From contig CAAGEF010000115.1 of the NCBI GenBank assembly GCA_900768805.1, forward strand, positions 11,407 through 75,406: DNA of 64,000 nt. The letters run 5' to 3'. The notes beneath the pieces are model-generated. The model had not been told where the DNA came from, made no database searches, and was given only the letters and a program-made list of their open reading frames with translations. A program made the translations under genes and the position numbers. Shown here one piece after another: positions 1 through 64,000 of this stretch. This DNA comes from Clostridia bacterium. Its GTDB lineage: Bacteria > Bacillota > Clostridia > TANB77 > CAG-508. The stretch's first letter is position 1. The number at the start of each line of letters is the position of its first letter.

Positions 1-413
1 GATATATATTTCCATCGGAAGAATCTTTCCAGTATGCAGTTTGGAATGGATTAGTAAGAGAATTAACAGCTTTAGTAATTTTTCCAATTGTAGTCTCTTC
101 AGATAAATGTGCTTCAATAATTTCTTTTACTTTTTCTTCCGAAACATTAGAATTTATATTCAAATTCTCAGAATTCTCATTGATAACATTTAAAATCAAT
201 TCTTTTAAAGTTTCTATGGTTTCTGTTTTATTAAAATAATCGTCAACTATGTTACCTATAGAATTAATTGAAGCTTTAGAATTTATATCTTTTACTATTT
301 CAGTTAAAAGAGCAGTAAGAGTTTCTTTACTTAAAATCATTTGTTTCTTTTCCTTTCTTTATAAAATAAATTCTTTAGCTACTATTGTCATTATTATTCA
401 CTTTAATTTTAAT

Positions 414-1316
414 TTATGTATTTACATCAGAACTTATTTTCGATTTAATGTTATTATATAATTCTAATGTCTCATTAGTGGATAATGTTTCTTGATTTAA
501 TTTATCTGTGATAATTGAATCAATATTATCTTTTTCTATATAATTGTTAAGGGCTTCATCAATTATATGATTGGAATTTTCAAAGGCTTCTTTAGTTACA
601 TAATTGCCTAAAATTTCTTCAGTCGCATAACCATTAAGTGCCTCGCTAGTTATATAATTAAAATTTCTAAGATCTTCTTTAGATACATAATCGTCAAGGT
701 TCTTTTCATAATTTTCTAAAGTCTCTTTAAGTGCATAATTATCATGTTCATGGTTCTTTGCAGCAATTTCCAAATCATCTAAATTCTTCGCACCTATTAA
801 TTCAATACCATTGATAGTTGGTAAATTATTAAGTTCTTCATAATTAGAAGTTCCGCCAACAGTTCCACCAGAACTTGTATTTGATATTTTGTGAATCTCT
901 GCCATTAAAGTATCAAATACATTTTTATCAATAGTTTCAATAAAATTAAATTCACCATCAATACCTTCCAAAATTCTAAAATGGACAGTAACAGAAGATA
1001 TATGAGTATTAGTTTTAGGATTAAAAATAATAATATATCCAGTATAAAAACCAATAGGCAATGACATATCATTTTCTTCTACAATTTTATATTTTGTATA
1101 ATTACCAGTCTGTTCTTCTGTTTTTTCTAATAAAGCAGAATAAACTTTTTTATATTTGTCAGCAAAAACGAATAATACATCACATTTATCTATAACCATG
1201 TCTTTTACAATACTATTTATATAAAAAATGCAATTATTCCTAAGAGAATTATTTGCTTCTATTGGTTGTCCATTAGTAATAACAAAATAACCATCTTTAT
1301 TAAGTTTAAATATCAT
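414..1316 (-). CDS. tail fibre-like protein with repeated ~18-aa (E/D)AL-NY-x-(T/E)K motifs
   Basis: 300-aa ORF at the distal end of the tail module. Internal repeats NYEKNLDDYVSKEDL / NYITSEALNGYATEEIL / NYVTKEAFENS / NNYIEKDNIDS resemble phage tail-fibre repeats. No catalytic motif recognised. Confidence 0.4.
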   Translation of the reverse strand: MIFKLNKDGYFVITNGQPIEANNSLRNNCIFYINSIVKDMVIDKCDVLFVFADKYKKVYSALLEKTEEQTGNYTKYKIVEENDMSLPIGFYTGYIIIFNPKTNTHISSVTVHFRILEGIDGEFNFIETIDKNVFDTLMAEIHKISNTSSGGTVGGTSNYEELNNLPTINGIELIGAKNLDDLEIAAKNHEHDNYALKETLENYEKNLDDYVSKEDLRNFNYITSEALNGYATEEILGNYVTKEAFENSNHIIDEALNNYIEKDNIDSIITDKLNQETLSTNETLELYNNIKSKISSDVNT

Positions 1317-1368
1317 TTTATTTTCCTCTTCTATTAGTGCAAAATAAAAAAGAATTTCTCTTTTTTAT

Positions 1369-1782
1369 TTATAATCTTTCATTTATAAGTTCATTAATTT
1401 TTGTATTCAATTCTTCTTCATCATTTACAAAATAATTGTTTATAGTATTATTAACTTTATCTTCAGTCATTGGTTCAGCCAGTACTTTTTTAAAGTCCTC
1501 TTCTGTTCCAGTATAGCCACCTGTTTTAGCATATTCATAAGCTGATTTTCCAGTTTCACCTTTTGCACCTTTGATATTTATAGGGTTGGGATTATCTAAT
1601 CCGCCATCATTAGTCCATGATAATACACCATTATTAGAAACATTAGGAGTAAATGTAGCACCAGTAGCACCCGGTTCTCCTTTTTCTCCCTTTTCTCCTT
1701 TAATTGCACCAGTACCTGACATAGACTTTTTAACATATTTCTTTGCAAGTGCAAGTGCATCATCACCTGATAATCCTGCCAT
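1369..1782 (-). CDS. collagen-like (G-X-Y) repeat tail fibre protein
   Basis: Contains GAIKGEKGEKGEPGATGAT and KGAKGETGKS, i.e. Gly-X-Y triplets typical of phage collagen-like fibre proteins. Locally higher GC. Confidence 0.55.
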   Translation of the reverse strand: MAGLSGDDALALAKKYVKKSMSGTGAIKGEKGEKGEPGATGATFTPNVSNNGVLSWTNDGGLDNPNPINIKGAKGETGKSAYEYAKTGGYTGTEEDFKKVLAEPMTEDKVNNTINNYFVNDEEELNTKINELINERL

Positions 1783-1796
1783 TTTTTGTACCTCCC

Positions 1797-2030
1797 TTAA
1801 GCTTTATACCATTTTCCACAAAGGAAAGTATAAAAATCTTGTTCTCCATCAACAACTCTAGCTGTAGAGCCATCTCCAACATATGTAACTATATTTAAAA
1901 GTTTACTAGTATCTTCTTCTTTGAGGATATAATTCCTTACATTTTCTTTACTAGCATTAGTACATCTAATACTTCCCAAATTAGGAATATCTTTTTTCTC
2001 TTGATATTCTTGTCCATCATATATATACAT
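1797..2030 (-). CDS. hypothetical protein (77 aa)
   Basis: Intact ORF in tail-fibre region. No motif recognised. Confidence 0.3.
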   Translation of the reverse strand: MYIYDGQEYQEKKDIPNLGSIRCTNASKENVRNYILKEEDTSKLLNIVTYVGDGSTARVVDGEQDFYTFLCGKWYKA

Positions 2031-2183
2031 TTATTTTTTCCTCCTTTATGCAATGAAAATAAAAGGAGCTATGTACTAATTTTGTTAATTAATACATAGC
2101 TATGTACATTTTTTCATATTATTTTTTTTCTTTGATTTATAGAAAGCAATATTTGCAAGCATTTCCGATTACGGAAAAGTGAA

Positions 2184-2540
2184 TCAAATATCAATTTTAT
2201 CTATTTTTTCATTTATCTTGTCTGCAACTTCAACTTTCTTTACATTTGCATAAGCTTCTATATTGTCAAATACATTCTGTACAATTGATTTTAATACTTC
2301 ATCAGTCAAAATTAATTTCATTGACTTTGGTATTACTTTGTTAAGCTGCACTACACACCAGTTTATCTTATCTTCACCAGCTTTTGTATATCCTTTATAC
2401 TGCTCTTCAGCTTCTGCAATAAGAGCAGTAGCTTTCTTATTAACATTTGTATATGTTCTTAAATAGTAGGAGAGTGCTCCTAATCCAACAATAAGTACAA
2501 TTTTAATAATTTCTAAGTAATCAATATTCATATTTTTCAC
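2184..2540 (-). CDS. putative holin-like small membrane protein
   Basis: 118 aa with a single N-terminal hydrophobic helix (IIKIVLIVGLGALSYYL) followed by a charged coiled tail. Sits at the end of the tail module where lysis cassettes often are. No lysin was seen in the window. Confidence 0.3.
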   Translation of the reverse strand: MKNMNIDYLEIIKIVLIVGLGALSYYLRTYTNVNKKATALIAEAEEQYKGYTKAGEDKINWCVVQLNKVIPKSMKLILTDEVLKSIVQNVFDNIEAYANVKKVEVADKINEKIDKIDI

Positions 2541-2573
2541 CTTTGTCCTTTCTTAATTTTTATTTTTGATTTA

Positions 2574-2738
2574 TTATCTAATTACTCCAATAACTAAATA
2601 TAATAACCCAGAACAGCTACAGCTATGATTTTCACTAGAACTACCTTTATCAGAATGCCAACTATATGAAAAATTAGTATTATTAACAGTGACAATCCCA
2701 TTTGAATATGTTACATAAGGTTGTATTGAACCACTCAT
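2574..2738 (-). CDS. unannotated small Cys-containing protein (54 aa)
   Basis: ORF below the 60-aa track cutoff: MSGSIQPYVTYSNGIVTVNNTNFSYSWHSDKGSSSENHSCSCSGLLYLVIGVIR. Good RBS AAGGTG 7 nt upstream of the ATG. Hydrophobic C-terminus. Confidence 0.3.
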   Translation of the reverse strand: MSGSIQPYVTYSNGIVTVNNTNFSYSWHSDKGSSSENHSCSCSGLLYLVIGVIR

Positions 2739-2932
2739 GTCAGGACACCTTGTGCTGCTTGTAGTCCGATTTCATCTCTTGTGTCCATTATTCTCATAGC
2801 AATCCATTTGCTCATTTGGGTTATTCCTCTCTTATTTCAATATAATAAAAGAAGCTTTTTCACTATATTGTATATAGCAGAAAGCTTCTTTATTTGGGTG
2901 CAAATAATGCTCCTTATGCATCTGATTTGAAT

Positions 2933-3649
2933 TTAGTGAGTGAATTTAGCAGCAACATAAGTATAACCACCATATGAGCTAAATGATGTTCCACTAACAG
3001 TTAAACCAGGTTGACCAGCATCACCATTGTAACCATACACTTTCATTATTGTATTATGCAATCTACTATATATAGCCATTGCTGGTTTTTCATTAACAAG
3101 TGCCCACATACATATAACGTCTGGAACAAAACCGAGTTCTATTGTTCCTCCTGTTGTACCTATTGAATATTTTCCACCATCATTAAGACCATTACCGTAT
3201 CCAGCATTATAGCCGTTATTATAACCTGTCTGATAGTTTACTGAGTTTCCATTAGCTCTGTTATCGGCATCTGTAACGCCCTTACTATAACCTGCATTAT
3301 AACCAGAATTATATCCGGCACTGTTACCAGCACTATAGCCAGAATTATATCCATCGGTATGTCCACTATTATAATTAACAACAGCAGTATCTTTAATATT
3401 ACTAATAATTGTATTCCAATCGGCATCGGAGGCTGTTGTGACTCCTATACTAGAGACTGCCGCAGCCGATCTACTTTTCACGTCAGCTCCATATGTTTTT
3501 AAATCGTTAATTTGAGTAGTTAATGTCGTACCATCAGAAAACATAACATCATCAGAAGATGTCTCATAAGATACTGGTATCCATGAATCTGTTGCAGCGT
3601 CATAATGATAATCTATTCTATGTTCAACTTCAGTTGAAATACTTGCCAT
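2933..3649 (-). CDS. Gly/Asn/Tyr-rich structural (fibre-like) protein
   Basis: 238 aa with degenerate repeats GYNSGYSAGNSAGYNSGYNAGYS typical of fibre shaft regions. Confidence 0.35.
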   Translation of the reverse strand: MASISTEVEHRIDYHYDAATDSWIPVSYETSSDDVMFSDGTTLTTQINDLKTYGADVKSRSAAAVSSIGVTTASDADWNTIISNIKDTAVVNYNSGHTDGYNSGYSAGNSAGYNSGYNAGYSKGVTDADNRANGNSVNYQTGYNNGYNAGYGNGLNDGGKYSIGTTGGTIELGFVPDVICMWALVNEKPAMAIYSRLHNTIMKVYGYNGDAGQPGLTVSGTSFSSYGGYTYVAAKFTH

Positions 3650-3667
3650 TCTCTAATCATCCTTTCT

Positions 3668-3688
3668 TTTTATTTTGATTAGTTTATA
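3668..3688. repeat. recurrent intergenic motif copy (TTTTGATTAGTTTA variant)
   Basis: Member of the TTTTAATT(A)TGATTAGTTTA family; lies upstream of gene 2933..3649. Confidence 0.4.
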
Positions 3689-3703
3689 TTTATCCTTTAT
3701 TTT

Positions 3704-4042
3704 TTATTTTTTCTTTAGCCATATTTTTCCGTCTACTAATTCAGTAGGTTCATCTCCAAATTCTATCCTTAACATTGTATCTGTTTTATTTAAAAGATAA
3801 GTTTGTAGTTTACTTATTCTTGATACTAAACAATTAAACAAATCAGCATTTATTGGTGTAAATTTTTCATTATCTGCTAAATTTGCGGTCGCAGCAGTAG
3901 CATCATCATTAACAATAGTACTATAATTTTCTCGCCATTCTTTGTTATCTAAATTAGAATCTTGTATAAATAATAATGGGTCAATACTAGTAGGATATTT
4001 AGATTCTTTATTATTCTTTAAATAATTATATATTTCTGCCAT
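3704..4042 (-). CDS. hypothetical protein (112 aa)
   Basis: Intact ORF. Confidence 0.3.
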   Translation of the reverse strand: MAEIYNYLKNNKESKYPTSIDPLLFIQDSNLDNKEWRENYSTIVNDDATAATANLADNEKFTPINADLFNCLVSRISKLQTYLLNKTDTMLRIEFGDEPTELVDGKIWLKKK

Positions 4043-4054
4043 ATTAGTACCTCG

Positions 4055-4390
4055 TTATTTCTTTAAAACTCTATAAATATCTCCGTCAACCGGACTACTA
4101 GGAAAATCTTTCGTGGAATCAACATAGATAATCTGTTGTCCTTTTGTTTTTGCATAAATTTGAGTATTTCGAAGTTCTTCTACAAGAGTCTCCATTTTTT
4201 CAGCGTCAATACAATAATCACCAAGATTATATGTATTAAAAATACTAAATGCTAATTTGTAGTTATAATTTTCAATAGCAGTATTAAATTCTTGTATCTT
4301 TGGTAAAATATCTGAATCAATATCTTTAAATGTTGGCATATTAATAATTGAACTTGGAAAATTAGAATAATTATGTGTATAATTTGCCAT
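4055..4390 (-). CDS. hypothetical protein (111 aa)
   Basis: Intact ORF. Confidence 0.3.
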   Translation of the reverse strand: MANYTHNYSNFPSSIINMPTFKDIDSDILPKIQEFNTAIENYNYKLAFSIFNTYNLGDYCIDAEKMETLVEELRNTQIYAKTKGQQIIYVDSTKDFPSSPVDGDIYRVLKK

Positions 4391-4481
4391 ATTAAATATC
4401 TCCTTTTTATTTTCAAAAATATAAGAGAAGATATAATAAAATTAATCTTCCCTCATAAAATTTTTACTAATTATTATTATT

Positions 4482-7400
4482 TTAATTTATTTCATTTGCA
4501 CCCCAAGGTGAACCAGTAGCTGAGCCATTATAATATATATGTGAAACATTATTAAAAGCATTACTTCCTATACTTGTTACACTATCTGGTATTTCAATTG
4601 AATCTAAATTAGACATATCTGCAAAACTTGATTCACCAATAGTAATAACAGTATTTGGAATATTAATAGTTGTATAGCCACTCTTATAAAAAGCATAATC
4701 ACATATTTCTATAACTGTATCAGGAATCGTATAAGTTCCTTCTTCAACTTTATTAGCATTGTATATTAATTGTGTTTTATCTTTTGAAAATAATACATTA
4801 TTTTCAACATAATAATAAGGATTATCTTCTGAAATAATTAATGTGGTTAGTTTTGGACAATTAATTAAAAAGCCACCTTTAAGATTAGACACAGAATTTG
4901 GAATATTTAAAGTTGTAAATTTAGCATTTGTAAATGTGTCATTACATATTATAGTTACTGTATCTGGAATAGAATAAGTTTCATTTACTTTATTTGCCGG
5001 ATATTTTATGAGAACAGTTTGATTTTTAGTCATAAATACTCCATCAACAGAACAATAAGAAGCATTTGAAGGATTTACATTTATTTCTTCCAAATTAATA
5101 CAGCCAATAAATGCATTTTCATTTATAGAAGTCATACTTGCAGGTATAGATATGCTCTTAACTGATGTGCAAGACAAACCTAAAGAAGCAACAGATATTA
5201 TTCCTTCTTCAAAAATAAGACTTGTTATATTATTTCGGTCAATAAATGTATTGGAATCAATTCTATTAATTGCATAATTAAAATATGAATTAAACACATA
5301 TGGAATTGTAATCTCTCCTCCATTATTATAATTATTATAACCAATAGCCCTTTTAAGCCTTTTTGCATTAAGATTAATAATTATATTATCATTTTCATCT
5401 ATAGACGCAAATTCTTTAGCACCATATAAAGTACTTAAATTATTTTTACATGCAAGTATACTAGTTTTATAAAACGCATTATTTCCAATACTAGTTGCTG
5501 AAATAGGAATAACAGCAGTTGGTAAAGAAATTGCATATTCTGTATCTAAGCTATTATAAAAAGCACAAGAATTAATAGTTTCTACACCTTCTTCTATCAT
5601 AGCATATAATATAAAACCATCAGAAAAAGCATAATTATCAATAGTTTTAACATTACTAGGTATATATATATAGTCTAAACTGTGACATCCTGAAAAAGCA
5701 TATTCACCAATATAAGTTAAAGTTTTTGGAAATTTAGGACAAGAAATAGAGCTATTATAAAAAGCATGATTACTAATCTTTACAAGATTAGTAGGCAAAT
5801 TAATATTCCTTATAGAAGCAGCAGCACCAAAACAATAAGGACTAATTTCTTTTAAAGAATTACTTAAACGCACATCTTTAAGTCTATAACAGTATTGAAA
5901 AGCATAAGAACCAATTTCTTCAACACTATCTGTCATATATACAGAGGTTAAATTTTCACATTCATAAAATGCATAATCTTGAATTTTTTTAACAGTATCA
6001 GGAATAGATACATAGGTAATATCTAAATTTCTATTAAAAGTAAGTCCTATTTTAGTAATAGTAAATTCAATATTCTTATAAGTAAAAGTAGAAGGAATAT
6101 TCACTTTACCTTGTGTTGGTATATTTGTCCATGCTAAAATATTAGAAGTTAAAGTAATGTTTGGCTCAGATACAACCTGAGTGCTAGAATTAAATGCGTT
6201 TTTTCCTATATTTGCATTTCCTTTATATAGCACTAATAATATTGAACTAGAGTAAAATGCTAATGATTCTATTGTTTCAACGCTTGAAGGTATTTTTATA
6301 ATCTCAGCTTTACATGAACTAAAAGCAGAATTTCCAATATATTGTAAACCTTCGTTTAAAGTTAATTCTGTTATATTAATATTGTTAAAAGCATACGCAC
6401 CAATTTTTTTAACACTTCCTGGAATTTCTATTTTAGTTAATCGACTACAACTAAAGAAAGCGTGATCACCTATTTCTTGAAGTGCTCTATTAAATTTAAA
6501 ATCAGTTAATGAGCATTGATTAAAAGCATAATCTCCAATATATTTTAAATTAATAGAAAAAGATATATGTTTTAAATTATAACAATCATAAAAAGTTTTC
6601 TTTTCAATTCTTGTTACATTATTAGATAAAATAACAGACTCTAGATTTTTGCATTGTGAAAAAGCAGAAGCACCAACTTTTGTGATTGTATCAGGCATTG
6701 TAACACTAATTAATTCTGTATTATTTGCAAAAGCACTTTCTGCAATAGAAGTAATTTTATATTCTACTCCTTTATACAAAAATTTCTCAGGAATAACTAA
6801 ATTTCCAGATAAAGATTCAATACCTGTCATAGTATAATTACTAGCTGATAATTCAAAATCTACTAATTCACTTTCATCATTACTTTGATAAAGTGGATAA
6901 AAAGTATACATTTCAATAGTAGATATATGATTCTCATGATCATGTGAAATGTTATGAGTTATGTATTGCTTGATCTCATTAGTATTAGCTTTTTTATATG
7001 ATATTTTCATATATTCATTTAACCATGGAATAATACTTGTCTTAATCGTAATACTATCCGTAATTCTACAATTTTTCCATAATTCATAAGCTGCGGTTTC
7101 AACAGCAGTAGAATCAGATTGAATTTCTGCATATTTATCATCAGCATAAGTCTTATTACGTTCTCCTATTTTCTGTACAACATAAGGAGAGTCTTTGATA
7201 ATTTCAATCTTTATATTATTACAGTTATATTTATATTTAAAATAATCTTTTGAATATTTATCAACTGTAACTTGTCTACCATCTACTATAGTAGTATAAC
7301 CATTCTTTATTGTTTCACCATTAGACAAAACAGCAAGTCCATGCACTTGATATTGACCTAATAAATAGAACTTTTCTGTAACAGCTTTATCAATATAACA

Positions 7401-8771
7401 TCTTTTATATTTAAATGAATAAGTCTTATTTGCTACAATTGTTCCTGGTGCGATTAATTTATCACTATATTCATCATATATATTAATAGCACCTAATCCA
7501 TTAATGTTTAAACACATATTATTAACAGATGTACTATTAAATTTTATACTAATAATTTCACCAGTCTTATAAGAACCATATGAATTAATAGTAACATCGT
7601 ATACATTGCCCGAAGTTGAACAAGTTTCAGAATAATATGCTGATTCAAAACATTTTCCCCATACTTCACAAACATTACGGATTACCTTTAAATCTGTTGT
7701 TGCTGACTCTGTTTCTTCTGCAACTAATAAAGGTTTTATTTGTTCATAAGTTAATACTACGTCATCTTCATATAATGTAGGTATCATTTTTAAAACAAAT
7801 TTTCCATCTTCATCAAAAGCAAAATCATAACCGGAATATAAATTTGCAAATGTTTCAATAGCAGAAGCGATAGTAGTACCAGCAGAAAATTCTTGGTCAT
7901 AAGGTACACAATCCCATGTTGGGTGTTCATTTTGATATTGTAAATAATAGTCATAATGTTTAGTACCCTTATATTCTCCAATATCTTCAAGAATGTAATC
8001 TTTAATATCTGTATATTGAGTAAGTAAACCTTTAACAACAGATTTTATTGTATTATATGCTAATATTATTAATCCACCATCTGAATTGCCTTTCTTAACT
8101 TTATATATATAATTATAATTGTTTATAGCTGATTGAATAGCAAGTATATAATTTACTTCATCTACACTGTTATTAGCAAGAAAAGCATTGTAATATGATA
8201 AAACAGCATTTTTTACATCAGCTTTCATAAAGACGGAAGAAGCATTATGATGACTATTATATGCTGTATCAAAACTTTCTCCACTTGAAGTCCAGCTTGT
8301 ACTAAAAACAATTTCATAAGCAGGTATAGAAATATTTAATGCACCATTAAATTCCCCATTAACAGTACCGTCTAATTGAATCATTAAGTCACTACAATTA
8401 ATTTGAAGAGTATTATCAGTCGCATTATATGAAATACTTGCGTCTGTTAATACATATTTACCTTGTGAATACCATCTAGGTTCTTTCATACGCTCTGTCT
8501 TTAAGCCAATATATATTTTTATCTTTTTATCAATCCATAATAAAGAGTTCTCAGCTATATTAATAGATTGTTTATCTGTTGGTACAATAGGGCAAGAATA
8601 AGTTCGTCTTACTTTACTTTCACAATTTATTGTACTTTGTCCTCCAGTAACAACACCATTTAAAATATCTACTAATCGGTCACTATTGTCATAAATTTCT
8701 ATTTTTACATATTCCTTACATATTGGTTGGGATATAAGTTCATAGTCTTCTTTAGTAGGAATATAACTCAT
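4482..8771 (-). CDS. tail-associated lysin (Tal)-like / receptor-binding protein with BspA-type leucine-rich repeats
   Basis: 1429 aa. N-terminus (KIEIYDNSDRLVDILNGVV...) resembles the prophage tail endopeptidase N-domain that follows Dit in siphoviruses. C-terminal half carries many IPxSVxxIGxxAFxxCxxLxxI units (e.g. IEIPDSVTSIGSNAFNN, NIPNTVITIGESSFADMSNL), which are BspA-type LRRs. Confidence 0.55.
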   Translation of the reverse strand: MSYIPTKEDYELISQPICKEYVKIEIYDNSDRLVDILNGVVTGGQSTINCESKVRRTYSCPIVPTDKQSINIAENSLLWIDKKIKIYIGLKTERMKEPRWYSQGKYVLTDASISYNATDNTLQINCSDLMIQLDGTVNGEFNGALNISIPAYEIVFSTSWTSSGESFDTAYNSHHNASSVFMKADVKNAVLSYYNAFLANNSVDEVNYILAIQSAINNYNYIYKVKKGNSDGGLIILAYNTIKSVVKGLLTQYTDIKDYILEDIGEYKGTKHYDYYLQYQNEHPTWDCVPYDQEFSAGTTIASAIETFANLYSGYDFAFDEDGKFVLKMIPTLYEDDVVLTYEQIKPLLVAEETESATTDLKVIRNVCEVWGKCFESAYYSETCSTSGNVYDVTINSYGSYKTGEIISIKFNSTSVNNMCLNINGLGAINIYDEYSDKLIAPGTIVANKTYSFKYKRCYIDKAVTEKFYLLGQYQVHGLAVLSNGETIKNGYTTIVDGRQVTVDKYSKDYFKYKYNCNNIKIEIIKDSPYVVQKIGERNKTYADDKYAEIQSDSTAVETAAYELWKNCRITDSITIKTSIIPWLNEYMKISYKKANTNEIKQYITHNISHDHENHISTIEMYTFYPLYQSNDESELVDFELSASNYTMTGIESLSGNLVIPEKFLYKGVEYKITSIAESAFANNTELISVTMPDTITKVGASAFSQCKNLESVILSNNVTRIEKKTFYDCYNLKHISFSINLKYIGDYAFNQCSLTDFKFNRALQEIGDHAFFSCSRLTKIEIPGSVKKIGAYAFNNINITELTLNEGLQYIGNSAFSSCKAEIIKIPSSVETIESLAFYSSSILLVLYKGNANIGKNAFNSSTQVVSEPNITLTSNILAWTNIPTQGKVNIPSTFTYKNIEFTITKIGLTFNRNLDITYVSIPDTVKKIQDYAFYECENLTSVYMTDSVEEIGSYAFQYCYRLKDVRLSNSLKEISPYCFGAAASIRNINLPTNLVKISNHAFYNSSISCPKFPKTLTYIGEYAFSGCHSLDYIYIPSNVKTIDNYAFSDGFILYAMIEEGVETINSCAFYNSLDTEYAISLPTAVIPISATSIGNNAFYKTSILACKNNLSTLYGAKEFASIDENDNIIINLNAKRLKRAIGYNNYNNGGEITIPYVFNSYFNYAINRIDSNTFIDRNNITSLIFEEGIISVASLGLSCTSVKSISIPASMTSINENAFIGCINLEEINVNPSNASYCSVDGVFMTKNQTVLIKYPANKVNETYSIPDTVTIICNDTFTNAKFTTLNIPNSVSNLKGGFLINCPKLTTLIISEDNPYYYVENNVLFSKDKTQLIYNANKVEEGTYTIPDTVIEICDYAFYKSGYTTINIPNTVITIGESSFADMSNLDSIEIPDSVTSIGSNAFNNVSHIYYNGSATGSPWGANEIN

Positions 8772-9700
8772 TTATAAAAATTACTCCAATATTCTTCAGT
8801 AACTTCACTTAAATTATTTTTATACAAATCTTTTTCACTTTGAGCATCCCCAACCTCAACCCAATCAAAACTAATAATTCGTATATAATTATCTCCTGAA
8901 GAAGTAATAGTAGGCTTACCAGTAACCATAATAATACGATTAATTCCATCCCATCCTTTTAATAGTTTAGGTTCACCATCTGTAAGAAAATCTATAATTT
9001 CTTGTTGATATCTATATGAATTAATAATATCTATATCACAATTTTCATCCATTTTTGCAAAGAAACCAGAGGTGTTTCCAGAGTCATAATTAACCTCGGA
9101 ATTTATAAAAATTTTTGGTTTGGAATTATACATCATTTCAATAACTCCAACTTTTTGATTACGAGTTGTATTAATATCCCCAAGTTCCATATAAGCAATA
9201 TATTTCTTATCTTTTCCTATAATAGAAATGCCTTTAAATTCCACATTAATATAATCTGAGCCTGTGTCTTTATCTGTTGCATAAATATATCCACCTTCTA
9301 CATTATCATGCGTTATAGGAACAATAGCATATCTATAGTCCGTATTAGAATTAAAAAGATAATCTTTATATGTAATATAAAAATCATCTACAGTTTCAAT
9401 AGTCTTATCATAAATAGTTGTCCAATGATTATTTTTATCTTCCCTTTTTATTAAAATTTCTTTGATAGTATCTACATACCATTTCATGTTTCCGGCAATA
9501 GTATTATTATCAAAAGCAGCATGTAATGAAGTATTACTATTCCATTCACTTGAAATATCATAAGAATTCAAATCTTTAGAAATATATAAATCATCATATA
9601 AGCCATTTACTAACTCTATATAATTTACATTATCTACATCTACTGGATAGGTCTTTGTTGCAGTTCCATCTCCAAAAAAACTCATTCCAAGAAAAAGCAT
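8768..9700 (-). CDS. distal tail protein (Dit)-like candidate
   Basis: 310 aa immediately upstream of the Tal-like gene with a 4-nt overlap. Called on position and size only. Confidence 0.3.
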   Translation of the reverse strand: MLFLGMSFFGDGTATKTYPVDVDNVNYIELVNGLYDDLYISKDLNSYDISSEWNSNTSLHAAFDNNTIAGNMKWYVDTIKEILIKREDKNNHWTTIYDKTIETVDDFYITYKDYLFNSNTDYRYAIVPITHDNVEGGYIYATDKDTGSDYINVEFKGISIIGKDKKYIAYMELGDINTTRNQKVGVIEMMYNSKPKIFINSEVNYDSGNTSGFFAKMDENCDIDIINSYRYQQEIIDFLTDGEPKLLKGWDGINRIIMVTGKPTITSSGDNYIRIISFDWVEVGDAQSEKDLYKNNLSEVTEEYWSNFYK

Positions 9701-9714
9701 GATAAAACACCTCC

Positions 9715-10755
9715 TTATCCTTTGATTATTTCCATATCATAGATTCCATTTTCTTTAGTTATCCAAAAAGTATATAAAGTATTTGCTGTTAAATCGAATC
9801 TGTCAGAATATATTAAATATTTAAGTTGTCCATATTTAACAAGTAATTTCAATTTATATCCACTAACTGTAGAATCATCATAATAATTTAGAGATACAGT
9901 AAATTCACCAACACCGTTACTCACTGTTAATAATTGACCACATTGAAAATTCATTCCTTTTAAAGCAATTCTAAAATTGCCTTCCAATTTGAAACCTTCA
10001 TCATAATACATTACGTTGTTATTTCTTAAATCAATTTTACTGTCATCAAAAGTAAATTCTTTCTGACCATTATATTGAACAATTACAAAATCAGTAGAAC
10101 AAGTTATATATTCACCATTTACATCTTTTTGGACATAATATTTTCCACCAAATTCTAAAGACTCACAATTTGTTGTTACATTGACAACTTTTGTCTCCAA
10201 TTCAAAGCCAGAAGTAGTAACACAAGTTGCATAAACTTTATAATCTGCATGTGTATTTAAACCAACAAATTTATATGTTAAATCATCTTCTGTTTCATAA
10301 ATAATAGTGTTAGATTCAGTAAGTATATTCATGTTATTATCTGCCAAATGAAACTGTAAAGTTTTAATTGTATCTGTATCATGCATAAAATCTATACCTA
10401 CTTCTAAAGCAGTAGCATTAATTACTAAATTATCCTGTATATTCAATTCAAAATCTGGACTTAATTTACATCTGAATTGAACAATATTTGATGGCGTACT
10501 TTCATTACCATGAATATCATAAACAATTACTTTTGCATAATAACTTGCTTCATTTTCAATGCTATTAGCAGGTAAAGTATAAATATATTTTTTATTTACA
10601 ATATCTTGTATGCCACTATATGCTTTAACATCTGTTGCTGAATTATATATTTCTAATTTACATTGAGTTAATGTTGTAGCTACCCAATTAAATTGAAATG
10701 TCTTATTTTTTGTAGCATCAAAAATTTCTACATTATGTAAGACTGGTTTTGACAT
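9715..10755 (-). CDS. tail structural protein (346 aa)
   Basis: Lies between TMP and the Dit/Tal-like genes. No motif recognised. Confidence 0.3.
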   Translation of the reverse strand: MSKPVLHNVEIFDATKNKTFQFNWVATTLTQCKLEIYNSATDVKAYSGIQDIVNKKYIYTLPANSIENEASYYAKVIVYDIHGNESTPSNIVQFRCKLSPDFELNIQDNLVINATALEVGIDFMHDTDTIKTLQFHLADNNMNILTESNTIIYETEDDLTYKFVGLNTHADYKVYATCVTTSGFELETKVVNVTTNCESLEFGGKYYVQKDVNGEYITCSTDFVIVQYNGQKEFTFDDSKIDLRNNNVMYYDEGFKLEGNFRIALKGMNFQCGQLLTVSNGVGEFTVSLNYYDDSTVSGYKLKLLVKYGQLKYLIYSDRFDLTANTLYTFWITKENGIYDMEIIKG

Positions 10756-10773
10756 TTTTAATTTTCCTTTCTA

Positions 10774-11028
10774 TTACTTATTTACTTTTGCACAAATATA
10801 AGCCTCATGAATATTTCCATTCGGTTTATGCACCCAAACAGAATCACCAATTTTTAGACTTAAACCTACACCATCATATAGGGCATATTCTTTTCCATTT
10901 ATCTGAACTATGTATTTACCAGACTGAATATTTTTTATTGAAGCCATTACATCTTGATTCCTATATGGTTGCATTATTTTGTCTATTGCAAAAGAAATTG
11001 TTTCAAATATATCTTGTGATAAATCCAT
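10774..11028 (-). CDS. hypothetical protein (84 aa)
   Basis: Intact ORF directly downstream of TMP. Confidence 0.3.
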   Translation of the reverse strand: MDLSQDIFETISFAIDKIMQPYRNQDVMASIKNIQSGKYIVQINGKEYALYDGVGLSLKIGDSVWVHKPNGNIHEAYICAKVNK

Positions 11029-11137
11029 AGAGTATTTCCTTTCTTAACTTTCATTTTTAAATTTTTATCTTATTTTTTGAACAATATAATAGGAGCTGCT
11101 TTGAACAGCCCCTACATTTTTGCTCCGTTATTCCGTT

Positions 11138-14100
11138 CTATATTTTATTAAAGTATTGATACTTACCAACTTTCAAGTTATTACTTAATTTAGTAAGCTC
11201 TTTTTGAATGTATTCAACACCTGAATCATTCGTCACATTTGGTAAATTAAGACTTACATTCATAACAATAGATGAATTATTGTTATTAATAGTAGTCTTT
11301 GTAGCATTTACACCTTTTCCAAATTCCATGTGATCCATTAAGAAGTTAGGATTAAGTTTTCCCCATTCCCACAAATTCTCACTCATCTCATTCGTAAATA
11401 CCGTATCACCTGCATTGAGTGGAGTAAATACTGCATTTCTGGTAGGTGAAGCAATGATTTCAGCACCTTTTTCTTGTGTCCATGACCATTCATCATTTTC
11501 AACTCTTTTATCACCTTTAGCACGTTGTTTTACACTAAAAGTCTTACTGTTAACAGAGACACCAGGAGCAGTTACTTTAGTAGAATTTAATCTTTCTATA
11601 GATTCTCTTAGTTCATCTACTGCTTTAGTAGAATCTTTTACAGAAGATGTTACATTGTCAAACATTTGAGATACTGCCGGAACAGTAGTAGAAGCAGTAG
11701 CCTTAGTTGCAGTTAAAGCAGTAGTAAGAGATTCACCTTCCGCTTTTGAATCCTTACCACCATTAATAGCTTTAGATGCGTCATAAGTAGATTCTTTAAC
11801 GACACCCATATCAGCACTGATAGAAGTAGCAGTATTATAAGAAGCATCAGTAACTTCACTCATACCACCAACAATAGTTTCAGTAGTATCAGTAGAAGAA
11901 TCCTTTACATCTTGTAAACCGTCGTTTACACCACCAATTGAATCAACTGCACCAGTCAAATCAATAGAAGCTATACTATCAAGCCCAACACCAGTCTTTG
12001 CCAAATAATCGTCAAGCCATTGTATATCACTAACGTTTGCCATAGTAGATAAAGCTTGTCTTACTGAATCAGTTTCCCCTTTAACTGACATCATGTAATT
12101 CAAATATTTATCTTTAAATTCAGCAAAAGTCTTATCTGACATATTAAGAACGTCTTGAGCAGTATATCCTAATTTGTTGAAGACATCTTCCATGTCTTGC
12201 ATCATTTTTGCATTAGTATCTAACTCACTCAATTCTTCCCAACGAGATTTGGTTTCTTCAATAGATTCAATCATCTTTTCGAAATACTCATCAGATTTAT
12301 CCATTAATTCCTGAATAGAATCTTTCTGTTTTTCGATAAGATCGATCTGTTCTTGGATAGCTTCTTTTTGCTTTTCGTAAGCATCAATTTGGTCTTGGAT
12401 AGCCTCTTTCTGCTTTTCAAAAAGTTCTATTTGGTCTTGAAGTTCTTCCTTTTGTTTTTCAAAAAGATCAATTTGTGCTTGAAGTGCATCTTTACCTTCA
12501 TTAAGCAAATCTATCTCTTTTTGAATTGCTGCTACATTAATGTCATTCTGAGCATCACGGACGTTTTCACGAGCAGTAGAAACTTCATCCTCATTGTTTG
12601 TATAAGTCCATTGACCACCTGAAAATGTAGACGTAGTGTTATTGTTAAGAGCCTTATCTAATTCAGACTGAGCTTTTTGTAATGCTATCTGTTTATCACG
12701 TTCATCATTTTCGTCCTGCATTTGGTCAATGATTTTTTGCTTCTCATCAATCAACCTATCATAGTTGTCGATTTCATTCTCGATAGCTTTTATCTGGTCA
12801 TCAATAGCGTCAGTTTGGTCTTCAATTAGCTCAATCTGGTCATCAATAGCGTCAGCCTGGTCTTCGAGGTCATCAATCAAATCGTCAATTGAGTCTATTT
12901 GGTCATTCAAGCCATCTATCTGTTTATCTAAAGCTTTAATTTGTGCATTATAAGATTTGTCAGCAGCATCTTTTAGCTTATTATACTTAGCAATCTGCTT
13001 ATCAATTAAATAAGTAGCACCCTTTATAGCATTATCAAGAGCGTCTTTTGCAATCTCATTTAATTCTTTTTGAGCTTCAGCAGCTTCTTTAGTATATTTT
13101 CCATACTTACCAACTGTCTCGCCTGTGAATCCATAACCTTTAGCTAATCTCTTTAACTGAGAATAATAATCCTTTATAGAAATTTTGCCATCATTATATA
13201 AATCCTCAATTGCGTCATGTTCAGCCTGATAAGCATTTGCCCAATCACCGTGTAAAGTCTTTTCAGCATCAGAAATTTCTTCTTCATACTTTTTGATATG
13301 CTCCGGTGAATCTTTTAAATACTCATTCATGAGAGCTTCTGACTTATTATAAAATTCACGCTCATTAATAAGCTCTTTATCAAGTTCATCTTGGAGAGCA
13401 GAAAGTTTATTTTTATATGCCTCTAACCACTTGTCCTCTTCTTTAGATTTTGAACCAGAACCAGAAGACTTAGGGGTAGAAGGAGCTTTATATTCAACAT
13501 TAGCAATTTCAGTTGTTAAAGTTTTAGCATATTCATTAATTGACTTTATAATCCACTGTCTAGTTTTAGGGTCAGTTTCATTTTCAAGGTCAGTTTTAAA
13601 TTTTTCTAATTTAGCAAGTGCTTCAGTTGCTACACCAGCAGAAGAAGCTAAAGTTAACAATTGGTTTATATCAGAAGAATTATCTATTCTTGCATTATTT
13701 ACCAAAAATTTTCTCATTTCTAAAATTGCTAAAGCTTGTTCTAAATTATCAGCAGACACAGCTTCATTTGCAAAAGCTGTTAATTCCTCTTCTGTCGCAT
13801 TAGCTAAATCAATACCTGCTTCTTCAAGTGCATTAGTATTATTAACAAGTTCACTAAATACAACAATTTCACTATTTGTAACGCCTATACTTTCAAGTAA
13901 TGAATTTACTAATTCAGCATTTTCTTTAGAACATTGTGCAAGACCTGGATTTAAAGCACTGACTACAGAATCTACTAAAGAATTAAAAGCACTTTGAACT
14001 TCTTCTGCACTAGAAGTAGAATCTGATAATACACTAACAAGATCTTCGAAAGAAGAATAGTCAATAGAAATATTTAAATCTGCATTTGAATTTAATGAAT

Positions 14101-16234
14101 CTATAGCAGACTTAATTTCACTAAACATGCTTAAATCAACATTATCTAAAGTAAAACCATCATCAGTAAAAATATTTTGATAAGCGTCTTTTATAGAATC
14201 AAATGCTGGTGATAATTGATTGTCAAGTTGGTCTACAAGGTCAGAAATAGAACGCTTTGACTTAGATGTATTTATACCTTTTATTTCTTCTTGAGCTTTT
14301 TCTACATTATTTAAAGCTGCTTGATAATTATTAGCCGATAAAGTAGCACCATTCAGTTTCTCTTTTTCATTTTGAAGTGCTTGTATAAACTCAGGTGAAT
14401 TTGCAAGTTTTTGTTGTTCTTCATTAAGTTTATCAAACCATTCTGATATCGATTTAATATCAACTTCGGTTATAGCGTCTTCAAAAGTATCTTCAAGATT
14501 ACCACTTATATCTTGTTTGTTAGGAATAAGTTTATTAAACCATTCTGAATTAGCTTTTCTATTAACTTCTGCCATAGAAGTATTAAAGGCGGCATCAAAA
14601 TTATCACTTAATTCTTGCTTATTTGGAGTAAGTTTATCTATCCATTCTGATTTAGTTTTTCTCCCAACTTCTGTTATGGAATCTTCAAAAATAGATTCAA
14701 AATCAGCAGTTAACTCTTGATTACTTGGAGCAAATTTATCAAGAAAATCTATTTTGATTTGTGGATTTATTATACCTAATTTAGTAAGATTATCAATAAG
14801 TTGTTCTATTGACATATTATACTTATTAGCATAAAAATCTAAATCTTCATAAGCCTTCTTTTGTTCATCAGTAGCGGTTTCAGTATCAAAGTTCTTTACA
14901 AAATTCTTTAAGCTTTCATCGCTATTAAATTCTTTAAGCTCGTTAAGGTCATTAGTAATGTCATTCTTCATATCATCTGTGTTAGCTGTAAAATCAATTT
15001 CAAATTCATTAGAATTAACTTCTGCAACTAAATCTTTATTCAAATTTTTGAAGAAATCTACTATACCAGTATCATCACCAGCTTCTTTTATAGCGTCATT
15101 AATTATAGATACATATTCATCTGCTGCATGTTTTGCTTCATCAGAATCAAGTCCATTTTTTTCTACCATTTCATTGTATTCTGTATAAGCGTCAAGAGCT
15201 TCTTTATAATAATCATCAAAAACATTATCTTCTGTTGGTTTTAAAATTTTTTCTTTTAAAACATATGCTTCATAAATTTCTTGATAATTTTCTAATTTTT
15301 CTTGTGTGGTATCAATAGAGTTAGATAATAAATCAAAGAAATTTCCAGTTTCATAATTCTTAGATATTTTTTGTATTTCTAATAATTTATCATATACTTC
15401 TTGAAGATTACCAGTGAGCATCATATCTCTGTCACCAGTTAATTCCACACCAAATTTATTTTGCAATAACTTGTCGAATTCTTCATTCCCGGAAATAGCA
15501 AATGTTACTTTATATTCGCCTTTTTCCATTTGTTCAAGCATCTTATCAAAATTAGAACCAGAAATACTTCTAAGACTATCTGTCCAACCTTCAGATTTAT
15601 TGAACTCATTAATCATAGACTGATATTGAGCATCAGTTAATTTATTAAGTTCTTCTGTTTGTCCTCTAACTGCATCAGTAATAGCATTGATAGCACCTTT
15701 CTCATCGCCATATTTATCAATTAACTCATCTTGAATTGTCATTAATTGTTTACGAGCTTGAGTTACTTCTTCATAAGAAGAAGAGGAGTCATGGATTGTC
15801 AACTGTAATTCGTCAAGTTTTGCTTTGTAAGACTCTATATCATTTTGAGATTCTTTAAAAGCAGAACCAACTTCAGAAGCTTTTTCAGCCAATCTATCAG
15901 AATAAGTAGCAATTTGTTGTATACCATCAACTATTGCACTAAATAAGAACATAGCACCGATATTTAATGCTGTGTTTAATGCTAAAGCAAGACCTTTCCA
16001 TGCTACTTGTTGAGCTTTACCTGCAAGAGTAGCAGTCTTCATTGCTTTTGTTAAATTTTCTTCCCCAATTACTGCACCATTTACAGCTTTCATTAAAGCA
16101 ATTGTTTCTTTTGTAGTTCCTTTACTTGCTTTATCTAGAGCTTCTTGTGCCGAAATTTTCTTTTTTATATATTCATTATATTTATGAATTGCATCTGAAT
16201 CAATATCAGATTTTTCAAAGAAAAATTCTTTAAA
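11138..16234 (-). CDS. tape measure protein, exon 3 (C-terminal ~1700 aa; exact 5' end within 16094-16234 undetermined)
   Basis: Track ORF 11138..16093 (MKAVNG...). Its frame stays open a further 47 codons upstream (FKEFFFEKSDIDSDAIHKYNEYIKKKISAQEALDKASKGTTKETIAL) with no ATG/GTG/TTG and no RBS, which points to exon continuation. Contains the hydrophobic TMP segment KGLALALNTALNIGAMFLFSAIV and long coiled-coil repeats (LIDDLEDQADAIDDQIELIEDQTDAIDDQIKAIE). Confidence 0.55.
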   Translation of the reverse strand, partial: FKEFFFEKSDIDSDAIHKYNEYIKKKISAQEALDKASKGTTKETIALMKAVNGAVIGEENLTKAMKTATLAGKAQQVAWKGLALALNTALNIGAMFLFSAIVDGIQQIATYSDRLAEKASEVGSAFKESQNDIESYKAKLDELQLTIHDSSSSYEEVTQARKQLMTIQDELIDKYGDEKGAINAITDAVRGQTEELNKLTDAQYQSMINEFNKSEGWTDSLRSISGSNFDKMLEQMEKGEYKVTFAISGNEEFDKLLQNKFGVELTGDRDMMLTGNLQEVYDKLLEIQKISKNYETGNFFDLLSNSIDTTQEKLENYQEIYEAYVLKEKILKPTEDNVFDDYYKEALDAYTEYNEMVEKNGLDSDEAKHAADEYVSIINDAIKEAGDDTGIVDFFKNLNKDLVAEVNSNEFEIDFTANTDDMKNDITNDLNELKEFNSDESLKNFVKNFDTETATDEQKKAYEDLDFYANKYNMSIEQLIDNLTKLGIINPQIKIDFLDKFAPSNQELTADFESIFEDSITEVGRKTKSEWIDKLTPNKQELSDNFDAAFNTSMAEVNRKANSEWFNKLIPNKQDISGNLEDTFEDAITEVDIKSISEWFDKLNEEQQKLANSPEFIQALQNEKEKLNGATLSANNYQAALNNVEKAQEEIKGINTSKSKRSISDLVDQLDNQLSPAFDSIKDAYQNIFTDDGFTLDNVDLSMFSEIKSAIDSLNSNADLNISIDYSSFEDLVSVLSDSTSSAEEVQSAFNSLVDSVVSALNPGLAQCSKENAELVNSLLESIGVTNSEIVVFSELVNNTNALEEAGIDLANATEEELTAFANEAVSADNLEQALAILEMRKFLVNNARIDNSSDINQLLTLASSAGVATEALAKLEKFKTDLENETDPKTRQWIIKSINEYAKTLTTEIANVEYKAPSTPKSSGSGSKSKEEDKWLEAYKNKLSALQDELDKELINEREFYNKSEALMNEYLKDSPEHIKKYEEEISDAEKTLHGDWANAYQAEHDAIEDLYNDGKISIKDYYSQLKRLAKGYGFTGETVGKYGKYTKEAAEAQKELNEIAKDALDNAIKGATYLIDKQIAKYNKLKDAADKSYNAQIKALDKQIDGLNDQIDSIDDLIDDLEDQADAIDDQIELIEDQTDAIDDQIKAIENEIDNYDRLIDEKQKIIDQMQDENDERDKQIALQKAQSELDKALNNNTTSTFSGGQWTYTNNEDEVSTARENVRDAQNDINVAAIQKEIDLLNEGKDALQAQIDLFEKQKEELQDQIELFEKQKEAIQDQIDAYEKQKEAIQEQIDLIEKQKDSIQELMDKSDEYFEKMIESIEETKSRWEELSELDTNAKMMQDMEDVFNKLGYTAQDVLNMSDKTFAEFKDKYLNYMMSVKGETDSVRQALSTMANVSDIQWLDDYLAKTGVGLDSIASIDLTGAVDSIGGVNDGLQDVKDSSTDTTETIVGGMSEVTDASYNTATSISADMGVVKESTYDASKAINGGKDSKAEGESLTTALTATKATASTTVPAVSQMFDNVTSSVKDSTKAVDELRESIERLNSTKVTAPGVSVNSKTFSVKQRAKGDKRVENDEWSWTQEKGAEIIASPTRNAVFTPLNAGDTVFTNEMSENLWEWGKLNPNFLMDHMEFGKGVNATKTTINNNNSSIVMNVSLNLPNVTNDSGVEYIQKELTKLSNNLKVGKYQYFNKI

Positions 16235-16355
16235 ATTAAAATTTTTTAAATCTTTAAATTCATTTTTAATTTCATCTATAGACTTTCCAAATAATCCAAT
16301 AGACTCAATCGCTCCTGTAGATTCATTTGTAATTGTTTGGAATATCGAACTTTAT

Positions 16356-16384
16356 TTGACATATACTTTGTGGAATAGTATATT
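16356..16384 (+). promoter_or_regulatory. sigma-A-type promoter for zinc-ribbon gene (TTGACA-N17-TATATT)
   Basis: TTGACA at 16356-61, 17-nt spacer, TATATT at 16379-84. RBS AAGGAGAG at 16404-11, ATG at 16420. Confidence 0.6.
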
Positions 16385-16419
16385 ATGTTAATAAAGAATC
16401 TATAAGGAGAGAATAAATA

Positions 16420-16764
16420 ATGTTAATTAATAGAGATGTTTATGAATGTAATAAATGTAAAAAATCATATTTTTTTGATACTGATAAACCTTATTCTAAA
16501 ATATGTCCTGAATGTGGAGAAGAATTAACCTTTGAATTAAATTACGATTATGATACTGAAAAAGAGCCACCATCAGTATACGACCCAACAGAAGATCCCA
16601 ATAGCCCATATTATATTCCAAAAGTAGAATGTCCATATTGTCATTCTACAAAAACAGAAAAGATAGGAGTTATAAAACGTTCTTTTTCATTTGGATTACT
16701 TGGCTTTGGAAGTAGTAAGGTGGGTAAAAATTACCATTGTAAAGTATGTGGTTCTGATTTCTAA
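16420..16764 (+). CDS. double zinc-ribbon protein (114 aa), function unknown
   Basis: Four CxxC pairs (C10/C13...C29/C32; C71/C74...C107/C110). Strong promoter and RBS. Encoded antisense to the TMP gene inside the intron-like insertion. Confidence 0.55.
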   Translation: MLINRDVYECNKCKKSYFFDTDKPYSKICPECGEELTFELNYDYDTEKEPPSVYDPTEDPNSPYYIPKVECPYCHSTKTEKIGVIKRSFSFGLLGFGSSKVGKNYHCKVCGSDF

Positions 16765-16936
16765 TATTAAATTCTATATTAGTTTTAAGTTTTATTGACA
16801 ATAAAACCAATATCCAGTAACATTATATTGTGCTACCTAAAGTGGTAGGCGGTTAGTCCTTTTGCGTAGAATTATCTACAGAACAATCACGAAAGGGGTT
16901 GTTTGAATGATTACACAAGAAAGGATAGTTTGAATA

Positions 16937-17029
16937 ATGTACATAACATTAGATCAGATAATCCAAATAGGAATTTTCCTAGTTGGATTTGCTACTCTGA
17001 TAATACTAATTGTAAAAGATACAAAATAA
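16937..17029 (+). CDS. type I toxin-like small hydrophobic peptide 1 (30 aa), bsrE/bsrG/Hol-Tox-like
   Basis: MYITLDQIIQIGIFLVGFATLIILIVKDTK: single TM helix with a Lys-rich tail. Own promoter TTGACA(16795)-N17-TAACAT. Structured 5'UTR motif GTGCTACCTAAAGTGGTAGGCGGTTAGTCC at 16830-59. Terminator directly after the stop. Confidence 0.5.
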   Translation: MYITLDQIIQIGIFLVGFATLIILIVKDTK

Positions 17030-17067
17030 AAACACCGCCAACTGCCCAAGGTTCCGGTGTTTTTATT
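17030..17067. terminator. bidirectional rho-independent terminator (module 1)
   Basis: AACACCG...CGGUGUU stem followed by a U-run on the plus strand and an A/U-rich 5' flank. Read on the minus strand the same hairpin is followed by a U-run, so it can serve both toxin mRNA and antisense RNA. Confidence 0.55.
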
Positions 17068-17119
17068 AAAAACTCATAAACTAAGGACTAACCGCTTGCT
17101 TAACGGTAGCACTTTTTAT
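17030..17119 (-). ncRNA. antisense sRNA 1 (putative type I antitoxin), convergent to toxin 1
   Basis: Perfect minus-strand promoter TTGACG(17154-49)-N17-TATAAT(17131-26). Predicted ~90-nt transcript covers the reverse complement of motif B (17085-17112) and ends at the shared terminator. Confidence 0.45.
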
Positions 17120-17125
17120 GACTTT

Positions 17126-17154
17126 ATTATAATCTAAATAATATAAAACGTCAA
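17126..17154 (-). promoter_or_regulatory. antisense promoter 1 (TTGACG-N17-TATAAT)
   Basis: Reverse complement of plus-strand 17126-31 attata and 17149-54 cgtcaa, with a 17-nt spacer. Confidence 0.55.
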
Positions 17155-17290
17155 TATATTATTATTTTTTCTTCGCTGGACTTATGTACCATAATTTGTT
17201 AATATTATATAGTGCTATCTAAAGCGGTAGGCGGTTAACCCTCACTCAGAGGGATTATTGTCTGTCCCTCTATGAAAAGGAGGGATGAAT

Positions 17291-17380
17291 ATGGTTACAT
17301 ATGATAACTTGATACAATTTTGTATTCTAATCGTAGCAATCATTAGTCTCGTTTACGAGATTTTTCGCAATAAAAAATAA
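17291..17380 (+). CDS. type I toxin-like small hydrophobic peptide 2 (29 aa)
   Basis: MVTYDNLIQFCILIVAIISLVYEIFRNKK. Promoter TGGACT(17177)-N17-TAATAT. 5'UTR motif GTGCTATCTAAAGCGGTAGGCGGTTAACCC. SD GGAGGG is flanked by two CCCTC anti-SD copies (CCCTCactcaGAGGG...CCCTCtatgaaaaGGAGGGatg). Confidence 0.5.
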   Translation: MVTYDNLIQFCILIVAIISLVYEIFRNKK

Positions 17381-17467
17381 TCGCCCACAGTCTGACAAAC
17401 TAAGCGATTATTTTTAATCAAAAAGTTATAAGGGCTAACCACTTGCTATATGGATAGCACTTTTTAT
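17377..17467 (-). ncRNA. antisense sRNA 2 (putative antitoxin)
   Basis: Promoter TTGACG(17502-497)-N17-TATAAT(17479-74) on the minus strand. Terminator stem AATCGC...GCGATT plus T-run at 17377-17416. Overlaps motif B2 (17432-60). Confidence 0.45.
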
Positions 17468-17473
17468 AAGTCT

Positions 17474-17502
17474 ATTATATTCTTTCTATCACAAATCGTC
17501 AA
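17474..17502 (-). promoter_or_regulatory. antisense promoter 2 (TTGACG-N17-TATAAT)
   Basis: Perfect consensus hexamers with a 17-nt spacer. Confidence 0.55.
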
Positions 17503-17675
17503 TATCATTTTAATTCCAACTGGACATATTTTACATAACTTGTTATTATTATACCATGAGGTTATGCTACACAACGGTAGACGGTTGCTTTCGCTAGAAT
17601 ATATTTTATTATTCTAAGAACTTCCATTTTGAAAGGAGGTTTTAGCATGGAAAATATACTAAGGAGAAAGCTTTT

Positions 17676-17756
17676 ATGTATGTGACATGGACTGATTTGA
17701 TTCAGTTCTGCATATTAATAGTTGCAATAATTGCGCTATTTAGACATAAAAAATAA
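17676..17756 (+). CDS. type I toxin-like small hydrophobic peptide 3 (26 aa)
   Basis: MYVTWTDLIQFCILIVAIIALFRHKK. Promoter TGGACA(17521)-N17-TATTAT. RBS AAGGAG. Preceded by a 12-codon overlapping leader ORF (17647-17685, MENILRRKLLCM) that may couple translation. Confidence 0.5.
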   Translation: MYVTWTDLIQFCILIVAIIALFRHKK

Positions 17757-17834
17757 CCGCCCTCTGTCTAGCAAACTTGGCGGTTATTTTTAACGTAACT
17801 GTCAACTAGGCAACCGTTTATCGGTATAACCTCT
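17750..17834 (-). ncRNA. antisense sRNA 3 (putative antitoxin)
   Basis: Promoter TTGACG(17869-64)-N17-TATAAT(17846-41). Terminator ATAACCGCC...GGCGGTTAT plus T-run at 17749-17792. Motif B3 at 17808-32. Confidence 0.45.
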
Positions 17835-17840
17835 ATTCAC

Positions 17841-17869
17841 ATTATATTACATTTAAAAAATTACGTCAA
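17841..17869 (-). promoter_or_regulatory. antisense promoter 3 (TTGACG-N17-TATAAT)
   Basis: Perfect consensus hexamers with a 17-nt spacer. Confidence 0.55.
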
Positions 17870-18300
17870 CATTTATTATTGATTCTGCCATAATTTATTA
17901 TTATTCAAAAATGAATAAAATTTCTATTTTGTTCCTATCTTCCACACCATGAAAATACGATAGGAGAGTATTTATATTTTACTGTCATGTCAGTTTTAAT
18001 GCATTAAAAGTATACAAATATATGTATAACTATTAGAGCAGTATCATAACTCATTACAAATTATGACTTACTTCTAACTTATAGTCAGTTAATGCTCCGA
18101 CTCGTTTCGAGCGCATCTTAGAGAAGCATCGTTTCATATAACTTCTCCCCAGGGTTGTCGCTTCTGTGAGGGCTTTTCATTAATATTATTTTATTAATGA
18201 ACTATCCCTGCGGATTGTTTCCTTTCCCGCATATTGCCTGTGTACGTTTAACTTATTGTATTTCAATAAGCGTGATATAAAAAACTTATACATAAACTTA

Positions 18301-19143
18301 TATGTATAATAAGGTCTTATCACCGACGGCATATTCTTTTGAGAAGAGGACGTATTTACCTCGTCTACCGTCACCTTTTAAACTCTTAAAGATTCCAAAT
18401 ATTCCACTACCACCAATTAGAGCAGTATTTAATACACCTATATTATTAACAACATCTAAAATACTTTTAGCAAAATCAATAAAGAAATTAATAATTTCAC
18501 GATTATCATTTCCAACCCATAATTGTTCCCATGCATTTTTTAAAGAATTTATATGTGCTTCAATTGTTTCCAATTGCTTTTCTAATTCTTCTTGTGCTGA
18601 ACCTTCTGAATCTAATGCTGATTCATACACTGATTTTAACAATTCAGGTTGTTGAAGAATAGCTGCTGCAACGTTTGAACGATTTTTACCTGCTAAAACT
18701 TCTAGAAGTGCTTGTCCACGATTCGTTCCAGCTTTTTTATCAGTTTCTAATATTTCTTGATATACTTCGCTAATACTTCTTAATATTTCATAAGTTGATT
18801 TATAATTACCATTATCATTTAAAATACTTACACCTTTAAAATCATTAGACTCAACAGCAGTAAAATTACGAACTGTTTGATCAAGTTTGGATTTAGTTTG
18901 TACTACAAAATCATCAACATCTTCACCTAAACTTGCTAACTCATCTTTTGCTTCTTCTGTGCCAAGAATACGAAGAGAAATCATTTTTAATCCTGTACCC
19001 ACAGATTCAGCGTCTTGTAAAACTGAATTTCCTGCTGTTACAAGTGCCGCAGCTTCATAAATATTATTACCAGCTACTTTTAAAGTTGCAGCCGATCTTT
19101 GTAAAGCACTTGCTAATTCATCGGTCGAAATTGCATAATTATT
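18301..19143 (-). CDS. tape measure protein, exon 2 (TMP core region)
   Basis: Begins at the 3' splice site with NNYAISTDELASALQRSAATLKVAGNNIYEAAALVTAGNSVLQD...GTGLKMISLRILG, matching the TP901/TIGR01760-type TMP core, then the first hydrophobic segment. The track ORF's first 60 codons are intron read-through. 3' limit (5'SS of intron 2) approximate. Confidence 0.55.
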
Positions 19144-20920
19144 CAATCTGTTACTTTCAGTCTTTTGACTTACTGACCTATTAAATAGGCGATATGTCAT
19201 TTCTGGCATATTCTCACATTTCATAAAAAGATTATATTGTGAGTTCAGACTGTATATTACAACCTCTTGTCTTCTAATTAAATAGAAGAGTAGGTTGGAT
19301 AACTTCACTATATATGTTACCATATAAAGCCCGCAGTCGTTACGGATAATGTAATATTATTATTTTGGATGGGGATTATCCTACTTTCTTTTTTATTAAA
19401 TGTCTATATTCACTAATTTCCATATCTTGATATGGAATTAATAATTCTTTACCTAAAAATAAACTACCTTCTTTATAATTCCAATTAAAAGAATGATAGT
19501 TTTCTAAAAAACCATTATTTTTAATATATTTTAATATTAAAGCTTCACATAAATCAGGAAATTCATTTATATCTTTTTCCCATAAATATATTAATATTTT
19601 CATGTGTTAAAATATAAGTCTTTTTTTGCTTATCTTTAGTTATTGTTCTACTTTGTAATTCATTTATAGAATGTTTATTTTCATTATATTTTAATGGAGA
19701 ACTATGCTAATAATCACCCATTACTTCTATAATCAGATTGAATTTTGGCGAATAATTATCAACAGCGTAATATTTTATTATGTATTCTCGTTCAAATTTT
19801 ATATTATTTTTATTTAATATATCATTTACTTTTAATTGTATGCCAGTTTCTAATCTATTTGCTTTTCTAGAATTTTTTAGAATATTTATTCTAGCTTTTT
19901 CTTTTTGTTCTTCCGTAAATATGTAATTATGCATTATAGATTTTTCACCTACATAATATTTACTGCGATATTTCCAATAACATTCTTGACTGCAAAAATT
20001 ATGACTATCTCCATATGTATTTTTCTTATTATAATCATATGGTATTATTTTTATATTTTTCCACAATTAGTACATGTTGTCTCTATACGATTATAAAATT
20101 GACTATTTTCACCATGTCCTATTTTATTGGTTTTATCATTCCAATAACATTCTAAACTACAATATAAATATTTATGTATTTTATATACATTAGGTGGATT
20201 TATTACTTCTTTTCCACAATGTTCACATTTTGTCTTTACTAAGCACTTCTTATTACCAATTTTCAAAGTACAAAATAAATTTACAGTATCTTCTAATGAA
20301 CGATTTATTTTATTAGCTAAATTATTAATATAAATTGATTCCTCATATAATAAAAAATATAATGTTATTAAGATTTCACTTTCCGAAAAACCTTCTACTT
20401 TTGGTATACCATTGTGGCGTTTTATCCATTCACATACATTACATTTAGTTATATCTCCATTTTTATATACTTTTTTATAATACATATGCATTTTTGGAAC
20501 TTTGTGTCCACAAGTTTTACAATATAATAAACCTCTATAATTTTCAAATTCTTCTTTTGTCATAATAACATCTCCTGAAATTTATAATTATCTTGTTTTT
20601 TGTCTCATATAAAAATAAAAATCCAATGCTTCATGCAATTCATTGGATTCTTCAAATAACCAATATTCATTTGTGTTTTCTAAAATACTTTCTCTTTCAA
20701 AACCAAGAGAATATAAATATTTAGACAATCTTTTATTTTTTATTTTATATTTATTGTTCATACTAATATTTCCCCATATTTAGTATTAATAATTATATAA
20801 TATTACATTCTTTCCTCGGTTTTACCCATCTCTGGCTTTTAACCGATATAGTTATCTACTAGGATATTAATAATGATTAAAAATATCCCCATACATTACT
20901 GTATGTTTAGGCATAATTTT
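19144..20920 (-). other. group I intron 1 in tape measure gene (1777 nt)
   Basis: Exon 1 ends GAAGUAGGU and the intron begins AAAAUUAU-GCCUA. This gives P1 UAGGU/GCCUA with a U.G pair at the splice site, and P10 AUUAU with exon-2 AUAAUU. Then P2 CAUACA-GUAA-UGUAUG, P2.1 GGAUAUU...AAUAUCC, P4-P5 UCGGUU-AAAAG-CCA-GAGA-UGG-GUAA-AACCGA. ORFs sit in the P6 region. R-like ACGACUGCG and S-like AAUAUACAGUCU give P7 GACUG/CAGUC. P8 CUUCUA...UAGAAG, P9 CUCACA...UGUGAG, P9.1 CCUAUUUAAUAGG. Omega G at 19144. Confidence 0.65.
19376..20563 (-). pseudogene. intron-encoded DUF559/Vsr-like (PD-(D/E)xK) homing-endonuclease gene, fragmented into three ORFs
   Basis: 170-aa Cys-rich N-terminal ORF (20051..20563). 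A 119-aa ORF (19707..20066) ends ...GIQLKVNDILNKNNIKFEREYIIKYYAVDNYSPKFNLIIEVMGDY then TAG. It continues in frame HSSPLKYNENKHS..., then after a frameshift the 75-aa ORF (19376..19603) begins KILIYLWEKDINEFPDLCEALILKYI. Together these match the DUF559 motifs (VDF...IEVDG..H ... VLRFWE.dv). A frameshift also separates the 170- and 119-aa ORFs. Confidence 0.5.
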
Positions 20921-23900
20921 ACCTACTTCATTTAAAACGTCATTAATTTGCGATTTTTCTAAATCGTTATAAGCAGAACTCATTGCAACTAAAGCATCAG
21001 TAGCTTCATTTATACTTTCAAATTCAGATACTTGAAATAAAGTATTTGCATCTTGTGCTGATTTTTTAGCATCGTTTAATGATTCTCCAAGTCGCATAAA
21101 ATCAGCCGTACTACTTTGTATTGTACTAGCAGTAGTTCCTACACTATTTGCTAATTCAAAGCTTTCTTTTTGAAAATTTTTCAAAGTTTGAATACTATAT
21201 TCACTTACTTTATTCATTTCAGCAAGATTATTGTCATATTCTTTAATAATTTCAAAAACTTCTCGGCCATATCTTATTATATCATACATACTAAGATACA
21301 TAGATATAAAACTAGTAGTAATACTTTTAGTCCTTTTAGCTATAGAAGTAAAGAAAGAATCACCAGTTTTACCGGATTTTTGAAGCTGATAATTAAGATC
21401 AGCAAGTTCTTCATTTAATTCTCTAAATTGCTTTTCTGTACCTTTAGTATCAATTAACAATTGATATTTTTTTTCTAATGCATAAAATAATTGTTTTAAA
21501 CTAGAAGGCATAGCAGTATTGTCAGCAAGAGTCTTACGAATCTTTGACATTGTATCTCTAATTTCTTCTGGTTTTGCTAACTGGAATGCAAAATTCTTAG
21601 TTTGTGAATTGACTTCATTATATAATTTATCAATTTCTTGTTCTAATTTTTTTACATAATTTAGTTTTGTTTCATCAATATTTATTAAATCATAACTTTG
21701 CAATTCTTTGATTTTTGATTCTAATAAATCCATTTTTTCATAATATGCGTCAACATATTTGAAATCTTTTTTATTAGTGTAAAGTCTTTCATATTTTTTA
21801 TACATATTATTTGCATAATTTTTTACAGATTGCTCATAAGCTTTAGATTCACCATTTTGGAAAACTTGTCTTATACTTTCTAACTCTGCTTTAATATTAG
21901 AATTACCTAAATTTACAGTAGCATATTTTCCCTTCGCCAAATAAGCTTCTTCCCATTCCTTTTCAAGCTGTTCAAGCAAAATTTTTTCTTGAGGAATTAA
22001 AGAATCTTCATTACTTTTTAATATATAATAATCTTTTGACTGTTTAAGAAGTGTTTTATAAGCTTTTATAGCATCTTGGTTATGCTCAGTAGCAGTTAAA
22101 TCTTTATAAGAGCCAAGATTCATCTGTACTTCTTCTTGTTTAGCAGTATATTCTTTTTGTGTTTGTAATTGTTTTTCAGTTAAAACAGTAGTAGTTTTTA
22201 AAACTTGATTATATTTTTCTCTATTATTAATAAGTTCTTGAAGATTTTTTGTCTCTTGAGGTGTTAACGAGGTGAATTGAGATTTTGCCTGTAATTCTTG
22301 ATAAGACTTTTCAGTTTTTATTAAACCTTTATAAGCTTCAGAAATTTCATCAATTTTCTTTGTAGAATTATTAGTAGAAATTTCAGCGTTTCTCTTAGAA
22401 TCATTTTTGCTTGCTATAATATTGTCAATTTTTTCTTGATACTTATTTTTTATAGCAAATAACTCATTACTTTGCTTTTGTCTATCAATAATATCCTGAT
22501 AAACTTCCAATTCTTTTTTAGAAGCATTATAATTATTAATATGCTGTTTTTCTTGAGCTTTTAAAGTTGCAATTTCTTCTGAATTTTTTTGAGGATCTAA
22601 TTTTGAAATAGCAAGTTTTATTTGACAAATCTTTTCATATTCTTCTTTTTGCTTTTTTAGAAGATTAGTAGAAATTTCAGCGTTTTCTTTTTGTTTCCTT
22701 TTAGCATTTTCAGCATAAGCTTCTTGTTCAGCAAGTTTAATACTTTCTTTTAAAGAAGCATTATAAGCTTCTCTTCTAGCTTCATATTCAGCAATTAACC
22801 GTAGTTCATATTCTTGATTTCGATTATCATTAACTAATCCTTTTTCATTACGATATTCTTTTTCATCGCTAATTAACTCTTCATAGGAAGCAATCAACAT
22901 GTTATTATATGCTATATCTTCTTTTTGAGTTTTAGAATTAGTTTCTTTAGCTTTAGCATTTTTTTCTTTTAAAGAATAAATTTCTGAGATATATTTTTTT
23001 TCAATATTATAAGATTCTTTAGTTAATTTATCTTTTTCTCTTTTTTCTTCATTAGCAAAACGTTTGGCCTGTTCAGAACGTTCCTTTGCCATTTTTTTCT
23101 CAATATCTTCATAGCGAGTGGAATCTATATGACTTGAGAAAGAAGTATTATTTTTTAAATCATAATTAGTAGTCCAAGTAGTATTTTTTAATAAACCATC
23201 TAATTCCTGTTGTTCTTTTAAAACAGTTTTTACTAAATTATCTTGACTATCATAAAATTCCGTTATTTCTTTTATTGTAGACCCTTGTGCAGTTAAGTCA
23301 GATTCTAATTGTGCTGTTGCTTTTTCTAAAGATTCTGTTCTAGCAATAAGTTGAGCAGTAGTCATACTATTATCTGCTTTTGTAACATTACGAGTTTTAT
23401 GCTTTATTGCTTCTTTAGGGTCATCACTAATATTAGTAGCTGCTTCAGCAATTTTTCCACGATTTATTTCAACATTAGGTACTTTGATTTTATTATTTAA
23501 ATCTATTCCAGAAAATTTTGCGATATTATCTAATTGTTCTTTAATTATTTTTAAAGCAGAAATCAATTTACCAAGATAATGTGTTTCATTAGGAATAATT
23601 TTAGTAACATTAGCTTCTTCATTCTTAAATGCTTCTGTTTTTTCATTGACAGCATTAGTTATAGAGTCAACAGACTGTTTTATGGCTTCAAGTCCCTTAA
23701 CTTCATTACCTGTATCAGTAGTTTTACCATTTAGGACTTCATCAACTGTTAATCCTTTTTCAATAAAAGAAGAAATTTCTTTAAGCTGATTTATGACTTC
23801 TGTTAAATCTGTTTTACCAAACAAATCTTTTAATGGATCAGAATTAGAAGCAGTTTTTAATTCATTAAAGGCTTTTGTAACTTGTCCCATTGCTGCGGAA

Positions 23901-25408
23901 GCAGAAGTCCAATATTTTTTATCAATACTATTATATAAGACATCTTTTCCGTTATATTGAAGTTTAGCTTCTTTTCGCATATTTTCAATAAACTTTTGAT
24001 ATGCCTTTAATTTACCCATCATAGTATCATATTGATTAATATCAAAATCAAAAAAGTTTGTATTAATCATAGAACCGCCAGCACCTGAAAGTTTTAATTC
24101 ATCAAACAATTTTTGATATGCTTGTAATGCTAAAGAAATTTTAGATTGTATTTTTGCTTCAATTTCTTTATTCGAACCAACTTCAATATTCATATTTAAA
24201 TTAATACCTTTAAGACTATTACTTAAATCTGAAATAGCAGTATTAATTTTATCAATCGTATTTATAATTGGAGTAAGAGAATCATTAGTATTTCCGACTT
24301 CCACAAAAGCAGTTCGTATTTTTATAATTTCTTCGTGTAAATCTTTAAGAATTACTATAAGTGCATTAAGTTCTTTACCATTTTCACCGTTAGCAGTAGG
24401 AGTATAAGTATGGATAGCTTTTTGTAATTGTTCCTGAACAAATTCAATTTGATCAGTATATTTATGATAATCTTGAATACTATCTTTCATCCATTGTGTA
24501 TAGGATTCTTTATTATTACCTTTAGCTATTTCATTCTGATAATAAGTAGCACCCCATAATGCATCTTTCTGGTTTTGTTTTAATTCATCTAAGGCCTTAG
24601 AATATTTTTGAATATCTTCTAACTCATCATCCAAATCAATTTGCCAATCATAAACTTCACCTTTATTATGTTCTGCTTTTAACTTAGCTTCCATTTCTGC
24701 TTCAGTTAAAGTTTTAAATTGCTCAGTGACTTCTTCTACTGCTTTCGCTTGAGCATCATAAGCTCCGGTAGTAGAAGTAATAGAAGTAGTAAAAGTATTT
24801 TGAATATCTATTAAACTAGTTAATGTTTCTACGGTACTTTCCAATCCTTTAAAAGGTTTCGTTATTTCTGAGAGGTCAGGATATAATTTTTGTATATTCT
24901 TTAGTACATCAAAGATTTCTTTAAATTGACTAACATCTAAATTATAATTTTTAAAATTTGGTAATTCTCTCATTTGAGATACTAAGTCACTTATTTCTTG
25001 ACTTATTTCTGATATAGAGTTACTCTTACCAGTTAATGCTTCTAACGCATTTGCAAAAATTAAAACTTTTTTTGCAGATTTAGAATCTGCCAAATTATTA
25101 TCATTAATAATTCCAGCATTTCTTTCTTTAGCATATTGTTCCCATGCATTTTTTAATCTGTTAACTGCTTTTTCTTCAGTGGTAAAATATGAAGTCTTAG
25201 AATAATTTTTGTTTTTATTTATACATTTTTCATAAGATTCTAAAGCCTCTGTTAATCCTTCAATATCTTCTTTAGCCTTATAAATAGAAGAATCAGTTTT
25301 TATTTTTAATGTGGTTTCTGACATTGATTCAGAACCTTTTAATACTTCTCCAATTGCTTGAGCAATCTCTTTAGCAGTAGCACCACTTGTATTTATTCGT
25401 TCAGCCAT
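20921..25408 (-). CDS. tape measure protein, exon 1 (N-terminal ~1496 aa)
   Basis: Follows the chaperone-like genes. Long coiled-coil-rich protein. Its last residues ...INEATDALVAMSSAYNDLEKSQINDVLNEVG are the start of the TMP core motif, which continues exactly in exon 2 (NNYAIS...). The 9 codons after GGU (KIMPKHTVMYGDIFNHY*) are intron sequence. Confidence 0.65.
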
Positions 25409-25411
25409 ATT

Positions 25412-25975
25412 TTACCTCCTTGTCAAATATTTTTTTGTCATATTAGCCCATGTATTTAATTCCATTTCTTTTCCTTTTCCATTTATATATAAATTCCATT
25501 TTGTAACTATATTTTCATATGGAGAAACACTTCTTGCGGCAGGGGTACTCCACCAACTAGAATATTCAGGGACAGGAGTTCTCCAATAATTTTTTCCAGG
25601 ATTAGGATGATAAGGCCCGTCATCTGCTCCACCATGCCAACCTTCTTTAAACATTTTTTCGTAAATATATTCATTATCTACTCTATGATGTTTTTGCAAT
25701 AATTCTTCGCCCATTTCAAAAATTAGTTGTCCATCATTAGTTACATCAAGGTTATAAGCATTATATAAATCTTTTTTTCGATGTTTATATACCATTGGTT
25801 CATATTCTGCATAAAATCTATTTATTTCTTTCTCACAAATTTCTTTTGCTTTTTTATATTTTTGCCAAGCAATTTTCATCATTGTTTCATGAACAAATTC
25901 ATTTAAATGTTTTTTTAAATAAGTACTATCTTTCATAATAATCCTTCTATAAAAACAGCCTTTAGACTTTGACAT
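25412..25975 (-). CDS. hypothetical protein in the tail-chaperone position (187 aa)
   Basis: Immediately upstream of TMP. No motif recognised. Confidence 0.3.
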   Translation of the reverse strand: MSKSKGCFYRRIIMKDSTYLKKHLNEFVHETMMKIAWQKYKKAKEICEKEINRFYAEYEPMVYKHRKKDLYNAYNLDVTNDGQLIFEMGEELLQKHHRVDNEYIYEKMFKEGWHGGADDGPYHPNPGKNYWRTPVPEYSSWWSTPAARSVSPYENIVTKWNLYINGKGKEMELNTWANMTKKYLTRR

Positions 25976-26000
25976 CTAAAGACTATAAACTAATTTATAT

Positions 26001-26576
26001 TTATTTTTTCAAAAAATTTGATATAATTTCCATGACTTCTTCTATTTTGGTTTCATCATTTAGTATTTCAGCTAATTTTTCCATTCCAACACCAGCATAT
26101 ACTCCTAATTTTCTTGAAGCAAATTCAATTAACTGTGTAATATATGCTTCTGTTGAATCATTTTTAATATGCCATGTGTCTAATACTTCTTTTTGCACAG
26201 TAATTAACTCTTCAATGTCTGATCCAATAGCTGATATAATAGTATCTAATGCTCCTGTTGATTTTAATTCATCATAAGCTTCCCATGATAAAGGTTTTCC
26301 TTCCTCATTTTTTTCAATTTCTATATCTGTATAAATAGATAAAATTGCCATAATAAAATTTAATTTATTAATTGTCATATCTATATATTTTGTTTTACTT
26401 TCGACTACAGATTTTTCACACATAAGAGTTAAAACTTCTTTTTTTATAAGTAATGGAGCATAAGTCTTTGTTATATGACTTACAACATATTTATTAATTA
26501 ATTCAGGACTTGTTAATTTTTTATATCCTTTTACAAATTCTTTTACAGTTATTTTTTTAGTAGATTTATTACTCAT
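26001..26576 (-). CDS. tail assembly chaperone-like protein (191 aa)
   Basis: Position (second gene upstream of TMP), acidic helical character, and a slippery TTTTTTG/AAAAAA run at its 3' end. No productive frameshift product was found. Confidence 0.3.
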   Translation of the reverse strand: MSNKSTKKITVKEFVKGYKKLTSPELINKYVVSHITKTYAPLLIKKEVLTLMCEKSVVESKTKYIDMTINKLNFIMAILSIYTDIEIEKNEEGKPLSWEAYDELKSTGALDTIISAIGSDIEELITVQKEVLDTWHIKNDSTEAYITQLIEFASRKLGVYAGVGMEKLAEILNDETKIEEVMEIISNFLKK

Positions 26577-26608
26577 TCTTATTTTCTCCTTTTCATTCCT
26601 TTTTTATT

Positions 26609-26809
26609 TTAATAAGCTTTAGGAACGTTTAATAATAAACATTCTTCACATAATTCTTGTCCTTCATATTCATAAAGTTCTTTAGAATTAACTTCTTCTT
26701 TACAGCAATCGCAGTAATAGTGTATAGATTCTTTTAATCCACAATATATTCCTAAACAGGGATAACCTTCTGTATCACAATCGCAGCAATCATTTTCAAT
26801 TTTTTTCAT
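26609..26809 (-). CDS. small Cys-rich protein (66 aa, 14 Cys)
   Basis: MKKIENDCCDCDTEGYPCLGIYCGLKESIHYYCDCCKEE... Confidence 0.3.
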   Translation of the reverse strand: MKKIENDCCDCDTEGYPCLGIYCGLKESIHYYCDCCKEEVNSKELYEYEGQELCEECLLLNVPKAY

Positions 26810-26844
26810 GTTTTTTACCTCAAATAGTGAACCAAATCACCATT

Positions 26845-27408
26845 TTATTCTTTATATTTACTACATGTCATATCCTGTATTTCTTCCTGAATACGACCTT
26901 CTTTTGCTTTATTTAGAATAGAGCAATTACGAGAATGACGTTTACATTTTTTACATTTTTCTTCAAAGCATTCCAATTGTTCTTGATTATCAAAGATTCC
27001 TATATAATCAACAGGATATATAATGAGTTCTATACGAGGATTTTTTGCGTCATAATAAATCCTTTGTGGACGAAAAAGAACTACATTATCATCTTTCCAA
27101 ATTAACTGTGTTTCAGTAATTGTATCATCTAAGCATTTTTCGTAATTGGAACAGTCTTTGTCAATTCGATCAAAATAAAAAACAGCATCTACATTAAAAT
27201 GCTGTTTGTCATCAACTTCTTTGTTATAACCTTGAAGTTTAACTTGTTCTTCAATGATTTTTTTAAACTTTTTTTTATAATCTTTTGCTTCCTTTGTTTC
27301 ATATACTATACTCATTGGTTTTCCATTTTTAATAATGGTTCTTACACTTGTATAATGATTTACGCTAGGAGGCATAGGAGATATCAGTTTTAATACATTT
27401 TCTGCCAT
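26845..27408 (-). CDS. rusA: RusA-family Holliday-junction resolvase
   Basis: N-terminal LISPMPPSVNHYTS matches the RusA hallmark (PPSvNhy). Size is typical for RusA plus a C-terminal Zn-ribbon extension. Confidence 0.6.
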   Translation of the reverse strand: MAENVLKLISPMPPSVNHYTSVRTIIKNGKPMSIVYETKEAKDYKKKFKKIIEEQVKLQGYNKEVDDKQHFNVDAVFYFDRIDKDCSNYEKCLDDTITETQLIWKDDNVVLFRPQRIYYDAKNPRIELIIYPVDYIGIFDNQEQLECFEEKCKKCKRHSRNCSILNKAKEGRIQEEIQDMTCSKYKE

Positions 27409-27806
27409 TAATTAATACTCCCTTCTAATACAACTTGCATTGAAGAAGAAGTACCAATATTCCCATTTATTATTAATCTTCGTATATACATATTACATGG
27501 AATATCATATAATATTTGTTGCCCCTTACAATCATCTAATGAAAATCCAATTCCTTCAATCCATATTTCTTTTATCTTATTTTTTTTATACCCTTTAAAA
27601 TGATTTTGCAATTCTTTATTAAATAGAGCATTAGTGATATCTATTTCAGAACAATTTATAGAATCTAAATCTAAATTAAAGTCTGTAATTTCACTTAATG
27701 TTATTTTTGTATCATCTGTAAATAGTAAAATAATATTTTTAATTCTATCTAGTATAAATTGTTTGTTATTATTTGTTACTAATTTCATGTTCCTTTTTCT
27801 CCTCAA
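27408..27806 (-). CDS. hypothetical protein (132 aa)
   Basis: Intact ORF. Confidence 0.3.
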   Translation of the reverse strand: MRRKRNMKLVTNNNKQFILDRIKNIILLFTDDTKITLSEITDFNLDLDSINCSEIDITNALFNKELQNHFKGYKKNKIKEIWIEGIGFSLDDCKGQQILYDIPCNMYIRRLIINGNIGTSSSMQVVLEGSIN

Positions 27807-28221
27807 TAATTTTCTTTCTCAATTCATTACATCTCTCATAACTTGAAGTATGAAATAATCCATCCACATAATTTACAACTTCACCAAAATCTACTTTATC
27901 TCCCTTAAACCATTCTGTTTTTGGTATTCTTGCAAAATCATAATGGCTATGACAAGTTCCTTCTATAGAAGATAAATAAGTAGCTGGGGAACAGTATAAA
28001 GCTGTAATTTTGTTTCCTGCACCATTACTACCTGATAAACTTTTTAAGCGTTGTTCTATATTAGTTGTCTTACCAATTTTTACATTACCTTGTGGCATGC
28101 TTAACATTACATATATGTATAATTGTTCATTGTCTAATATTGGTATGTCTTTTAATAAATGCATATTTTCTTCTGTATAAATAATAGGAGAGTGTGATTC
28201 TCCTTGTTTTTTCATATTCAT
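27769..28221 (-). CDS. T5orf172 (GIY-YIG-like) domain protein
   Basis: YIYVMLSMPQGNVKIGKTTNIEQRLKSL matches the T5orf172/MUG113 motif (YhY....g.hKIG.T.n...Rl..L). Confidence 0.5.
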   Translation of the reverse strand: MNMKKQGESHSPIIYTEENMHLLKDIPILDNEQLYIYVMLSMPQGNVKIGKTTNIEQRLKSLSGSNGAGNKITALYCSPATYLSSIEGTCHSHYDFARIPKTEWFKGDKVDFGEVVNYVDGLFHTSSYERCNELRKKIIEEKKEHEISNK

Positions 28222-28238
28222 CTTTTATATCCTTTTAA

Positions 28239-28304
28239 TCCTTATTATCCTTATTATGTTTATTATATTTATAATATTATATATCCTTATTATCCTATTT
28301 ATCT
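28239..28304. repeat. direct repeats (A)TCCTTATTAT x4 next to integrase 3' end
   Basis: TCCTTATTATCCTTATTATG (28239-58) and TATCCTTATTATCCTATTTATC (28283-304), followed by the hairpin AAAGAGAG...CTCTCTTTT (28316-50). Confidence 0.4.
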
Positions 28305-28361
28305 TTTTAATTATAAAAGAGAGTAGTAATAAATTTTCTGCTCTCTTTTATCTGTATATTT

Positions 28362-29384
28362 TTATAAATCTTCAAGTCCTTTTACTTCTGAACCTTTAAT
28401 ACCATCTTTTGTAAAGAATTTACCAAAAGAATCAGAAGCTTCATTGTCATTGTAGATGTTTAGCATTTCTGAGCTACTCCACCCGAAATATTCTTGAATA
28501 ACATCTGCTGGTAAACCAATTCGAAATAGTCTAGAGCATAATTGATGTCTAAGAGCATGGAAATAAAAATCTCTACCTAAAATTTTTGAAATAGTATTGG
28601 TAAAGCTATTTAAAGTACTTACTTTTAAAACTTCATCAGTATTTTGTTTAACAAATAGATACTCATTCTTTAATCCTAATCCTTTTCTCTTATTCATCCA
28701 TAAATCAAAATATTTTTTAAAATCTAATAGTGTATATTTAGTTAAGGCTTTTCCTGCTGAACCTCTTCCTTTAGTTTTTATTTTCTCCGGCGTTTTATAT
28801 AAAGCAGCATCAGTCATAATATTAGAATCATCAAAATATGAAACTTTATATCTTAATAATTCTGATTTTCTAGCTCCACCAAAAGCAGCAAGAGCAAAAG
28901 CACAAGCACATTGCAATTTTCCTTGTTCTACTAAAGTATCAAGTATCATTTGTACTTCTTCATCAGTAATAATAGTTTTATCTCTAACTACTTGTTTTAC
29001 AGGAGATTCTACTTTTCTTATAATTGGTTTATAATTTTTAATTTCATCGTCTAAAATATTCTCAATGTAATTGCTCATAGAAGATAGAGCTGATTTTACA
29101 CGAGCTAGTCTATTAGAACTCCAATTCAAATCTGACATTGCATATTTTTGAAATTTTGCAATTTCTCTTTTTGTTAATTCAACAAAATATTTGTTATCAT
29201 TATTTTCTAAGTTCCAACAGAAAAATATGTCCAAATCTGAATTATATCCATTAATAGTTCCTTTACTACGATCAATAGAAATAAGGTAATCTAAAAAATC
29301 ATTTTTTAATTCAATATTTTTCTTATTAATTTTTTTTAATTTGTCTGGAGTAGTAATATTATTATAAATAGTAGTTCTTCCCAT
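28362..29384 (-). CDS. int: tyrosine recombinase / phage integrase
   Basis: C-terminal catalytic region ...FYFHALRHQLCSRLFRIGLPADVIQEYFGWSSSEMLNIYND (R..HxxR...Y). N-terminal SAM-like core-binding domain. Confidence 0.75.
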   Translation of the reverse strand: MGRTTIYNNITTPDKLKKINKKNIELKNDFLDYLISIDRSKGTINGYNSDLDIFFCWNLENNDNKYFVELTKREIAKFQKYAMSDLNWSSNRLARVKSALSSMSNYIENILDDEIKNYKPIIRKVESPVKQVVRDKTIITDEEVQMILDTLVEQGKLQCACAFALAAFGGARKSELLRYKVSYFDDSNIMTDAALYKTPEKIKTKGRGSAGKALTKYTLLDFKKYFDLWMNKRKGLGLKNEYLFVKQNTDEVLKVSTLNSFTNTISKILGRDFYFHALRHQLCSRLFRIGLPADVIQEYFGWSSSEMLNIYNDNEASDSFGKFFTKDGIKGSEVKGLEDL

Positions 29385-29421
29385 TTATTTTTCTCCTTTG
29401 TTGCATAAAAATAGAACAGTA

Positions 29422-29679
29422 TTATTCCTGTTCTATTTCATTTATAATTTCGTATGTAATTTCTACAGGTACTACAACCAAAAGAGTTTCTAGATCATTA
29501 GTATCACTTCTATAATAATTAATCATTTCATTTGCTAATTTTGAACTATTAAATTTACTACATCCTTCTATATCAGAAAAAGTATATTTTCCCCAATGTA
29601 AAGAACGTAAGTATTGAGTATTATTATCTAATGTTGCAATAACATATTTCCTAACCATCTTTTCTTTATATTTTGTCAT
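29422..29679 (-). CDS. hypothetical protein (85 aa)
   Basis: Intact ORF. Confidence 0.3.
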   Translation of the reverse strand: MTKYKEKMVRKYVIATLDNNTQYLRSLHWGKYTFSDIEGCSKFNSSKLANEMINYYRSDTNDLETLLVVVPVEITYEIINEIEQE

Positions 29680-29700
29680 AATTTTCCCTTTATATCTTTT

Positions 29701-29925
29701 TTAATCTAATTCATGATTACACCATGCTTGATATAATGGATAAGATTCTTTCCTATCAAAAATCATTACTAATATGTCATTACCAGTTTTTTCATCAACA
29801 CTTGTATATATATCTATTGGATATAAACCATTCTTAATATATAACAAATATTGTTTTGGATTTACAATTCGACATACTTCACATGATGAATAATCTCTTG
29901 GTTGTAAATTACTTTCTATTATCAT
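29701..29925 (-). CDS. hypothetical protein (74 aa)
   Basis: Intact ORF. Confidence 0.3.
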   Translation of the reverse strand: MIIESNLQPRDYSSCEVCRIVNPKQYLLYIKNGLYPIDIYTSVDEKTGNDILVMIFDRKESYPLYQAWCNHELD

Positions 29926-30027
29926 TTCCTTTTTCTCCTAAAAATAAAAAAAGGGGATATAATTACATGAATAGTAAATTATACCCCCTTAAAAATTTTA
30001 TATTTAAATCATTTAAATCACTATTCA

Positions 30028-30387
30028 TTATTCATTTTTTGTAACATTAGATTTTCTTACCATCTTGGGTGTTACACTTTTCCCTGTGTTTTCATCTTTT
30101 GTTTCATTTGTCTTTTTAATATTTCCATAAACCATATCAATAGCGTCAGAAATTTTATGATGAAAATCAATTTTATTTGTTAAATCACATTTATCAAATT
30201 TTTCTTTAGCTGCTTCTTTAGAAATTGCTTTTTCTAAAAAATCGGAAGCAGTTTCAAAAATTGTTTTGCAATTATCTGAACAATATAAAACATGCCAAGG
30301 TTCTTTATTTTTGTCCTCTTCACATGAAGGACAATATGAGTACTTTTTTGAGCATACAATACATTTTCTATTTTCTTTTCTTGCCAT
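30028..30387 (-). CDS. zinc-ribbon protein (119 aa)
   Basis: CIVCSKK...CPSCEE...CSDNC motifs. Confidence 0.35.
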   Translation of the reverse strand: MARKENRKCIVCSKKYSYCPSCEEDKNKEPWHVLYCSDNCKTIFETASDFLEKAISKEAAKEKFDKCDLTNKIDFHHKISDAIDMVYGNIKKTNETKDENTGKSVTPKMVRKSNVTKNE

Positions 30388-30417
30388 TTGCTTTTACTCC
30401 TTTCATAAATTTTAATT

Positions 30418-31701
30418 TTATGTAGTTATTACTTTATTCACATTTTCTGGTTTTAAAATATTACCAGCTAAATATGACTCTATTGTAAAAGGAATATCTA
30501 TTCCCAATACTTTTCTTTTATTATTTATATATTCTTCTAATTGTTCTGGTGTGTTATTAAGTGTCCCATATGTATTATGAAAAGAACCAGGAATTGAATG
30601 GTTATGACATTCTTTACATAATAAAATAGCATTATTATCTTCGTACCTTAAATCTTTATAAGTAGAGAAATTATATATGTGATGCATTTCTTTTATAATA
30701 TTCTTAGTCTTTCCACAACATTGACATGTATAAAAACATTTTTTATAATTTCGTTTTATCCATCTTTTATATTCAAGAGAATTTCTTTCTTTAACTCGTT
30801 CAGGTGTAATTCCACCTTTCCAATTATGATTGTTTTCTTTTGATATTTTACTTAACCATAAGCATCCACAAGATTGAATTTTTTCACTTTTTAAATGACT
30901 TGATAATATACTTTTATGTTTTGTACCACAATCACAATCACAAAACCAATATGTTCCTTGTCCTTGTTCTGTTCTTTCTTTATCTAATTCTTTAACAGTA
31001 AGATAATTAAACTTTTTACCAACTAAATTTTCAATGTTATAATGAGTTTCTTTTACGCATTTGTGACAATTAAAATTATATGTAACTGAATTATCTATTT
31101 CTCTTAAATAATCTTCATGCGAATTATTTTTACATTTCCACCATACTTTTTGTTTAGAATGAGAAGTATATTCATAGGGACTTTTTTTATTTTTATCTGA
31201 CCATATTGTTACAACTTCTGGATACAAATATCCTAATGAATTAGTTAAACATACACGTTTACCAGAACAATAAGGACAATTATGCGAATGACTAAAATTT
31301 GAAGCTAGTAAGTCATAATCTGGATGTGTATTATTATTTTGACATTTTAGCCAAATTTTTTTCTTTGATGAACCTTTTGATATTTCAAAAGGTGATATTT
31401 TATTTTTTTCTGACCAAATCGTTTTTAAATAAGTTTCTCCATAATTATCTATTATATATTGTCCAATAGAATTGCATTCTGGACATTCTATTTTAGTTCT
31501 TAAACTAGTTATATTATTCAAATTTTTTTGATAAGATTTATGAATATCTCTGTTACATTTAAACCAATATTTTAAGTTTGAACAATATGAAACTTGTTCA
31601 GGCTTTTCATTATTTAAATTATAATCCCATAATTTTAAATAATCTTGTTTATTATTTTCTAAACACCATTCATAAAAACTCTTATTTATTTTATTTTTCA
31701 T
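30418..31701 (-). CDS. free-standing HNH homing endonuclease with repeated Zn-ribbon DNA-binding modules
   Basis: C-terminal HHIYNFSTYKDLRYEDNNAILLCKECHNHSIP is an HNH motif. Three W..C..GH.W-type repeats (KYWFKCNRDIH, KIWLKCQNNNTH, KVWWKCKNNSH). The true start is probably M at 31701 (RBS GGAGG); the track's upstream extension is spurious. Confidence 0.6.
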   Translation of the reverse strand: MKNKINKSFYEWCLENNKQDYLKLWDYNLNNEKPEQVSYCSNLKYWFKCNRDIHKSYQKNLNNITSLRTKIECPECNSIGQYIIDNYGETYLKTIWSEKNKISPFEISKGSSKKKIWLKCQNNNTHPDYDLLASNFSHSHNCPYCSGKRVCLTNSLGYLYPEVVTIWSDKNKKSPYEYTSHSKQKVWWKCKNNSHEDYLREIDNSVTYNFNCHKCVKETHYNIENLVGKKFNYLTVKELDKERTEQGQGTYWFCDCDCGTKHKSILSSHLKSEKIQSCGCLWLSKISKENNHNWKGGITPERVKERNSLEYKRWIKRNYKKCFYTCQCCGKTKNIIKEMHHIYNFSTYKDLRYEDNNAILLCKECHNHSIPGSFHNTYGTLNNTPEQLEEYINNKRKVLGIDIPFTIESYLAGNILKPENVNKVITT

Positions 31702-31744
31702 ATATCCTCCGTAGATATTTATATTATTTCCGATACTTAAATAA

Positions 31745-31785
31745 AAATAGAAGAGATGTTCGGAATACATCTCTTCTCAATAAGA
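31745..31785 (-). terminator. rho-independent terminator after major tail gene region
   Basis: GAGAAGAGAUGU-AUUCCGAAC-AUCUCUUCU followed by a U-run on the minus strand. Confidence 0.55.
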
Positions 31786-32250
31786 ATAGCTAGTTCTTAT
31801 CTATCTATTTTTAAAAAGAGTAATAAGTTTTGACACTTATTACTCCTAATAGTTTTATTTATTCTTCATCATCGTCAGAAGCGATATAAATAGAATAAAG
31901 TTCCTTATCTGCGCTACAATACAGATTAAATACCCTCGATTTCTCGATATTTTATTAGGGTTTAGAGCACATCATCACCTTATTAATAAATAAGGGCAAG
32001 GCACTTCTGGTATACGAATTGCACGTATCCATACAGACTTCATAAACTAACTAGAGTTCGTATGTCTTGCTCGTTACACCTTCTAAAATGTCACCATTTT
32101 AGCTTGGCACTGGATTACCATTTTACAGGCTTCCCTGTTAGCATGAATATTAAGTAATCATTTCCTATTACAAACTATACGTTATTCACACACCCTATAT
32201 TTATAGGTTCACCTTGTTTATTTTTAATACATCGCTGTATTAGTGAACTA
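31786..32250 (-). other. ~470-nt structured non-coding tract (GC-richer) downstream of major tail gene
   Basis: No ORF of 60 aa or more on either strand. Stable hairpins (GGAUACG-UGCAAUU-CGUAU(A)CC; CAUAC...GUAUG enclosing GAACUCUAGUUAGUUUAUGAAGUC). GC well above flanks. Confidence 0.3.
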
Positions 32251-33006
32251 TCATGCAGCAAATAGAAAATTCACCTGAAGATCTCCCTTGTACTCAATTG
32301 TACTTTCAGTCGTAAGACCAATACTTACCTCTGGAGATACTTGGAATGAAGGCAGAACAATGTAGCAAGCACGAACTGTATCTGCACTACAAGGGTCTAC
32401 ACAAAGAGCTTTAAGAGTAAGCTTAACTGTTCCTGGGAACTTATCAGCTTTGTTACGAATTGCAACACCATCTTTAACAGCTCTATTGTATTTAACAACA
32501 TACTGAGTCTCATTTGCATCAGTAGGAGGAGTAAGTACACCTGCTGTTGTTAAACCAAATTCTGTATCAGAAGCACCAACAGCCTGTTCATAAGATTTGC
32601 CCATTGTACCATTAGTTGCTAATGCATTAACTTTAACTGTACCCTGTACATAATCTTTTAAAGTAACTGTAGCACCAGCTTTTACAGTAATAATTTTAGG
32701 CATAGTAATAGTAGCAGTATCAGAAGCTACTTCTTTACCAGAACCAGAAGCTTCACCGATTACGTTAAGATTTAACATAGCGTTAGTAGCAGTAAAAGTA
32801 CCTGCTTTGCCCTGCCAGAATTTCTTAATCAGTGTTCCGTCCTTGTCCTTTGCCTCTTTTGCTTCCGCAGAAATTTCAATAGTTGCTTCAGATAACTGAG
32901 TCAGAGTATAAAGTGGATTACCATCAAAATCTTCTGCAAGAGCCATCTGAATTCTGTCAATAATAAGGTCATCTAATTTAAATGCCATATTTGTTTCTCC
33001 TTTCAA
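32251..33006 (-). CDS. major tail protein
   Basis: 251 aa. Higher GC and Ala/Thr/Gly-rich beta-type composition typical of highly expressed siphovirus tube proteins. Position between the head-tail connector genes and chaperones. Confidence 0.5.
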   Translation of the reverse strand: MKGETNMAFKLDDLIIDRIQMALAEDFDGNPLYTLTQLSEATIEISAEAKEAKDKDGTLIKKFWQGKAGTFTATNAMLNLNVIGEASGSGKEVASDTATITMPKIITVKAGATVTLKDYVQGTVKVNALATNGTMGKSYEQAVGASDTEFGLTTAGVLTPPTDANETQYVVKYNRAVKDGVAIRNKADKFPGTVKLTLKALCVDPCSADTVRACYIVLPSFQVSPEVSIGLTTESTIEYKGDLQVNFLFAA

Positions 33007-33087
33007 ATTAATTTTTGAGTAGTTTAAATATAAAAATAAGAGAGTAAAAATTACTCTCTTTAAAGCGAAATTTTATTATTAAAATTT

Positions 33088-33945
33088 TTAAATACTTCTC
33101 ATAAAATTTAAAGCATTTTCATCTAATCCTTTAACATCAACCATGCCAGAATACATTCCTGACATAAGGGCAGTAGTACTTTCATAGATTTGTAATCTTT
33201 GTACACTGTCCATAAATTGAACAATACCTACTTCTTTTAAATCATTTAAGCTATATTTGAAGCCGGGATGATTAATACATGAAGATATTAAAGGTAATAA
33301 TATTGATTCAAAATGATTATCTTTTTTAGAATGTAATAACATCTTTTCTTCTTCGATAATAGATTCCTTTGTTGCTTTTCCTTTTGCTTTTTCAACTTTT
33401 GGATGAATATTAAACATTAATCGTAAATATTCAGATATACAGTGATAAGTCTGTTCTGAAATTTCCAAGTTTTGTTCTTTGTTATATAAAGTTATCTCTT
33501 GATTATCTTTCGTTTGTTTAGTACATAGTTCAAATAATTGAAAATCAACATCACCAAATAAAATAGAAGTAGATTCTTTATCTAATCTTTTAATAAGAAT
33601 ACAAAATAATTGATAATCTGAAATCTTATTCCAATCTATTCCTAAATTCCATAATTGTAATCTATAAGAAGTAGTATTAGAAACAAATGGATTTAGCATA
33701 ATATAAAATTTTTCTTCTTTATAATCCAATATATTTTTTATTGTAGGTTGAAAAATAGTTATATCATTTGTATCAGGACACTTGATTGTATATGGTTCAC
33801 CAAAGTACATTTGTAATTTATCAAAATTAAATTCGGTACTTTTAGAAGAAGTGGCAGTAGATTTGCTATTTTGATTTTTTATTTGATTTTCAATTTGTTT
33901 AAAATGGTTATTATTCAATTCATAATTAGAATTATTAATATCCAT
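33088..33945 (-). CDS. hypothetical protein (285 aa)
   Basis: Intact ORF in head-tail joining region. Confidence 0.3.
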   Translation of the reverse strand: MDINNSNYELNNNHFKQIENQIKNQNSKSTATSSKSTEFNFDKLQMYFGEPYTIKCPDTNDITIFQPTIKNILDYKEEKFYIMLNPFVSNTTSYRLQLWNLGIDWNKISDYQLFCILIKRLDKESTSILFGDVDFQLFELCTKQTKDNQEITLYNKEQNLEISEQTYHCISEYLRLMFNIHPKVEKAKGKATKESIIEEEKMLLHSKKDNHFESILLPLISSCINHPGFKYSLNDLKEVGIVQFMDSVQRLQIYESTTALMSGMYSGMVDVKGLDENALNFMRSI

Positions 33946-34519
33946 ATAATCCTTTATTAATTTTATTATTTATATTATTTGGAGTTGTAGTTTCATAAAT
34001 AAATTCTCTATAGTAATAACCATTTTCTGCAATTCTTCCTCGGTCAGAGATTTTTTCTAGATGAATGCCAAAAGCATTTGACCAATCAAATTCAGATTGA
34101 ATAATCATGGCTAATAAATCTTGCCTAGCCATTCCCCAATCTGTAATATAATCTTCTTCATGAGATACTGTTCTAAAGATAATATTTTTAATTATTAAAT
34201 CATCTCTATAACGTGGTTGTTCAATTTCATTAACTTCAAAGCATACAAAATTTTTTACTTTACTTTGTATTTCAGGAATTTTAAGAAAATTAAAGATGTT
34301 TACATTTCGATATGAATCACCATTTTCTGTATCTTTTAAGTTTGTATTATGTAAAGCAGAAAGTAAATCTGAATTTTTACATAACATATTTATAATTTTA
34401 TATTTATATCTTTCAATATCGTTATAAAAAAATCCTTTACCGTCTTGATGGCTTCTATTTATTATATCTTGCATCTCAGAAGATAGTTTCGGTTCTTTTT
34501 CTTTAATAACAAAACCCAT
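33935..34519 (-). CDS. hypothetical protein (194 aa)
   Basis: Intact ORF. Confidence 0.3.
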   Translation of the reverse strand: MGFVIKEKEPKLSSEMQDIINRSHQDGKGFFYNDIERYKYKIINMLCKNSDLLSALHNTNLKDTENGDSYRNVNIFNFLKIPEIQSKVKNFVCFEVNEIEQPRYRDDLIIKNIIFRTVSHEEDYITDWGMARQDLLAMIIQSEFDWSNAFGIHLEKISDRGRIAENGYYYREFIYETTTPNNINNKINKGLYGY

Positions 34520-35667
34520 TAAGCAACTACCTCCATTTCTACAAAATCATAATAAGTTTTATATTCATCATATATTTTTATAGTTACAATATATTTAATT
34601 AAGTCCTTATTAATAGCAGCGATAGTGAACATATTTTTATCAATAGATATATCAAAATAAGAACTTAATTCTGATAATCTATCAGTATAATCTTCATTAT
34701 CAATAAGGATATGCCATTTACAATTTTCATTAATATTTTCTATATTTGGAATAGCTTTAATTATTTGTGGTTGTCCATTAACATGCAATTTATTATTTAC
34801 TTTTGATAATTTCCATGTTAAAGAAGAATTTGTTATTTCTTCTGAAATTTCTATATCAGACTTTGTTGGTTTTATACTTGATTCAATAAAATTACAAATC
34901 ATATGTATATTAGAGTCATTAAAAAATTCTTCATCAACTCCACAAAAATCTGTATGTTCATTATAATGTGTTTGAGATAAAATGAATTTTGAAATTCCTA
35001 AAGGAAAAGTATCCATTGCTTTAGTAATTTCATAAGTCTTTGGATGTATTGTATTGTCAGTAATCATAAATCTTTTTCCATAATCAAGCTCTCTAATAAA
35101 ATCATTAGTTGGGACTATAAAAGAAGTCTGATTTTCTATACTAGTTACAAATCCGTCATTCCAAATGCCGGAGTTGTAATTATTTCTATCTCTAACACAT
35201 CCTAAACATTTTCGATATTTTTTATCCTTATCTAGCCATTCAAATAACCAATTACATTTTAAAACATTATATCTGTCAAAATCGCCTTTATCTTTTCCAA
35301 CGATAATCCATTTTTCAATAAGTTTAGTATTATCGTCTTGTATATCAATGTAATAACCAAGTCTATGTTTTTGATCAGATGAGTCATCAAAAATAATTTC
35401 AGGATTTATTCCTGGTCTAAATTGAATCATATATTCAACTTGATCTTTTTCAATTGTATATGTCTTTATTTTTAAAAATCTAAATTCAAGTTCTACAGGT
35501 TCATTATCTTTATAAATTTCTGACATATAACAATTATAAAGTTTACCTTTTCTATAAGTCGTAGAATTTGCGAATGTTTCATTCATTACCATATCCGCAG
35601 ACTCTTTAAATTGCTCTCCTATAATAGTAGAAGAGTAATGTTTTTGCATATTTTCAAAAGAAGGCAT
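34519..35667 (-). CDS. hypothetical protein (382 aa)
   Basis: Intact ORF. Confidence 0.3.
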   Translation of the reverse strand: MPSFENMQKHYSSTIIGEQFKESADMVMNETFANSTTYRKGKLYNCYMSEIYKDNEPVELEFRFLKIKTYTIEKDQVEYMIQFRPGINPEIIFDDSSDQKHRLGYYIDIQDDNTKLIEKWIIVGKDKGDFDRYNVLKCNWLFEWLDKDKKYRKCLGCVRDRNNYNSGIWNDGFVTSIENQTSFIVPTNDFIRELDYGKRFMITDNTIHPKTYEITKAMDTFPLGISKFILSQTHYNEHTDFCGVDEEFFNDSNIHMICNFIESSIKPTKSDIEISEEITNSSLTWKLSKVNNKLHVNGQPQIIKAIPNIENINENCKWHILIDNEDYTDRLSELSSYFDISIDKNMFTIAAINKDLIKYIVTIKIYDEYKTYYDFVEMEVVA

Positions 35668-35681
35668 AATTATTCCTCCTT

Positions 35682-36008
35682 TTAAATTTTCATAATTTCA
35701 GCACCAGCATCTAAAATTAATTTTCTATAAGTCTTAAAATCAAAATTAGGACTATTAAATTCAATTAAAGCTGCTTGTAATAAACTCATTGTAGTTACAA
35801 GTTCAGGTGGTTCTAATAATAATTCATTCATTCCACCCATTTTTAATAACAATCCCTTAAAACAGTCATTGATATCAACATCTTGATATTCATAAGCTGT
35901 TTGTTTATCTACACATAATAATAAAAAGAAAATACTTCCTCGTAATGATTTCTTAGTTTGTTCAATTTGTTTCTCTGAAAAATTTCCATATAAATGTTTA
36001 TAACTCAT
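35682..36008 (-). CDS. hypothetical protein (108 aa), head-tail connector-size
   Basis: Position and size only. Confidence 0.3.
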   Translation of the reverse strand: MSYKHLYGNFSEKQIEQTKKSLRGSIFFLLLCVDKQTAYEYQDVDINDCFKGLLLKMGGMNELLLEPPELVTTMSLLQAALIEFNSPNFDFKTYRKLILDAGAEIMKI

Positions 36009-36023
36009 AATTATTCTATCTTA

Positions 36024-36449
36024 TTAAATATTAATATATCCATAATCACGAACATATTTTTTGTGTTTACGTTCAAGTGATTCAAGACGTTCAATATTAA
36101 CTTTATAATTGGATTGAATTTTCTTTTCAGTACTTCCACCAATTACGACTGCCATATTAAGAGCTGAATCAATTTTTGGACGCATCCAGCATATTACAAA
36201 ACCATCAGAGAATAATTTTTTAACAAACTCATTATCAGATTCTTCATCTATTGAATTAACTAATTTAAAAGAAAATTCTTCGATTTCATCATTAAAATTA
36301 ATTTCAGAAAATACTTTTCTTACATAAGGAAATGCAATAATTTCTTTCATCCATTCACGCATTGTTTGACGTGCAAATTCTTTATCTTTATAAAATTCAG
36401 GATCGTATTTTTTCATATATGAACAAGAGTAAATATCTTCATATTCCAT
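36024..36449 (-). CDS. hypothetical protein (141 aa), head-tail connector-size
   Basis: Position and size only. Confidence 0.3.
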   Translation of the reverse strand: MEYEDIYSCSYMKKYDPEFYKDKEFARQTMREWMKEIIAFPYVRKVFSEINFNDEIEEFSFKLVNSIDEESDNEFVKKLFSDGFVICWMRPKIDSALNMAVVIGGSTEKKIQSNYKVNIERLESLERKHKKYVRDYGYINI

Positions 36450-36468
36450 AATTTACCCTCGCTTTCTT

Positions 36469-37200
36469 TTATAAAAATTCTTTCAGACAAGTACCAAGAA
36501 TATTATCAATAAAGGTAAGTTTCTGAATAGTAGGATAATTTTCATGCTTAATCATAGATAGAGCAGTAGTTTTAATAACTTCTTTTACTACATTAGGTGC
36601 TTTTGTAAGAAGCTCTTCGAATTTACTATCCGGTAAATCAAAAAACTCTTCTGGATATTCAGTACCTAAGAAATACTTATATGTATCTCCCAAATCCCTA
36701 CGCCACTGATAACATAAATCTGCATCTTCTATAATAATCTTAGGTTTAGTAATAAGGTCTGTTTTTCTAAGAGCTTGTAAATCTTTATATTTTAAATATT
36801 CAACATCACCATAATATTCCCAAGAATATACTGTTTGTTTATCAGCTCCAACCGTTACTAATTCCCAAGGAGTTACACTTCTGCATGGGATTTCATCATC
36901 AGGCTTAAAAGTTTTACTACTGATTCTTATATCTGATACTTTTTCCGTTTTATCATTTTTAATATTATTATTTGTAACTTCATTTTTTTCTGTTTCTGTT
37001 GAAATAACAAAATTTGCTTTAGCTATTTCAATCATTTCATCTGTCACTATTTGCATGTGACTTGATACTTTAAAACCTTTTTCTTTCAAAAAAGTAATTA
37101 AATCTTTATTTGTTATTCCTAATTCTTTTGATAAGTCATTAACTTTCATATTTTCCTTTTTCTCCTTTAAAAATGTGACGAGTATTAAAACTCGCCACAA
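36469..37200 (-). CDS. hypothetical protein (243 aa)
   Basis: Intact ORF directly after the capsid gene. Confidence 0.3.
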   Translation of the reverse strand: MWRVLILVTFLKEKKENMKVNDLSKELGITNKDLITFLKEKGFKVSSHMQIVTDEMIEIAKANFVISTETEKNEVTNNNIKNDKTEKVSDIRISSKTFKPDDEIPCRSVTPWELVTVGADKQTVYSWEYYGDVEYLKYKDLQALRKTDLITKPKIIIEDADLCYQWRRDLGDTYKYFLGTEYPEEFFDLPDSKFEELLTKAPNVVKEVIKTTALSMIKHENYPTIQKLTFIDNILGTCLKEFL

Positions 37201-37216
37201 TAATATTTTGAGTGTA

Positions 37217-37239
37217 ATTTTAATTATAATTAGTTTAAA
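37217..37239. repeat. recurrent intergenic motif copy
   Basis: ATTTTAATTATAATTAGTTTAAA, between the capsid stop and the next start. Confidence 0.45.
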
Positions 37240-38337
37240 TTATTTAATAATAATTTCACCAAATAATTCACTAATTACAATACCGATACCTTCTTTATAT
37301 CTGATATCTGCTGTAGCAGTCATATCCATTGCAGTACCGTCAAAACCTGACTCTGTATAAACAACGTCACCCTCATTAACTCTCTTAATGAATTTTTCGC
37401 CATTAACAGGTAAAATAAAGATTTTCTTGTTGTCTGCTTCAGAAAATACACTGTCACGAGTACCAGCCTTGTTTACTCTAGAAAGAGCAAGGCACTCATA
37501 ACCTTCCCAATTACCAAGCAAACCATTCTGCTGTTTTTCGTTCTTCATTGCGTCAGAGAACATATTATAATTAATAGTACTCTGTAACTTCTGAATAGCA
37601 GTTCTAGTACCAACTAAAAGTACATCCTTACCAGTAACAGCCTTTACAGCCTCAATCTTATCAATAATTTTATCCTTAGTAGCTTCTGTTACATCTGTTT
37701 CAATCTTCATATCAGTTGGAAGTGACTGATCAGCAGACATAAATGCTGTATAAAGAGCACTATAACGATACTCTTCAATAGACTTGTACATCTTATCTAC
37801 AAGAGTAGCGAAATCAATCTTTCCTAACTGGAAAAGTTCAAAATCTGTATATACACGAATAACATACCAAGATGTTTCAATAGTATAAGACTTACCTGGC
37901 TTAACAGACTGTCTCAAAATGTCATGATGATTTCCTGAGAACTTAGATACCTGTAACAAAGAATTATCTTCAACATAAAACTCGTTCTTATCACCATCTG
38001 CAAGATTAACTTCTTCAACATACTCCATAAAACGAGCGTTAGCAGCATTCCATCCTGACTGCATCTTATCTACGATTACATCTTCAATAAGTGAAGCAAC
38101 CTCTACGCCATGTGCTCTCCAAGCTTGTCTACGTTTCATAGGTGTAGCTTCCTTGAAGTTAATTCCCATAATTCTATCAAACTGATTTCTGATAATAGTG
38201 CTTGTTTCCTCTTTTGAATATTTATCATATACACCATGAGAAGCGTCTAAAGCAACTTCATTAAACTGAAGCATATTATCATAATTACTATCAAACTGTG
38301 CTATTGTATTAGCAGAAAAATATGTAATATCTCTCAT
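37240..38337 (-). CDS. major capsid protein candidate
   Basis: 365 aa. Elevated GC, strong RBS, position downstream of portal/scaffold-like genes. Loose resemblance to lambda gpE-type capsid proteins. Confidence 0.45.
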   Translation of the reverse strand: MRDITYFSANTIAQFDSNYDNMLQFNEVALDASHGVYDKYSKEETSTIIRNQFDRIMGINFKEATPMKRRQAWRAHGVEVASLIEDVIVDKMQSGWNAANARFMEYVEEVNLADGDKNEFYVEDNSLLQVSKFSGNHHDILRQSVKPGKSYTIETSWYVIRVYTDFELFQLGKIDFATLVDKMYKSIEEYRYSALYTAFMSADQSLPTDMKIETDVTEATKDKIIDKIEAVKAVTGKDVLLVGTRTAIQKLQSTINYNMFSDAMKNEKQQNGLLGNWEGYECLALSRVNKAGTRDSVFSEADNKKIFILPVNGEKFIKRVNEGDVVYTESGFDGTAMDMTATADIRYKEGIGIVISELFGEIIIK

Positions 38338-38369
38338 TAATTAATTTCCTCCTTTTGTTTTATTTATAA

Positions 38370-38930
38370 TTAAGCAACATTCTTATTCTGAAGAACCTGA
38401 ACACGTACAATTGTGTAGAATGTTCCTACTGAAATGCTATGAACTTTACCGATAAAACCATAAGCAGAAGCATCAGGAGCTTCAGTCTGTACTGTATAAG
38501 CACCATTACCATCTGGTACTACATAAGCATTTACTTTTACTTCTTCTTCATTGGTAAACTGATAACTAGCAACGCCAAAAATATCTTCTTCTACTAACTC
38601 GTAAGATTTAACTGGATTACCAGCAATATTTACATAGTTGTATTCCTGGCTCTGCTGTTTTGTAAAAGCGTCCTTAATTAAAGCAGGAGCACCAGTAATA
38701 GCTACTTTATCTGTAACTTTTGCTACAGTAGCTGCAACTTCCTGTAAGCCATTACCTGTAAAATCACCAATCTTAATAAGTACACCATTATCAACTTCGA
38801 TTTCTTTTCCTTTAGAATCTTTTACTAAAGCATCATAAATATGACCTGTCTGACTTGCCTTAATACGGCTTGATTCAAAAATTCCATGAAGCTTTGCTTC
38901 AATTGCTTTTAAATTTGTAAAAATAGCCAT
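38370..38930 (-). CDS. capsid decoration/head protein candidate (186 aa)
   Basis: Immediately precedes the capsid gene (as lambda D precedes E). Elevated GC, Ala/Val/Gly-rich. Confidence 0.3.
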   Translation of the reverse strand: MAIFTNLKAIEAKLHGIFESSRIKASQTGHIYDALVKDSKGKEIEVDNGVLIKIGDFTGNGLQEVAATVAKVTDKVAITGAPALIKDAFTKQQSQEYNYVNIAGNPVKSYELVEEDIFGVASYQFTNEEEVKVNAYVVPDGNGAYTVQTEAPDASAYGFIGKVHSISVGTFYTIVRVQVLQNKNVA

Positions 38931-39016
38931 GTTATATCCTCCTTATTTTCATTTTTAAATCTGTTATTTTTACTAAATAAAAAAGACTATTTAAAAATAA
39001 ATAGTCTGCAAAGTTA

Positions 39017-39040
39017 ATATTTAATTTTAATTAGTTTATT
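39017..39040. repeat. recurrent intergenic motif copy
   Basis: ATATTTAATTTTAATTAGTTTATT. Confidence 0.45.
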
Positions 39041-40808
39041 TGTTTTTATTAAGTAATCCATCTAAGAATGAATTATCTTTACTCTGTGAAGCAAAAGCAA
39101 AAGTAGTATGTTTCTTTTCCTCTGTCTTCTTTTCTGAATTTTCTTTTTTAAAAGAAAAAGTTTTGGTAGTCTTTACAAGCTTACCTAAAGCAGCATCAGC
39201 CTTTTCAGTAAGTTCTTCTTTACTGAATTTCTTAACTGTTTCTTTTTCCATTAAAGCTTTAAATTCATCTGTATCAAGATAATCTGTATAAGCCTCATCT
39301 TCAAATACAGTCATTTTATCAGCTATTTCATCAGCTTCCTTATAAGAATTTAATTCTGTCTGAATAGAAGAGTAATTAGTACGCATATCATTAAGCTGTG
39401 CAAATTCTGAATCTGTAAGTAATTCTTCATGAAGGGTATATCTTTCACCGTCAAGAGCAACAGTATTATCTTCATTCTTTACATACTTCTGACCATAAAT
39501 TTTGTTATTAAACCATCCCTGGAATACAAAATAGTCATCAAATACTGCACGAATATTATACCATTCATTGTCTAATTCTTCATATTGACCAAGTAGATTA
39601 TAAAGACCATATTTAATATCTTCATGTGATAGTGTAAATGATACAGAGAATTTCTTACCATCAACTTCAAAAGACTTTTCAATAGTTTCAAAAGTATCAG
39701 TCTCAATATTCTCATTTGAATTTATTTCATTATTATTTGAAGTTGTATTATCTGTAGAAGAATTATTTTCTTCATCAGTATTCTCAGTATTTTCATTATT
39801 TTCGCTATTCTCAGTATTTTCAACATTATTTGTATTATCAGAAGTTGATTCTGTATTAGAAGATTCCTCTTCTCCAAATAATTCAGCGAATTTTACTTCT
39901 AATTCTTCATCTGTTAATCCTTCAACATCAAAAGTAATATCTTCAGCAGTTTTATTATATTTTGTTAATAATTCATTAAATTTCATATTTTCGTTTTTTC
40001 CTCCTTCCTTAAATTCTGTTTGTTTTATATTGAAATTAGAAAGTGTGTTATTCAGATTCTCTAATGCTTCAATTAATTTTAAATTTGTATCAGTAGACAA
40101 ATTAGAAAACATAGAATTATTTTGTTTAAAATCTTTTAACGTGATATTGCTACCATACATTCCTTCCTCAATGGGCTTTTCTGTATATCTATCTTTACCT
40201 AAAATTGTAATACCTGAAAAATAGAAACGATTTATAATCATTTCTCTATCTTTAGGATTATAACTATAATCTAACAAAGCAAGCTCAACACTTACTTTTG
40301 ATTCTTTTTTTTCTTTAAGTATTTGTGCAGCTCTTGTATATTCTTCAAAAATAATTCCATCTACTTCAAGATATGTTTTGTCTTTATCTTTATCATAAAT
40401 TAAATGTGCATTTCCAGATTCAGGAATACATCCAACAGGAATTTCTTCATATTCGATTTCACCTTCATCATTAACAAACATTTCATGACCAGCAAAGTCA
40501 TAGCTACCGTCTGAAAGTTGATGAATAAAGCCTAAAATGGGTCGATTATAAATAGAAGATTTTGCTTCTTCCATTACAGACTGTTCAATGTTTGAATGAT
40601 TACGATTAGTTCCAATATGACAGCTCTTTAAGTGAGTCTTTAACAGAGAAATCTCTGGATCATAATCTTCTTCAGAAAATGTCATTGTTGCTTCTAACTG
40701 TACAACTACTGGCACATTATTATTCTTTTCAGCACTGTATGTAATAATATTTTTATGATTTGAATAATAGTCACATAAATCATCAAGAGTTAATAATTTG
40801 TTTTTCAT
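39036..40808 (-). CDS. scaffold/prohead-protease-like protein (590 aa)
   Basis: Between portal and capsid. Central acidic low-complexity tract (ENTENSENNENTENTDEENN...) and a coiled-coil C-terminus typical of scaffolding proteins. Confidence 0.3.
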   Translation of the reverse strand: MKNKLLTLDDLCDYYSNHKNIITYSAEKNNNVPVVVQLEATMTFSEEDYDPEISLLKTHLKSCHIGTNRNHSNIEQSVMEEAKSSIYNRPILGFIHQLSDGSYDFAGHEMFVNDEGEIEYEEIPVGCIPESGNAHLIYDKDKDKTYLEVDGIIFEEYTRAAQILKEKKESKVSVELALLDYSYNPKDREMIINRFYFSGITILGKDRYTEKPIEEGMYGSNITLKDFKQNNSMFSNLSTDTNLKLIEALENLNNTLSNFNIKQTEFKEGGKNENMKFNELLTKYNKTAEDITFDVEGLTDEELEVKFAELFGEEESSNTESTSDNTNNVENTENSENNENTENTDEENNSSTDNTTSNNNEINSNENIETDTFETIEKSFEVDGKKFSVSFTLSHEDIKYGLYNLLGQYEELDNEWYNIRAVFDDYFVFQGWFNNKIYGQKYVKNEDNTVALDGERYTLHEELLTDSEFAQLNDMRTNYSSIQTELNSYKEADEIADKMTVFEDEAYTDYLDTDEFKALMEKETVKKFSKEELTEKADAALGKLVKTTKTFSFKKENSEKKTEEKKHTTFAFASQSKDNSFLDGLLNKNK

Positions 40809-40896
40809 TTTTCCGTTTCTTCCTCCTTCCTTTTATATTTAAAATTTTTTAGCAATAAAAAATCCTCTTAAAAGAAGAGGAGAATTTTATATCAAT

Positions 40897-40918
40897 ATTT
40901 AATTTTAATTAGTATAAA
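40897..40918. repeat. recurrent intergenic motif copy
   Basis: ATTTAATTTTAATTAGTATAAA. Confidence 0.45.
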
Positions 40919-41138
40919 ATGAGTATTTTATGTTAAATGCATAATACATTAGTATATACACATTTATTTTTATCATTTTTATCAAATATAACTTTTCCAT
41001 TATTGATAAAACAAAAAGTAGAAGAGTGAGGTTCTGTTAATTCTGTATAACCTAATTTTCGTAAATGTTCTGCTGTTTCAGAATCACTAGTCTTTATAAA
41101 GTTATTCATTATTTATATTTTCTCCTTTTAATCATACT

Positions 41139-42707
41139 TTATTCAGTTCCATTTTTATTTTTATCACGAGTATTTACGCCTTCTTCTGTTAATTCGTCAT
41201 CTTTTTTCTTAGGAGCACCAGTAGAATTTGCTGTTTTTCCTGATTGCGTATAACTTGAAGTTAAAGGAACTAACCATTGATTAATATTAAGAACTGTTGC
41301 ATTGAATTTTACATCATTAATTACTTCATATGGTGTCTTTCCAGTTACGCACACAAAATAATCAATTGGATTGCCGCCCAAAGTAGCCATATCTTTCATC
41401 ATATTAGTATATGACTCTCTATTGTACCAAGAGATTTGATGGAATCTAAATTTATAACCCTCTGATATATTATTTTTTATATAATAATTCATCCATGATT
41501 CAATTCTTGTCACAAATATCCATATTGTACTAAGATCATTTTCAATAGCATGACCTAAACCAACACTATTAGTACTTGCACCACCTGCAACAACTAATTG
41601 TGACATACCTGCATTATTAAATAAATTGTTCATAGATTGTGCAAGTTTATCTATATTATCTGTATTATTTGATTTGTTAAATTCTACAGTGTCTATTTCC
41701 ATTGGACTATATGCAACACCAACTAATTCAGGAACTACTTGTTCAAGTAATTCATTAAAAGTTTTTGCCAAATCAAGACTAATTGCAAAATCATCTACAT
41801 CTTCAGTATTTTTCATTAATGGAATTTTACTTACTAATAAAATATAATTTTCCAATTCTGTTCTATCTGCTAATAATTGCTCTAAATCAAGTAAATCTAA
41901 TAATTCAACAAAAATACCACTTAAGAAAGGTAATGGCATATCAAATTCATCATCAGTTCCGGCAATAACACATAAAGTTCTTTCAGGTGTCAAACGAAAC
42001 CATTGAAAATCATTTCCACCAGTTTTATATTCATTATAGCCATCAACAAAACATTGATCCCATACGCCTACACCATCTTCATTAATACCTTTAACAAAGT
42101 CTTTATTATTTCCTTTGTCAAAATATGCTGCATTAAAATAAACAATCCATTCACCTTCAGGAGTTTTTCCATAAATACGACAATATTGAACATCTAAAGG
42201 CATAAAGAAAGAATTACCATCTTCACCATCATAAAAGAAACCTACATATATACCATCTCTTATAACATTGGCAATAACGTTATAAAATTCTTTTTGCATT
42301 TGTATTCCATTTAATCTTTTAAGAACTGTTTCATAATTTTTTAAAGATTTGTTTGCATTAATCGTTTTTGAAAGCTCATTCATTTGAGTAACAGAATAAA
42401 GAAAGAGAGGAGCAGTACTATAATAATATATCATTTTTTTATATATCATAGAATTACGTACTAAAAAACGTGATACTTCTCTAATTGTATCAATATTAGC
42501 ACTTGGAGAAGCTAAATATTGTTGAATTAAAGATTTTGTATACTGCATGAAAGTACGATTACTATTTTTATTAACATTCCTTTGTAATAATTCTTGAATT
42601 TTTGAAAAATTCATTTTAAATGCACGTTCTCGTTTTAATTTATAATCGTCTTTTTCATTTTTTGTTATCATTTTGGTTTCTGACATTTTTCTTCCTCCTT
42701 TCTTCAA
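41139..42707 (-). CDS. portal protein candidate (522 aa)
   Basis: Directly downstream of the large terminase. Size and acidic C-terminus typical of portals. Strong RBS GGAGGAAG. Confidence 0.45.
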   Translation of the reverse strand: MKKGGRKMSETKMITKNEKDDYKLKRERAFKMNFSKIQELLQRNVNKNSNRTFMQYTKSLIQQYLASPSANIDTIREVSRFLVRNSMIYKKMIYYYSTAPLFLYSVTQMNELSKTINANKSLKNYETVLKRLNGIQMQKEFYNVIANVIRDGIYVGFFYDGEDGNSFFMPLDVQYCRIYGKTPEGEWIVYFNAAYFDKGNNKDFVKGINEDGVGVWDQCFVDGYNEYKTGGNDFQWFRLTPERTLCVIAGTDDEFDMPLPFLSGIFVELLDLLDLEQLLADRTELENYILLVSKIPLMKNTEDVDDFAISLDLAKTFNELLEQVVPELVGVAYSPMEIDTVEFNKSNNTDNIDKLAQSMNNLFNNAGMSQLVVAGGASTNSVGLGHAIENDLSTIWIFVTRIESWMNYYIKNNISEGYKFRFHQISWYNRESYTNMMKDMATLGGNPIDYFVCVTGKTPYEVINDVKFNATVLNINQWLVPLTSSYTQSGKTANSTGAPKKKDDELTEEGVNTRDKNKNGTE

Positions 42708-42727
42708 AAAATCAATTTATGTATTGC

Positions 42728-42750
42728 GTTTTAATTTTGATTAGTATATA
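42728..42750. repeat. recurrent intergenic motif copy
   Basis: GTTTTAATTTTGATTAGTATATA, between the terL stop and the portal start. Confidence 0.45.
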
Positions 42751-42751
42751 A

Positions 42752-44218
42752 TTAAGAAAAACGTGTTGCTTTCTTTGGAGCACGTATTTTGAAAATTTGA
42801 TTATAATTTGTCTCTTGTTTTTTTGGGCGTTTCATAAGTTCTTTTCTACGTTCACACATAAGGGCATAAGAAGCAAGGCAACAAGTGTAAGCTCTATCAT
42901 CATGCATTTTATTAGCCTTTTCAGCAGTTAATTCAAAAGAGTCTTTACCAGATTCACGTTTTTTACGAACCATATTAACTAATTCTTCTTTTAAAGCGTC
43001 TATATTAGTTAAGGCTATTTTATCTTGCCAATCTAATTTTATCATTTTGGTCTTTACTGATTGAACTTGTTGCATTTCTTCTTCAAGTTTACTTGCCAAG
43101 ATTTCTTCCGGAATTTTTTCTTTTTTTAATTTAGCAATTATTTTTTCTCGCTCTTGTGATAATTTCTTTTCATCAATATCAAAAATAGTTAAATAATCCT
43201 TACCATCATAAGAAGAGGTAAAAGAAATTTTATTTTGATTCATAAGTTCAATCATAGCTTCATACATTTCTGACTTATACATGGTTGGTGAAATTAATTT
43301 TACCTTATCTACAGCATTAGGAAATTTCTTAATATATTCAGCAGAATATTCTTTATCAATTAATCCTCTATGTGTACTGCCAGATTTATCAGTCCAATCT
43401 GACATGAGATAATCAGCAATATTTACACCGCCACCACCTGAACCAGCGTCAATATAAATACCAATAATATTTCCATAAGCATCTGCACCCCCATTATAAT
43501 CTAAAATAACTTGTTTTAAATATTCTATTTGGTCAGGAGTTTGCATAGGTGATTTTATTTTTTTACCAACATCTATTAAATTAATACAATTGACAAGTCT
43601 CATTCGTTTATCGATTGAACCGTCAAGTTCTTTATAATCATATATTTCTCCTACTAAAATAACAGAATTGTCTCGACTTCTAGCTGGGTCATAACAAATT
43701 ACAAACTTTTTGTCACCAGTATCATTATAAAGAAGAGGTTTCCTTATTTCTTCATTTCTAGTAATAACTCCTCTTTTAATAATTGCATTTTCACCAGCTT
43801 CAGTTGTAAATTGACAATAATATTCTCTTCTTGCTTTTTCTGGATTAGTTCTCATTTCTGATTCTACAGTGGAACGAGATAGAAGAGGAGCAATTAATTC
43901 TCCATGCATTGTAGGTTTAAATGCTAATTCACAATCAATATGTAATACGCAATAATCTGGATCTCCCATAATTTGTTTTTTTGCAAAGTCTTTATATAAA
44001 GCAAAAAATTTTGTGTCTGTACTAGAAGCGGAGCTAATATATATTTTTTGATAAGGCATATCAGCAGGAAAACATCTTTGTCTAATAGGATCAATAGATT
44101 TTCCACTTGCGTCTTTACCCGTTTTCATGCTTCTGTTAACAGCAGCAAAAGCACTATATACGTTCATCATTTCTTCAGATAAAAAACCACTCTCATCAAA
44201 AACGACACTTCCACGAAA
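42752..44218 (-). CDS. terL: terminase large subunit, exon 2 (Walker B plus RNase H-like nuclease domain)
   Basis: Begins FRGSVVFDESGF (Walker B hhhhDE). Nuclease-domain motifs GIYIDAGSGGGGVN ... KANKMHDDRAYTCCLASYAL. The track's Met (44219-21, AUG) is the last three intron nucleotides, ending in omega G. Confidence 0.7.
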   Translation of the reverse strand, partial: FRGSVVFDESGFLSEEMMNVYSAFAAVNRSMKTGKDASGKSIDPIRQRCFPADMPYQKIYISSASSTDTKFFALYKDFAKKQIMGDPDYCVLHIDCELAFKPTMHGELIAPLLSRSTVESEMRTNPEKARREYYCQFTTEAGENAIIKRGVITRNEEIRKPLLYNDTGDKKFVICYDPARSRDNSVILVGEIYDYKELDGSIDKRMRLVNCINLIDVGKKIKSPMQTPDQIEYLKQVILDYNGGADAYGNIIGIYIDAGSGGGGVNIADYLMSDWTDKSGSTHRGLIDKEYSAEYIKKFPNAVDKVKLISPTMYKSEMYEAMIELMNQNKISFTSSYDGKDYLTIFDIDEKKLSQEREKIIAKLKKEKIPEEILASKLEEEMQQVQSVKTKMIKLDWQDKIALTNIDALKEELVNMVRKKRESGKDSFELTAEKANKMHDDRAYTCCLASYALMCERRKELMKRPKKQETNYNQIFKIRAPKKATRFS

Positions 44219-45793
44219 CATTTGTTATCCTATAAGCTTTTTATCTCATAGTTCTTATAGTTATCATTTCTATAAGTTCGGCATATCTTTTCACCTACGT
44301 CTTTACGTTTAGGTGGTGCTGACTCGTGGAGAAATTATATTCTATAAATAGGTTCATTCTCTATGCTCTGCGTGTGACTAGAATTTTACAACTAGCCTTC
44401 CACTCGGATTAGCATTCCAGCTTTCCCGATTTCTTCAGCACTATAATAAAAAATCCAGTTATTTCTAACTGGCGAGGCTCACATTACGCTATGTTTTTGA
44501 CTTTTAGATATTTCTTGTATTTTCTATCTAAATATATATTGCAATCTTTATATATCCAATCCAAAAATTGTATCTTATCTTTTTTTCTGTTAATGTCTAT
44601 ATTATATATTTCAGAATTAAATTCACTAATATAAGAACTTGTTGAAACGTTAATTTTTATTGTTTCTAATATTTTTAATAAATCAACGTATAATTTATTT
44701 GACGCAGTAACAAATCTTATATTAAAAGATTTGGCAGTGTATGTAAAACAACCATCACCATCAAAATACCCTCGTATATAATGTCTAATTAAGTCTTTTG
44801 GTATAAAAGGAATATTAGCATCATAAGTCTTATTATTGGTAAAACCAATATTTACCAAAGAATTATACATAACCAATGAAAAAATTCTAATGCAGCAAGT
44901 ATGATTCTTTTTATTCTTATCTTTAGTAGATATCTGACATTCTCTCCATCTATCAGTAATTTTATAATTACCAGAAATAGATTTATTAAATTTTTTTAAA
45001 TGTCCAATATCGTTGTATTGTAGTTCTATACCGAGTGCGCCAGCATTAGTTTTTGTATTTTTATTTATCCATCCATCTGCTGTTAAAAAACCTAGCCAAT
45101 ATGCTTTTTCTTCTGTGTCTATGCTATCAAAGAAATTATAATTGCAATAATAAGGATATTTTTTTATCCCATTTTTTCTAGCTTTTAATTTAATAGCGTT
45201 TGGAGTACGATTAAGAATTGTAGCAATATCAGAAGTTGGCATATTTATATAATTATTTTTAACAAATTCTATTTCTTCATCAGTCCAAGGTTTTTCTTTT
45301 TTATATAAATTTAATTCAAAACATTTAGCTCTTACAGCTTGTTCTGTACGATTTAATTTTTTACCGATTTCTGAATGAGTCATTATTTCAAAATTTTGCA
45401 TTAAAAAAGAGACTTCTTTTTTAGTCCAATTTTCATTACGGACTAAATTTAATTTGTCTCTTTGAGTGTTTATTGCATCAATACTATGATTAACATATTT
45501 TGAAATTTCTTCAGAAGTCATATCAACAAAATGGTCTTTAAGAAAATTAATTTCTTCATTAGTCCATTTATTATGCATTTGTTTAGTTAAACCAAGTTTT
45601 CTAATTGCATTAGAAATACTATTGTATGTTTTATCTAAATCTTTACACAAATCTTTTATTGTCTTATTATCATAATTTTTTTTAATGTAATTTAATTGTT
45701 CTTGTGTATAACCTTTTATAGTCATTATTATTTTTTCTCCTTAATAATATTCAAATAATAAAAAATACGAGTAGCACACTCGTACAAAATTCG
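44219..45793 (-). other. group I intron in terL (1575 nt)
   Basis: 5' exon ends AAAGAGGU. IGS GCCUC lies just after the HEG stop and before P2 CCAGUUA-GAAA-UAACUGG, giving P1 GAGGU/GCCUC with U.G. P3 GUGCUGA/UCAGCAC. P4-P5 UCGGG-AA-AGC-UGGAAU-GCU-AA-UCCGA. P6 GGCUAG...CUAGUC. R-like CGCAGAGCAUAGAG and S-like AAGAUAUGCCG give P7 GCAUA/UAUGC. P7.1-like GAGAA...UUCUC. P8 CACCUA...UAGGUG. P9 CUUAUAG...CUAUAAG. Omega G at 44219. Confidence 0.7.
44484..45725 (-). CDS. intron-encoded LAGLIDADG homing endonuclease (413 aa)
   Basis: Two LAGLIDADG motifs (AYWLGFLTADGWI and IRGYFDGDGCF) after an N-terminal region of repeated HTH-like modules. RBS AAGGAG. Lies wholly inside the terL intron. Confidence 0.8.
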   Translation of the reverse strand: MTIKGYTQEQLNYIKKNYDNKTIKDLCKDLDKTYNSISNAIRKLGLTKQMHNKWTNEEINFLKDHFVDMTSEEISKYVNHSIDAINTQRDKLNLVRNENWTKKEVSFLMQNFEIMTHSEIGKKLNRTEQAVRAKCFELNLYKKEKPWTDEEIEFVKNNYINMPTSDIATILNRTPNAIKLKARKNGIKKYPYYCNYNFFDSIDTEEKAYWLGFLTADGWINKNTKTNAGALGIELQYNDIGHLKKFNKSISGNYKITDRWRECQISTKDKNKKNHTCCIRIFSLVMYNSLVNIGFTNNKTYDANIPFIPKDLIRHYIRGYFDGDGCFTYTAKSFNIRFVTASNKLYVDLLKILETIKINVSTSSYISEFNSEIYNIDINRKKDKIQFLDWIYKDCNIYLDRKYKKYLKVKNIA

Positions 45794-46375
45794 ACCTCTT
45801 TTTGCGTCTATATTAGAGTTCAATGTTTGAGTCATAGAACCATTATATAAAGAATAATTAAAACCATTTGAGCTATGGCTAAAACCATCTCCGGCAGCGT
45901 TCTTAATTTCTATTTCATTTTTAAATACTTTACCTGTTGAGCCAGTAAAAGTGTCAATATTATCGTTAGCAAGCCTTTCTAACGTAGTAAAAGTCTGTTC
46001 TGCTTGAGAACCAGAACCACTAGCGATATAACTCCAATAATTGCAAAAACACATATCCTTTGACATTATTGATAAATCTATTACTGTACTTTTTCCCCAA
46101 CCACGAGTGCATACTAAAAGAGCATTAGGACAAATCCAAGTTTTTTGTACAGCAAGGGCTTGTGAATCAAGAAGCTCGATATTAAACATTATATCTATAA
46201 ATTTTACAGGATTGCATTGAAAAAATTTTTGCATTTTTGCTATTTCTAATAGAGACTCTATTTTTCTAGTAGATAATGGATAATTAATTGGCTTTACAAA
46301 AATTCCGTAATCTTTATAAAAATCTTTATCATAATCTAATGGTGGATCATTATAAGGTAGTAGAATTTGATTCAT
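45794..46375 (-). CDS. terL: terminase large subunit, exon 1 (ATPase N-domain with Walker A)
   Basis: LVCTRGWGKSTVI (Walker A GxGKS/T), upstream LDSQALAVQKTW, and NGSMTQTLNSNIDAKRG just before the splice site. The track ORF's last 21 codons (RILYECATRIFYYLNIIKEKK*) are intron. Confidence 0.7.
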
Positions 46376-47684
46376 TATTTTCTACCTCCTCATTTTCCTC
46401 TGAAATATTTTCTTCACTATTTGTTTCTTCGTTTTCTTCTTCACTTGAAAATACAGAATATAAATCTCTTAAATTTTTATAAGTGATACCAGTATTAATA
46501 TGATTATCTTCAAAATAATCTTTTAAATCTAAATTTTCTTGTAAAAGAATCCTATTGATTTCTTTATAAGCATCTCGTTCTTTTCTTAATGCTGTATTAT
46601 CTTTTCGCATTTCTGCGACCATATCTGACCATTCAGACTCATCTAAAGCTAATTGTTTCATTATAGAAGCATCACTTATTTCTTGTACTTGTTGCATACC
46701 CCTACAAGTAGCAATATCAAAGCCATTTACTTGACCATCCCTAAGATTAAGTTCTTTTATTTTTTTAATTTTTCCTGTCCATGTATTTTCGCCTTTTTTA
46801 GCATTCTTATTATTTTTTAATGAAATACAACTTTCAGCAGCAAGGTTAGTAATCATACTAGTGATTTTAGATTTACTATCTTGTAAAGATTTAATAGTTG
46901 CTGAGTTTTTATCAATATTTTTTATGTCAGACATTAAATTAGCTATAGCATTATCAATTTTATTTGATTGTAAAAAGCCTCTTACTATAGATATGGCAGA
47001 AGCATTTCGCATCATATCTTCGTTTTCATCTCCACCTGTATCTAATAATCCTAACAATTGTGAATATAAAAAAGGCTGATCAGAAATGGCTTCTTGTTCA
47101 AATGGGTCATATCCTAAAAGCCTTGTTACATCTTTTTTATTTTTTATATACTCATCATAAGAATCCGAATCTAAATTATTTTCTTTTGTTTTTTCTTCAA
47201 CTTTTTCTTCATAATTAGTTTCTTTAAAAAAATCAGAATCAGAATAAGTAAGTCCTATATATTGAACCATAGCAATATTTTTTACATATGCTGACCATAC
47301 ATTAGATTTTGTTTTTCCAGATACAAGATTTTCTGATTCTTGTATACTAGATTCCCAAACAGAATTTAAAAAAGGTTTGTTAAGATACATAAGTGCTTTT
47401 ATTACGCTATCTTTAGTAGGTTCATGTTCTTCTCCTTTTTTATCTACTCGTAGTGCAATTTTTTTTGCACAATCCATACAAATAGGAGTCTTTCCTGAAT
47501 GTATCATTGGGTCAGTACTAACATAAAATTTATCTTTTTTTTTAGGGTTGTTACACATATAACACCATGCATAATCTTCTTTTAAAGACCTTACTTGTTC
47601 TTTTAAATTTTGAATTTCTTCTTTCATTTGTGTAGGAGTTAATTTGGCTTCCACACTATTTTTCCTTGTAGTTGTCATACGCAA
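46350..47684 (-). CDS. hypothetical protein (444 aa) upstream of terL
   Basis: Occupies the position where a small terminase subunit is usually found, but is far larger than typical TerS. Zn-ribbon (CYMCNN...CMDC), coiled coil and acidic C-terminal tail. Confidence 0.3.
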   Translation of the reverse strand: MRMTTTRKNSVEAKLTPTQMKEEIQNLKEQVRSLKEDYAWCYMCNNPKKKDKFYVSTDPMIHSGKTPICMDCAKKIALRVDKKGEEHEPTKDSVIKALMYLNKPFLNSVWESSIQESENLVSGKTKSNVWSAYVKNIAMVQYIGLTYSDSDFFKETNYEEKVEEKTKENNLDSDSYDEYIKNKKDVTRLLGYDPFEQEAISDQPFLYSQLLGLLDTGGDENEDMMRNASAISIVRGFLQSNKIDNAIANLMSDIKNIDKNSATIKSLQDSKSKITSMITNLAAESCISLKNNKNAKKGENTWTGKIKKIKELNLRDGQVNGFDIATCRGMQQVQEISDASIMKQLALDESEWSDMVAEMRKDNTALRKERDAYKEINRILLQENLDLKDYFEDNHINTGITYKNLRDLYSVFSSEEENEETNSEENISEENEEVENNESNSTTL

Positions 47685-47696
47685 CCCCCTTTTTTA

Positions 47697-48536
47697 TTAA
47701 TTTAATAAAAAAGAAGCTTCTTCAGCTTCTTCATTTAAATACTTTTCTATTTTTTTTAATTTTCGTTTTAAACAAAATACTTCACGATTAGGATATAAAT
47801 TATTAATTAAAATTTTCATGCTATCACAATTAGTACACATTAATCTATATTTTCTATCGTTTTCCATATAAATTTGAGTTCTAATATTATATTTTAATAA
47901 TTTATTTTGTAGATACTCAAGTATTTTTTGAGATGCACACGTCATATGTAAAAAAATACAATTTGGTCTTTTCTTACTATTCCAGTAGCAACCATCTCCA
48001 TCAATATATCCGCGCAAAAAATCAAAAAATAATTCATCTGATATAATTGGGTATATATCTTTTTTTGTTTTATTTGTTACTATTCCATTATTTATTAAAT
48101 CTAACACTAAAGGTTTTGAAAGAACTCTTAAAGTACTAGTTTCTTTCCTATTGGCTTCTATGCCATTAATAGTAATTTTCATAGGTGAAGTATGAGTAAT
48201 CATATGAATTCCACCAAGTTCTTCATTTATTTTATTTAAAATATATTCATCTTGAGATTGTAATTCTATTCCAAATTCATAATTTTTTGTTTCATTATTT
48301 GCACACACCCATCCGTCAGCAAAAATAAATCCAATAAAATAAGCTTTCAATGGAGTGTCTATATATTGAAAATATCTATTGTTAAATGTACGATTCTTTC
48401 TATATCCTAATTTAGACATTTTTGTTCTTACTTGTTTATCTGTTAAACCTAAATGTTCTGCAATTTTTGAATATTCCATTGTTTTATAATTTGCTATCAT
48501 ATAATCTAACATTTCTTTAGTAAAAATACTTTTCAT
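47697..48536 (-). CDS. free-standing LAGLIDADG homing endonuclease (279 aa)
   Basis: AYFIGFIFADGWV and LRGYIDGDGCY motifs. No flanking split gene recognised. Confidence 0.7.
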   Translation of the reverse strand: MKSIFTKEMLDYMIANYKTMEYSKIAEHLGLTDKQVRTKMSKLGYRKNRTFNNRYFQYIDTPLKAYFIGFIFADGWVCANNETKNYEFGIELQSQDEYILNKINEELGGIHMITHTSPMKITINGIEANRKETSTLRVLSKPLVLDLINNGIVTNKTKKDIYPIISDELFFDFLRGYIDGDGCYWNSKKRPNCIFLHMTCASQKILEYLQNKLLKYNIRTQIYMENDRKYRLMCTNCDSMKILINNLYPNREVFCLKRKLKKIEKYLNEEAEEASFLLN

Positions 48537-48648
48537 TTATCATTTGCTCACTTTCTTGCTCACAAATCAATATAAAAAAACAGAAGAGTGCAGTGAGCAT
48601 TGCACATGATGAGGCTCATGACTTCCTCATTTCTTCTGTTCTATAAAA

Positions 48649-48721
48649 TCGAGTAGACAGGATTCGAACCTACGACCACTTGATCCCAAATCAAGCATTC
48701 TACCAACTGAACTACTACTCG
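48649..48721 (-). tRNA. tRNA-Pro (UGG)
   Basis: Cloverleaf: acceptor CGAGUAG/CUACUCG; D-loop AGUUCAGUUGGUAGAA; anticodon stem CUUGA/UCAAG with loop UUUGGGA; T-loop GGUUCGAAUCC. Confidence 0.8.
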
Positions 48722-48727
48722 AAATAT

Positions 48728-48790
48728 AAAAATGCATCTACAAGTACATAAAAACAGTTTATGTACTCATACATGCATTTTTAATTTTTA
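48728..48790. terminator. long imperfect palindrome plus U-run (bidirectional terminator)
   Basis: AAATGCATCTACAAGTACATAAAAAC...GTTTATGTACTCATACATGCATTTTTAATTTTTATT. Confidence 0.45.
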
Positions 48791-49050
48791 TTCTACTCAT
48801 ATTTATACACTCCGTAGCAGAGTGGAATGGATTAAGGTTTTAAGTGTCTTATCCCACTTGCTCAATTCCACTTATTTAAAGACATGGTATTGTCTACTTA
48901 CGATATTGAGCATTTCGTATCATTTAGAATTTACATAAAAATAAAAACAGATAGAGGAACTATCTGTGTAATAATATTTATTTATAGCTTGTGTGTATCT
49001 GCTCACCAAATTACTCCAAACCAAGCCGAATGGTAGACTATAAATAAATA

Positions 49051-50265
49051 TTAATCTAATTGAATATCATATAGACATAACAAACCTCTTTCGCCAATAA
49101 CTGATACTGTTTGTTCTGGTCGATTAACTTTTCGAATTGAAACTGCATATTGATCCGTTCCTGATACACACCCTGACTCAATTACTTTTGTGTCATATAC
49201 AGTAGTTAAACCATTTAGATGTCTATGTCCAAGCAATACAATATTAGGTTTTATTCCAAACATCATTGTAAAATTTTGTACTACATTAGCAGGACTATCT
49301 TTATGTCCATGAGCAGAAAATATATTATTTCCACGGATATTAAACATAGCAATTTCTGGCTCAATAGTATTATCACAAATACTTATATTTTTAATGTTTT
49401 GCAATCGTGCTTTAAGATAAAATGGCAATAATACATCCATATTTTCACCATCTAAAGAATCTTCTTTCTTTGCCACAATACGACTATGATTACCTGGTGT
49501 TGTATATACATAAATATGATTAAAATTATTTGCAAGTCTTATTAACATTGCAGAAATTAATTCAGAAACATATTTAAATTGTTCCATTAAATCCATATTA
49601 TTTTGTAATCTTAAATTACTATGTATTAAGCCAGATATAATTTCACCAATTACAAGATAACAATTTTGTGATTGGTGTAAACCACGAATATCAAGAATAT
49701 CAGAAGTATATTTTTCAATGCGTTGTTTTAATACTTCTTCATTAAATACATTTTTCCAATTATTAATTTCAATTCCTGTATGTATATCTGTAAGATGACA
49801 TAACAGATCAGTTTGACTATTAAACAAAGTATAATGAACAGATACATTCATAGGTTTAACATCTTCTGCGATTATTCGCTTAACCATATCAGCATAAGAT
49901 TCTTTTCTTGCTTCTTGTCTAATTTGTCTATTATATTCAGTACGTTCATCAGATAATTGTTGTTTTGCTTTTTGAAGTTCACGTTTCTCTGCTTGTAATT
50001 TTTTAAAATATTCATCTTCATTAAGAGCAGAAGAGTGAGCATATTTTTCTTCATAATATTGTTTAACAAAAGCACTGCCAATAAGAGGTGGTTGACTTCC
50101 TTTTCTTAAAGTATCTGGATTAAAATCAATTCCATATTTATCAGCTATCTCTGACCAATCAATGTCAATATTCTTTGCAACCTTGTCAGAGCAATCTTTT
50201 AATAATTCTTCATACTTTTCTGGTGTAAGACCGTACTCGGCAAGAGTTTTTTCAATATCAAACAT
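49051..50265 (-). CDS. calcineurin-like metallophosphoesterase
   Basis: Phosphoesterase motifs in order (D..H, GDxxD-like, GNHS, ...LLGHRH) in the C-terminal 270 aa, after a ~130-aa helical N-terminal extension. Confidence 0.55.
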   Translation of the reverse strand: MFDIEKTLAEYGLTPEKYEELLKDCSDKVAKNIDIDWSEIADKYGIDFNPDTLRKGSQPPLIGSAFVKQYYEEKYAHSSALNEDEYFKKLQAEKRELQKAKQQLSDERTEYNRQIRQEARKESYADMVKRIIAEDVKPMNVSVHYTLFNSQTDLLCHLTDIHTGIEINNWKNVFNEEVLKQRIEKYTSDILDIRGLHQSQNCYLVIGEIISGLIHSNLRLQNNMDLMEQFKYVSELISAMLIRLANNFNHIYVYTTPGNHSRIVAKKEDSLDGENMDVLLPFYLKARLQNIKNISICDNTIEPEIAMFNIRGNNIFSAHGHKDSPANVVQNFTMMFGIKPNIVLLGHRHLNGLTTVYDTKVIESGCVSGTDQYAVSIRKVNRPEQTVSVIGERGLLCLYDIQLD

Positions 50266-50333
50266 TTTCCTTTTTCTCCTATAAAAATAGAAGAGTGTGG
50301 TTATATCTCACTCTTCTAAACGAACTTTATTAA

Positions 50334-50558
50334 TTATTCTTCATTTTCATCAGAATCTACATCCTCTACAGCTTCTGTATCAATAATTTCTTCTTCTTTA
50401 CAAGTAGTAGATAAATCAAAGAATCCATCACCATATACTTTTGACAATATTGATACAATATCAATGATTTCACCTTCAGTATCAACAATACTACCGTCTA
50501 CAATATGTACTCCTTTGAGTTTTCCATCATACTTTGTTGTTTTCTTTACTTCAAACAT
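50334..50558 (-). CDS. hypothetical acidic protein (74 aa)
   Basis: Intact ORF. Confidence 0.3.
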   Translation of the reverse strand: MFEVKKTTKYDGKLKGVHIVDGSIVDTEGEIIDIVSILSKVYGDGFFDLSTTCKEEEIIDTEAVEDVDSDENEE

Positions 50559-50666
50559 AATTTCTTTTTCTCCTTTTAATCCTTATTTTGTATTTTTTAA
50601 ATAATATTTGACTTTATATATCGCCTGTGATATTATGATAATTGTATAAGTGTAACATTTTGCAAT

Positions 50667-51287
50667 TTAAAAAATATCATCAAAACTTTCAATTAATTTA
50701 TCAACAACACCATATTTAATTAATTCATCACCAGTAATATACCAATCCTTTGACTTATTTTTATTAAAAGTCTTTTCATCAATTTTAGTACGAGAAAGAA
50801 TATAATCTTTCATTTGCTGAATTTGTTTTCTATAATTCTTCTGAGCTTCTTCAATTTGTTCGGCTGTTCCAGAAAATCCAGCAGAACCTTCATGAGCCAT
50901 TAAATTAGAGTGCTTAAACGCATATCTTTTATGTCCAGCTAAGAATATTAAAAAACCAGCAGACATAGCAGCACCCATAGCAATAGTGATAATTGGAATA
51001 CGACTAGCCATAATAATATCTACCATTGCATAGCATTGTGATAAATCTCCACCATAACTATGAATATATAAATAAATAGGCTTTAATTCTTCTTTAGGAA
51101 TATCTTTTTCTTCCATGTTCATTTGAATAATTATTTTGCCTAACTCAACTAAAGAGTACATTTCGTCTATTTCGTAATCTATATAGTAAGTTCTATTTTC
51201 TCTAGCTTTCCAATAAGTATAAGTATCTGGATCTAAATACTTATCATTTTCAGCTCCTTTTAAAATATCTGGTATTAATAATTTCAT
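50667..51287 (-). CDS. clpP: ClpP-family serine protease
   Basis: IHSYGGDL ... AMGAAMSAGFLIFLAGHKRYAFKHSNLMAHE matches the ClpP fold motifs (Ser-His-Asp region). Confidence 0.65.
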   Translation of the reverse strand: MKLLIPDILKGAENDKYLDPDTYTYWKARENRTYYIDYEIDEMYSLVELGKIIIQMNMEEKDIPKEELKPIYLYIHSYGGDLSQCYAMVDIIMASRIPIITIAMGAAMSAGFLIFLAGHKRYAFKHSNLMAHEGSAGFSGTAEQIEEAQKNYRKQIQQMKDYILSRTKIDEKTFNKNKSKDWYITGDELIKYGVVDKLIESFDDIF

Positions 51288-51366
51288 ATCCTTTGTCTCC
51301 TTTATTCCTTAAATTTACTCTTTTAAGTATAAAAAAGAGAGTCTTTATAAAAGACTCTCAACTATT

Positions 51367-52815
51367 TTATAAGTGTATAACCATATCTTTTATTGCAGCA
51401 ACAATTTTAAAAGACTTATCTTCTTTAGAAATCGCTTCCTTTAAATCTTCTTTTAAACTGTTTCTTGCGACTACAGAACCATGTACCAATACTAATTTTT
51501 CTGTATTTTGTTTACTTCCAAATTTTAACAAATCTTTTCGATCAGCATGACTAGAAAAAGTTGTTAAATTGATACAATCTGCTTTACTCTCTACGGGATC
51601 TCCACTAATTTTTATAACTTTATTTTCTTTATAATTTTTTATACGATAACTAAGATAACTATTATCATTACCAGTAAAGCCACTAAAAATTATCATGCTA
51701 TTAGAATCACTTAAATATTCGTGTAAATAGCTAAGTACTCTACCATTTGTACAAAATCCTGATGAAGATATAACAATTTTAGGAAAATGACTTTTTACTA
51801 TAGCTAAAGAATCTTCTTTTTCAGTAATAAATTTTACATTTTTCCAATTACGAACATTTTCCCATAATTCTAAATCTTCATTTTCTAAAATTTGATCATA
51901 TAAATTACAAATATCACAAGATAACATTGAATCAACTATAATATCATATTTAAAATTTTCATCTTTATTATAAATATTATATAAATTTGTCAATATTTCC
52001 TGAGTCCTGCTAAAACTAAAACAAGGCATAATCACTGAACCACCACGTTCTGTAACAGTATTAATAGCAGTACGAAGATGTTCCAAATCAAACTTTCTTG
52101 TTTTCTTATTTTGTCTTCCTGGTTCGCCATAAGTCGATTCCATAATGGTAATTTTATTAAATCTTTCATCAATTTCTGTATTTTTTAAATAATGATTATC
52201 TGTATGTAAAGCTCCAATATCAGAAGTATATAATATTGAAGTTTTTTGATTATTATTTCCAGTAAGTGTAAGTCTTAATTGTCTTGCACCAACACAATGA
52301 CTGTTTTCTAACCATTCAAAAGAAATTGTATCATCTAAAACATTTATTTGATGAGTTTCGTCATATTCATAAACCAAAGACATTGTATTATATACATCTT
52401 CTTCAGAATAAATAGGAGAGTAATCACGTTTATATTTAAAAGATAAAATATTAGCTTCACTTTTTAAGATAAATGCACAATTTAACAATAAAGGTTTCAT
52501 TAATAAAGCAGTAGCATGAGAAGCAATAATTTTACCTCTAAATCCTTCTTTTACTAAACGAGGTATTAATCCAATATGATCCACATGTGTATGACCCACA
52601 AATACGTAGTCAATTTCTGAAGGAATAAATTTAAATTTTTCAGAATTAACTTTATAGTTTTCAAGATAATCATTGCATTGATATAAACCACATTCTAACA
52701 AACATTTTTTTCCTTCAAAAATTATTAAATAACAACTTCCTGTTACATCTTGCGAACTTTGTCCAAGAAAATATATCCCGTTTTCTTTTAATTTTTTCTT
52801 TCCGATGATACTCAC
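51367..52815 (-). CDS. metallo-beta-lactamase-fold beta-CASP ribonuclease (RNase J/CPSF-like)
   Basis: HTHVDHIG (HxHxDH) in the N-terminal MBL domain; downstream D/H motifs and a C-terminal SSHAD-like motif. Confidence 0.6.
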   Translation of the reverse strand: MSIIGKKKLKENGIYFLGQSSQDVTGSCYLIIFEGKKCLLECGLYQCNDYLENYKVNSEKFKFIPSEIDYVFVGHTHVDHIGLIPRLVKEGFRGKIIASHATALLMKPLLLNCAFILKSEANILSFKYKRDYSPIYSEEDVYNTMSLVYEYDETHQINVLDDTISFEWLENSHCVGARQLRLTLTGNNNQKTSILYTSDIGALHTDNHYLKNTEIDERFNKITIMESTYGEPGRQNKKTRKFDLEHLRTAINTVTERGGSVIMPCFSFSRTQEILTNLYNIYNKDENFKYDIIVDSMLSCDICNLYDQILENEDLELWENVRNWKNVKFITEKEDSLAIVKSHFPKIVISSSGFCTNGRVLSYLHEYLSDSNSMIIFSGFTGNDNSYLSYRIKNYKENKVIKISGDPVESKADCINLTTFSSHADRKDLLKFGSKQNTEKLVLVHGSVVARNSLKEDLKEAISKEDKSFKIVAAIKDMVIHL

Positions 52816-52860
52816 CCATCTTTCTTATATATTTCTAGTTATACTAGATGTTTTACATTA

Positions 52861-52880
52861 TTTAATTTTAATTAGTTTAT
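52861..52880. repeat. recurrent intergenic motif copy
   Basis: TTTAATTTTAATTAGTTTAT. Confidence 0.45.
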
Positions 52881-52902
52881 AAATTTTATCCTTATAATAA
52901 AT

Positions 52903-52975
52903 AGTGGAAGTAGTGAGGTTCGAACTCACGACTCTCGCCTTAAAAGGGCGATACTCTACCAACTGAGTTACACTT
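52903..52975 (-). tRNA. tRNA-Lys (UUU)
   Basis: Acceptor GGAAGUG/UACUUCC; anticodon stem UCGCC/GGCGA with loop CUUUUAA; T-arm GUGAG-UUCGAAC-CUCAC. Confidence 0.8.
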
Positions 52976-53087
52976 CCTTATAATTGCACACCGTTTTAAT
53001 TGTATGTACAACAATAATAATTTCAAACCTAGACCTTGTTTTATGTCATAATCTAGTTTGACAGAGATTTTGTTTGATTTTATGAAA

Positions 53088-53158
53088 TACCGGATACGAG
53101 AATCGAACTCGTACTCTACGGATGAAAACCGTATGTCTTGCCTTTTGACTAATCCGGC
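53088..53158 (-). tRNA. tRNA-Glu (UUC)
   Basis: Acceptor GCCGGAU/AUCCGGU; anticodon stem UACGG/CCGUA with loop UUUUCAU; T-arm ACGAG-UUCGAUU-CUCGU. Confidence 0.7.
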
Positions 53159-53259
53159 ATATATACTTTAAATTCCGACTACCAACGGATTTCTTTTTTA
53201 CAGTCAGCGTAATATTTAGAAAGATTTTTAATTAATTATAATAAATAATTAAGGCATAG

Positions 53260-53341
53260 TCGGAGGAGTGGGAGTCGAACCACCTAGTATTTACAACAGA
53301 TTTACAGTCTGCCGCCACTAGCCGAGAGTAGCCTTCCTCCG
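53260..53341 (-). tRNA. tRNA-Tyr (GUA)-like, long variable arm
   Basis: Acceptor CGGAGGA/UCCUCCG; anticodon stem GCAGA/UCUGU with loop CUGUAAA; long extra arm; T-loop UUCGACU. The T-stem GGUGG/CCCAC pairs imperfectly. Confidence 0.55.
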
Positions 53342-53482
53342 TAAATTTGCCCACTCAACTTTAACGTTTGCCATATTATTTACAAAGGTAGTAAGCAATA
53401 AACTACCAACCCAACTCAGCCATTTAGAGAAAGGACTTGCTTTGTTGTAAGTTACTGGTATATGCCTTATCCAGTTGGCAAT

Positions 53483-53557
53483 TGCAGTACCTTGGAGTCG
53501 AACCAAGTATCTCACAGGTTATGAGCCTGGAATGGTTTATCCGTTCCACTCGTCTGC
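53483..53557 (-). tRNA. tRNA-Met/Ile2 (CAU)-like
   Basis: Perfect T-arm CUUGG-UUCGACU-CCAAG; anticodon loop CUCAUAA. Only 4 clean acceptor pairs (GCAG/CUGC), so possibly degenerate. Confidence 0.45.
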
Positions 53558-53688
53558 ATTATTTTTTAAAATTATAAATATCAATATATTGTAGATTACT
53601 ATAGAAAGCGTATTAATTTTTGTTTCTATCTTTGTTTCACAATGCATTATAAAGTCTTATATGTTCACGCCCATTTCATCTTTTTTAG

Positions 53689-53760
53689 CTCCCCAAGTAG
53701 GACTTGAACCTACAACAACTCGGTTAACAGCCGAGTGCTCTACCATTGAGCTATTGAGGA
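53689..53760 (-). tRNA. tRNA-Asn (GUU)
   Basis: Acceptor UCCUCAA/UUGGGGA; D-arm GCUC-AAUGGUA-GAGC; anticodon stem CUCGG/CCGAG with loop CUGUUAA; T-arm GUAGG-UUCAAGU-CCUAC. Confidence 0.8.
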
Positions 53761-53807
53761 ATAGAATAGGGCAGGAAGCCCTATTTGTATGTATCAATAT
53801 TAAGTTG

Positions 53808-53831
53808 TTATATTTTAATTATGATTAGTTT
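53808..53831. repeat. recurrent intergenic motif copy
   Basis: TTATATTTTAATTATGATTAGTTT; 24/24 identical to the copy at 54223. Confidence 0.5.
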
Positions 53832-53840
53832 GGTAAAAAA

Positions 53841-54113
53841 TTACTTTACAGCGTCCTTTAAAGCCTTACCAGCCTTAAACTTAGGAACTTTAGTTGCTGC
53901 AATCTGAATTGTCTCACCAGTCTGAGGATTTCTTCCTTCTCTTGCTGCTCTCTCAGAAACTTCAAATGTACCGAAGCCTACCAACTGAATCTTTTCACCA
54001 CGTCCTAATGATTCTGTAATTACATCAATAGTAGCAGTTAAAGCTGCCTCTGCGTCCTTCTGTGTAGTTCCTAACTTCTCTGCGATTGCCTTTACTAAAT
54101 CCTTCTTGTTCAT
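53841..54113 (-). CDS. hup: HU/IHF-family histone-like DNA-binding protein
   Basis: 90 aa: [13 protein letters not shown]...[51 protein letters not shown]. Full-length match to bacterial HU. Much higher GC than flanks. Confidence 0.85.
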
Positions 54114-54222
54114 TTTTTAAATTTCTCCTTTTCTTTCATTAATATTTGTTTTAATTTGTTGTATTTTGTTTTATTTGAACCCAATTTACAATAGAATGAA
54201 ATTAGGTTTTTGTTCATTTAGG

Positions 54223-54247
54223 TTATATTTTAATTATGATTAGTTTA
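54223..54247. repeat. recurrent intergenic motif copy
   Basis: TTATATTTTAATTATGATTAGTTTA; immediately follows the stop of 54245..54583. Confidence 0.5.
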
Positions 54248-54583
54248 ACAAAAAATATTATTTGCGATTTCTGCGCTTTTTCTATCAAGTAATTCAAATG
54301 AAGGCTTATATGTAACTATTACGTTACCTTCCTTATCTGTACGTTCTTCTTTGATACCTTTACAAGATTCATTTGAACATACCATTTGATTACCACCAAT
54401 AAAAGCCATTGGTTCGCCACAAGCTTTGCACTTATGTCTAGAATTAAATTTTTCTTGCTGTTCTTTTAATTTCTTTTCGTTTTTTGTTTTCTTATTTACA
54501 GGCCTACAACCCCATGCTTTTGCACATTCTTCAAAAGAAGAGTAGTGTTCAATAGTATTGCGACCTAATCTGAATTCTCTCAT
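54245..54583 (-). CDS. zinc-finger protein (112 aa)
   Basis: CKACGEPMAFIGGNQMVCSNESC motif. Confidence 0.35.
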   Translation of the reverse strand: MREFRLGRNTIEHYSSFEECAKAWGCRPVNKKTKNEKKLKEQQEKFNSRHKCKACGEPMAFIGGNQMVCSNESCKGIKEERTDKEGNVIVTYKPSFELLDRKSAEIANNIFC

Positions 54584-54793
54584 ATTATCCTTTTCTCCTT
54601 ATATATTTTGTGATTAGTAAAAAATAAGGGGGAATTAATCACTAATCACGTTCTCCATTTCCTATTTTACATTTTGGTGCTTTCCCTTATTGTCATTTTG
54701 ATTATTTTATGCAGTTTTTTAGACCTTCAAAAAACCCTTGTTTTATAAGCTTTTTTGAAGATGCTATTTTGTATAAAACTTTTTTTTAGAAAA

Positions 54794-57733
54794 TTATTTT
54801 TTTTCGTAATATCTTTGTAATGCTTTTTTTCTATTTATTTCTTCATAACATTTGACACAATATTTTGAACGATTATTAGTTACTTTAAATCTTTCACCAC
54901 AAATAGAGCATCTTTTAGTTCCTTTCAATTTGTTTTCAAGATTATTGTAAATAACGTCTCCATATAGTTTCCAAAGAGTATCTTTATTTGCGTCATCTTG
55001 TAATAATTTAATTAATACATCACAGATAAATTCTTTAGGATATCCTAATATTTTAGAAAATTCATCTCTTTGTATTAAAGAGTCTTTTTCTAAAAACATT
55101 AATATTTTTTGTTTCTCTCGAATATCACAACTATCAAAATCCATTCGCATTAATTGTCTTAATTTGCAAAGTTCTAATTCTCTATATAAAGAAAGAATTT
55201 TTTCTCCTTCTTCTTCAGTGAATTCGATTTCAGGGTTATTCATTAACATTTTGTAATTATATTTTGATTTTCCCAAAACGTTTTTATCATTAAAGACAAT
55301 TTTATTACTACGTACAATTTTAGATATACGATTAATATTATTATCTGTAGGTTTTTCAACCTGTTTATTTTGTTTGTCTTTAGCATAAATAAAGAAATGA
55401 GGAACTTTTCTCCCACTATATTGTTTATAAATAGCTTTTATATTTTTAGGAATAGTAGGTTTATACAATGTTTTAGCATAATCAATAACATAATTTACAT
55501 CACAACATCGTAAAGCAACAATTTCAATAGCTTGCTCTATTTCTTCTTTTGTACTTTTAGGATTTAAAGTATCAAAAATTTTAGTAATTTCATTACTAGG
55601 TGTTCCAATATTTCCATGATGGTAAGCCATAACAATGCCATTGAATAAGGTATCATCATTAAGCTTTTCAGGATTTGCCTTTGGCATATCATAATAATTT
55701 GGTATCATACCATATTTCTTTTGAAAACTTCTTGCACAATCAATAATTACTTTATTATTATGAACTAAAGAAATATCTCCATCATTATCATACATTAATA
55801 GTTTACTCATAATATCATTAACACCAACATACAAAGCTTTTGTCTTATACCATGAATTTACTTCTTTATTATTCACATTTTTGCGAATACAATGAGCATG
55901 ATCTAAATGAGGAGAACGTAAACAATCAACCTCAGTATTATCATCAAATAAATTACAATGTACTTGTCCTTCCTTGAGTAATCCCAATTTAGATAAGTCT
56001 CTTTCACCTGTAAACCACCATTGTAAACAAGCTAAAGGTTCTGGCACAATAAAAGTATATTGTCCATTAATATTGAATTTACCACTACGGAGTTTTTTTA
56101 TCATACTGTTTTTTGTATTCTTTAGCAGTGTTTTTACATAATAATCTTTAAACATTTCAGGGTAAAGTAGCAATGACTTTTGAAAATAATTCAAATTATC
56201 ATTCTTTTCAGGATTAGCCCCTAAAAGATTCAACATGCTTTGTAAGTCTCTACCAATTCCATTTAAATTTGTTATATCGTAATCAGCAAGTTCCAATATT
56301 TGTTTATTTGTCATTTCAGTTGTTAATGTTTGCAACATCTGATAATTTGTTTTGGCATTTAGTCGCAGATTCTTTTTTTCAATATTACAACGGTTTGCTG
56401 TACAACCATATTCCTTAAAATATTCTTTATATACATCCCAACCAGATTTTAACAATGTGTCATTTTCATCATAAACGTTTTGATAGTATTTATGCATCTT
56501 AAATTGACTTTCTGTAAATAAATAATCTACATCATCAATGTTGTGTTCAACACCATATATATCAATAACTTTATTGATGGTAATGTTATTTTCTTTACAC
56601 CATGCTTTAAATTTATGCTTGGAAATATAAGATAATAAACCTTTCATAAAAGGCATACGTACCATAGCATTAGGTTCATTTTTAAAAGTAATACCGAAAC
56701 CGTCAGTAAAAGGAATTGTTACACTCATTTTCTTAATTTCAATACTGTGATATTTTGACTGGATGTCACTTATCATTTGATTTAATCTTTTCCTTTTTTC
56801 TTTTAGTCCTTTTTCTTCTAATATTACCTCTTTAGACCTTTTTGTACCTTTAGATAATTGTTCTTTCTCCTTTTTAATTTTAAGCAGTTTAGAAGAAATA
56901 ATTTTAATTTCTTTCTTAATATCTGCAATTTGTTTTTTGTCTTCAGGGGTTTCAGTATATATATGTCTAACTTTTTGATCTGGAATTGAAAATTCAATAT
57001 CTGGAACTACAATAGCTCTATCTATATCAAAATCAAACCAAATAGAAGTATTAGACTGACATAAACTTGTATATGCTAAAAACTTATTTGTGTTCATTCC
57101 ACCAAGCTCATTGATTTTTTCTCTACTAAGACCACAAAAAAATCTGTTAAAATTTTCAATTAACTTATCTTCGGAAGTAAAAGTGCTTTTTTTATTTCTT
57201 GTTTGTCCAGCACCAGCAGTAAAAAATACAAATTTCTTACCTTTATATATAAATCCATTATGCATAAGAGAATCAAAAATTTCAGTATAATATGTAACCA
57301 CACTAATAATATCATCAGAATGTTGCATGTCTTCACAATGAAAAGCTCTAGTAAGTTCACTTTCAAAAATATTGATATTTCTAAATTGATCTTCATGACA
57401 CCATTCACGATTATCAAATATTTCTCTAGTAATCTTTATATTTTCTTTTAAAAGCTGTTTAAATTGATTTTCAGTATCTTCAATAATCACCTTATTATTA
57501 TTATACTTTTCTTTTAATGGCTTTCTCCTTACTTCAAGCCATTTATAATAACAGTCATCAAATTCTAAATATAGCTGCTTTGATTCTATAAAGCTAATTG
57601 TCTTAGCTAATTGATAGTTTTCTTTTTCTACTTGCTTACGATAAATATATAATTCATATTCTTCTTGTGTCAATAAAGGTTCAAAACCAATATTTAATAT
57701 TTCAATTATAGATTTTCCATCTCCATATGCCAT
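54794..57733 (-). CDS. large hypothetical protein (979 aa), possible nucleic-acid polymerase/primase-like
   Basis: Weak motifs only: FDFDIDRAIV, KNSMIKKLRSGKF, MYDNDGDIS (YxDxDGD-like), and a C-terminal Zn ribbon CSICGE...CVKC. No confident family assignment. Confidence 0.3.
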   Translation of the reverse strand: MAYGDGKSIIEILNIGFEPLLTQEEYELYIYRKQVEKENYQLAKTISFIESKQLYLEFDDCYYKWLEVRRKPLKEKYNNNKVIIEDTENQFKQLLKENIKITREIFDNREWCHEDQFRNINIFESELTRAFHCEDMQHSDDIISVVTYYTEIFDSLMHNGFIYKGKKFVFFTAGAGQTRNKKSTFTSEDKLIENFNRFFCGLSREKINELGGMNTNKFLAYTSLCQSNTSIWFDFDIDRAIVVPDIEFSIPDQKVRHIYTETPEDKKQIADIKKEIKIISSKLLKIKKEKEQLSKGTKRSKEVILEEKGLKEKRKRLNQMISDIQSKYHSIEIKKMSVTIPFTDGFGITFKNEPNAMVRMPFMKGLLSYISKHKFKAWCKENNITINKVIDIYGVEHNIDDVDYLFTESQFKMHKYYQNVYDENDTLLKSGWDVYKEYFKEYGCTANRCNIEKKNLRLNAKTNYQMLQTLTTEMTNKQILELADYDITNLNGIGRDLQSMLNLLGANPEKNDNLNYFQKSLLLYPEMFKDYYVKTLLKNTKNSMIKKLRSGKFNINGQYTFIVPEPLACLQWWFTGERDLSKLGLLKEGQVHCNLFDDNTEVDCLRSPHLDHAHCIRKNVNNKEVNSWYKTKALYVGVNDIMSKLLMYDNDGDISLVHNNKVIIDCARSFQKKYGMIPNYYDMPKANPEKLNDDTLFNGIVMAYHHGNIGTPSNEITKIFDTLNPKSTKEEIEQAIEIVALRCCDVNYVIDYAKTLYKPTIPKNIKAIYKQYSGRKVPHFFIYAKDKQNKQVEKPTDNNINRISKIVRSNKIVFNDKNVLGKSKYNYKMLMNNPEIEFTEEEGEKILSLYRELELCKLRQLMRMDFDSCDIREKQKILMFLEKDSLIQRDEFSKILGYPKEFICDVLIKLLQDDANKDTLWKLYGDVIYNNLENKLKGTKRCSICGERFKVTNNRSKYCVKCYEEINRKKALQRYYEKK

Positions 57734-57735
57734 AA

Positions 57736-59268
57736 TTAATTATTCTCCTTTTTGTCTACTATCATTAATCTATCTTTTTCACAATATATTTTTTCTGTCC
57801 ACCAATTTTTTCTTATAAATCCATCAAGTTTAATCATTTTTCTCATAGGATATTCTAGTTGTTTTTTGATTTTGTCTATAATATTGTTAACAGTAATATG
57901 TCCATCAATATTTATATTAATTTTTTCTTTATTCCTTTTATTAAACGTTATGACTATTTCTAATCTAACATATCTTAAATATGAAGAAGTATTAAATTCA
58001 TAATCTAAAAACCAGCCTTTATGTTTATTTACATAATTTTTAAACTCAGATAATCTGTTTTCATATTCTTTTTTATATTTATAGAATTCCCTATGATTTT
58101 CAACATATTCTAAGCGTTCTATAAAATAATTATATTTCTGGTCATAATATTTCCAAGAAGTATCTTTATATACTATTCCTGAGAGTCCAAATTCAACTAA
58201 TTTTTCATTTAATTCATTAATTTTCTCTTCTATATATATTTTCTTTTCTTGTATTGCTTCTTTTTGCATGTTTAAAATATTACATAAACAACTATAATCA
58301 CACACTTCCATTTTCTTTCGATAAATAGCAGTAGGAAAATATTCAACTCCGTAATGGTTTTCTTTTGGAAAAGTGATGTCATGAATCATTACTGAATTAT
58401 GTTCTATTTTAATTCCTAAATACTCAATTTGTTTTTCAAATTCAAGATTATTAATTTTTATACATTTATTAAGTAAAATAAAGAATTTATGATTCTTAAT
58501 CGCTTTAATTCCAAATTCCATGTCTTTAAAATCAAGTAAAGAAAATTTTTTAATAACTTTTCCTTCTGAATTTTTTGAAAGGCTATATTCTTGTAACTCT
58601 TCCCAAAACCAGTCAAGACGTTCCCATTGTATTTTGTAATTTATTTTATCCTGGCGTTTCCATTCAAGTTTTCTTCTTTCTATCTCTTCATAATTTCTAT
58701 GCACATATTTTCTAATATAACAATTTCCATCAGAGTAAATCAGTTTGAATACAATTGTATCTCTTTCAAATTTTTTATTGACAAATTGCTTAATATCAAC
58801 TTCAACTACATCATTTCCAAGTTCATCCCATTTAGGAATATAATCAGTTGTTTTTTTACTTGTGTTTTTAATTTCAAAGTAAAAAATTTTATTAGAAGTA
58901 GTAATTACAGTGATATCAGGAATATACACTCCAAATTTTGTAGTATATTCTTTTTCTATAAATACTTTTGCAGCTTCATATTCAATCATATTAACAATAA
59001 ATTTGCTTCCAGTTTCAAATAAGAAATTTTTACAAATATAGTGAATATAAGTTTCTTCAGTACAACCTCCGCTAATATGATAAAAATGTGGTTGCATTTT
59101 ATATTTTTCATCTTTTTTATATGCTCTAGGTTTTATCAATCCTTTACAACAAGGACAATAATAGTCAGTATTTTCTTTTGCATCTCTAATATGGATATAA
59201 TTCGCATCTTCATTAGGTGAATCTAATGCTACAATTAATTGTGGTAAATCTAAGTTTTGTATTTCCAT
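57736..59268 (-). CDS. CoiA-like competence-protein family nuclease candidate (510 aa)
   Basis: N-terminus YYCPCCKGLIKPRAYKKDEKYKMQPHFYHISGGC resembles the CoiA N-terminal signature (CP.C...H.aH). Confidence 0.35.
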   Translation of the reverse strand: MEIQNLDLPQLIVALDSPNEDANYIHIRDAKENTDYYCPCCKGLIKPRAYKKDEKYKMQPHFYHISGGCTEETYIHYICKNFLFETGSKFIVNMIEYEAAKVFIEKEYTTKFGVYIPDITVITTSNKIFYFEIKNTSKKTTDYIPKWDELGNDVVEVDIKQFVNKKFERDTIVFKLIYSDGNCYIRKYVHRNYEEIERRKLEWKRQDKINYKIQWERLDWFWEELQEYSLSKNSEGKVIKKFSLLDFKDMEFGIKAIKNHKFFILLNKCIKINNLEFEKQIEYLGIKIEHNSVMIHDITFPKENHYGVEYFPTAIYRKKMEVCDYSCLCNILNMQKEAIQEKKIYIEEKINELNEKLVEFGLSGIVYKDTSWKYYDQKYNYFIERLEYVENHREFYKYKKEYENRLSEFKNYVNKHKGWFLDYEFNTSSYLRYVRLEIVITFNKRNKEKININIDGHITVNNIIDKIKKQLEYPMRKMIKLDGFIRKNWWTEKIYCEKDRLMIVDKKENN

Positions 59269-59300
59269 TTTTTCTCCTTTTGTTTACAAAAAACTATTTG

Positions 59301-59552
59301 TTACACATTTTTAATTATATTTAGTCTATTTTCTTGTAAAATAGTTTGAAGCTTTTCTTTCAAACCTTTATCGTTTTTAAAAACATATATTGTTCTTTTA
59401 CCGTCAGGGTCTAGCTTATCTGGCTTAATATCTATAATACGATATCCGTCTTTTAATAAAATCCTTGCTGCTTGACTAGTAAAAACTAATATAGAGGTCT
59501 TTTCCGTTATATTCATAATTATTCCTCCATCATTTTTAAACTTCTCAAACAC
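59301..59552 (-). CDS. hypothetical protein (83 aa)
   Basis: Intact ORF. Confidence 0.3.
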   Translation of the reverse strand: MFEKFKNDGGIIMNITEKTSILVFTSQAARILLKDGYRIIDIKPDKLDPDGKRTIYVFKNDKGLKEKLQTILQENRLNIIKNV

Positions 59553-60687
59553 TTACCGAGAACTTCTACAAACTTATCACATTCTTCAAAAGTAGTATCA
59601 TGACTAAGACTTATTCTTACTGTACTAAACGCTTCTTCATCACTTAAACCAATAGCTTTAAGTATTCTACTTGGCGTTTTTTCACCAGAACAACATGCGG
59701 AACCGGCACTAATTGTAATTCCTTTTTCATTAAGAAGTGCAATAAGCTGCTCTGCATTTATTCCTTTAAAAGTAAGTGAGAGATTGTTAGGAAGTCTATC
59801 TACTAGGTCACCGTTTAAATATACTTCAATATTCTCTTCCTTTACCAAATCATAAATACTGTTAAGTAAGTAATCACTCATTCCACGTACAGAAATATAT
59901 CTGTCTGCTATTTCATACTCATAATACATTCTTTCAACTTGATTTCCTAAAGCATATATCATAGGAACATTTTCTGTTCCTGACCTACGATTTTCAAATT
60001 GATGTCCGCCATGAATTAATGGTACTAATTCAATTCCTTTTTTATATATAAGAAACCACAATTTTTAAAACCATTAAATTTATGAAAGCTTACGCTCATT
60101 AAATCAATACCTGCATTTTTTACACCAATAGGTATCTGTCCAAATGCTTGCACTGCATCTACATGTAAAGTTCCATTATATTGATGTACCATTTTAGATA
60201 TAGTTTCAATTTTATTAATTGTACCGATTTCATTATTAGCCATCATGATGCTTGCAAATATTTTTTTTGTCTCTGTAATGTTCAATTATTTTTTCTAATT
60301 TCGCATAGCAAACTTCTCCAAAACAATTAACAGGTACATATTCTACTGTATAGCCAAAGTTTCTAAATATTTACAAGTGTTATACACAGAAGGATGTTCA
60401 ATAGGAGTAGTAATAATAACTATTTCATCAGTTTTGTATTGACTTACAAAACCTTTAATAACCCAATTATTTGATTCAGACCCTCCAGAAGTAAATACAA
60501 TCTCATCTAGTTCGGCAAATATGTAATTAGCTACTTGTTCTTGTGCGTGGTAAATAATCTGTTTTTCTTTCATTCCTTCAGTACTTATATCAGAAGGATT
60601 TGCCCAAATATTTTCAGCACAATACATAAAATCTTGTAATACTTCTTTTGAAGGTTTAGTGATACTAGAATTATTTAAATAAATCAT
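59519..60687 (-). pseudogene. cysteine desulfurase (NifS/IscS-like, PLP class V) split into three ORFs by frameshifts
   Basis: 60343..60687 carries the N-terminal part (...IVFTSGGSESNNWVIKG...ITTPIEHPSVYN). 60025..60285 carries the middle (...HVDAVQAFGQIPIGVKNAGIDLMSVSFHKFNGFKNCGFLYIKK, i.e. the S.HK PLP-lysine region). 59519..60061 carries the C-terminal part (LIHGGHQFENRRSGTENVPMIYALG...). The summed length of ~380 aa equals one intact enzyme. Confidence 0.5.
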
Positions 60688-60699
60688 TTTTAGTACCCC

Positions 60700-61149
60700 C
60701 TATTTAAGTAATTCTCCAATTACCTTATTGGCAATTTTCATATCTACTTTACCTTTTAATTCCGGCATTACAATCTTCATAATCTGTCCTTTATTATTCT
60801 TTAAAGGCTCAATATTAGCATTGGATAGAAGAATAGTAATTATATTATTAATTTCTGCTTCTTCCGTAATAATAATAGGTGCAAATTCATTAATTACTTC
60901 AAGTCTTGCAATATATTCTGATTTCAACTCAGTTCTGCTTTCAGGACATGCTTCTATCATTTCTTGAACAGTTTTTTTCTCTTTTAAAATAACTTCAGCT
61001 ACCAAATCTTCAGTAATATTATCTTTACACTTTTTATCAATAGCAGCTTTTTTAACCGCACTGACAAGAGCAGAAATAGTTTCCTTTCTTCCTTTATCAT
61101 GATTCTTCATAGCTTCAATCATAGATTGCTGTAATTTTTCTAATGTCAT
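60700..61149 (-). CDS. GatB/YqeY-domain protein
   Basis: 149 aa helical protein. Pattern and length fit the YqeY family. Confidence 0.45.
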   Translation of the reverse strand: MTLEKLQQSMIEAMKNHDKGRKETISALVSAVKKAAIDKKCKDNITEDLVAEVILKEKKTVQEMIEACPESRTELKSEYIARLEVINEFAPIIITEEAEINNIITILLSNANIEPLKNNKGQIMKIVMPELKGKVDMKIANKVIGELLK

Positions 61150-61180
61150 TTTTATTTTCTCCTTTTGTTAATATAATTGC

Positions 61181-61199
61181 ATTTTAATTATGATTAGTT
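61181..61199. repeat. recurrent intergenic motif copy
   Basis: ATTTTAATTATGATTAGTT. Confidence 0.5.
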
Positions 61200-61206
61200 C
61201 GATTAT

Positions 61207-61743
61207 TTACTGTTTGTTTTCTCTCTTTAATTCATTTAAATATCCAAGTTTTCTTGCTTCAACTCTTGCTTTAGCATTAGCATCAGCTCTAGATCTCAAT
61301 TCAATGCAACCACAGCTAGGAGTCCATGCTTCTATATAATCAACACATCTTTGATAATCACATTTCTTAGTTGTTGGTATAGATGCTCCCAATCCAGCAT
61401 TTTGTCTTGTATCTTTATATAAAGTGTAGAAAAATATTTTAGAATATTTTTGATAGTCAAGAGAAGAACTATCACCAAGTATTTCAAATATTCTCTTTTT
61501 TGCAAGCCTATTAATATTTTTTGTTTGCGCAGTTGTAATTTCTATATTTTCTTTTAATTCAAAAATATCAGACTTCATTTCATTAACATCATCAGTCAAA
61601 CTATTAACAGCACTAGTAACTACGCCTAGTTGTTTACTCATATTATTTACATTCATTGCAGATTGTCCAACAATATTCATTAATTGTTGCATATCATAAT
61701 TATTATCTCTATTATTTCCATTATTAATCATCATTCCATTCAT
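61207..61743 (-). CDS. hypothetical protein (178 aa)
   Basis: Intact ORF; Asn-rich N-terminus. Confidence 0.3.
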   Translation of the reverse strand: MNGMMINNGNNRDNNYDMQQLMNIVGQSAMNVNNMSKQLGVVTSAVNSLTDDVNEMKSDIFELKENIEITTAQTKNINRLAKKRIFEILGDSSSLDYQKYSKIFFYTLYKDTRQNAGLGASIPTTKKCDYQRCVDYIEAWTPSCGCIELRSRADANAKARVEARKLGYLNELKRENKQ

Positions 61744-61764
61744 AAGTAATATTCCTCCTAAAAT

Positions 61765-62793
61765 TTAATTATTAATATTATTTAAAAGTGTGTTTGCCCA
61801 ACCATATACTGCATTTACGGCACTTAGGTAAGATTTTCTTTCGTATTCAGGTAATTCATTAATATGATCAGTTAACCAAGCATATCCACCTGTTTTTTCA
61901 ATAAAATCTGCGACTCTAGAACAAAAGAAAATAGTTGAATCTTTAAGTTTTTTATTATATTGTTCAGTAGGAGTTATTTCTTTCATTTTCTCAATCTGTT
62001 TACGCAATTCTTGAAGTTCTGAAACTTTATTTTTATATTGAGTTTTCAAATTAGAATAATCTTTTTTATAATCTTCAAGTAATTTTTTAGTAGTTTCATA
62101 ATCTTCTGGCTTTGGTGGATTCTCTTTTAATTTTTTGATTTCATCAATATATTCTTTAACTTGTGATTGAGTAACTTTTTTAGTAGTATCTAAAGAAGAA
62201 ATAAGTTCTAACTGTTCTTCTTCAGATAAATTACGCATAATAGCAAGAGCAGTAGTAGGTGTAGCAATTCCTGTATCTACTAATTCTTCAAGCTCTGGTA
62301 TCATTTCTGTGAGCTTTTTATAGTTTTGAAGAGTATCTACAGAAATACCTATTTCTTTTGCTAAATCTTCTTGAGAATTAATTACCGAATTATTCGGTAG
62401 TTTTTTTTGTGGTCTTCCTTCACGAATCCCATAAATCCTTTCAAGTTCCTTGATACATCTTCCTAATTTCATTGGATTTGGATTGCCTATGCCTCTTTGA
62501 CGTATGTTCGTTTCAATAAGGTCAGCTAAAATTTCATCTTCAGATTCATAAATTTTAATTTCAGCATTAACTTGCTTGATTCCAAGTTCCTTTAATCCTC
62601 TTACTCTTTGATGCCCTGAAACAATGGTTTTATCTTGTGTAATAACAATTGGTTCAACATTTCCAGTTTTACCATTCTTGATACGTTCACGCATTGAATC
62701 TAAAAATTGTTCCCAATTTGACCCAACAATATCATCAAAAAACTCATTGTTTCTTGGATGTGGTTTTAATTCATTAATGTTAATTTGCTGCAT
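61765..62793 (-). CDS. ParB-like nuclease domain protein
   Basis: N-terminal ELKPHPRNNEFFDD...EPIVITQDKTIVSGHQRVRGLKELG (ParB N-domain) with a C-terminal coiled coil. Confidence 0.6.
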   Translation of the reverse strand: MQQININELKPHPRNNEFFDDIVGSNWEQFLDSMRERIKNGKTGNVEPIVITQDKTIVSGHQRVRGLKELGIKQVNAEIKIYESEDEILADLIETNIRQRGIGNPNPMKLGRCIKELERIYGIREGRPQKKLPNNSVINSQEDLAKEIGISVDTLQNYKKLTEMIPELEELVDTGIATPTTALAIMRNLSEEEQLELISSLDTTKKVTQSQVKEYIDEIKKLKENPPKPEDYETTKKLLEDYKKDYSNLKTQYKNKVSELQELRKQIEKMKEITPTEQYNKKLKDSTIFFCSRVADFIEKTGGYAWLTDHINELPEYERKSYLSAVNAVYGWANTLLNNINN

Positions 62794-62816
62794 TTTACTA
62801 TCCTTTCTATAATATA

Positions 62817-62838
62817 CTTTTAATTATGATTAGTTTAT
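62817..62838. repeat. recurrent intergenic motif copy
   Basis: CTTTTAATTATGATTAGTTTAT; the motif contains the TAA stop of 62830..63819. Confidence 0.5.
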
Positions 62839-63819
62839 GTATTCTTGCTTATCAATCCAATCCTGTAACAACATTCTCATTCGTTTACTTGGTATATATA
62901 CAGTGATATGTTTTCCTTCTCTAATACTTGATCTCCATATAAATTGTAACATTTCTGATAAGGCATATTCATCTTCAAAAATATGTATTCCATGACTTTG
63001 AAAAAATTGCTTTATTAATGGATTAAAATATTTGTTTACAAGATAAGCAATGGTAGTGCGATTTCTATATTCATTTGTGGCTCTCATGTTTGAAGATAGA
63101 TACCCTTTTGAGTATCCTTTTCCAGCAATGATATTTTTGAAATCTTTAAAAGTAGTCCACAAATTATTATTTGACTTGGATTTCTCCCATTTACCATTAT
63201 TATATACCGTTAATTTATTATTGAAGAAATTCAATGTATTATTCTTTAATTGCTTTAACAATACATTTTTCTTATTTCGTTCATACCATGTCTTTGATAA
63301 AGAATAATCTGAATCACCTATCATATTAAGCTTATCATCATCAAATATAGTAATAAGCTCTTTATAATTATATTTATGTATGTATTTTTGCTCAGTTGTT
63401 GTAAAATGATAAGTATTTAAACTGTCCCCCTGGACATATAAATATTTATAATTTAAACCATAAAAATCATAATAGTATTTTTGCATTTGAGCATTAAACA
63501 TATAAGTTAATATATAACTCTCTCTAAAGGCTTTAAATATCTTCGTAGGGAACATCCAAAGCATTATTGCATTACCATACATAGCCAAGCAGTCCATATC
63601 ACACAATCTTTTCTCTTGAATAAATTTATCTCCATGATAATCCTGTTGGTCTTCTCTCCATTTTAATAAACCATTGTCTTCTACATATACTAAATTCCCT
63701 AAGAGAATGTCTAAATCATTCTTCTCTATATAATATGGTTCAATTACTTCAGTTACTTCATCCATAATTAATATATATCCTTGTGAATAACACAAATCTA
63801 TAATCTCATCATCAAACAA
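62830..63819 (-). CDS. hypothetical protein, possibly 5'-truncated at the window edge
   Basis: 329 aa from the first Met. Contains ILIMDEVTE (Walker-B-like). The frame may continue upstream beyond the window. Confidence 0.3.
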   Translation of the reverse strand: MFDDEIIDLCYSQGYILIMDEVTEVIEPYYIEKNDLDILLGNLVYVEDNGLLKWREDQQDYHGDKFIQEKRLCDMDCLAMYGNAIMLWMFPTKIFKAFRESYILTYMFNAQMQKYYYDFYGLNYKYLYVQGDSLNTYHFTTTEQKYIHKYNYKELITIFDDDKLNMIGDSDYSLSKTWYERNKKNVLLKQLKNNTLNFFNNKLTVYNNGKWEKSKSNNNLWTTFKDFKNIIAGKGYSKGYLSSNMRATNEYRNRTTIAYLVNKYFNPLIKQFFQSHGIHIFEDEYALSEMLQFIWRSSIREGKHITVYIPSKRMRMLLQDWIDKQEYIN

Positions 63820-64000
63820 ATGAAATAGAGCATGAGTAGTAGCTATGTTGTTTCCTTTATTTAATAAATTTTTGAGACTTATGATTTTAGGTGTTTTAGA
63901 TGTATATTTTTCTGGTTGCTTGAAGTTTTTATTTGGACAATTCTCAATTATACGCTTAACTTCTTCTATATAAGGAGTTATATAAATGAACTTCTTATCT

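What the first reader, a model, noticed from the sequence alone, without database searches (positions are those of the whole stretch)
3668..62838. Conserved ~20-nt motif TTTTAATT(A)TGATTAGTTTA (minus strand TAAACTAATCA(T)AATTAAAA) in at least 10 intergenic sites, always directly after a stop codon
Copies sit 0-10 nt downstream of the preceding minus-strand gene's stop. In one case the motif contains the TAA. They lie 55-125 nt upstream of the next start. Two copies are identical over 24 nt. The flanking hexamers are not conserved, so it is not a plain sigma-A promoter. The conserved block itself is the signal. Candidates are a phage-specific middle/late promoter element, an anti-terminator or RNA-processing site, or a regulator operator.
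Basis: seen in the sequence. Interest (0 to 1): 0.55.

Follow-up and report, generated by a model that had tools for sequence, protein, structure and literature searches.

The report
Repeated phage promoter-like intergenic motif
A 20-base AT-rich sequence repeated at gene boundaries of an SPbeta-like phage that carries its own YonO-type RNA polymerase is most likely the phage's own transcription start signal, which would make it a testable candidate promoter for a polymerase whose promoter was still undefined in the papers I could search.

Summary
The motif is real. TAAACTAATYAWAATTAAAW has 11 strong copies, all on the coding (minus) strand and all at gene boundaries (13 hits at up to 3 mismatches against 0.86 expected). 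The window is a 27% GC phage related to Bacillus phage SPbeta. ORF 54794-57733 is a homologue of YonO, the single-subunit RNA polymerase that transcribes SPbeta late genes, and YonN (HU), YonJ, YonG, YonV and terminase homologues are present. The motif has a -10-like hexamer but no -35 box and no TG. Close relatives carry variants (core ACTA-N3-AWAATTAAA) whose orientation follows the gene strand. Isolated YonO phages (Perkons, D-1873) carry related elements at the same late-gene junctions.

Best reading (about 0.4): a single-block promoter for the phage polymerase, which reads through the hairpin terminators that follow four window copies.

Main rival: an operator like SPbeta's SPBRE, the MrpR repressor site. 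In relatives the motif flanks or overlaps sigma-A promoters exactly as SPBRE does.

An RNA-level signal is not excluded. This is a new variant of a known kind, of moderate interest.

The parts
62818..62837 (-). Motif copy TAAACTAATCATAATTAAAA. It overlaps the stop of the YonV-like ORF by 8 nt and ends 24 nt before the ATG of the ParB-like gene.
61182..61201 (-). Motif copy CGAACTAATCATAATTAAAA. It starts 5 nt after the upstream stop and ends 32 nt before the next ATG.
59309..59328 (-). Motif copy TAGACTAAATATAATTAAAA, 40 nt upstream of the CoiA-like gene that is translationally coupled to the YonO gene.
54228..54247 (-). Motif copy whose own TAA is the stop of the 112-aa Zn-ribbon gene. It is followed by a stem-loop and then the HU (YonN-like) gene. 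Relatives have a copy in the same slot (L122 8271, L124 13531).
53813..53832 (-). Motif copy 8 nt after the HU stop and 52 nt before tRNA-Asn. This is the same gene interval (downstream of the yonN homologue) in which the YonO start site of SPbeta lies.
52860..52879 (-). Motif copy 24 nt after tRNA-Lys and 44 nt before the beta-CASP nuclease gene.
42729..42748 (-). Motif copy between the terminase and portal genes, 3 nt after the stop and about 42 nt before the portal ATG. Perkons has an element at the same junction (125505).
40897..40916 (-). Motif copy between a small ORF after the portal gene and the 590-aa protease/scaffold gene. A hairpin plus T-run follows at 40881-40863.
39019..39038 (-). 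Motif copy that contains the stop of the 590-aa gene. A hairpin plus T-run follows 11 nt later, upstream of the scaffold and capsid genes.
37218..37237 (-). Motif copy 2 nt after the stop of the putative major capsid protein gene (365 aa; identified by gene order and phrog_4088, a family of unknown function). The terminator-like hairpin 37199-37174 follows, and then the next gene's RBS.
3667..3686 (-). Motif copy TAAACTAATCAAAATAAAAA, 17 nt after the upstream stop and 17 nt (the RBS only) before the next ATG.
33007..33026 (-). Weak variant TAAACTACTCAAAAATTAAT, placed after a terminator hairpin and directly before the next gene.
30410..30429 (-). Weak variant (core ACTACATAAAATTAAAA) overlapping the end of the 450-aa gene, followed by an RBS.
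27737..27756 (-). Weak variant TATACTAGATAGAATTAAAA at a gene boundary in the tail region.
54794..57733 (-). Gene for a YonO-type single-subunit two-barrel RNA polymerase (979 aa; catalytic motif LLMYDNDGD). It is the proposed reader of the motif.
53841..54113 (-). HU-like gene, 58% identical to SPbeta YonN. It fixes the synteny with the SPbeta yonO-yonN late-operon start.
37174..37199 (-). Intrinsic-terminator-like hairpin (10 bp stem plus T-run) that begins 18 nt downstream of motif copy 37237.
40863..40881 (-). Intrinsic-terminator-like hairpin plus T-run that begins 15 nt downstream of motif copy 40916.

Best explanation
The 20-nt block is a phage-specific, single-block promoter. It consists of the conserved ACTA, three variable bases, a -10-like hexamer [C/T]A[T/A]AAT, and TAAAA. 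Transcription would start at or just past its 3' edge, giving leaders of 15-110 nt. The polymerase would be the phage's own YonO-type single-subunit RNA polymerase, alone or with a phage factor.

Copies upstream of the portal, protease/scaffold, scaffold-plus-capsid, post-capsid, HU, tRNA, nuclease and polymerase genes would act as internal boosters of a long co-directional late region. YonO is highly processive and lacks the flap domain used for hairpin-dependent termination. Transcripts started at the motif could therefore pass the hairpin terminators that follow four window copies, while host polymerase would be stopped there.

Shown here: the motif, its statistics, strand and positions; its variants in relatives; the YonO gene and the synteny. 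The broader claim, that this is a DNA-level signal where transcription starts or is controlled, I put at about 0.75-0.8. The claim that it is a promoter for some polymerase I put at about 0.55-0.6.
For: (1) Non-random and strand-specific: 13 hits against 0.86 expected, 11 strong copies, none on the plus strand, all at gene boundaries.
(2) Orientation follows the gene strand on both strands in relatives (L124 minus-strand copies 4694, 1975, 1915, 1333).
(3) Many copies are the only conserved sequence in a 36-57 nt intergenic gap that otherwise holds just an RBS (3686, 61201, 62837; L124 1333, 8087, 8385), so no other promoter fits there.
(4) No -35 box and no TGn, so it is not a standard sigma-A promoter. 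Generic sigma-70-like sites are not enriched in the window.
(5) The phage encodes YonO: 35% identity over 80% of the protein to SPbeta YonO (E 2e-89), with the catalytic DNDGD motif conserved. Synteny with the SPbeta late region holds.
(6) SPbeta late structural genes depend on YonO, and its start site lies downstream of yonN (PMC5467207). Window copy 53832 sits directly after the yonN homologue.
(7) The late-junction copies recur in relatives at the same gene junctions: after the protease/scaffold gene in L001 (7330), and at the YonO/HU, post-HU, terminase/portal and pre- and post-capsid junctions in the isolated phage Perkons.
(8) The core ATAATTAA is shared with Perkons (YonO 37% identical) and with related elements in phage D-1873. 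This suggests a conserved reader.
(9) The order motif, then hairpin terminator, then gene (37237, 39038, 40916; L124 4694) makes sense only for a terminator-insensitive polymerase. YonO shows little pausing and transcribes the SPbeta late operon, which contains annotated stem-loops, as one unit.
(10) Precedent: other phage two-barrel polymerases use conserved motifs within about 30 nt upstream of their start sites (P23-45).
(11) In a sister lineage (L128) canonical sigma-A promoters lie in the tRNA-containing region downstream of YonO, where the window has motif copies.
Against: (1) No transcript 5' ends are available for this phage or any close relative.
(2) In relatives the motif sits at fixed distances around canonical sigma-A promoters: 7-10 nt upstream of the -35, and starting about 7-10 nt after the -10, with pairs 60-64 bp apart (L124 6550/6614, 8024/8087, minus-strand 1975/1915; L122 577/641). 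This is the architecture of SPBRE, the experimentally shown MrpR repressor site of SPbeta.
(3) In Perkons the related element overlaps sigma-A promoters in two different registers, which is what an operator does.
(4) SPbeta's own late operon has no such element between its genes. The region bracketed by the published primer-extension primers shows no clear match. An AT-rich block that is 12/17 identical to window copy 37237 lies about 100 nt further upstream.
(5) Copies also precede the polymerase gene itself and early-type genes (YonV-like, ParB-like).
(6) YonO lineages at 59-62% identity lack a recognisable version of the motif.
Confidence: 0.4

Rival explanations
1. SPBRE-type operator. The motif is the binding site of this lineage's master regulator, the functional counterpart of MrpR/YopR of SPbeta. 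That protein could be a pure repressor. It could also be a dual-function factor that shuts off flanking sigma-A early promoters and marks or activates late units. On this reading the motif is not a polymerase recognition site.
For: - SPBRE is a 15-22 bp element repeated about 12 times in SPbeta, co-oriented with genes and bound by MrpR in ChAP-seq and EMSA (PMC10516654).
- I located its copies. They occur 7 nt upstream of a -35 (aimR), as pairs 64-68 bp apart flanking a sigma-A promoter (yonX, yosX), just after a -10 (yopV), and abutting the SD.
- The window motif shows the same layouts in L124, L134 and L122. Lineage-specific elements do so in L157, L155 and L137.
- In Perkons, ATAATTAAGTT lies inside the spacer of TTGACA-N17-TATNAT promoters or just after extended -10 boxes. 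Perkons carries two integrase-annotated genes flanking a third gene (ORF64-66), an arrangement resembling SPbeta yopP-yopQ-yopR; homology to YopR was not tested.
- MrpR homologues lie next to YonO in several Paenibacillus prophages.
Against: - In the window none of the 11 copies has a sigma-A promoter next to it.
- At least 8 copies sit between late genes, where SPbeta has no SPBRE.
- A pure operator gives no reason for strict co-orientation with transcription.
- A pure operator gives no reason for the recurrence of copies at late-gene junctions across lineages.
- A pure operator has no evident role just upstream of a terminator.
- No MrpR homologue was found in the window or in the fragments of close relatives, although those fragments are incomplete.
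- Sequence similarity to SPBRE is weak.
- Operators of heteroimmune temperate phages usually diverge quickly, yet the core ATAATTAA is shared with Perkons.
Confidence: 0.27
2. RNA-level signal. The motif acts in the transcript as a punctuation mark at cistron boundaries, in the 3'UTR before terminators and in the 5'UTR before the SD. It could be a cleavage or binding site for a phage factor, such as the conserved beta-CASP/RNase J-like nuclease (51367-52815). Alternatively it could be a nut/put-like antitermination site placed ahead of terminators.
For: - It is always on the transcribed strand and always in transcribed intergenic RNA.
- It often lies between a stop codon and a terminator hairpin (37237, 39038, 40916; L124 4694) or directly abuts the SD.
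- The second copy of each pair lies at about +1 to +20 of the sigma-A transcript.
- A beta-CASP nuclease gene is conserved in the window, L122 and L124.
- The late region contains many intrinsic terminators that late transcription must pass.
Against: - Some copies may not be transcribed at all. L124 6550 lies upstream of the sigma-A promoter with no called gene on its strand for about 1.1 kb, and a weak copy (5749) lies ahead of the leftward promoter.
- The closest characterised analogue, SPBRE, works at the DNA level.
- A 17-20 nt unstructured recognition sequence of high information content is unusual for RNases.
- No Rfam family matches it.
- Only 4 of roughly 12 terminators in the window are preceded by a copy.
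Confidence: 0.12
3. Host-polymerase promoter. The internal hexamer [C/T]A[T/A]AAT is a sigma-A -10 box. Host RNA polymerase would use it without a -35 box, helped by a phage activator or a phage sigma-like factor that reads the flanking ACTA and TAAAA. T4 late promoters read by gp55 are the model.
For: - A -10-like hexamer lies at a fixed position in every copy, and TATAAT lies at the corresponding position of the related elements of L157, L143 and Perkons.
- In Perkons some late copies have weak sigma-A geometry, for example TTACAT-16-TACAAT upstream of ORF207.
Against: - There is no -35 box and no TGn.
- Half of the hexamers start with C.
- No sigma or activator gene was identified among the roughly 30 window proteins scanned, but the remaining ORFs were not scanned.
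- A host polymerase starting at copies 37237, 39038 or 40916 would meet an intrinsic terminator within 11-20 nt.
Confidence: 0.08
4. Sequence-specific terminator or pause site for the hairpin-insensitive YonO polymerase, placed straight after stop codons.
For: The motif lies close to the upstream stop (-8 to +24 nt). It sometimes sits next to a conventional hairpin terminator, which would give a dual stop for two polymerases.
Against: - It would end transcription ahead of the portal, protease, scaffold and capsid genes, with no way to restart.
- L124 copies 6550 and 6614 lie in a non-coding region with no called upstream gene on their strand.
- Copies directly abut the next gene's SD.
Confidence: 0.03

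Closest known systems
SPBRE (SPbeta repeated element), the recognition site of the master repressor MrpR/YopR of Bacillus phage SPbeta
   Same: - It occurs in the same phage family: YonO, YonN, YonG, YonF, YonJ and YonV homologues are shared.
- It is a 15-22 bp AT-rich element repeated about a dozen times, intergenic and co-oriented with genes.
- The layouts match those of the window motif in its close relatives: 7 nt upstream of a sigma-A -35, starting about 7 nt after the -10, pairs 60-68 bp apart flanking a sigma-A promoter, and often abutting the SD.
- A copy lies upstream of the polymerase operon and another just after the yonV homologue.
   Different: - The sequence differs: ACAAATACAAAWAATATGTATA against TAAACTAATYAWAATTAAAW.
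- Several SPBRE copies are themselves good sigma-A promoters (TAGACA-N17-TATAAT). The window motif has no -35.
- SPBRE is confined to early genes and absent from the SPbeta late operon. In the window most copies lie between late genes with no sigma-A promoter nearby.
- No MrpR homologue was found in the DNA available here.
[quoted passage not shown]
   Same: - A contiguous conserved block of about 20 bp with no -35/-10 split.
- Many copies per genome, all co-oriented with genes, in short intergenic gaps.
- Sometimes followed by stem-loops.
- The genome encodes its own polymerase.
   Different: - The polymerase here is YonO-type, distantly related to multisubunit RNAPs and RNAi RdRPs and unrelated to T7 RNAP. 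Its promoter was stated to be undefined in 2017 (PMC5467207), and my searches of the held paper library found no later definition.
- No start sites have been mapped here.
- The motif also keeps fixed positions around host-type promoters in relatives, which T7-type promoters do not do.
T4 late promoters (TATAAATA, read by gp55 with gp33 and the sliding clamp)
   Same: A -10-region-only, AT-rich promoter with no -35 box, used for late structural genes.
   Different: The T4 element is 8 bp and is read by host core polymerase with a phage sigma. Here 17-20 bp are conserved, no sigma-like gene was seen among the proteins scanned, and a phage polymerase is present.
PeSL cassettes (early promoter plus stem-loop) of T4-type phages. 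This comparison rests on my own knowledge of Arbiol et al. 2010.
   Same: A repeated promoter-like sequence followed by a stem-loop between genes. Four of the 11 window copies have this form.
   Different: PeSLs contain canonical sigma-70 early promoters and lie in hyperplastic early regions. Here the element lacks sigma-A features and lies in the late module.

Membership tests
Promoter of a phage-encoded RNA polymerase (here YonO-type) | The genome encodes the polymerase | tested here: met
   ORF 54794-57733 matches SPbeta YonO by tblastn at 35% identity over 80% coverage (E 2e-89). The catalytic DNDGD motif is conserved. Some homologues carry Pfam PF05183.
Promoter of a phage-encoded RNA polymerase (here YonO-type) | A conserved contiguous motif, over-represented, intergenic and co-oriented with genes | tested here: met
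   13 hits against 0.86 expected; 11/11 strong copies on the coding strand at gene boundaries; orientation follows the gene strand in L124.
Promoter of a phage-encoded RNA polymerase (here YonO-type) | Primary transcript 5' ends at a fixed distance from the motif | not testable with these tools
   No transcriptome exists for this uncultured phage or its close relatives.
Promoter of a phage-encoded RNA polymerase (here YonO-type) | Resemblance to the only mapped YonO start region (SPbeta, genome position 2225998) | tested here: inconclusive
   I could not convert the start site to phage coordinates. B. subtilis 168 was not among the loci returned by the genome scan. The published primer pair brackets L126 20573-20330, where no clear match occurs. 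An AT-rich block TTAATTAATTATAGTTATTTAT (L126 20695-20668) is 12/17 identical to window copy 37237 but lies about 100 nt further upstream.
Promoter of a phage-encoded RNA polymerase (here YonO-type) | The motif co-occurs with the polymerase gene across relatives | tested here: inconclusive
   Variants are present in YonO-bearing relatives at 70-81% identity (L122, L124, L129). Related elements occur in Perkons, D-1873, L157 and L155. Lineages at 59-62% lack a recognisable version, and YonO could not be confirmed on the 206-kb contig of L001, which carries motif variants.
SPBRE / MrpR operator | A repeated 15-22 bp element in intergenic regions of an SPbeta-type phage, co-oriented with genes | tested here: met
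SPBRE / MrpR operator | Overlaps or flanks sigma-A promoters of early genes | tested here: inconclusive
   Met in relatives: L124 and L122 motif pairs flank sigma-A promoters. Not met for any of the 11 window copies: no -35/-10 partner.
SPBRE / MrpR operator | Matches the SPBRE consensus ACAAATACAAAWAATATGTATA | tested here: not met
   Hand alignment of the sequences gives about 9-10 of 14 positions in an all-A/T context. A scan with the window's motif pattern finds no SPBRE site in the SPbeta stretch L126.
SPBRE / MrpR operator | An MrpR/YopR homologue is encoded by the phage | tested here: inconclusive
   tblastn with SPbeta YopR finds nothing in the window, L122, L124, L129 or L001. It does find homologues next to YonO in Paenibacillus prophages. 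The window covers only part of the genome.
SPBRE / MrpR operator | Confined to early or lysogeny-control genes and absent from the late operon | tested here: not met
   Window copies lie at the terminase/portal, portal/protease, protease/scaffold and post-capsid junctions. SPbeta has none in its late operon.
Sigma-A (sigma-70 type) promoter | -35 TTGACA-like box 16-18 bp upstream of a -10 hexamer | tested here: not met
   Mean best -35 score is 2.79/6 over 42 sites against 2.59 +/- 0.92 at random positions. Flanking columns are unconserved.
Sigma-A (sigma-70 type) promoter | -10 TATAAT-like hexamer, or TGn extended -10 | tested here: inconclusive
   A hexamer [C/T]A[T/A]AAT occupies motif positions 10-15 in all copies, but TG is absent and six of the 11 strong copies start with C.
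Intrinsic terminator | A G+C-rich hairpin followed by a T-run, within the motif itself | tested here: not met
   The motif has a single C at position 5 and none of the G+C-rich pairing a terminator stem needs. Hairpins occur downstream of only 4 copies and have unrelated sequences.
Known RNA family (Rfam) | A match at gathering score | tested here: not met
   Only four tRNAs were reported in the window.

The most novel reading that the evidence does not exclude
The motif (core ACTA-N3-AWAATTAAA, sharing ATAATTAA with the elements of phages Perkons and D-1873) is recognised directly by the YonO-type single-subunit two-barrel RNA polymerase. That would give a candidate promoter consensus for this polymerase class. 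The same sites may also be occupied by an SPBRE/MrpR-like regulator and lie against host sigma-A promoters. Competition for one DNA element among repressor, host polymerase and phage polymerase would then form the early-to-late (or lysogeny-to-lysis) switch of a widespread group of Bacillota phages.
Probability: 0.3. Interest if true: 0.75.

Novelty: new variant of a known kind. Interest (0 to 1): 0.55.

Why it matters
YonO is the founding member of a class of single-chain RNA polymerases distantly related to cellular multisubunit enzymes. The 2017 paper stated that its promoter, and whether it needs helper factors, were unknown. My searches of the held paper library found no later answer.

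This window and its relatives offer a concrete candidate with many natural variants. Copies occur with and without adjacent host promoters, and with and without downstream terminators. A purified polymerase plus a handful of templates could settle the question.

The alternative is also informative. If the motif is the SPBRE counterpart, then repressor sites in this phage family extend into late structural operons, which is not known for SPbeta.

The analysis also shows that AT-rich repeated elements of this kind occur in several YonO-encoding Bacillota phages: SPbeta, Perkons, D-1873 and gut metagenomic lineages. That helps annotate transcription units in these large, poorly understood phages.

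Tried and rejected
- megablast of 10 kb of the window against GenBank phages found no match.
- I tried to recover the window's own 76.7-kb contig beyond the window. Only contigs of 3.5 kb and 1.4 kb were returned, or the protein was not on record.
- I tried to map the published SPbeta YonO start site (B. subtilis 168 position 2225998) onto the phage record. The genome scan did not return strain 168. Supplements and literature searches gave no coordinates. Footprinting among SPbeta-like Bacillus prophages was uninformative, because they are 83-85% identical across the whole gap.
- I first thought the motif/sigma-A/motif module of L124 followed a YonV homologue, as in SPbeta. That was wrong: the L124 329-aa protein is unrelated to the window's YonV-like ORF. 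The architectural parallel stands, but strict synteny does not.
- I tested whether that 329-aa gene is MrpR-like. It is not.
- De novo motif searches in YonO lineages at 59-62% identity found other elements but not this motif: an operator-like palindrome TTTAGGTACATATATATGTACCTAAA, conserved terminator arms TACTCTTCTATT, and canonical sigma-A promoters.
- Readings as an ECF-type or sporulation-sigma promoter, an IHF site or a parS site were checked by eye against consensus sequences recalled from memory, and were dropped for lack of fit.
- The terminator reading was rejected, because it would block expression of the head genes.

Full report
OBSERVATION. The motif is present and far from chance. 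TAAACTAATCANAATTAAAA with up to 3 mismatches occurs 13 times, always on the minus strand, against 0.86 +/- 0.82 in dinucleotide shuffles. A position-weight scan separates 11 strong copies (21-27 bits) from a few weak ones and finds nothing on the plus strand. In minus-strand reading the strong copies start at 3686, 37237, 39038, 40916, 42748, 52879, 53832, 54247, 59328, 61201 and 62837. An unsupervised word search of the window's intergenic DNA recovers the motif as its top result. The consensus is T-A-A-A-C-T-A-A-T-[C/T]-A-[A/T]-A-A-T-T-A-A-A-[A/T], with invariant ACTAA and A.AAT.AAA, and the flanks are unconserved. Copies 53832 and 54247 are identical over 25 nt.

All genes of the window are on the minus strand, so every copy is co-oriented with transcription. 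Every strong copy lies at a gene boundary, -8 to +24 nt from the end of the upstream gene or tRNA. The apparent exception at 40916 follows a small unlisted ORF by 15 nt. The motif ends 17 to 114 nt before the next start codon or tRNA, and six of the 11 distances are under 55 nt. In several cases only a Shine-Dalgarno sequence fits between motif and start. Weaker variants at gene boundaries in the tail region were missed: 33026, about 30426 and about 27753.

WHAT THE WINDOW IS. It is a 25-33% GC phage segment with five tRNAs and no close DNA relative among GenBank phages. It encodes a terminase (42752-44221) and a portal protein (41139-42707), identified by PHROG families. It also encodes a 590-aa protein (39036-40808) that resembles prohead proteases of large Bacillus and Clostridioides phages, a putative capsid protein (37240-38337, assigned from gene order), and two very long tape-measure-like proteins.

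The key gene is the 979-aa ORF 54794-57733. It has no Pfam hit of its own. It contains LLMYDNDGD. Some homologues carry PF05183 or the name 'RNA dependent RNA polymerase'. It matches YonO of Bacillus phage SPbeta at 35% identity over 80% of its length (E 2e-89). The published Asp-to-Asn mutagenesis primer shows that the SPbeta catalytic triad is LLQFDNDGDKAL, so the catalytic motif is conserved.

Neighbouring genes match SPbeta as well. The HU-like gene is 58% identical to YonN. YonG-like, YonJ-like and terminase (YonF) homologues follow in the same order as in SPbeta. The ORF that runs off the window at 62830-64000 is a YonV homologue at 42% identity. The window is therefore the polymerase-plus-late region of a distant, uncultured SPbeta-type phage.

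WHY THAT MATTERS. YonO is a single-subunit polymerase distantly related to multisubunit RNAPs. It is highly processive, pauses little and lacks the flap domain. It is required for the 37 late (structural and lysis) genes of SPbeta, which it transcribes as one operon from a start site downstream of yonN. Its promoter, and any need for helper factors, were explicitly left open (PMC5467207). I found no later paper that defines them.

THE MOTIF IS NOT A SIGMA-A PROMOTER. It contains a -10-like hexamer [C/T]A[T/A]AAT at positions 10-15. There is no TG before it, and there is no -35 box. Over 42 sites in the window and relatives, the best TTGACA match at 16-18 bp scores 2.79/6 against 2.59 +/- 0.92 at random positions. 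Generic sigma-70-like sites are no more frequent in the window than in shuffles.

CLOSE RELATIVES. Contigs carrying YonO at 70-81% identity have variants of the motif:
- L122: ACTAAACAAAATTAAA.
- L124/L134: ACTAG[A/G][T/C]ATAATTAAAA and ACTACGCAWAATTAAA.
- L129: ACTAGTTAAAATTATA.
- L001 (portal 75% identical): ACTAAATAAAATTAAA.

The family core is ACTA-N3-A-W-AATTAAA. The slots before and after the Zn-ribbon gene and HU are occupied in each of L122 and L124. In L124, copies on the minus strand precede minus-strand genes (4694, 1975, 1915, 1333), so orientation follows transcription rather than the replicon. L124 copies 6550 and 6614 lie in a non-coding region with no called gene on their strand for about 1.1 kb upstream. 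This argues against a signal anchored to an upstream gene, such as a terminator. It also weakens a purely RNA-level function.

THE COMPLICATION: SPBRE. In L124 (three times) and L122 (once) the motif occurs as a pair 60-64 bp apart around a canonical sigma-A promoter. The layout is motif, 7-10 nt, TTGACA, N17 (ending TGn in two L124 modules), TATNNT, about 3-12 nt to the ACTA core, motif, SD.

SPbeta has the same architecture with a different sequence, the SPBRE. ChAP-seq and EMSA show that SPBRE is the binding site of the master repressor MrpR/YopR (PMC10516654). I located the SPBRE copies in SPBc2:
- Pairs 64 and 68 bp apart flank a sigma-A promoter at yonX and yosX.
- A copy lies 7 nt upstream of the -35 at aimR.
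- A copy lies just after the -10 at yopV.
- Copies abut the SD at yopM and yopV.
- One copy lies upstream of the yonP-yonO operon.

Several copies are themselves TAGACA-N17-TATAAT promoters. None lies in the late operon.

Other YonO lineages have their own AT-rich element in the same three contexts:
- L157: AATTATAATTTAATATAAAW, at least 13 copies, including three in the late region that abut the SD.
- L155: WACAATTAAATTATAAAAG.
- L137 and L143: further lineage-specific elements.

ISOLATED PHAGES. Psychrobacillus phage Perkons (complete genome, YonO 37% identical) has ATAATTAAGTT 77 times at up to 1 mismatch, against 25 in shuffles. The hits are on the plus strand in the plus-strand early half and on the minus strand in the late half. 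In the early half the element overlaps sigma-A promoters in two registers. It lies inside the spacer (TTGACA-tatt-ATAATTAAGTT-gg-TATTAT) or straight after an extended -10 (TGgTATACT-ATAATTAAGTT). That is how a separate protein-binding site behaves. Perkons also carries two integrase-annotated genes flanking a third gene, an arrangement resembling SPbeta yopP-yopQ-yopR.

In the Perkons late half the element sits at the junctions where the window has its motif: between YonO and HU, after HU, terminase/portal, portal/next gene, before the capsid gene, and after it. The post-capsid copy reads TAAACTATAATTAAAG followed by a hairpin, nearly the window motif. Clostridium phage D-1873 (YonO 41% identical, 26% GC) has AAAATTAAATTAAAATATAA, and also ACTAATTAAAAAT and ACTAATTAGAAAA in its structural region. 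The window motif therefore belongs to an old, family-wide class of elements with a shared ATAATTAA-like core. SPbeta appears to be the unusual member, because its late operon is bare.

WEIGHING THE MECHANISMS. A DNA-level role in starting or controlling transcription is well supported. The evidence is strand and orientation, position ahead of RBSs and tRNAs, copies in non-coding DNA ahead of transcription units, and the experimentally characterised SPBRE analogue.

Evidence that favours the phage polymerase as reader:
- Window copies have no host promoter next to them.
- Window copies recur at late-gene junctions across lineages.
- Window copies are the only conserved sequence in 36-57 nt gaps.
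- Four copies lie 10-28 nt upstream of a hairpin: 37237, 39038, 40916 and 53832. A T-run follows the first three.

A host polymerase starting at those copies would stop at once. YonO transcribes through the stem-loops annotated within the SPbeta late operon. The many hairpin terminators in the window's late region also mean that late transcription must be terminator-resistant, whoever starts it. Contiguous conservation over about 20 bp is the usual form of promoters for phage-encoded polymerases, including two-barrel enzymes.

Evidence that favours an operator:
- The fixed geometry around sigma-A promoters in relatives.
- The two registers seen in Perkons.
- The SPBRE precedent.
- SPbeta's own YonO start region shows no clear match. 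The published primers bracket L126 20573-20330. An AT-rich block 12/17 identical to window copy 37237 lies about 100 nt upstream, directly after the yonN terminator. I could not map the published coordinate exactly.

A factor that binds the element, blocks adjacent host promoters and directs late initiation would reconcile both sets of facts. I count that under the operator rival.

My estimates are:
- YonO-read promoter: 0.40.
- SPBRE-type operator or dual factor site: 0.27.
- RNA-level signal: 0.12.
- Host -35-less promoter with a phage factor: 0.08.
- YonO terminator: 0.03.
- Something else: the remainder.

NOVELTY AND VERDICT. Repeated phage promoter and operator elements are a known kind, and SPBRE is the nearest named example. 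This motif fails SPBRE membership on sequence and on distribution. It cannot yet be filed as a YonO promoter, because no start sites exist. I class it as a new variant of a known kind. Its interest lies in making the question left open in 2017, what YonO recognises, directly testable. It also shows that this element class occurs in several YonO-encoding Bacillota phages and, outside SPbeta, extends into late operons.

Noticed in passing
window 54625-54700 (minus strand); also L122 about 7795-7890, L124 about 13040-13128, L129 about 13112-13200: A conserved RNA-like element of about 65 nt lies between the YonO stop and the 112-aa Zn-ribbon gene. It reads ACAATAAGGGRAAGCACCAAAATGTAAA ... GAGAACRTGATTARTG ... 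CCCC followed by a T-run, with a 27-nt block that is invariant except at one R position across four lineages. The GGGG/CCCC stem with the T-run looks like a terminator or attenuator. No Rfam family matches it. It could be an unknown leader or small RNA.
   Followed up: partly
window 54794-57733 (minus strand): A YonO-type single-subunit RNA polymerase gene with no Pfam or NCBIfam hit of its own (it matches phrog_8308, 'unknown function'). The upstream 510-aa gene overlaps its start and is likely translationally coupled. The corresponding upstream protein in relatives carries the CoiA nuclease domain.
   Followed up: yes
window 59519-60687 (minus strand): A NifS/IscS-like cysteine desulfurase is split into at least three ORFs (60343-60687, 60025-60285, 59519-60061). 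It is intact at 382 aa in relative L122 (1585-2733). This is either a pseudogene or a set of assembly frameshifts.
   Followed up: partly
window 44222-48536, 31771-33006 and 16094-18297: Homing-endonuclease-like ORFs (44484-45725, 47697-48536; phrog_4645/HNH) and non-coding gaps (262, 480 and 2204 nt) interrupt the terminase and tail regions. They may be introns or mobile insertions. Rfam at gathering score reported none.
   Followed up: no
window 62830-64000 (minus strand): The ORF that runs off the window end is a homologue of SPbeta YonV (42% identity, E 4e-104). Here it is co-directional with and upstream of the polymerase gene. In SPbeta yonV lies on the opposite strand from yonO, on the far side of the yonP/yonR divergence point.
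   Followed up: yes
window 4482-8771 (minus strand): A 1429-aa protein with BspA-type leucine-rich repeats and DUF5048 lies in the tail or host-recognition region.
   Followed up: no
window 51367-52815 (minus strand): A beta-CASP/RNase J-like metallo-beta-lactamase nuclease is conserved just downstream of the tRNA cluster in the window, L122 and L124. A ClpP-like protease gene follows it.
   Followed up: partly
L184 6657, 7090, 8475; L185 6824, 7162; L228 3930, 3985, 7085; L209 3976; L191 7094: Paenibacillus and Brevibacillus prophages that encode YonO carry a short conserved AATACATATA element upstream of yonO and on both sides of yonN. These are the slots occupied by the window motif, and the element resembles part of SPBRE.
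   Followed up: partly
L135 5490-5702 and L135/L137 late regions: The lineage with YonO at 59% identity has an operator-like palindrome TTTAGGTACATATATATGTACCTAAA (two copies). It also has conserved terminator arms ...TACTCTTCTATT repeated after late genes and tRNAs.
   Followed up: no
L126 19153-20835 (SPbeta yonN-yonK gap): This 1.7-kb non-coding gap, which holds the 'unannotated ncRNA' downstream of the YonO start site, is 83-85% conserved in SPbeta-like Bacillus prophages. Segments survive in a B. pumilus prophage. In the window and in D-1873 the corresponding stretch downstream of the HU gene holds tRNA genes.
   Followed up: partly

Follow-up and report, generated by a model that had tools for sequence, protein, structure and literature searches.

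The 64,000-nt stretch of DNA analysed here (the window) probably carries a group I intron in a tape-measure protein (TMP) gene, at 18366..16346 on the minus strand. The anatomy of the element, the covariation of its helices, an empty site and the variability of its cargo are seen directly in the window and its relatives, and together these sequences suggest that splicing takes place. The intron seems to be a place where accessory genes are stored within an essential gene. A sequence-only reading of this DNA had proposed that the TMP gene has a second intron, with antisense cargo and a group I core towards the 5' end, and this proposal is supported by the empty site, the covariation and the match to a covariance model of related introns (R1).

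Results

Interruption of the TMP gene

The minus-strand TMP frame meets a stop at 18300..18298, 3' of the hydrophobic segment NIGVLNTALIGGSGIFGIF, in agreement with the sequence-only claim that exon 2 ends after the first hydrophobic TMP segment. The first ATG of the downstream TMP frame lies at 16093 and the frame is open further upstream, with 86 open codons (16351..16094), rather than the 47 first counted, preceding this Met. No in-frame ATG, GTG or TTG and no Shine-Dalgarno motif was found in these 86 codons, as expected from the earlier description of an exon 3 frame lacking a start codon and ribosome-binding site, and none of 20,000 shuffles stayed open as long. While the interruption of the frame is confirmed, its limits move from 18298..16234 to 18366..16346. 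The intron limits were placed from P1, P10 and the terminal G, after which comes the in-frame open exon 3; the start of exon 2 was set by the empty site in the relative L001 and its end by P1 and the U·G pair.

18367..19143, minus strand: TMP exon 2, 259 codons, ending ...FKSLKGDG at T18367, phase 0
16346..18366, minus strand: whole intron, 2021 nt, A18366 to terminal G16346
11138..16345, minus strand: TMP exon 3, 1735 codons plus stop, starting IFQTITNESTGAIESIGLFGK at A16345, phase 0, frame open from 16351

A PF10145 match falls in exon 2, and the N-terminal 84 codons of exon 3 are conserved with P0027, P0029 and P0035. Joining the exons yields an uninterrupted TMP of 3489 aa, with 0 stops in 3489 codons. 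The predicted junction, ...SLKGDG + IFQTITNE..., would be spanned by the peptide GDGIFQTITNESTGAIESIGLFGK; no junction-spanning protein was found in a search of 5.8 billion sequences.

A group I core next to the 5' splice site

The helices of the core were derived from pair counts on alignment A2, RNAalifold and model R1.

18083..18366, minus strand: ribozyme core
18366..18342, minus strand: P1a hairpin
18367..18372, minus strand: P1 5' strand, exon GACGGU, pairing with the internal guide GCCGUC at 18330..18325
18331..18336, minus strand: P10 guide segment GAAUAU, complement of exon 3 bases 1-6, AUAUUC, 16345..16340
18323..18318 with 18277..18272, minus strand: P2
18271..18264 with 18258..18251, minus strand: P2.1
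18240..18237 with 18153..18150, minus strand: P3
18231..18226 with 18214..18209, minus strand: P4, closed by an 11-nt loop, no P5
18208..18206 with 18172..18170, minus strand: P6
18166..18159 with 18114..18108, minus strand: P7
18147..18142 with 18126..18121, minus strand: P8
18119..18115, minus strand: J8/7
18102..18099 with 18086..18083, minus strand: P9
17925..18082, minus strand: probable peripheral 3' domain (P9.x hairpins), last hairpin UCCUAUC...GAUAGGA
16346..16350, minus strand: intron 3' end GUUCG, comprising GUU and the terminal G16346

P1 places a U·G pair (U18367·G18330) at the 5' splice site; it is 93.8% paired, with both-side changes in 2/6 pairs, and the window P10 matches at 6/6 positions. 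Across 16 related introns 97.3% of the core cells are paired, compared to 80.2% after shuffling and 30-49% when the partners are slid, and both-side (compensatory) changes occur in 19 of 35 pairs. These include all four P3 pairs and 3/6 pairs of P7, the two helices that form the pseudoknot. In introns at the same site compensatory changes are found in P1, P3, P4, P6a, P7, P8 and P10, and RNAalifold, run independently, recovers the same core helices. A group I-type fold just 3' of exon 2 had been claimed from the sequence, and covariation now backs its P3/P7 pseudoknot, P4, P6 and P8. The enclosing P9-like helix of that reading is better replaced by P10 and a short proposed P9.0, read by eye, in which AAC (18106..18104) pairs with GUU (16350..16348). 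The region 17925..18082 is probably a peripheral 3' domain of P9.x hairpins: it is conserved with L148, and its hairpin resembles the CUUAUCU...AGAUAAG of other family members.

Model R1, built from 15 relatives with the window left out, matches 18213..18103 at 93.6 bits (E = 1e-18) and has no further match elsewhere in the window. The Rfam check that had been proposed did not reach the gathering score. With 5.4 kb searched, RF00028 has no match at E <= 10; on 361 nt searched alone it gives 19.7 bits for 18231..18163 (P4-P6 and the R element), against a gathering cut-off of 50. The same model gives 0 matches at gathering score in six related loci scanned and none at E<=1 on two cores searched alone (L144, L141). 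As it also misses these relatives and its coverage of phage introns is known to be incomplete (PMC11878797), this points to a weakness of the model and not to a refutation.

Related introns and uninterrupted relatives

About 70 related viral contigs carry this intron core, at the same TMP site in nearly all of those with a readable 5' flank. Among the ten introns with both ends mapped the length is 1.0-8.0 kb, the nine besides the window measuring 1023-8005 nt, and all ten share the same P1/P10/terminal G architecture. P1 reads GAUGGU/GCCAUC in L141 and GUAGGU/GCCUAC in L144, and in L002-type introns a C·A replaces the U·G at the P1 splice site. P10 is perfect in 8/10 introns, e.g. AAAUAU/AUAUUU in L141, and has one mismatch in 2/10. 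The introns end in AGUAUG, AGUACG, AGUUUG or AGUUCG, always with a final G, and by eye J7/9 UAC goes with a 3'-end GUA and AAC with GUU, consistent with P9.0. The codon found where relatives have ATG differs within the family (ATG, ACG, TTG, TCG), only the final G being constant, and the predicted junction peptide is conserved across introns, a G followed beyond the junction by IF(K/Q)T.

In related phages the same intron holds 1-8 kb of toxin-antitoxin and defence-type genes; GmrSD-like, ToxN, MazF and MurT/GatD genes are among them, and an antisense zinc-ribbon gene recurs. Zinc-ribbon homologues lie antisense beside the 3' splice site in L141, L035, L136, L144 and L145; L142 has a different antisense zinc-ribbon gene (156 aa) at this place, and in L118 a short homologue lies antisense within the cargo interior.

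The proposed comparison with relatives lacking the insertion revealed an empty site: in the distant relatives L001 and L005/L020, uninterrupted and only ~50% identical, the TMP ORF is continuous across the intron point. This continuity argues against an island of accessory genes flanked by two independent tail genes, in which the conserved RNA after the first gene would have another role, e.g. as a regulatory or processing element. We regard such an island as highly improbable. The cargo varies like that of moron islands, every close relative has two annotated proteins from gene callers, and Rfam gives no match at gathering score; however, the RNA pairs with both exon edges through covarying P1 and P10 and contains the P3/P7 pseudoknot, and neither the start codon nor the ribosome-binding site of the second 'gene' is conserved.

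Antisense cargo and sense-strand terminator-like hairpins

16356..16384, plus strand: antisense promoter TTGACA-17-TATATT, near-consensus (promoter scan)
16420..16764, plus strand: double zinc-ribbon gene, 114 aa
16937..17029, plus strand: toxin ORF 1, 30 aa, small hydrophobic, PF16935 (Hol_Tox) 12.3 bits
17285..17380, plus strand: toxin ORF 2, 31 aa, small hydrophobic, PF16935 30.2 bits
17676..17756, plus strand: toxin ORF 3, 26 aa, small hydrophobic, PF16935 18.2 bits
17022..17869, minus strand (TMP sense): three units, each promoter to hairpin and U-run

The antisense 1.7-kb cargo with its own promoter was described correctly from the sequence, the TTGACA-17-TATATT promoter, the zinc-ribbon ORF and the three toxin ORFs all lying on the plus strand. 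The -35 box of this promoter is 10 nt from the 3' splice site. In the model of the zinc-ribbon protein the zinc ribbons are of a generic kind, and a nuclease fold is absent. Only the second toxin ORF passes the PF16935 cut-off of 23.3 bits; the toxin ORFs also give weak NCBIfam PepG1/ComI matches. They belong to three repeated modules spaced 348-382 nt apart (repeat families D1-D3). On the opposite strand the unit promoters, TTGACG-17-TATAAT at 17869..17841, 17502..17474 and 17154..17126, each score 11/12 in the promoter scan, and the hairpins with U-runs at 17800..17738, 17425..17362 and 17078..17022 fold at -21.2, -18.0 and -15.8 kcal/mol (z = -4.5, -4.5, -2.8). We presume these three units to be antitoxin sRNA genes. 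No homing endonuclease gene was found in the window intron. In the first TMP intron of the window the endonuclease gene is broken by two frameshifts.

In TMP sense the three terminator-like hairpins come after the core and before the 3' splice site, and they should end many transcripts. We infer that enough transcripts pass them; a poor splicing yield would by our reasoning be tolerable because a virion holds few TMP copies. Alternatively, the exons could be joined by a route other than simple cis-splicing of one full-length RNA. With transcripts ending in the cargo, exon 2 and the core would be separate from the intron tail and exon 3, and the halves would be joined in trans or otherwise, e.g. 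by back-splicing as for the ND5-717 intron. Three terminators and three strong promoters on the sense strand inside the intron would suit such a route, transcription from the last of these promoters (17154..17126) could extend to exon 3, and giant cargo-bearing group I introns can take unusual routes (PMC6545197). We nevertheless consider it improbable, as association of the 3' part would depend on no more than ~3-4 bp of P9.0 and 6 bp of P10, extended complementary arms were looked for and none found, and family members of ~1.0-1.2 kb with the same ends fit ordinary cis-splicing.

Loss of P5

P5 is part of the conserved group I core. In the window intron 11 nt (AAAGGAAACAA) separate the two P4 strands without a P5 helix, and the P4-AA-P5-AA-P4' layout that had been described is not present. 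The P5 region is 70-90 nt longer in 21/21 other aligned family members and in L148. The P5-less intron is common to the window and L142, from another sample and 97.4% identical. For exons 1-2 of this pair dN/dS is ~0.34, indicating that the TMP gene has been under selection since the P5 deletion, and the window copy is predicted to be still active.

It is unlikely, if conceivable, that the element is a decaying relic, a former group I intron that lost splicing after the P5 deletion and cargo insertions; the genome would then be defective, or would make two TMP polypeptides with exon 3 translated from a non-canonical start codon. The P5 loss is recent, as L148, 88% identical in exon 2, does not show it, and the sense-direction hairpins would fit a relic. 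The two frameshifts in the endonuclease of the first TMP intron would likewise point to decay of the mobile parts of the genome, and the window is an assembly sequence, not a phage of shown viability. On the other hand, no damage is seen in P1, P3, P7, P8, P10 or the terminal G, and the lineage-specific P3 (CAGG/CCUG) and P8 (GAGAAG/CUUCUC) are still complementary. The P5-less state moreover occurs in two lineages 2.6% apart whose TMP exons 1-2 show the low dN/dS, the joined codons lack stops, and the 86 open codons lack ATG/GTG/TTG and a Shine-Dalgarno motif.

Discussion

In the proposed mechanism the catalytic core and peripheral hairpins fill the first ~440 nt, and the 3' splice site, ~1.6 kb further downstream, would be recognised only via P9.0, the terminal G and P10. 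The intervening stretch would be a cargo bay, occupied here by three Hol_Tox-type type I toxin-antitoxin-like modules and the zinc-ribbon gene; the protein genes oppose the TMP direction, with sigma-70-type promoters of their own. Late transcription would have to read through this cargo, and guanosine-initiated splicing would join ...SLKGDG to IFQTITNE... to give the 3489-aa TMP. More speculatively, the pre-mRNA and the excised intron would include the antitoxin sequences and be complementary to the mRNAs of the toxins and the zinc-ribbon protein, so that late transcription could silence the cargo.

The novelty first claimed for an antisense cassette in a tail-gene intron was too broad, since TMP introns (ICP1) and antisense intron ORFs (Dir.S956-2) are published; in the literature searched, no phage group I intron was described as carrying toxin-antitoxin or defence cargo. 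RNA-seq or RT-PCR has verified splicing for the self-splicing introns in the ICP1 TMP gene and in tail genes of Cluster J mycobacteriophages (PMC10448857, PMC3706429). These resemble the window family in a TMP or tail gene split by an intron and in variable intron content with constant flanks; they were not found to be related to the window intron by sequence or by model. HNH homing endonuclease genes lie in the ICP1 TMP intron, and a putative homing endonuclease gene in the Cluster J capsid intron (PMC10448857, PMC3706429); unlike for the window family, neither is reported to hold toxin-antitoxin or defence genes. The hexacoral ND5-717 group I intron holds many non-endonuclease genes (18-19 kb) and is still removed (PMC6545197), but it is mitochondrial and vertically inherited, whereas the window cargo consists of accessory genes placed after the P9 domain. 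In Dir.S956-2, a Didymium nuclear rDNA group I intron, a protein gene is expressed from the antisense strand (PMC3679873); that gene is a homing endonuclease in eukaryotic rDNA, in contrast to a zinc-ribbon gene and small toxins in a phage gene.

The toxin modules resemble Firmicutes Hol_Tox (PF16935) type I loci in their small hydrophobic ORFs, convergent small-RNA promoter and shared two-way terminator, here three times over. Unlike those chromosomal or prophage intergenic loci, they lie inside an intron of an essential phage gene, and one of the three ORFs passes Pfam.

The T4 nrdD (sunY) group I intron, ~1 kb long, has a 5' catalytic core with an ORF downstream of it, a single sense-strand homing endonuclease gene (I-TevII). 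Short pairings, P9.0 and P10, serve to recognise its remote 3' splice junction, and Michel et al. (1992, Genes Dev) reportedly described a group I core activated by such a junction. The sunY/I-TevII context is also mentioned elsewhere (PMC3984707). The window intron is like sunY in its 5' core and remote 3' splice site with P9.0 and P10. Unlike sunY, which interrupts a nucleotide-metabolism gene, it lacks an endonuclease, resides in a tail gene and carries antisense cargo that has its own promoters and terminators and reaches 8 kb in relatives.

A conserved insertion site in the tape-measure gene

All long ORFs of the window lie on the minus strand; besides the cargo described below, the plus strand holds only small ORFs and one shadow ORF inside the tape-measure gene (TMP). 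The TMP gene is seen as three pieces:

25408..20867, minus strand, first TMP piece
19323..18298, minus strand, second TMP piece, with its stop codon at 18300..18298
16093..11138, minus strand, third TMP piece

The Pfam PhageMin_Tail domain is divided between the first and second pieces, and the second ORF stops shortly past a hydrophobic segment, NIGVLNTALIGGSGIFGIF. The third frame is open from 16351, i.e. for 86 codons 5′ of its first ATG, and this stretch contains neither an in-frame ATG, GTG or TTG nor a Shine-Dalgarno motif. The chance of 86 stop-free codons at this base composition is ~9e-5; among 20,000 shuffles, not one remained open. An earlier sequence-only reading had placed the border at 16234 with 47 open codons; the open frame is upheld, its extent was understated. 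When joined, the three exons give 3489 codons free of stops, with the window junctions in phase 0 on both sides.

Among near and distant GenBank phages we obtained no nucleotide match, and a protein search returned only distant TMPs. IMG/VR provided 21 loci, mostly phage contigs of ~90-160 kb, with TMPs ~50% identical. In the loci L001 and L005/L020 the TMP ORF runs uninterrupted through both interruption points of the window, which argues that both gaps are insertions into one gene. In the remaining IMG/VR loci the frame breaks at the window's position, directly past the hydrophobic segment, and resumes 2.0-4.8 kb downstream. Relatives that are 57-100% identical all stop just past ...KGDG|R or ...SGGG|R. 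Every close relative shares the interruption site, and the called ATG start of the relatives' exon-3 proteins is merely the final three bases of the insertion. A search of the predicted spliced junction against 5.8 billion proteins found no protein crossing it. An intein, translational bypass and frameshifting were excluded, since every frame of the 2-kb gap contains stops and the gap also carries promoters, terminators and opposite-strand genes.

The L001 TMP carries in-frame TAG codons at 10307, 10430, 10490, 11036 and 11561. The window has Gln at the positions aligned with 10430 and 10490, which suggests that L001 may read TAG as a sense codon.

A group I-like core supported by covariation

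The second interruption, on the minus strand of the window, starts with a structured region. Its 70-nt stretch 18181..18108 has ~81% identity to the corresponding place of L002-type and L008-type loci, and the P8-loop motif TATATGNAACGATGCT leads to ~70 viral contigs that share this core (71 occurrences, some contigs being counted twice; 26 distinct versions). A common exon context lies on the 5′ side in 64 of the 71 occurrences: ...AAAAATGTCGG(T/C)|A..., with GACGGT/GATGGT as the version of the window and L141. The remaining seven have too little readable 5′ flank. The following elements make up the core:

P1, exon GACGGU with guide GCCGUC; U18367·G18330 at the splice site
5′ hairpin, directly after the splice site, followed by P2 and P2.1
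P3, CAGG/CCUG
P4, UGCGGG/UCCGCA
P6, with a long P6a
P7, C-[A]-G-[A]-AGCG with CGCUCG
P8, GAGAAG/CUUCUC
J8/7, AAGAU, followed by P9

P3 and P7 cross to form the group I pseudoknot, and the helices follow the order P3-P4-(P5)-P6-P7-P3′-P8-P7′. We counted pairs over 16 distinct introns with the P5 region cut from all of them (the P5 deletion of the window displaced P3/P4 in the full MAFFT alignment). The core structure is 97.3% paired, compared to 80.2% in shuffled columns and 30-49% when the 3′ partners are slid by 1-3 columns. Both sides change in 19 of 35 pairs, distributed over P1, P3, P4, P6a, P7 and P8 (P3 4/4, P7 3/6, P8 4/6, P4 2/5). RNAalifold, which is blind to the pseudoknot, independently gives P1, P2a, P2.1, P4, P6, P6a, P7 and P8. 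P1 is 93.8% paired over the 16 introns with compensatory changes, C·A replacing U·G in six. At the guanosine site of P7, the partner of C18166-[A]-G18164 is C18109-G18108, with a G-C pair that never varies (16/16); this bulge is comparable to Tetrahymena C262/A263/G264.

A covariance model of P6-P7-P8 built from 15 related introns, with the window left out, gives a single full-length match in the window (18213..18103, minus strand, 93.6 bits, E = 1e-18); the relatives L148, L142 and L147 score 99.3, 85.5 and 70.6 bits. The Rfam group I model RF00028, proposed as a test in the sequence-only reading, does not reach its gathering score anywhere in the window and has no match at E <= 10 in the 5.4-kb region. 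When the search is confined to 361 nt, a local match emerges that covers P4-P6 and the R element and scores 19.7 bits (cut-off 50; E = 0.0068). Six related loci likewise have no RF00028 match at gathering score, and the L144 and L141 cores alone have none at E<=1. As RF00028 also misses tested relatives with covariation-supported structure, we do not count this result as refutation. According to a study of Bastillevirinae introns, RF00028 covers phage introns incompletely and tends to match them in part (PMC11878797). In our searches it misses the phage intron family at the TMP site. The putative assignment to group I is thus based on topology, covariation and exon pairings and not on RF00028 membership as such.

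Predicted splice sites and intron length

The 3′ end of the predicted intron maps far from the core. GAAUAU (18336..18331), located 5′ of the guide, exactly complements AUAUUC at 16345..16340 (6/6, P10). Directly following G16346, this hexamer stands at the head of the long exon-3 frame. Based on P1, P10, the terminal G and the stop-free joined frame in phase 0, the predicted intron comprises 18366..16346, i.e. 2021 nt. The predicted splice junction reads ...GGTGACGGT|ATATTCCAA..., corresponding to the predicted junction tryptic peptide GDGIFQTITNESTGAIESIGLFGK.

The same P1/P10 rule places the 3′ end in nine further introns of 1023-8005 nt.

Lengths of the nine related introns
Small: L114 1023 nt, L144 1082 nt, L141 1174 nt, L142 1925 nt
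Large: L008 3455 nt, L002 4706 nt, L118 5730 nt, L035 6200 nt, L136 8005 nt

P10 is perfect in eight of ten introns, and the terminal base is G in all ten introns with a mapped 3′ end. L141 covaries in both helices, GAUGGU/GCCAUC in P1 occurring with AAAUAU/AUAUUU in P10, and P1 of L144 is GUAGGU/GCCUAC. The bases preceding the terminal G (GUA or GUU) covary with J7/9 (UAC or AAC), a pairing which, read by eye, would correspond to P9.0. The predicted junction peptides are similar: KGDG|IFQTI, KNVG|IFKTI and KGDG|IFKNL.

Loss of P5 in the predicted window intron

The P5 helix is absent from the window, where the P4 strands are only 11 nt apart (AAAGGAAACAA, 18225..18215). At this place each of the 21 other aligned introns is longer by 70-90 nt, and P5 is present in the family. 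The main rival to cis-splicing is that the P5-less window copy no longer splices. The loss is common to the window and L142, which comes from another sample, and the closest relative that keeps P5 is L148 (P5 region ~1220..1310), with an exon 2 that is 88% identical; the deletion shared by the window and L142 is therefore recent. Exons 1-2 have a dN/dS of ~0.34 since the split of the window and L142, a test of little power, from which we argue that the TMP gene still works. Compared with relatives, the window has a longer P6a (18200..18175) and a longer inner P2 hairpin, which might compensate for the loss of P5.

Three elements of a hairpin followed by a U-run point in the TMP sense direction inside the intron, so that only read-through transcripts can splice in cis. 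We reason that a low spliced yield may be sufficient, since TMP is needed in few copies per virion.

Cargo of the predicted window intron

The ribozyme and its probable P9 extensions reach ~17925. Beyond this point there are three repeated modules spaced 348-382 nt, each with these parts:

a near-consensus promoter on the minus strand, TTGACG-17-TATAAT
a strong hairpin and then U-runs, folding in both directions
an ORF of 26-31 aa on the plus strand

Against Hol_Tox, a Pfam family of type I toxin-antitoxin systems (PF16935, cut-off 23.3 bits), one of the three ORFs scores 30.2 and so passes, and the other two score 18.2 and 12.3. The candidate toxin modules contain promoters and terminators for predicted antisense RNAs. 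A weak match to Rfam whalefall-1 (17238..17288, minus strand, 20.8 bits against a cut-off of 37, hairpin CCCUC...GAGGG) lies opposite the leader of toxin module B and is probably due to chance.

Next after the modules, a plus-strand gene encodes a 114-aa double zinc-ribbon protein; 10 nt separate the end of its promoter and the 3′ splice site. Pfam and NCBIfam return only generic zinc-ribbon matches, as does its AlphaFold model (pLDDT 73.6); PHROGs and PADLOC gave nothing useful and the PDB profile search nothing significant. In this protein, the only sizeable ORF of the intron, Pfam, PHROGs, PADLOC, PDB profile search and Foldseek detect no nuclease domain. As it shows no nuclease domain or fold, we rejected it as a recognisable homing endonuclease, and the window intron does not show the homing endonuclease of a mobile group I intron.

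Cargo and ends of related introns

Between the same intron ends, relatives carry GmrSD_N proteins (three loci), ToxN, a PemK/MazF toxin, a MurT and GATase_3 pair, and DUF3800, DUF4145 and DUF3825 proteins, encoded in both orientations. The MurT-like ligase with its GATase_3 partner and the MazF-like toxin are found in the L035 intron (1795..3758 and 5414..5743), and the ToxN toxin in the L008 intron (1242..1835). No classical endonuclease family was found in the annotated cargo of the relatives, save for one unassigned 524-aa ORF of L136.

The C-terminal zinc-ribbon motif CPYCHS...KIG...FG...K.GKQWHC..CGSDF is encoded antisense beside the 3′ splice site in L141, L035, L136, L144 and L145. L118 has a short antisense zinc-ribbon homologue in the interior of its cargo, and L142 a different antisense zinc-ribbon gene of 156 aa at the 3′ edge. 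The L144 intron occupies the same TMP site (7005..5919, minus strand; GCA_054283005.1, JAZSZY010000043.1). Its core sequence is different and unmatched by the covariance model, while the 5′ hairpin, guide, P10, AGUAUG end and antisense zinc-ribbon gene are the same. Conservation seems stronger in the intron ends and the zinc-ribbon gene than in the intervening ribozyme. Over 22500 to 17016 of the window, L142 shows 97.4% identity; past this stretch it diverges, with its different zinc-ribbon gene and a different exon-3 start. On this basis, the 3′ part of the intron is a recombination point.

Further insertions in TMP genes

The first TMP interruption, whose empty site is given by L001, has the following features:

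20923..19144, minus strand, first TMP interruption, ~1780 nt
20761..20588, DUF5659 ORF
20563..20057, 20060..19584 and 19630..19379, one ORF broken by two frameshifts
19268..19147, last ~120 nt of the interruption

The broken ORF is a single 397-aa gene in L142 with a DUF559-like C-terminus, probably an endonuclease. Neither RF00028 nor the covariance model of the second interruption matches 20923..19144. The last ~120 nt share 80% identity with 9871..9997 of L005/L020, where an insertion ends that lies at another TMP position (exon-2 residue ~121) and contains different ORFs; based on this shared 3′ end, the same intron type seems to occupy different sites. Most relatives (L002-L004, L006-L019 and L021) have a third interruption at exon-2 residue ~101-111, located ~1.7-2.3 kb upstream of the exon-2 match (e.g. 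L002 8300..10000), with cysteine-rich ORFs of 347-524 aa and a DUF559-like C-terminus. TMP genes of this clade thus have at least three insertion sites.

Elsewhere in the window, four tRNA genes are clustered on the minus strand (48649..53760), with a weak tRNA-like match at 53262..53340.

Discussion

The intron interpretation first made from sequence was essentially right, with boundaries that are corrected here: the element has a conserved TMP site, a remote 3′ splice site and an exchangeable cargo. Judging from sequence, we consider it likely that the window element is a cis-spliced intron. More tentatively, and with rather less confidence than we place in splicing itself, we propose a joint reading. 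The group I intron family of this clade, fixed at one TMP site, may have made the stretch from the core to the remote 3′ splice site an exchangeable bay of 1-8 kb for accessory genes (type I, II and III toxin/toxin-antitoxin genes, GmrSD-like nucleases, MurT/GatD and others). The conserved antisense zinc-ribbon gene at the 3′ edge would represent a new kind of intron-associated protein, and, since the intron RNA contains antitoxin sequences and is complementary to transcripts of much of the cargo, the cargo would also be switched off when the tail gene is transcribed late.

In this arrangement, kilobases of toxin-antitoxin and defence-type genes would be housed in a ribozyme scaffold that leaves an essential tail gene intact, and the cargo differs even among phages that are 97% identical. 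If splicing holds true, introns are a further safe harbour for accessory genes in phage genomes, and the fragmentation of these tape-measure genes by gene callers is explained. The family would also offer a natural system for testing how a 3′ splice site is chosen over 1-8 kb, and the window copy would be a natural group I core that works without the P5 helix.

Spliced introns in TMP and other tail genes are known from ICP1 (PMC10448857) and Cluster J mycobacteriophages (PMC3706429), antisense ORFs in group I introns from Didymium (PMC3679873), and a giant group I intron full of ordinary genes from coral mitochondria (PMC6545197). In a limited full-text literature search we found no report of a phage group I intron with toxin-antitoxin or defence-type genes replacing the homing endonuclease. 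Phage group I introns are usually viewed as small selfish elements with at most a homing endonuclease. The layout of the window intron recalls that of T4 sunY, in which the core comes first, the ORF next and the 3′ junction is remote.

Follow-up and report, generated by a model that had tools for sequence, protein, structure and literature searches.

The window considered here, a stretch of 64,000 nucleotides from a Clostridia bacterium contig, encodes portal, terminase and tape-measure genes and is a phage, as assigned in an earlier note. On the plus strand, positions 16790-17880 contain three diverged units of ~350 bp arranged in tandem. Each unit is made up, in order, of a promoter, a 5' motif A, a Shine-Dalgarno sequence (SD), a hydrophobic ORF of 26-30 codons with a Lys tail, a hairpin over the stop codon, a motif B, and a convergent minus-strand TTGACG-N17-TATAAT promoter (Table 1). 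The earlier note had described this arrangement, and every part of it was found in place. Direct-repeat families in the cluster have a period of 344-382 bp, an alignment of the three units has a mean column identity of 68%, and the architecture of the units, which recurs in 140 of 145 independent modules from elsewhere, is far beyond chance. The minus-strand promoter scores 11/12 in each of the three units; on the plus strand, the promoter scan gives 10/12 for units 1 and 3, while the promoter of unit 2 was read from the sequence. Motifs A and B are roughly reverse complements, as had been claimed, based on an inverted-repeat search and on duplex energies of -32 to -45 kcal/mol for the three units. 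The stop-codon hairpins carry A- and T-runs (arms 17025-37/17055-67, 17370-84/17404-18 and 17744-61/17779-96), and a terminator scan of the window did not call these three hairpins because their loops are 17-19 nt long. Units 1 and 3 also contain short upstream ORFs that had not been described before; a function for the upstream ORF of unit 1 is presumptive.

Table 1. Features of the three-unit cluster and of the surrounding tape-measure gene (window coordinates)
Feature	Position	Strand	Remarks
Unit 1 toxin promoter, TTGACA-N17-TAACAT	16795..16823	+	10/12; -10 ends 6 nt before motif A
Unit 1 motif A, GTGCTACC-N6-GGTAGGCGGTTAGTCCTT	16830..16861	+	P1 5' strand; predicted mRNA 5' end
Unit 1 upstream ORF, MITQERIV	16907..16933	+	Own SD-like AAAGGGG; ends 3 nt before toxin ATG
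Toxin ORF 1, 30 aa, MYITLDQIIQIGIFLVGFATLIILIVKDTK	16937..17029	+	ORF list; Hol_Tox 12.3 bits
Unit 1 hairpin over stop codon	17025..17067	.	13 bp, 100%; A-run and T-run; predicted sRNA1 terminator, equivalent of bsrG SL3
Unit 1 motif B	17082..17112	+	P1 3' strand; dG -44.7; MFE fold closes P1
Predicted antitoxin sRNA1, ~98 nt	17022..17119	-	Ends inferred from promoter and hairpin
sRNA1 promoter, TTGACG-N17-TATAAT	17126..17154	-	11/12
Unit 2 toxin promoter, TGGACT-N17-TAATAT, TGn extension	17177..17205	+	Read; aligned with units 1 and 3
Unit 2 motif A	17212..17243	+	P1 5' strand; 3' end is a CCCTC anti-SD copy
Toxin ORF 2, 29 aa, MVTYDNLIQFCILIVAIISLVYEIFRNKK	17291..17380	+	Hol_Tox 30.5 bits
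Unit 2 stop-codon hairpin, predicted sRNA2 terminator	17370..17418	.	Inverted-repeat search
Unit 2 motif B	17430..17460	+	P1 3' strand; dG -35.7
Predicted antitoxin sRNA2, ~102 nt	17366..17467	-	Inferred from promoter and hairpin
sRNA2 promoter, TTGACG-N17-TATAAT	17474..17502	-	11/12
Unit 3 toxin promoter, TGGACA-N17-TATTAT, TG-extended	17521..17549	+	10/12
Unit 3 motif A	17558..17588	+	Sequence diverged; still pairs with own motif B
Unit 3 upstream ORF, 12 codons, strong SD	17647..17685	+	Overlaps toxin start; read from sequence
Toxin ORF 3, 26 aa, MYVTWTDLIQFCILIVAIIALFRHKK	17676..17756	+	Hol_Tox 18.2 bits
Unit 3 stop-codon hairpin, predicted sRNA3 terminator	17744..17796	.	Inverted-repeat search
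Unit 3 motif B	17808..17833	+	Duplex energy, fold
Predicted antitoxin sRNA3, ~94 nt	17741..17834	-	Inferred
sRNA3 promoter, TTGACG-N17-TATAAT	17841..17869	-	11/12
Probable group I intron 2 of tape-measure gene	16346..18366	-	~2.0 kb; hosts Zn-ribbon gene and three TA units, antisense
Zn-ribbon protein gene, 114 aa	16420..16764	+	Promoter TTGACA-N17-TATATT at 16356-16384
Tape-measure exon B, core domain	18367..19143	-	5' exon of the junction
Tape-measure exon C	11138..16345	-	Open ~85 codons before first start codon; no SD

The cluster lies antisense within an intervening sequence of the tape-measure gene, a setting that the earlier note overlooked. Examination of the boundaries suggests that the minus-strand sequence 16346-18366 is probably a group I intron. 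The 5' exon ends in ...GACGGU, the terminal U of which pairs with the G of the guide GCCGUC (18330-18325) as in an intron P1 helix, while the adjacent part of the guide, GAAUAU (18336-18331), can pair as in P10 with AUAUUC, which opens exon C. An omega-G at 16346 is the last base of the intron, the fold has a z-score of -5.1, and a P3-P9 core is located at ~18262-18090, whose elements P3, P7 (bearing a bulged A), P8, J8/7 (AAGAU) and P9 were recognized only by eye. The ligated exons stay in frame (...KSLKGDG/IFQTITNES, with the slash marking the junction) and match the contiguous, intron-less gene of L025 (...ARSGKG/IITQFLDW). At the 3' splice site, AGTWYG/ATATTY is kept in five relatives. The Zn-ribbon gene comes first in the antisense cassette and is conserved there, its homologues adjoining TMP-C (the 3' part of the tape-measure gene) on the 5' side in at least 20 of 24 loci. 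Toxin-antitoxin (TA) modules of the same family occur in the same intervening region in the viral contigs L061, L100 and L127. The cargo of the region varies, with relatives carrying other defence- or TA-type cargo there (PemK-like, GmrSD, Bro/ANT).

The same 2-kb region could instead be an intergenic 'moron' island between separate TMP-N and TMP-C genes, with the TA cluster as ordinary cargo, which is unlikely but deserves some weight. In a 541-nt search, Rfam RF00028 (Intron_gpI) matches only in part, over P4-P6, at 19.7 bits (E = 0.01) where the gathering score is 50, and the counterparts in L004 and L267-L290 have no Rfam match to Intron_gpI; on the other hand, the tape-measure gene of one relative contains, at another position, a group I intron confirmed by Rfam, with the same 'no start codon' signature. 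In several relatives TMP-C opens precisely with an ATG (MIFTT...), but this codon is likewise without an SD, and the window, L267 and L061 have TCG, ACG or TTG in its place; the constant feature at this point is the G before ATATTY rather than the ATG. The region is large and contains promoters, variable cargo and three minus-strand terminators. These antisense terminators are oriented with tape-measure transcription and would be expected to impede the expression of exon C. The reading frame of exon C is nonetheless open for ~85 codons ahead of its first start codon, which has no SD, and the U.G at the 5' splice site, the GAAUAU pairing with exon C and the ligated frame matching that of L025 all favor an intron. 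The tape-measure genes of this phage group are mosaic, with two probable introns here, and automated annotation will split them while overlooking both the introns and the small toxins.

The relationship of the encoded peptides to known toxins was probed with profile searches. Peptide 2 matches Pfam PF16935 (Hol_Tox, gathering cut-off 23.3 bits) at 30.5 bits (E = 3.2e-7, profile positions 1-33 of 34), whereas peptides 1 and 3 fall under the cut-off at 12.3 and 18.2 bits, such that the proposed Hol-Tox likeness holds by score for peptide 2 and not for the other two. Peptides 1 and 3 are paralogues of peptide 2 (80% and 34% identical to it), and both belong to Hol_Tox by descent rather than by score. 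Of 70 family peptides, only 14 match Hol_Tox at E<=0.01. Weak matches to PepG1 and ComI were found in NCBIfam. The annotation 'holin-like toxin' has been equated with the TxpA family (Fozo 2010). The ORF of unit 2 most likely starts at the ATG at 17291, 7 nt past the GGAGG, rather than at 17285, and the SD of unit 1 is weak (AAAGGA).

The RNA structure of the units was probed using an alignment of 70 non-redundant modules. RNAalifold predicts a helix between motifs A and B (P1) together with the stop-codon hairpin, which covaries across the family (alignment columns 308-314/346-352). In the A:B helix, 97.3% of cells are paired and both partners have changed in 17 of 31 pairs; none of 500 shuffles matches the observed covariation, and slid controls give 32-54%. 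Two positions of the helix hold G.U pairs in 53/70 and 56/70 sequences, which would be A.C on the other strand, and only pyrimidines are found opposite those G residues. The toxin mRNA must therefore run through motif B, and the hairpin that follows the ORF can be at most a leaky terminator for it. The hairpin would mainly serve to terminate the antisense RNA. In this AT-rich window a T-run also trails the hairpin on the plus strand, so part of the mRNA may stop before B, without P1. No separate plus-strand terminator was found after B in the window, whereas GC-rich relatives have one.

P1 is closed in the MFE folds of all three units. Predicted sRNA1 extends from ~7 nt after the -10 element to the U-tract beyond the hairpin, and its duplex with mRNA1 has a predicted energy of -173.5 kcal/mol. 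The computation of antisense:mRNA duplexes that had been suggested gives -171 to -174 kcal/mol for cognate pairs, far stronger than the -52 to -67 kcal/mol of non-cognate pairs. In unit 2, the SD GGAGG (17279-17283) pairs with GTCCCTC (17264-17270) in a hairpin of the MFE fold. The sequestration of this SD by CCCTC copies, noted previously, is predicted by the fold of unit 2, but it is no peculiarity of that unit, being the rule in the wider family. Across the family, the predicted accessibility of the SD drops from 0.21 when A:B is formed to 0.09 when B is blocked; blocking B lowers it in 59 modules and raises it in 6 (Wilcoxon p = 6e-13).

The departures of units 1 and 3 from this pattern raise the question of whether one or more units are decaying, non-working paralogues, for which there is a small though appreciable chance. 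Both units lack the CCCTC copies, and their leaders differ from that of unit 2 in having insertions that bear an extra SD and ATG; the weak SD of unit 1, the low Hol_Tox scores of peptides 1 and 3, and the degenerate motif A and inserted leader of unit 3 point in the same direction. In each of the three units the ORF is nevertheless intact, the antisense promoter scores 11/12, and the hairpin is retained together with a P1 helix that is compensated. Unit 3 is informative here, as its motif A has changed (GGTTAT...) and its motif B has changed along with it (ATAACC), such that the helix is retained; alteration on both strands implies selection.

A pattern search with motif A identified more than 140 homologous modules, in viral contigs of IMG/VR and in at least 120 genomes, nearly all of them from Clostridia. 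An SD and a hydrophobic ORF of 20-45 aa with a K/R tail lie downstream in 89 of 102 genome matches and 54 of 111 viral matches. The A:B duplex is -33 kcal/mol or stronger in 140 of the 145 modules found elsewhere, with motif B mostly 40-57 nt past the stop codon. A minus-strand promoter scoring at least 9/12 is present in 94 of 104 modules (10 of 104 on the control strand), with its -10 ending 8-13 nt beyond B, and a plus-strand promoter of the same quality in 78 of 104 (19 of 104 on the control strand). Conservation across ~100 non-identical relatives extends to both promoters, the hairpin over the stop codon and the covarying A:B helix. The conserved motif GCTACC-N-GGTAGGCGGTTAG marks the family as a separate, mainly clostridial lineage. 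The earlier note had allowed that the units might belong to a known structured RNA family, and searches of Rfam gave no family match for the window or for 12 loci of the family; the BsrG model (RF01412) gives 12.6 bits (E = 6.3) in unit 2 only, against a gathering score of 55. The family appears to be uncatalogued, as it has no Rfam model and no paper on it was found. The modules of the window are ordinary members of this large family, and only their location is unusual. These results extend the bsrG-like type I TA systems to at least 120 genomes, nearly all from gut and rumen Clostridia, and to many phages, and the conserved 5' motif makes the family easy to annotate. The covariation independently supports a P1-switch mechanism known biochemically from one Bacillus locus.

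This comparative analysis supports the proposal that the units are bsrG/TxpA-like (Hol-Tox) type I TA modules, each with a convergent antisense RNA. We consider it quite probable that each unit works as a bsrG/SR4-type module in the following manner, and that the cassette lies inside a probable group I intron. First, a constitutive sigma-A-type promoter would drive a toxin mRNA of ~260-290 nt, from motif A through motif B, while the convergent promoter just past B would produce an antisense RNA of ~95-100 nt that complements B, the spacer and the stop-codon hairpin and ends at the hairpin, its U-tract being supplied by the Lys codons of the toxin. In the free mRNA, the long 5'-3' helix P1 would close the molecule, probably stabilizing it, and occupy the CCCUC at the 3' end of A. 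Next, the antisense RNA probably makes loop-to-loop contact at the stop-codon hairpin and pairs with B, expelling A. The freed A would form a local hairpin while the CCCUC re-pairs within the 5' UTR, tightening the sequestration of the SD, and the long RNA duplex would be a substrate for RNase III. Finally, should the supply of antisense RNA cease, the peptide would be made; with its single helix, it would insert among the TxpA/BsrG (Hol-Tox) membrane peptides in kind and presumably damage the membrane. The three units and the Zn-ribbon gene would together form an antisense cassette in the intron of the tape-measure gene, with a possible role in prophage or element maintenance, or in abortive infection or exclusion.

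A further reading retains this RNA architecture and takes the peptides to be effectors of the phage lifecycle (holin-like lysis timing, superinfection exclusion or abortive infection), with the antisense RNAs and convergent late tape-measure transcription together controlling their expression. Hol_Tox is named for its resemblance to holins, but a length of 26-30 aa, a single helix, a Lys tail and antisense control make up the standard format of a type I toxin, and there are no adjoining lysis genes. Late transcription of the surrounding gene would collide with toxin transcription and carry the three antitoxin sequences, and the defence- or TA-type cargo of relatives (PemK-like, GmrSD, Bro/ANT) occupies this region; the family itself is found mostly in bacterial genomes and not just in phages. 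This reading, which departs from the TA explanation in biological role only and not in mechanism, is somewhat less likely than decay of a unit. It is highly improbable that A and B are DNA terminal inverted repeats of a MITE-like element or symmetric protein-binding sites with no RNA helix: although inverted repeats of ~30 bp flank each unit and units occur in tandem and at differing places in related phages, the G.U pairs kept at two positions in 53-56 of 70 sequences would be mismatched in DNA, the two conserved promoters are located outside the repeats, neither a transposase nor a target-site duplication was seen, and the equivalent helix has been probed experimentally in bsrG mRNA.

The location of the TA modules also allows a more tentative proposal, which we regard as possible rather than probable, that a functional group I intron of an essential late gene carries them as genuine cargo and that the two systems are coupled. 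If so, the tape-measure pre-mRNA and the excised intron would be sense to the antitoxins, and late transcription would bring all three antitoxin sequences in cis while colliding with toxin transcription. The toxins would then be made only when the late genes are silent, as in lysogeny, early infection or the shut-off of transcription by a competitor, resulting in an intron-borne addiction or exclusion device that senses transcription state. Such a device could aid the persistence of an intron that has no homing endonuclease, and the recurrence of modules at the same site in L061, L100 and L127 would reflect selection for the arrangement. The arrangement seen here, in which a phage structural gene has a probable self-splicing intron with selfish or defensive cargo nested antisense within it, recurs. 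It raises the questions of how late transcription passes three terminators, whether intron RNA acts as antitoxin, and whether TA modules stabilize introns or prophages.

Comparison with known systems places these features in context. Self-splicing group I introns interrupt the conserved TMP gene of Bacillus cereus-group prophages at several alternative positions (Tourasse and Kolsto 2008), and the window shares this mosaic pattern with its relatives. Phage group I introns are otherwise known to be empty or to carry a homing endonuclease gene on the same strand; in contrast, the cargo here is antisense and has its own promoters, a Zn-ribbon gene and three TA modules. No published report of antisense TA or Zn-ribbon cargo in a phage group I intron was found. 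Among type I systems, par (fst RNA I/RNA II of pAD1) also has convergent transcripts with one common bidirectional terminator hairpin. Its RNAs pair via 5' direct repeats that overlap the translation start. The flanking repeats here are inverted, such that the antisense RNA resembles the 5' end of the mRNA instead of complementing it, and the three peptides have no match to Fst models in Pfam. The fst-type likeness proposed for the units is therefore limited to the common hairpin and does not extend to the pairing repeats. The toxins of txpA/RatA (B. subtilis skin element) and EF3263 (Enterococcus faecalis) belong to the same superfamily of 'holin-like toxin' peptides, and there, as predicted here, an antisense RNA overlaps the 3' UTR. 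These toxins are longer than the window peptides, with TxpA having 59 aa, and no sequence similarity to the txpA/RatA or EF3263 RNAs was detected. The EF3263 antisense RNA is ~110 nt long and lies over the 3' UTR (Fozo 2010).

The closest parallel is bsrG/SR4 of the B. subtilis prophage SPbeta (Jahn and Brantl 2012, 2013), which likewise encodes a small membrane toxin of the TxpA/BsrG family, the carrier in both cases being a large siphophage or prophage of the SPbeta-like type. In bsrG mRNA, nt 1-35 pair with nt 232-262 to form helix P1; SR4 binding frees nt 1-33 and the SD helix grows from 4 to 8 bp (Jahn and Brantl 2013). First contact is made between the SR4 terminator loop and the bsrG loop beside the stop codon (Jahn and Brantl). 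By analogy, the A/B logic of the units would be this known mechanism. The A/B fold-back and the A-like copy in the antisense RNA, which the earlier note considered unusual, correspond to the bsrG P1 helix and to the part of SR4 that displaces its 5' strand, and the bsrG/SR4 architecture proposed in the same note finds support in the P1 helix of all three MFE folds and in the covariation among 70 relatives. Some distinctions are evident. The predicted antisense RNAs, at ~95-100 nt, are shorter than SR4 (183 nt) and lack its non-complementary 5' stem-loop, they end at the complement of the toxin stop-codon hairpin in place of a separate terminator, and the window has no dedicated mRNA terminator past P1 and no match to the Rfam BsrG model (12.6 bits). 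In both systems, however, a 5' end of ~35 nt pairs with the 3' UTR, the stop codon sits in a stem-loop, the SD (by prediction in unit 2 here) is part of a helix, and a convergent antisense RNA, predicted here, complements the 3' part of the mRNA including the 3' strand of P1, where its binding would, judging from the in silico results, free the 5' strand and tighten sequestration of the SD.

[quoted passage not shown] The units are new examples of an already known type, and their predicted mechanism is the known P1 switch. The surprise is their placement: all three lie, in antisense orientation, as cargo inside a probable group I intron that interrupts the tape-measure protein (TMP) gene. The window has a GC content of 27% and encodes a portal, a terminase and a tyrosine recombinase; the portal, terminase and TMP genes bear out the description of this DNA as a phage genome. 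Its TMP has relatives in the SPbeta-like phage Sundance and in Enterocloster phages, and a near-identity search of 16000–18400 against INPHARED gave no match. All long ORFs (≥300 aa) lie on the minus strand, apart from the sole plus-strand island (16350–17900), which interrupts the TMP gene.

Sequence reading of 16400–18300, together with the repeats, promoters and ORFs, confirmed the arrangement as three tandem plus-strand units. Direct-repeat families recur at a start-to-start spacing of 344–382 bp, and the units align with a mean column identity of 68%. The repeat finder also returned a perfect 13-nt inverted repeat (I19) between motifs A and B, the 5′ and 3′ strands of the long-range mRNA helix P1, and three unit hairpins (I17, I14 and I4) with arms that include an A-run and a T-run. 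These hairpins were not reported by the terminator scan because their loops are 17–19 nt long. The minus-strand TTGACG-N17-TATAAT promoter claimed for every unit, which would drive the predicted antitoxin (sRNA1–3), was recovered three times by the promoter scan, each at 11/12. The same scan detected plus-strand promoters for units 1 and 3; that of unit 2, TGGACT-N17-TAATAT with a TGn extension, was read from the sequence. A start of toxin ORF 2 at 17285 was rejected as too near the Shine-Dalgarno (SD) sequence. The short upstream ORFs of units 1 and 3, absent from unit 2, suggest translational coupling or leader-peptide control.

Coordinates of the TA units, the tape-measure gene and associated features (window positions unless a related locus is named)
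Feature	Position	Strand	Remarks
Toxin ORFs 1/2/3	16937-17029, 17291-17380, 17676-17756	+	
Upstream ORF, unit 1	16907-16933		own SD; ends just before toxin start codon
Upstream ORF, unit 3	17647-17685		own SD; overlaps toxin start codon
sRNA promoters	17154-17126, 17502-17474, 17869-17841	minus	
Antisense RNA terminators	~17067-17022, ~17418-17366, ~17796-17741	minus	hairpin and U-tract
Zn-ribbon gene	16420-16764	+	114 aa, double Zn-ribbon; promoter 16356-16384, beside 3′ splice site
TMP gene	11138-25408	minus	exons 25408-20921, 19143-18367, 16345-11138; ~3,500 codons in all
Intron 2 internal guide sequence	18336-18325	minus	GAAUAU-GCCGUC
Intron 1 ORFs	20051-20563, 19707-20066, 19376-19603	minus	170, 119, 75 aa; same strand as TMP
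Recombinase/integrase-like gene	28362-29384	minus	tyrosine type
HNH endonuclease gene	30418-31770	minus	450 aa
Five tRNA genes	48648-53760	minus	Pro-TGG, Lys-TTT, Glu-TTC, Tyr-GTA, Asn-GTT (ARAGORN)
Cargo in related loci	L008 12321-13136; L007 11085-12194; L013 11458-12369; L010 8663-9790; L006 8802-9962		TMP region

The identity of the peptides has been probed with several databases. The Hol_Tox family (PF16935), against which the earlier note proposed to check them, matches peptide 2 above the Pfam gathering score of 23.3 (30.5 bits), and peptides 3 and 1 fall below it (18.2 and 12.3 bits). NCBIfam matches were limited to sub-threshold ones with ComI and the type I toxin PepG1. Furthermore, tblastn of peptide 2 against phages gave no match, PHROGs and PADLOC-type annotation returned nothing for the peptides, and a peptide HMM found no toxin homologues among the small ORFs of 23 tape-measure relatives (L004–L026). 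The 'holin-like toxin' annotation denotes the TxpA family, which has members in Clostridiales and a staphylococcal phage and includes Enterococcus EF3263, whose 3′ UTR has an antisense RNA of ~110 nt (Fozo et al. 2010, PMC2887945).

The pairing of A with B was probed in an alignment of 70 non-redundant modules (A4), the three window units included. RNAalifold predicts the A:B helix and a hairpin holding the stop codon. Pair counting shows 97.3% of cells paired, with both-sided changes in 17 of the 31 pairs; none of 500 shuffles reached the observed pairing values, and slid controls gave 32–54%. Two helix positions carry G·U in 53 and 56 of the 70 sequences, with G-C in most others, and these positions would be A·C mismatches if read on the opposite strand. 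This strand-specific G·U pairing indicates that the helix is selected in a plus-strand RNA spanning A and B, and therefore that the toxin mRNA passes through the stop-codon hairpin and B. The reading of A and B as a MITE, a DNA-level inverted repeat, was rejected since the G·U pairs of the helix hold on the plus strand only.

Promoters of both strands are conserved and convergent across the 104 modules scanned. A minus-strand promoter (≥9/12) lies within 60 nt past B in 94 of the 104 versus 10 on the opposite strand, with the −10 ending 8–13 nt from B, and a plus-strand promoter (≥9/12) lies upstream of A in 78 versus 19, its −10 ending 5–8 nt ahead of A. These conserved positions suggest that A forms the 5′ end of the mRNA and that the antisense RNA starts with the complement of B. 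The antisense RNA resembles A because it is the complement of B; it lacks the GGUAG needed for A self-folding, so its 5′ end should remain single-stranded. In GC-rich relatives the hairpin U-tract is found on the minus strand alone, where it is supplied by Lys codons, and a canonical plus-strand terminator lies beyond the antisense promoter. T-runs flank the hairpin on both sides in the AT-rich window, and part of the mRNA may therefore end early.

Motif A was scanned against IMG/VR as the IUPAC pattern GCTAYC-N4-8-GGTAGRCGGTT and, in a stricter form, against genomes, one per species, with at least 120 matches in each set. The genome matches listed are almost all from Clostridia, namely Lachnospiraceae (Blautia, Roseburia, Oribacterium, Butyrivibrio) and then Acutalibacteraceae, with some Selenomonadales. 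Among the matches listed, an SD and a 20–45-aa hydrophobic ORF with a K/R tail, counted if 35–150 nt downstream of motif A on the same strand, occur in 89 of the 102 contexts from genomes and 54 of the 111 from viral sequences. Of 145 such modules, 140 have a segment B with which A is able to pair at ≤ −33 kcal/mol, and B usually lies 40–57 nt past the stop codon. Hol_Tox matches only 14 of 70 non-redundant family peptides, indicating that the RNA scaffold is common to several kinds of peptide. Neither the window units nor 12 family loci match any Rfam family, and the Rfam BsrG model scores 12.6 bits in the window (gathering score 55); the units are members of a large clostridial lineage absent from Rfam. 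In many family members the 5′ UTR contains another hairpin, CAGAGGGACTGTGACCCTCTG, and after it a conserved box, ATTACATAGAAAT (A4, columns ~55–100); both elements are absent from the window's three units. In two loci (L087, L141) a single toxin ORF is followed by tandem duplicates of motif B and the stop-codon hairpin, and several genomes (L209, L220, L224, L226) contain two modules within 0.4–7 kb. Tandem amplification is therefore common among these modules.

The TMP gene is a three-exon mosaic split by two probable group I introns, and automated ORF calling cuts the gene into pieces of 1513, 341 and 1651 aa. The TMP of phage PMBT24 aligns to 21256–20882 and then to 19143–18373, pieces that are contiguous in relatives L004 and L005. 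The 1651-aa ORF (exon C) remains open for ~85 further codons upstream, without a start codon or SD. The TA cluster lies in a 2.0-kb interruption (intron 2, 16346–18366) that is quite likely a group I intron. Its 5′ exon ends ...GACGGU at 18367, a site that replaced one after 18373 on the evidence of the P1/P10 guide sequence. The 3′ half of the guide pairs with the 5′ exon, ending in a terminal U·G pair, and its 5′ half with the hexamer AUAUUC that opens exon C; the final base of the intron is G (16346). The ligated frame, ...KSLKGDG/IFQTITNES (slash, junction), parallels ...ARSGKG/IITQFLDW of the uninterrupted relative L025, and AGTWYG/ATATTY is kept at the junction in five relatives, none with an SD there.

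The Rfam Intron_gpI match in the window is partial, covering P4–P6 only (19.7 bits, E = 0.01); beyond it, P7 with a bulged A, P3′, P8, J8/7 AAGAU, P7′ and P9 were read by eye, and the 5′ part of the intron (491 nt) has a fold z of −5.1. An exact P4-region pattern gave 0 matches in IMG/VR, and blastn found no similarity between the core and its counterparts in relatives. Rfam searches of the region at E ≤ 10, the whole window at gathering score and 24 related loci returned nothing beyond tRNAs, chance matches, this partial match and a full group I intron in L010, at another place in the TMP gene. Group I introns also occur in TMP genes of Bacillus cereus-group prophages (PMC2504315). Intron 1 (19144–20920) follows the same logic of U, guide and omega-G (GUAGGU/ with guide AUUAU-GCCUA, omega-G 19144). 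Rfam found no core in it, and its ORFs have no Pfam or PHROGs match, nor any PADLOC-type annotation. Elsewhere in the window, a recombinase/integrase-like gene and an HNH endonuclease gene lie within the structural block, and Sundance and Thrax4 likewise have a recombinase upstream of the tape-measure gene. Rfam at gathering score reports four of the five tRNAs, missing Tyr.

The intron 2 cassette, antisense to TMP, consists of a Zn-ribbon gene and then the three units. In at least 20 of 24 loci from IMG/VR, homologues of the Zn-ribbon protein (95–185 aa, including L004 11844–12131 and L267–L290) are encoded antisense, directly against the 5′ boundary of the TMP C-terminal segment; the TA motif is absent from all of these loci. 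Neither a nuclease domain nor any other functional domain was seen in this protein, exact-protein look-up gave no record and PHROGs and PADLOC-type annotation were empty; it may represent a novel factor associated with introns. Family modules lie antisense within the TMP intervening region in three further viral contigs, with the Zn-ribbon gene and then the module in L061, as in the window, and the module 1.1–1.4 kb past exon B in L100 and L127. In closer relatives (L070, L073, L120, L135; terminase 77% identical to that of the window), a single family module (MVTYANLFAYTIVIFTILTFAFNNNNKRK) is located near packaging and recombinase genes and not in the TMP intron; modules are thus mobile within the phage group. 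The intervening region of other relatives contains a PemK/MazF-like toxin domain, GmrSD_N (GmrSD-like), Bro-N/ANT and homing-endonuclease-like ORFs (NUMOD1, DUF723, treble-clef zinc finger). This varied cargo marks the region as a cargo hot spot in which TA modules recur. The antisense RNA terminators face as TMP transcription does, and late transcription can reach exon C only via read-through of all three inside the intron; without antitermination of late transcription they should therefore attenuate exon C. A literature search found no paper linking group I introns with type I TA loci.

Structure probing of bsrG mRNA revealed that nt 1–35 pair with nt 232–262 to form helix P1, with the SD in a 4-bp helix and the stop codon within SL3; SR4 makes first contact via its terminator loop, and in the complex nt 1–33 are single-stranded, the SD helix is 8 bp and translation is blocked (Jahn and Brantl 2013, PMC3834814). 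The window's A:B helix corresponds to P1 and its stop-codon hairpin to SL3, and MFE prediction folds all three window mRNAs with P1 closed. Across 104 modules, SD accessibility in silico is 0.09 with B blocked versus 0.21 otherwise; on blocking B it falls in 59 modules and rises in 6 (p = 6e-13). The predicted energy of the sRNA:mRNA duplex is −171 to −174 kcal/mol for cognate and −52 to −67 kcal/mol for non-cognate pairs, and the latter values make some cross-talk between units possible. Identity with fst/par was rejected: the shared hairpin noted in that comparison stands, and the rest of the analogy does not. Binding of the antisense RNA to B would open P1 and render the SD less accessible, as in bsrG/SR4, and the A/B pairing logic that the earlier note considered unusual matches the P1 switch already known from that system.
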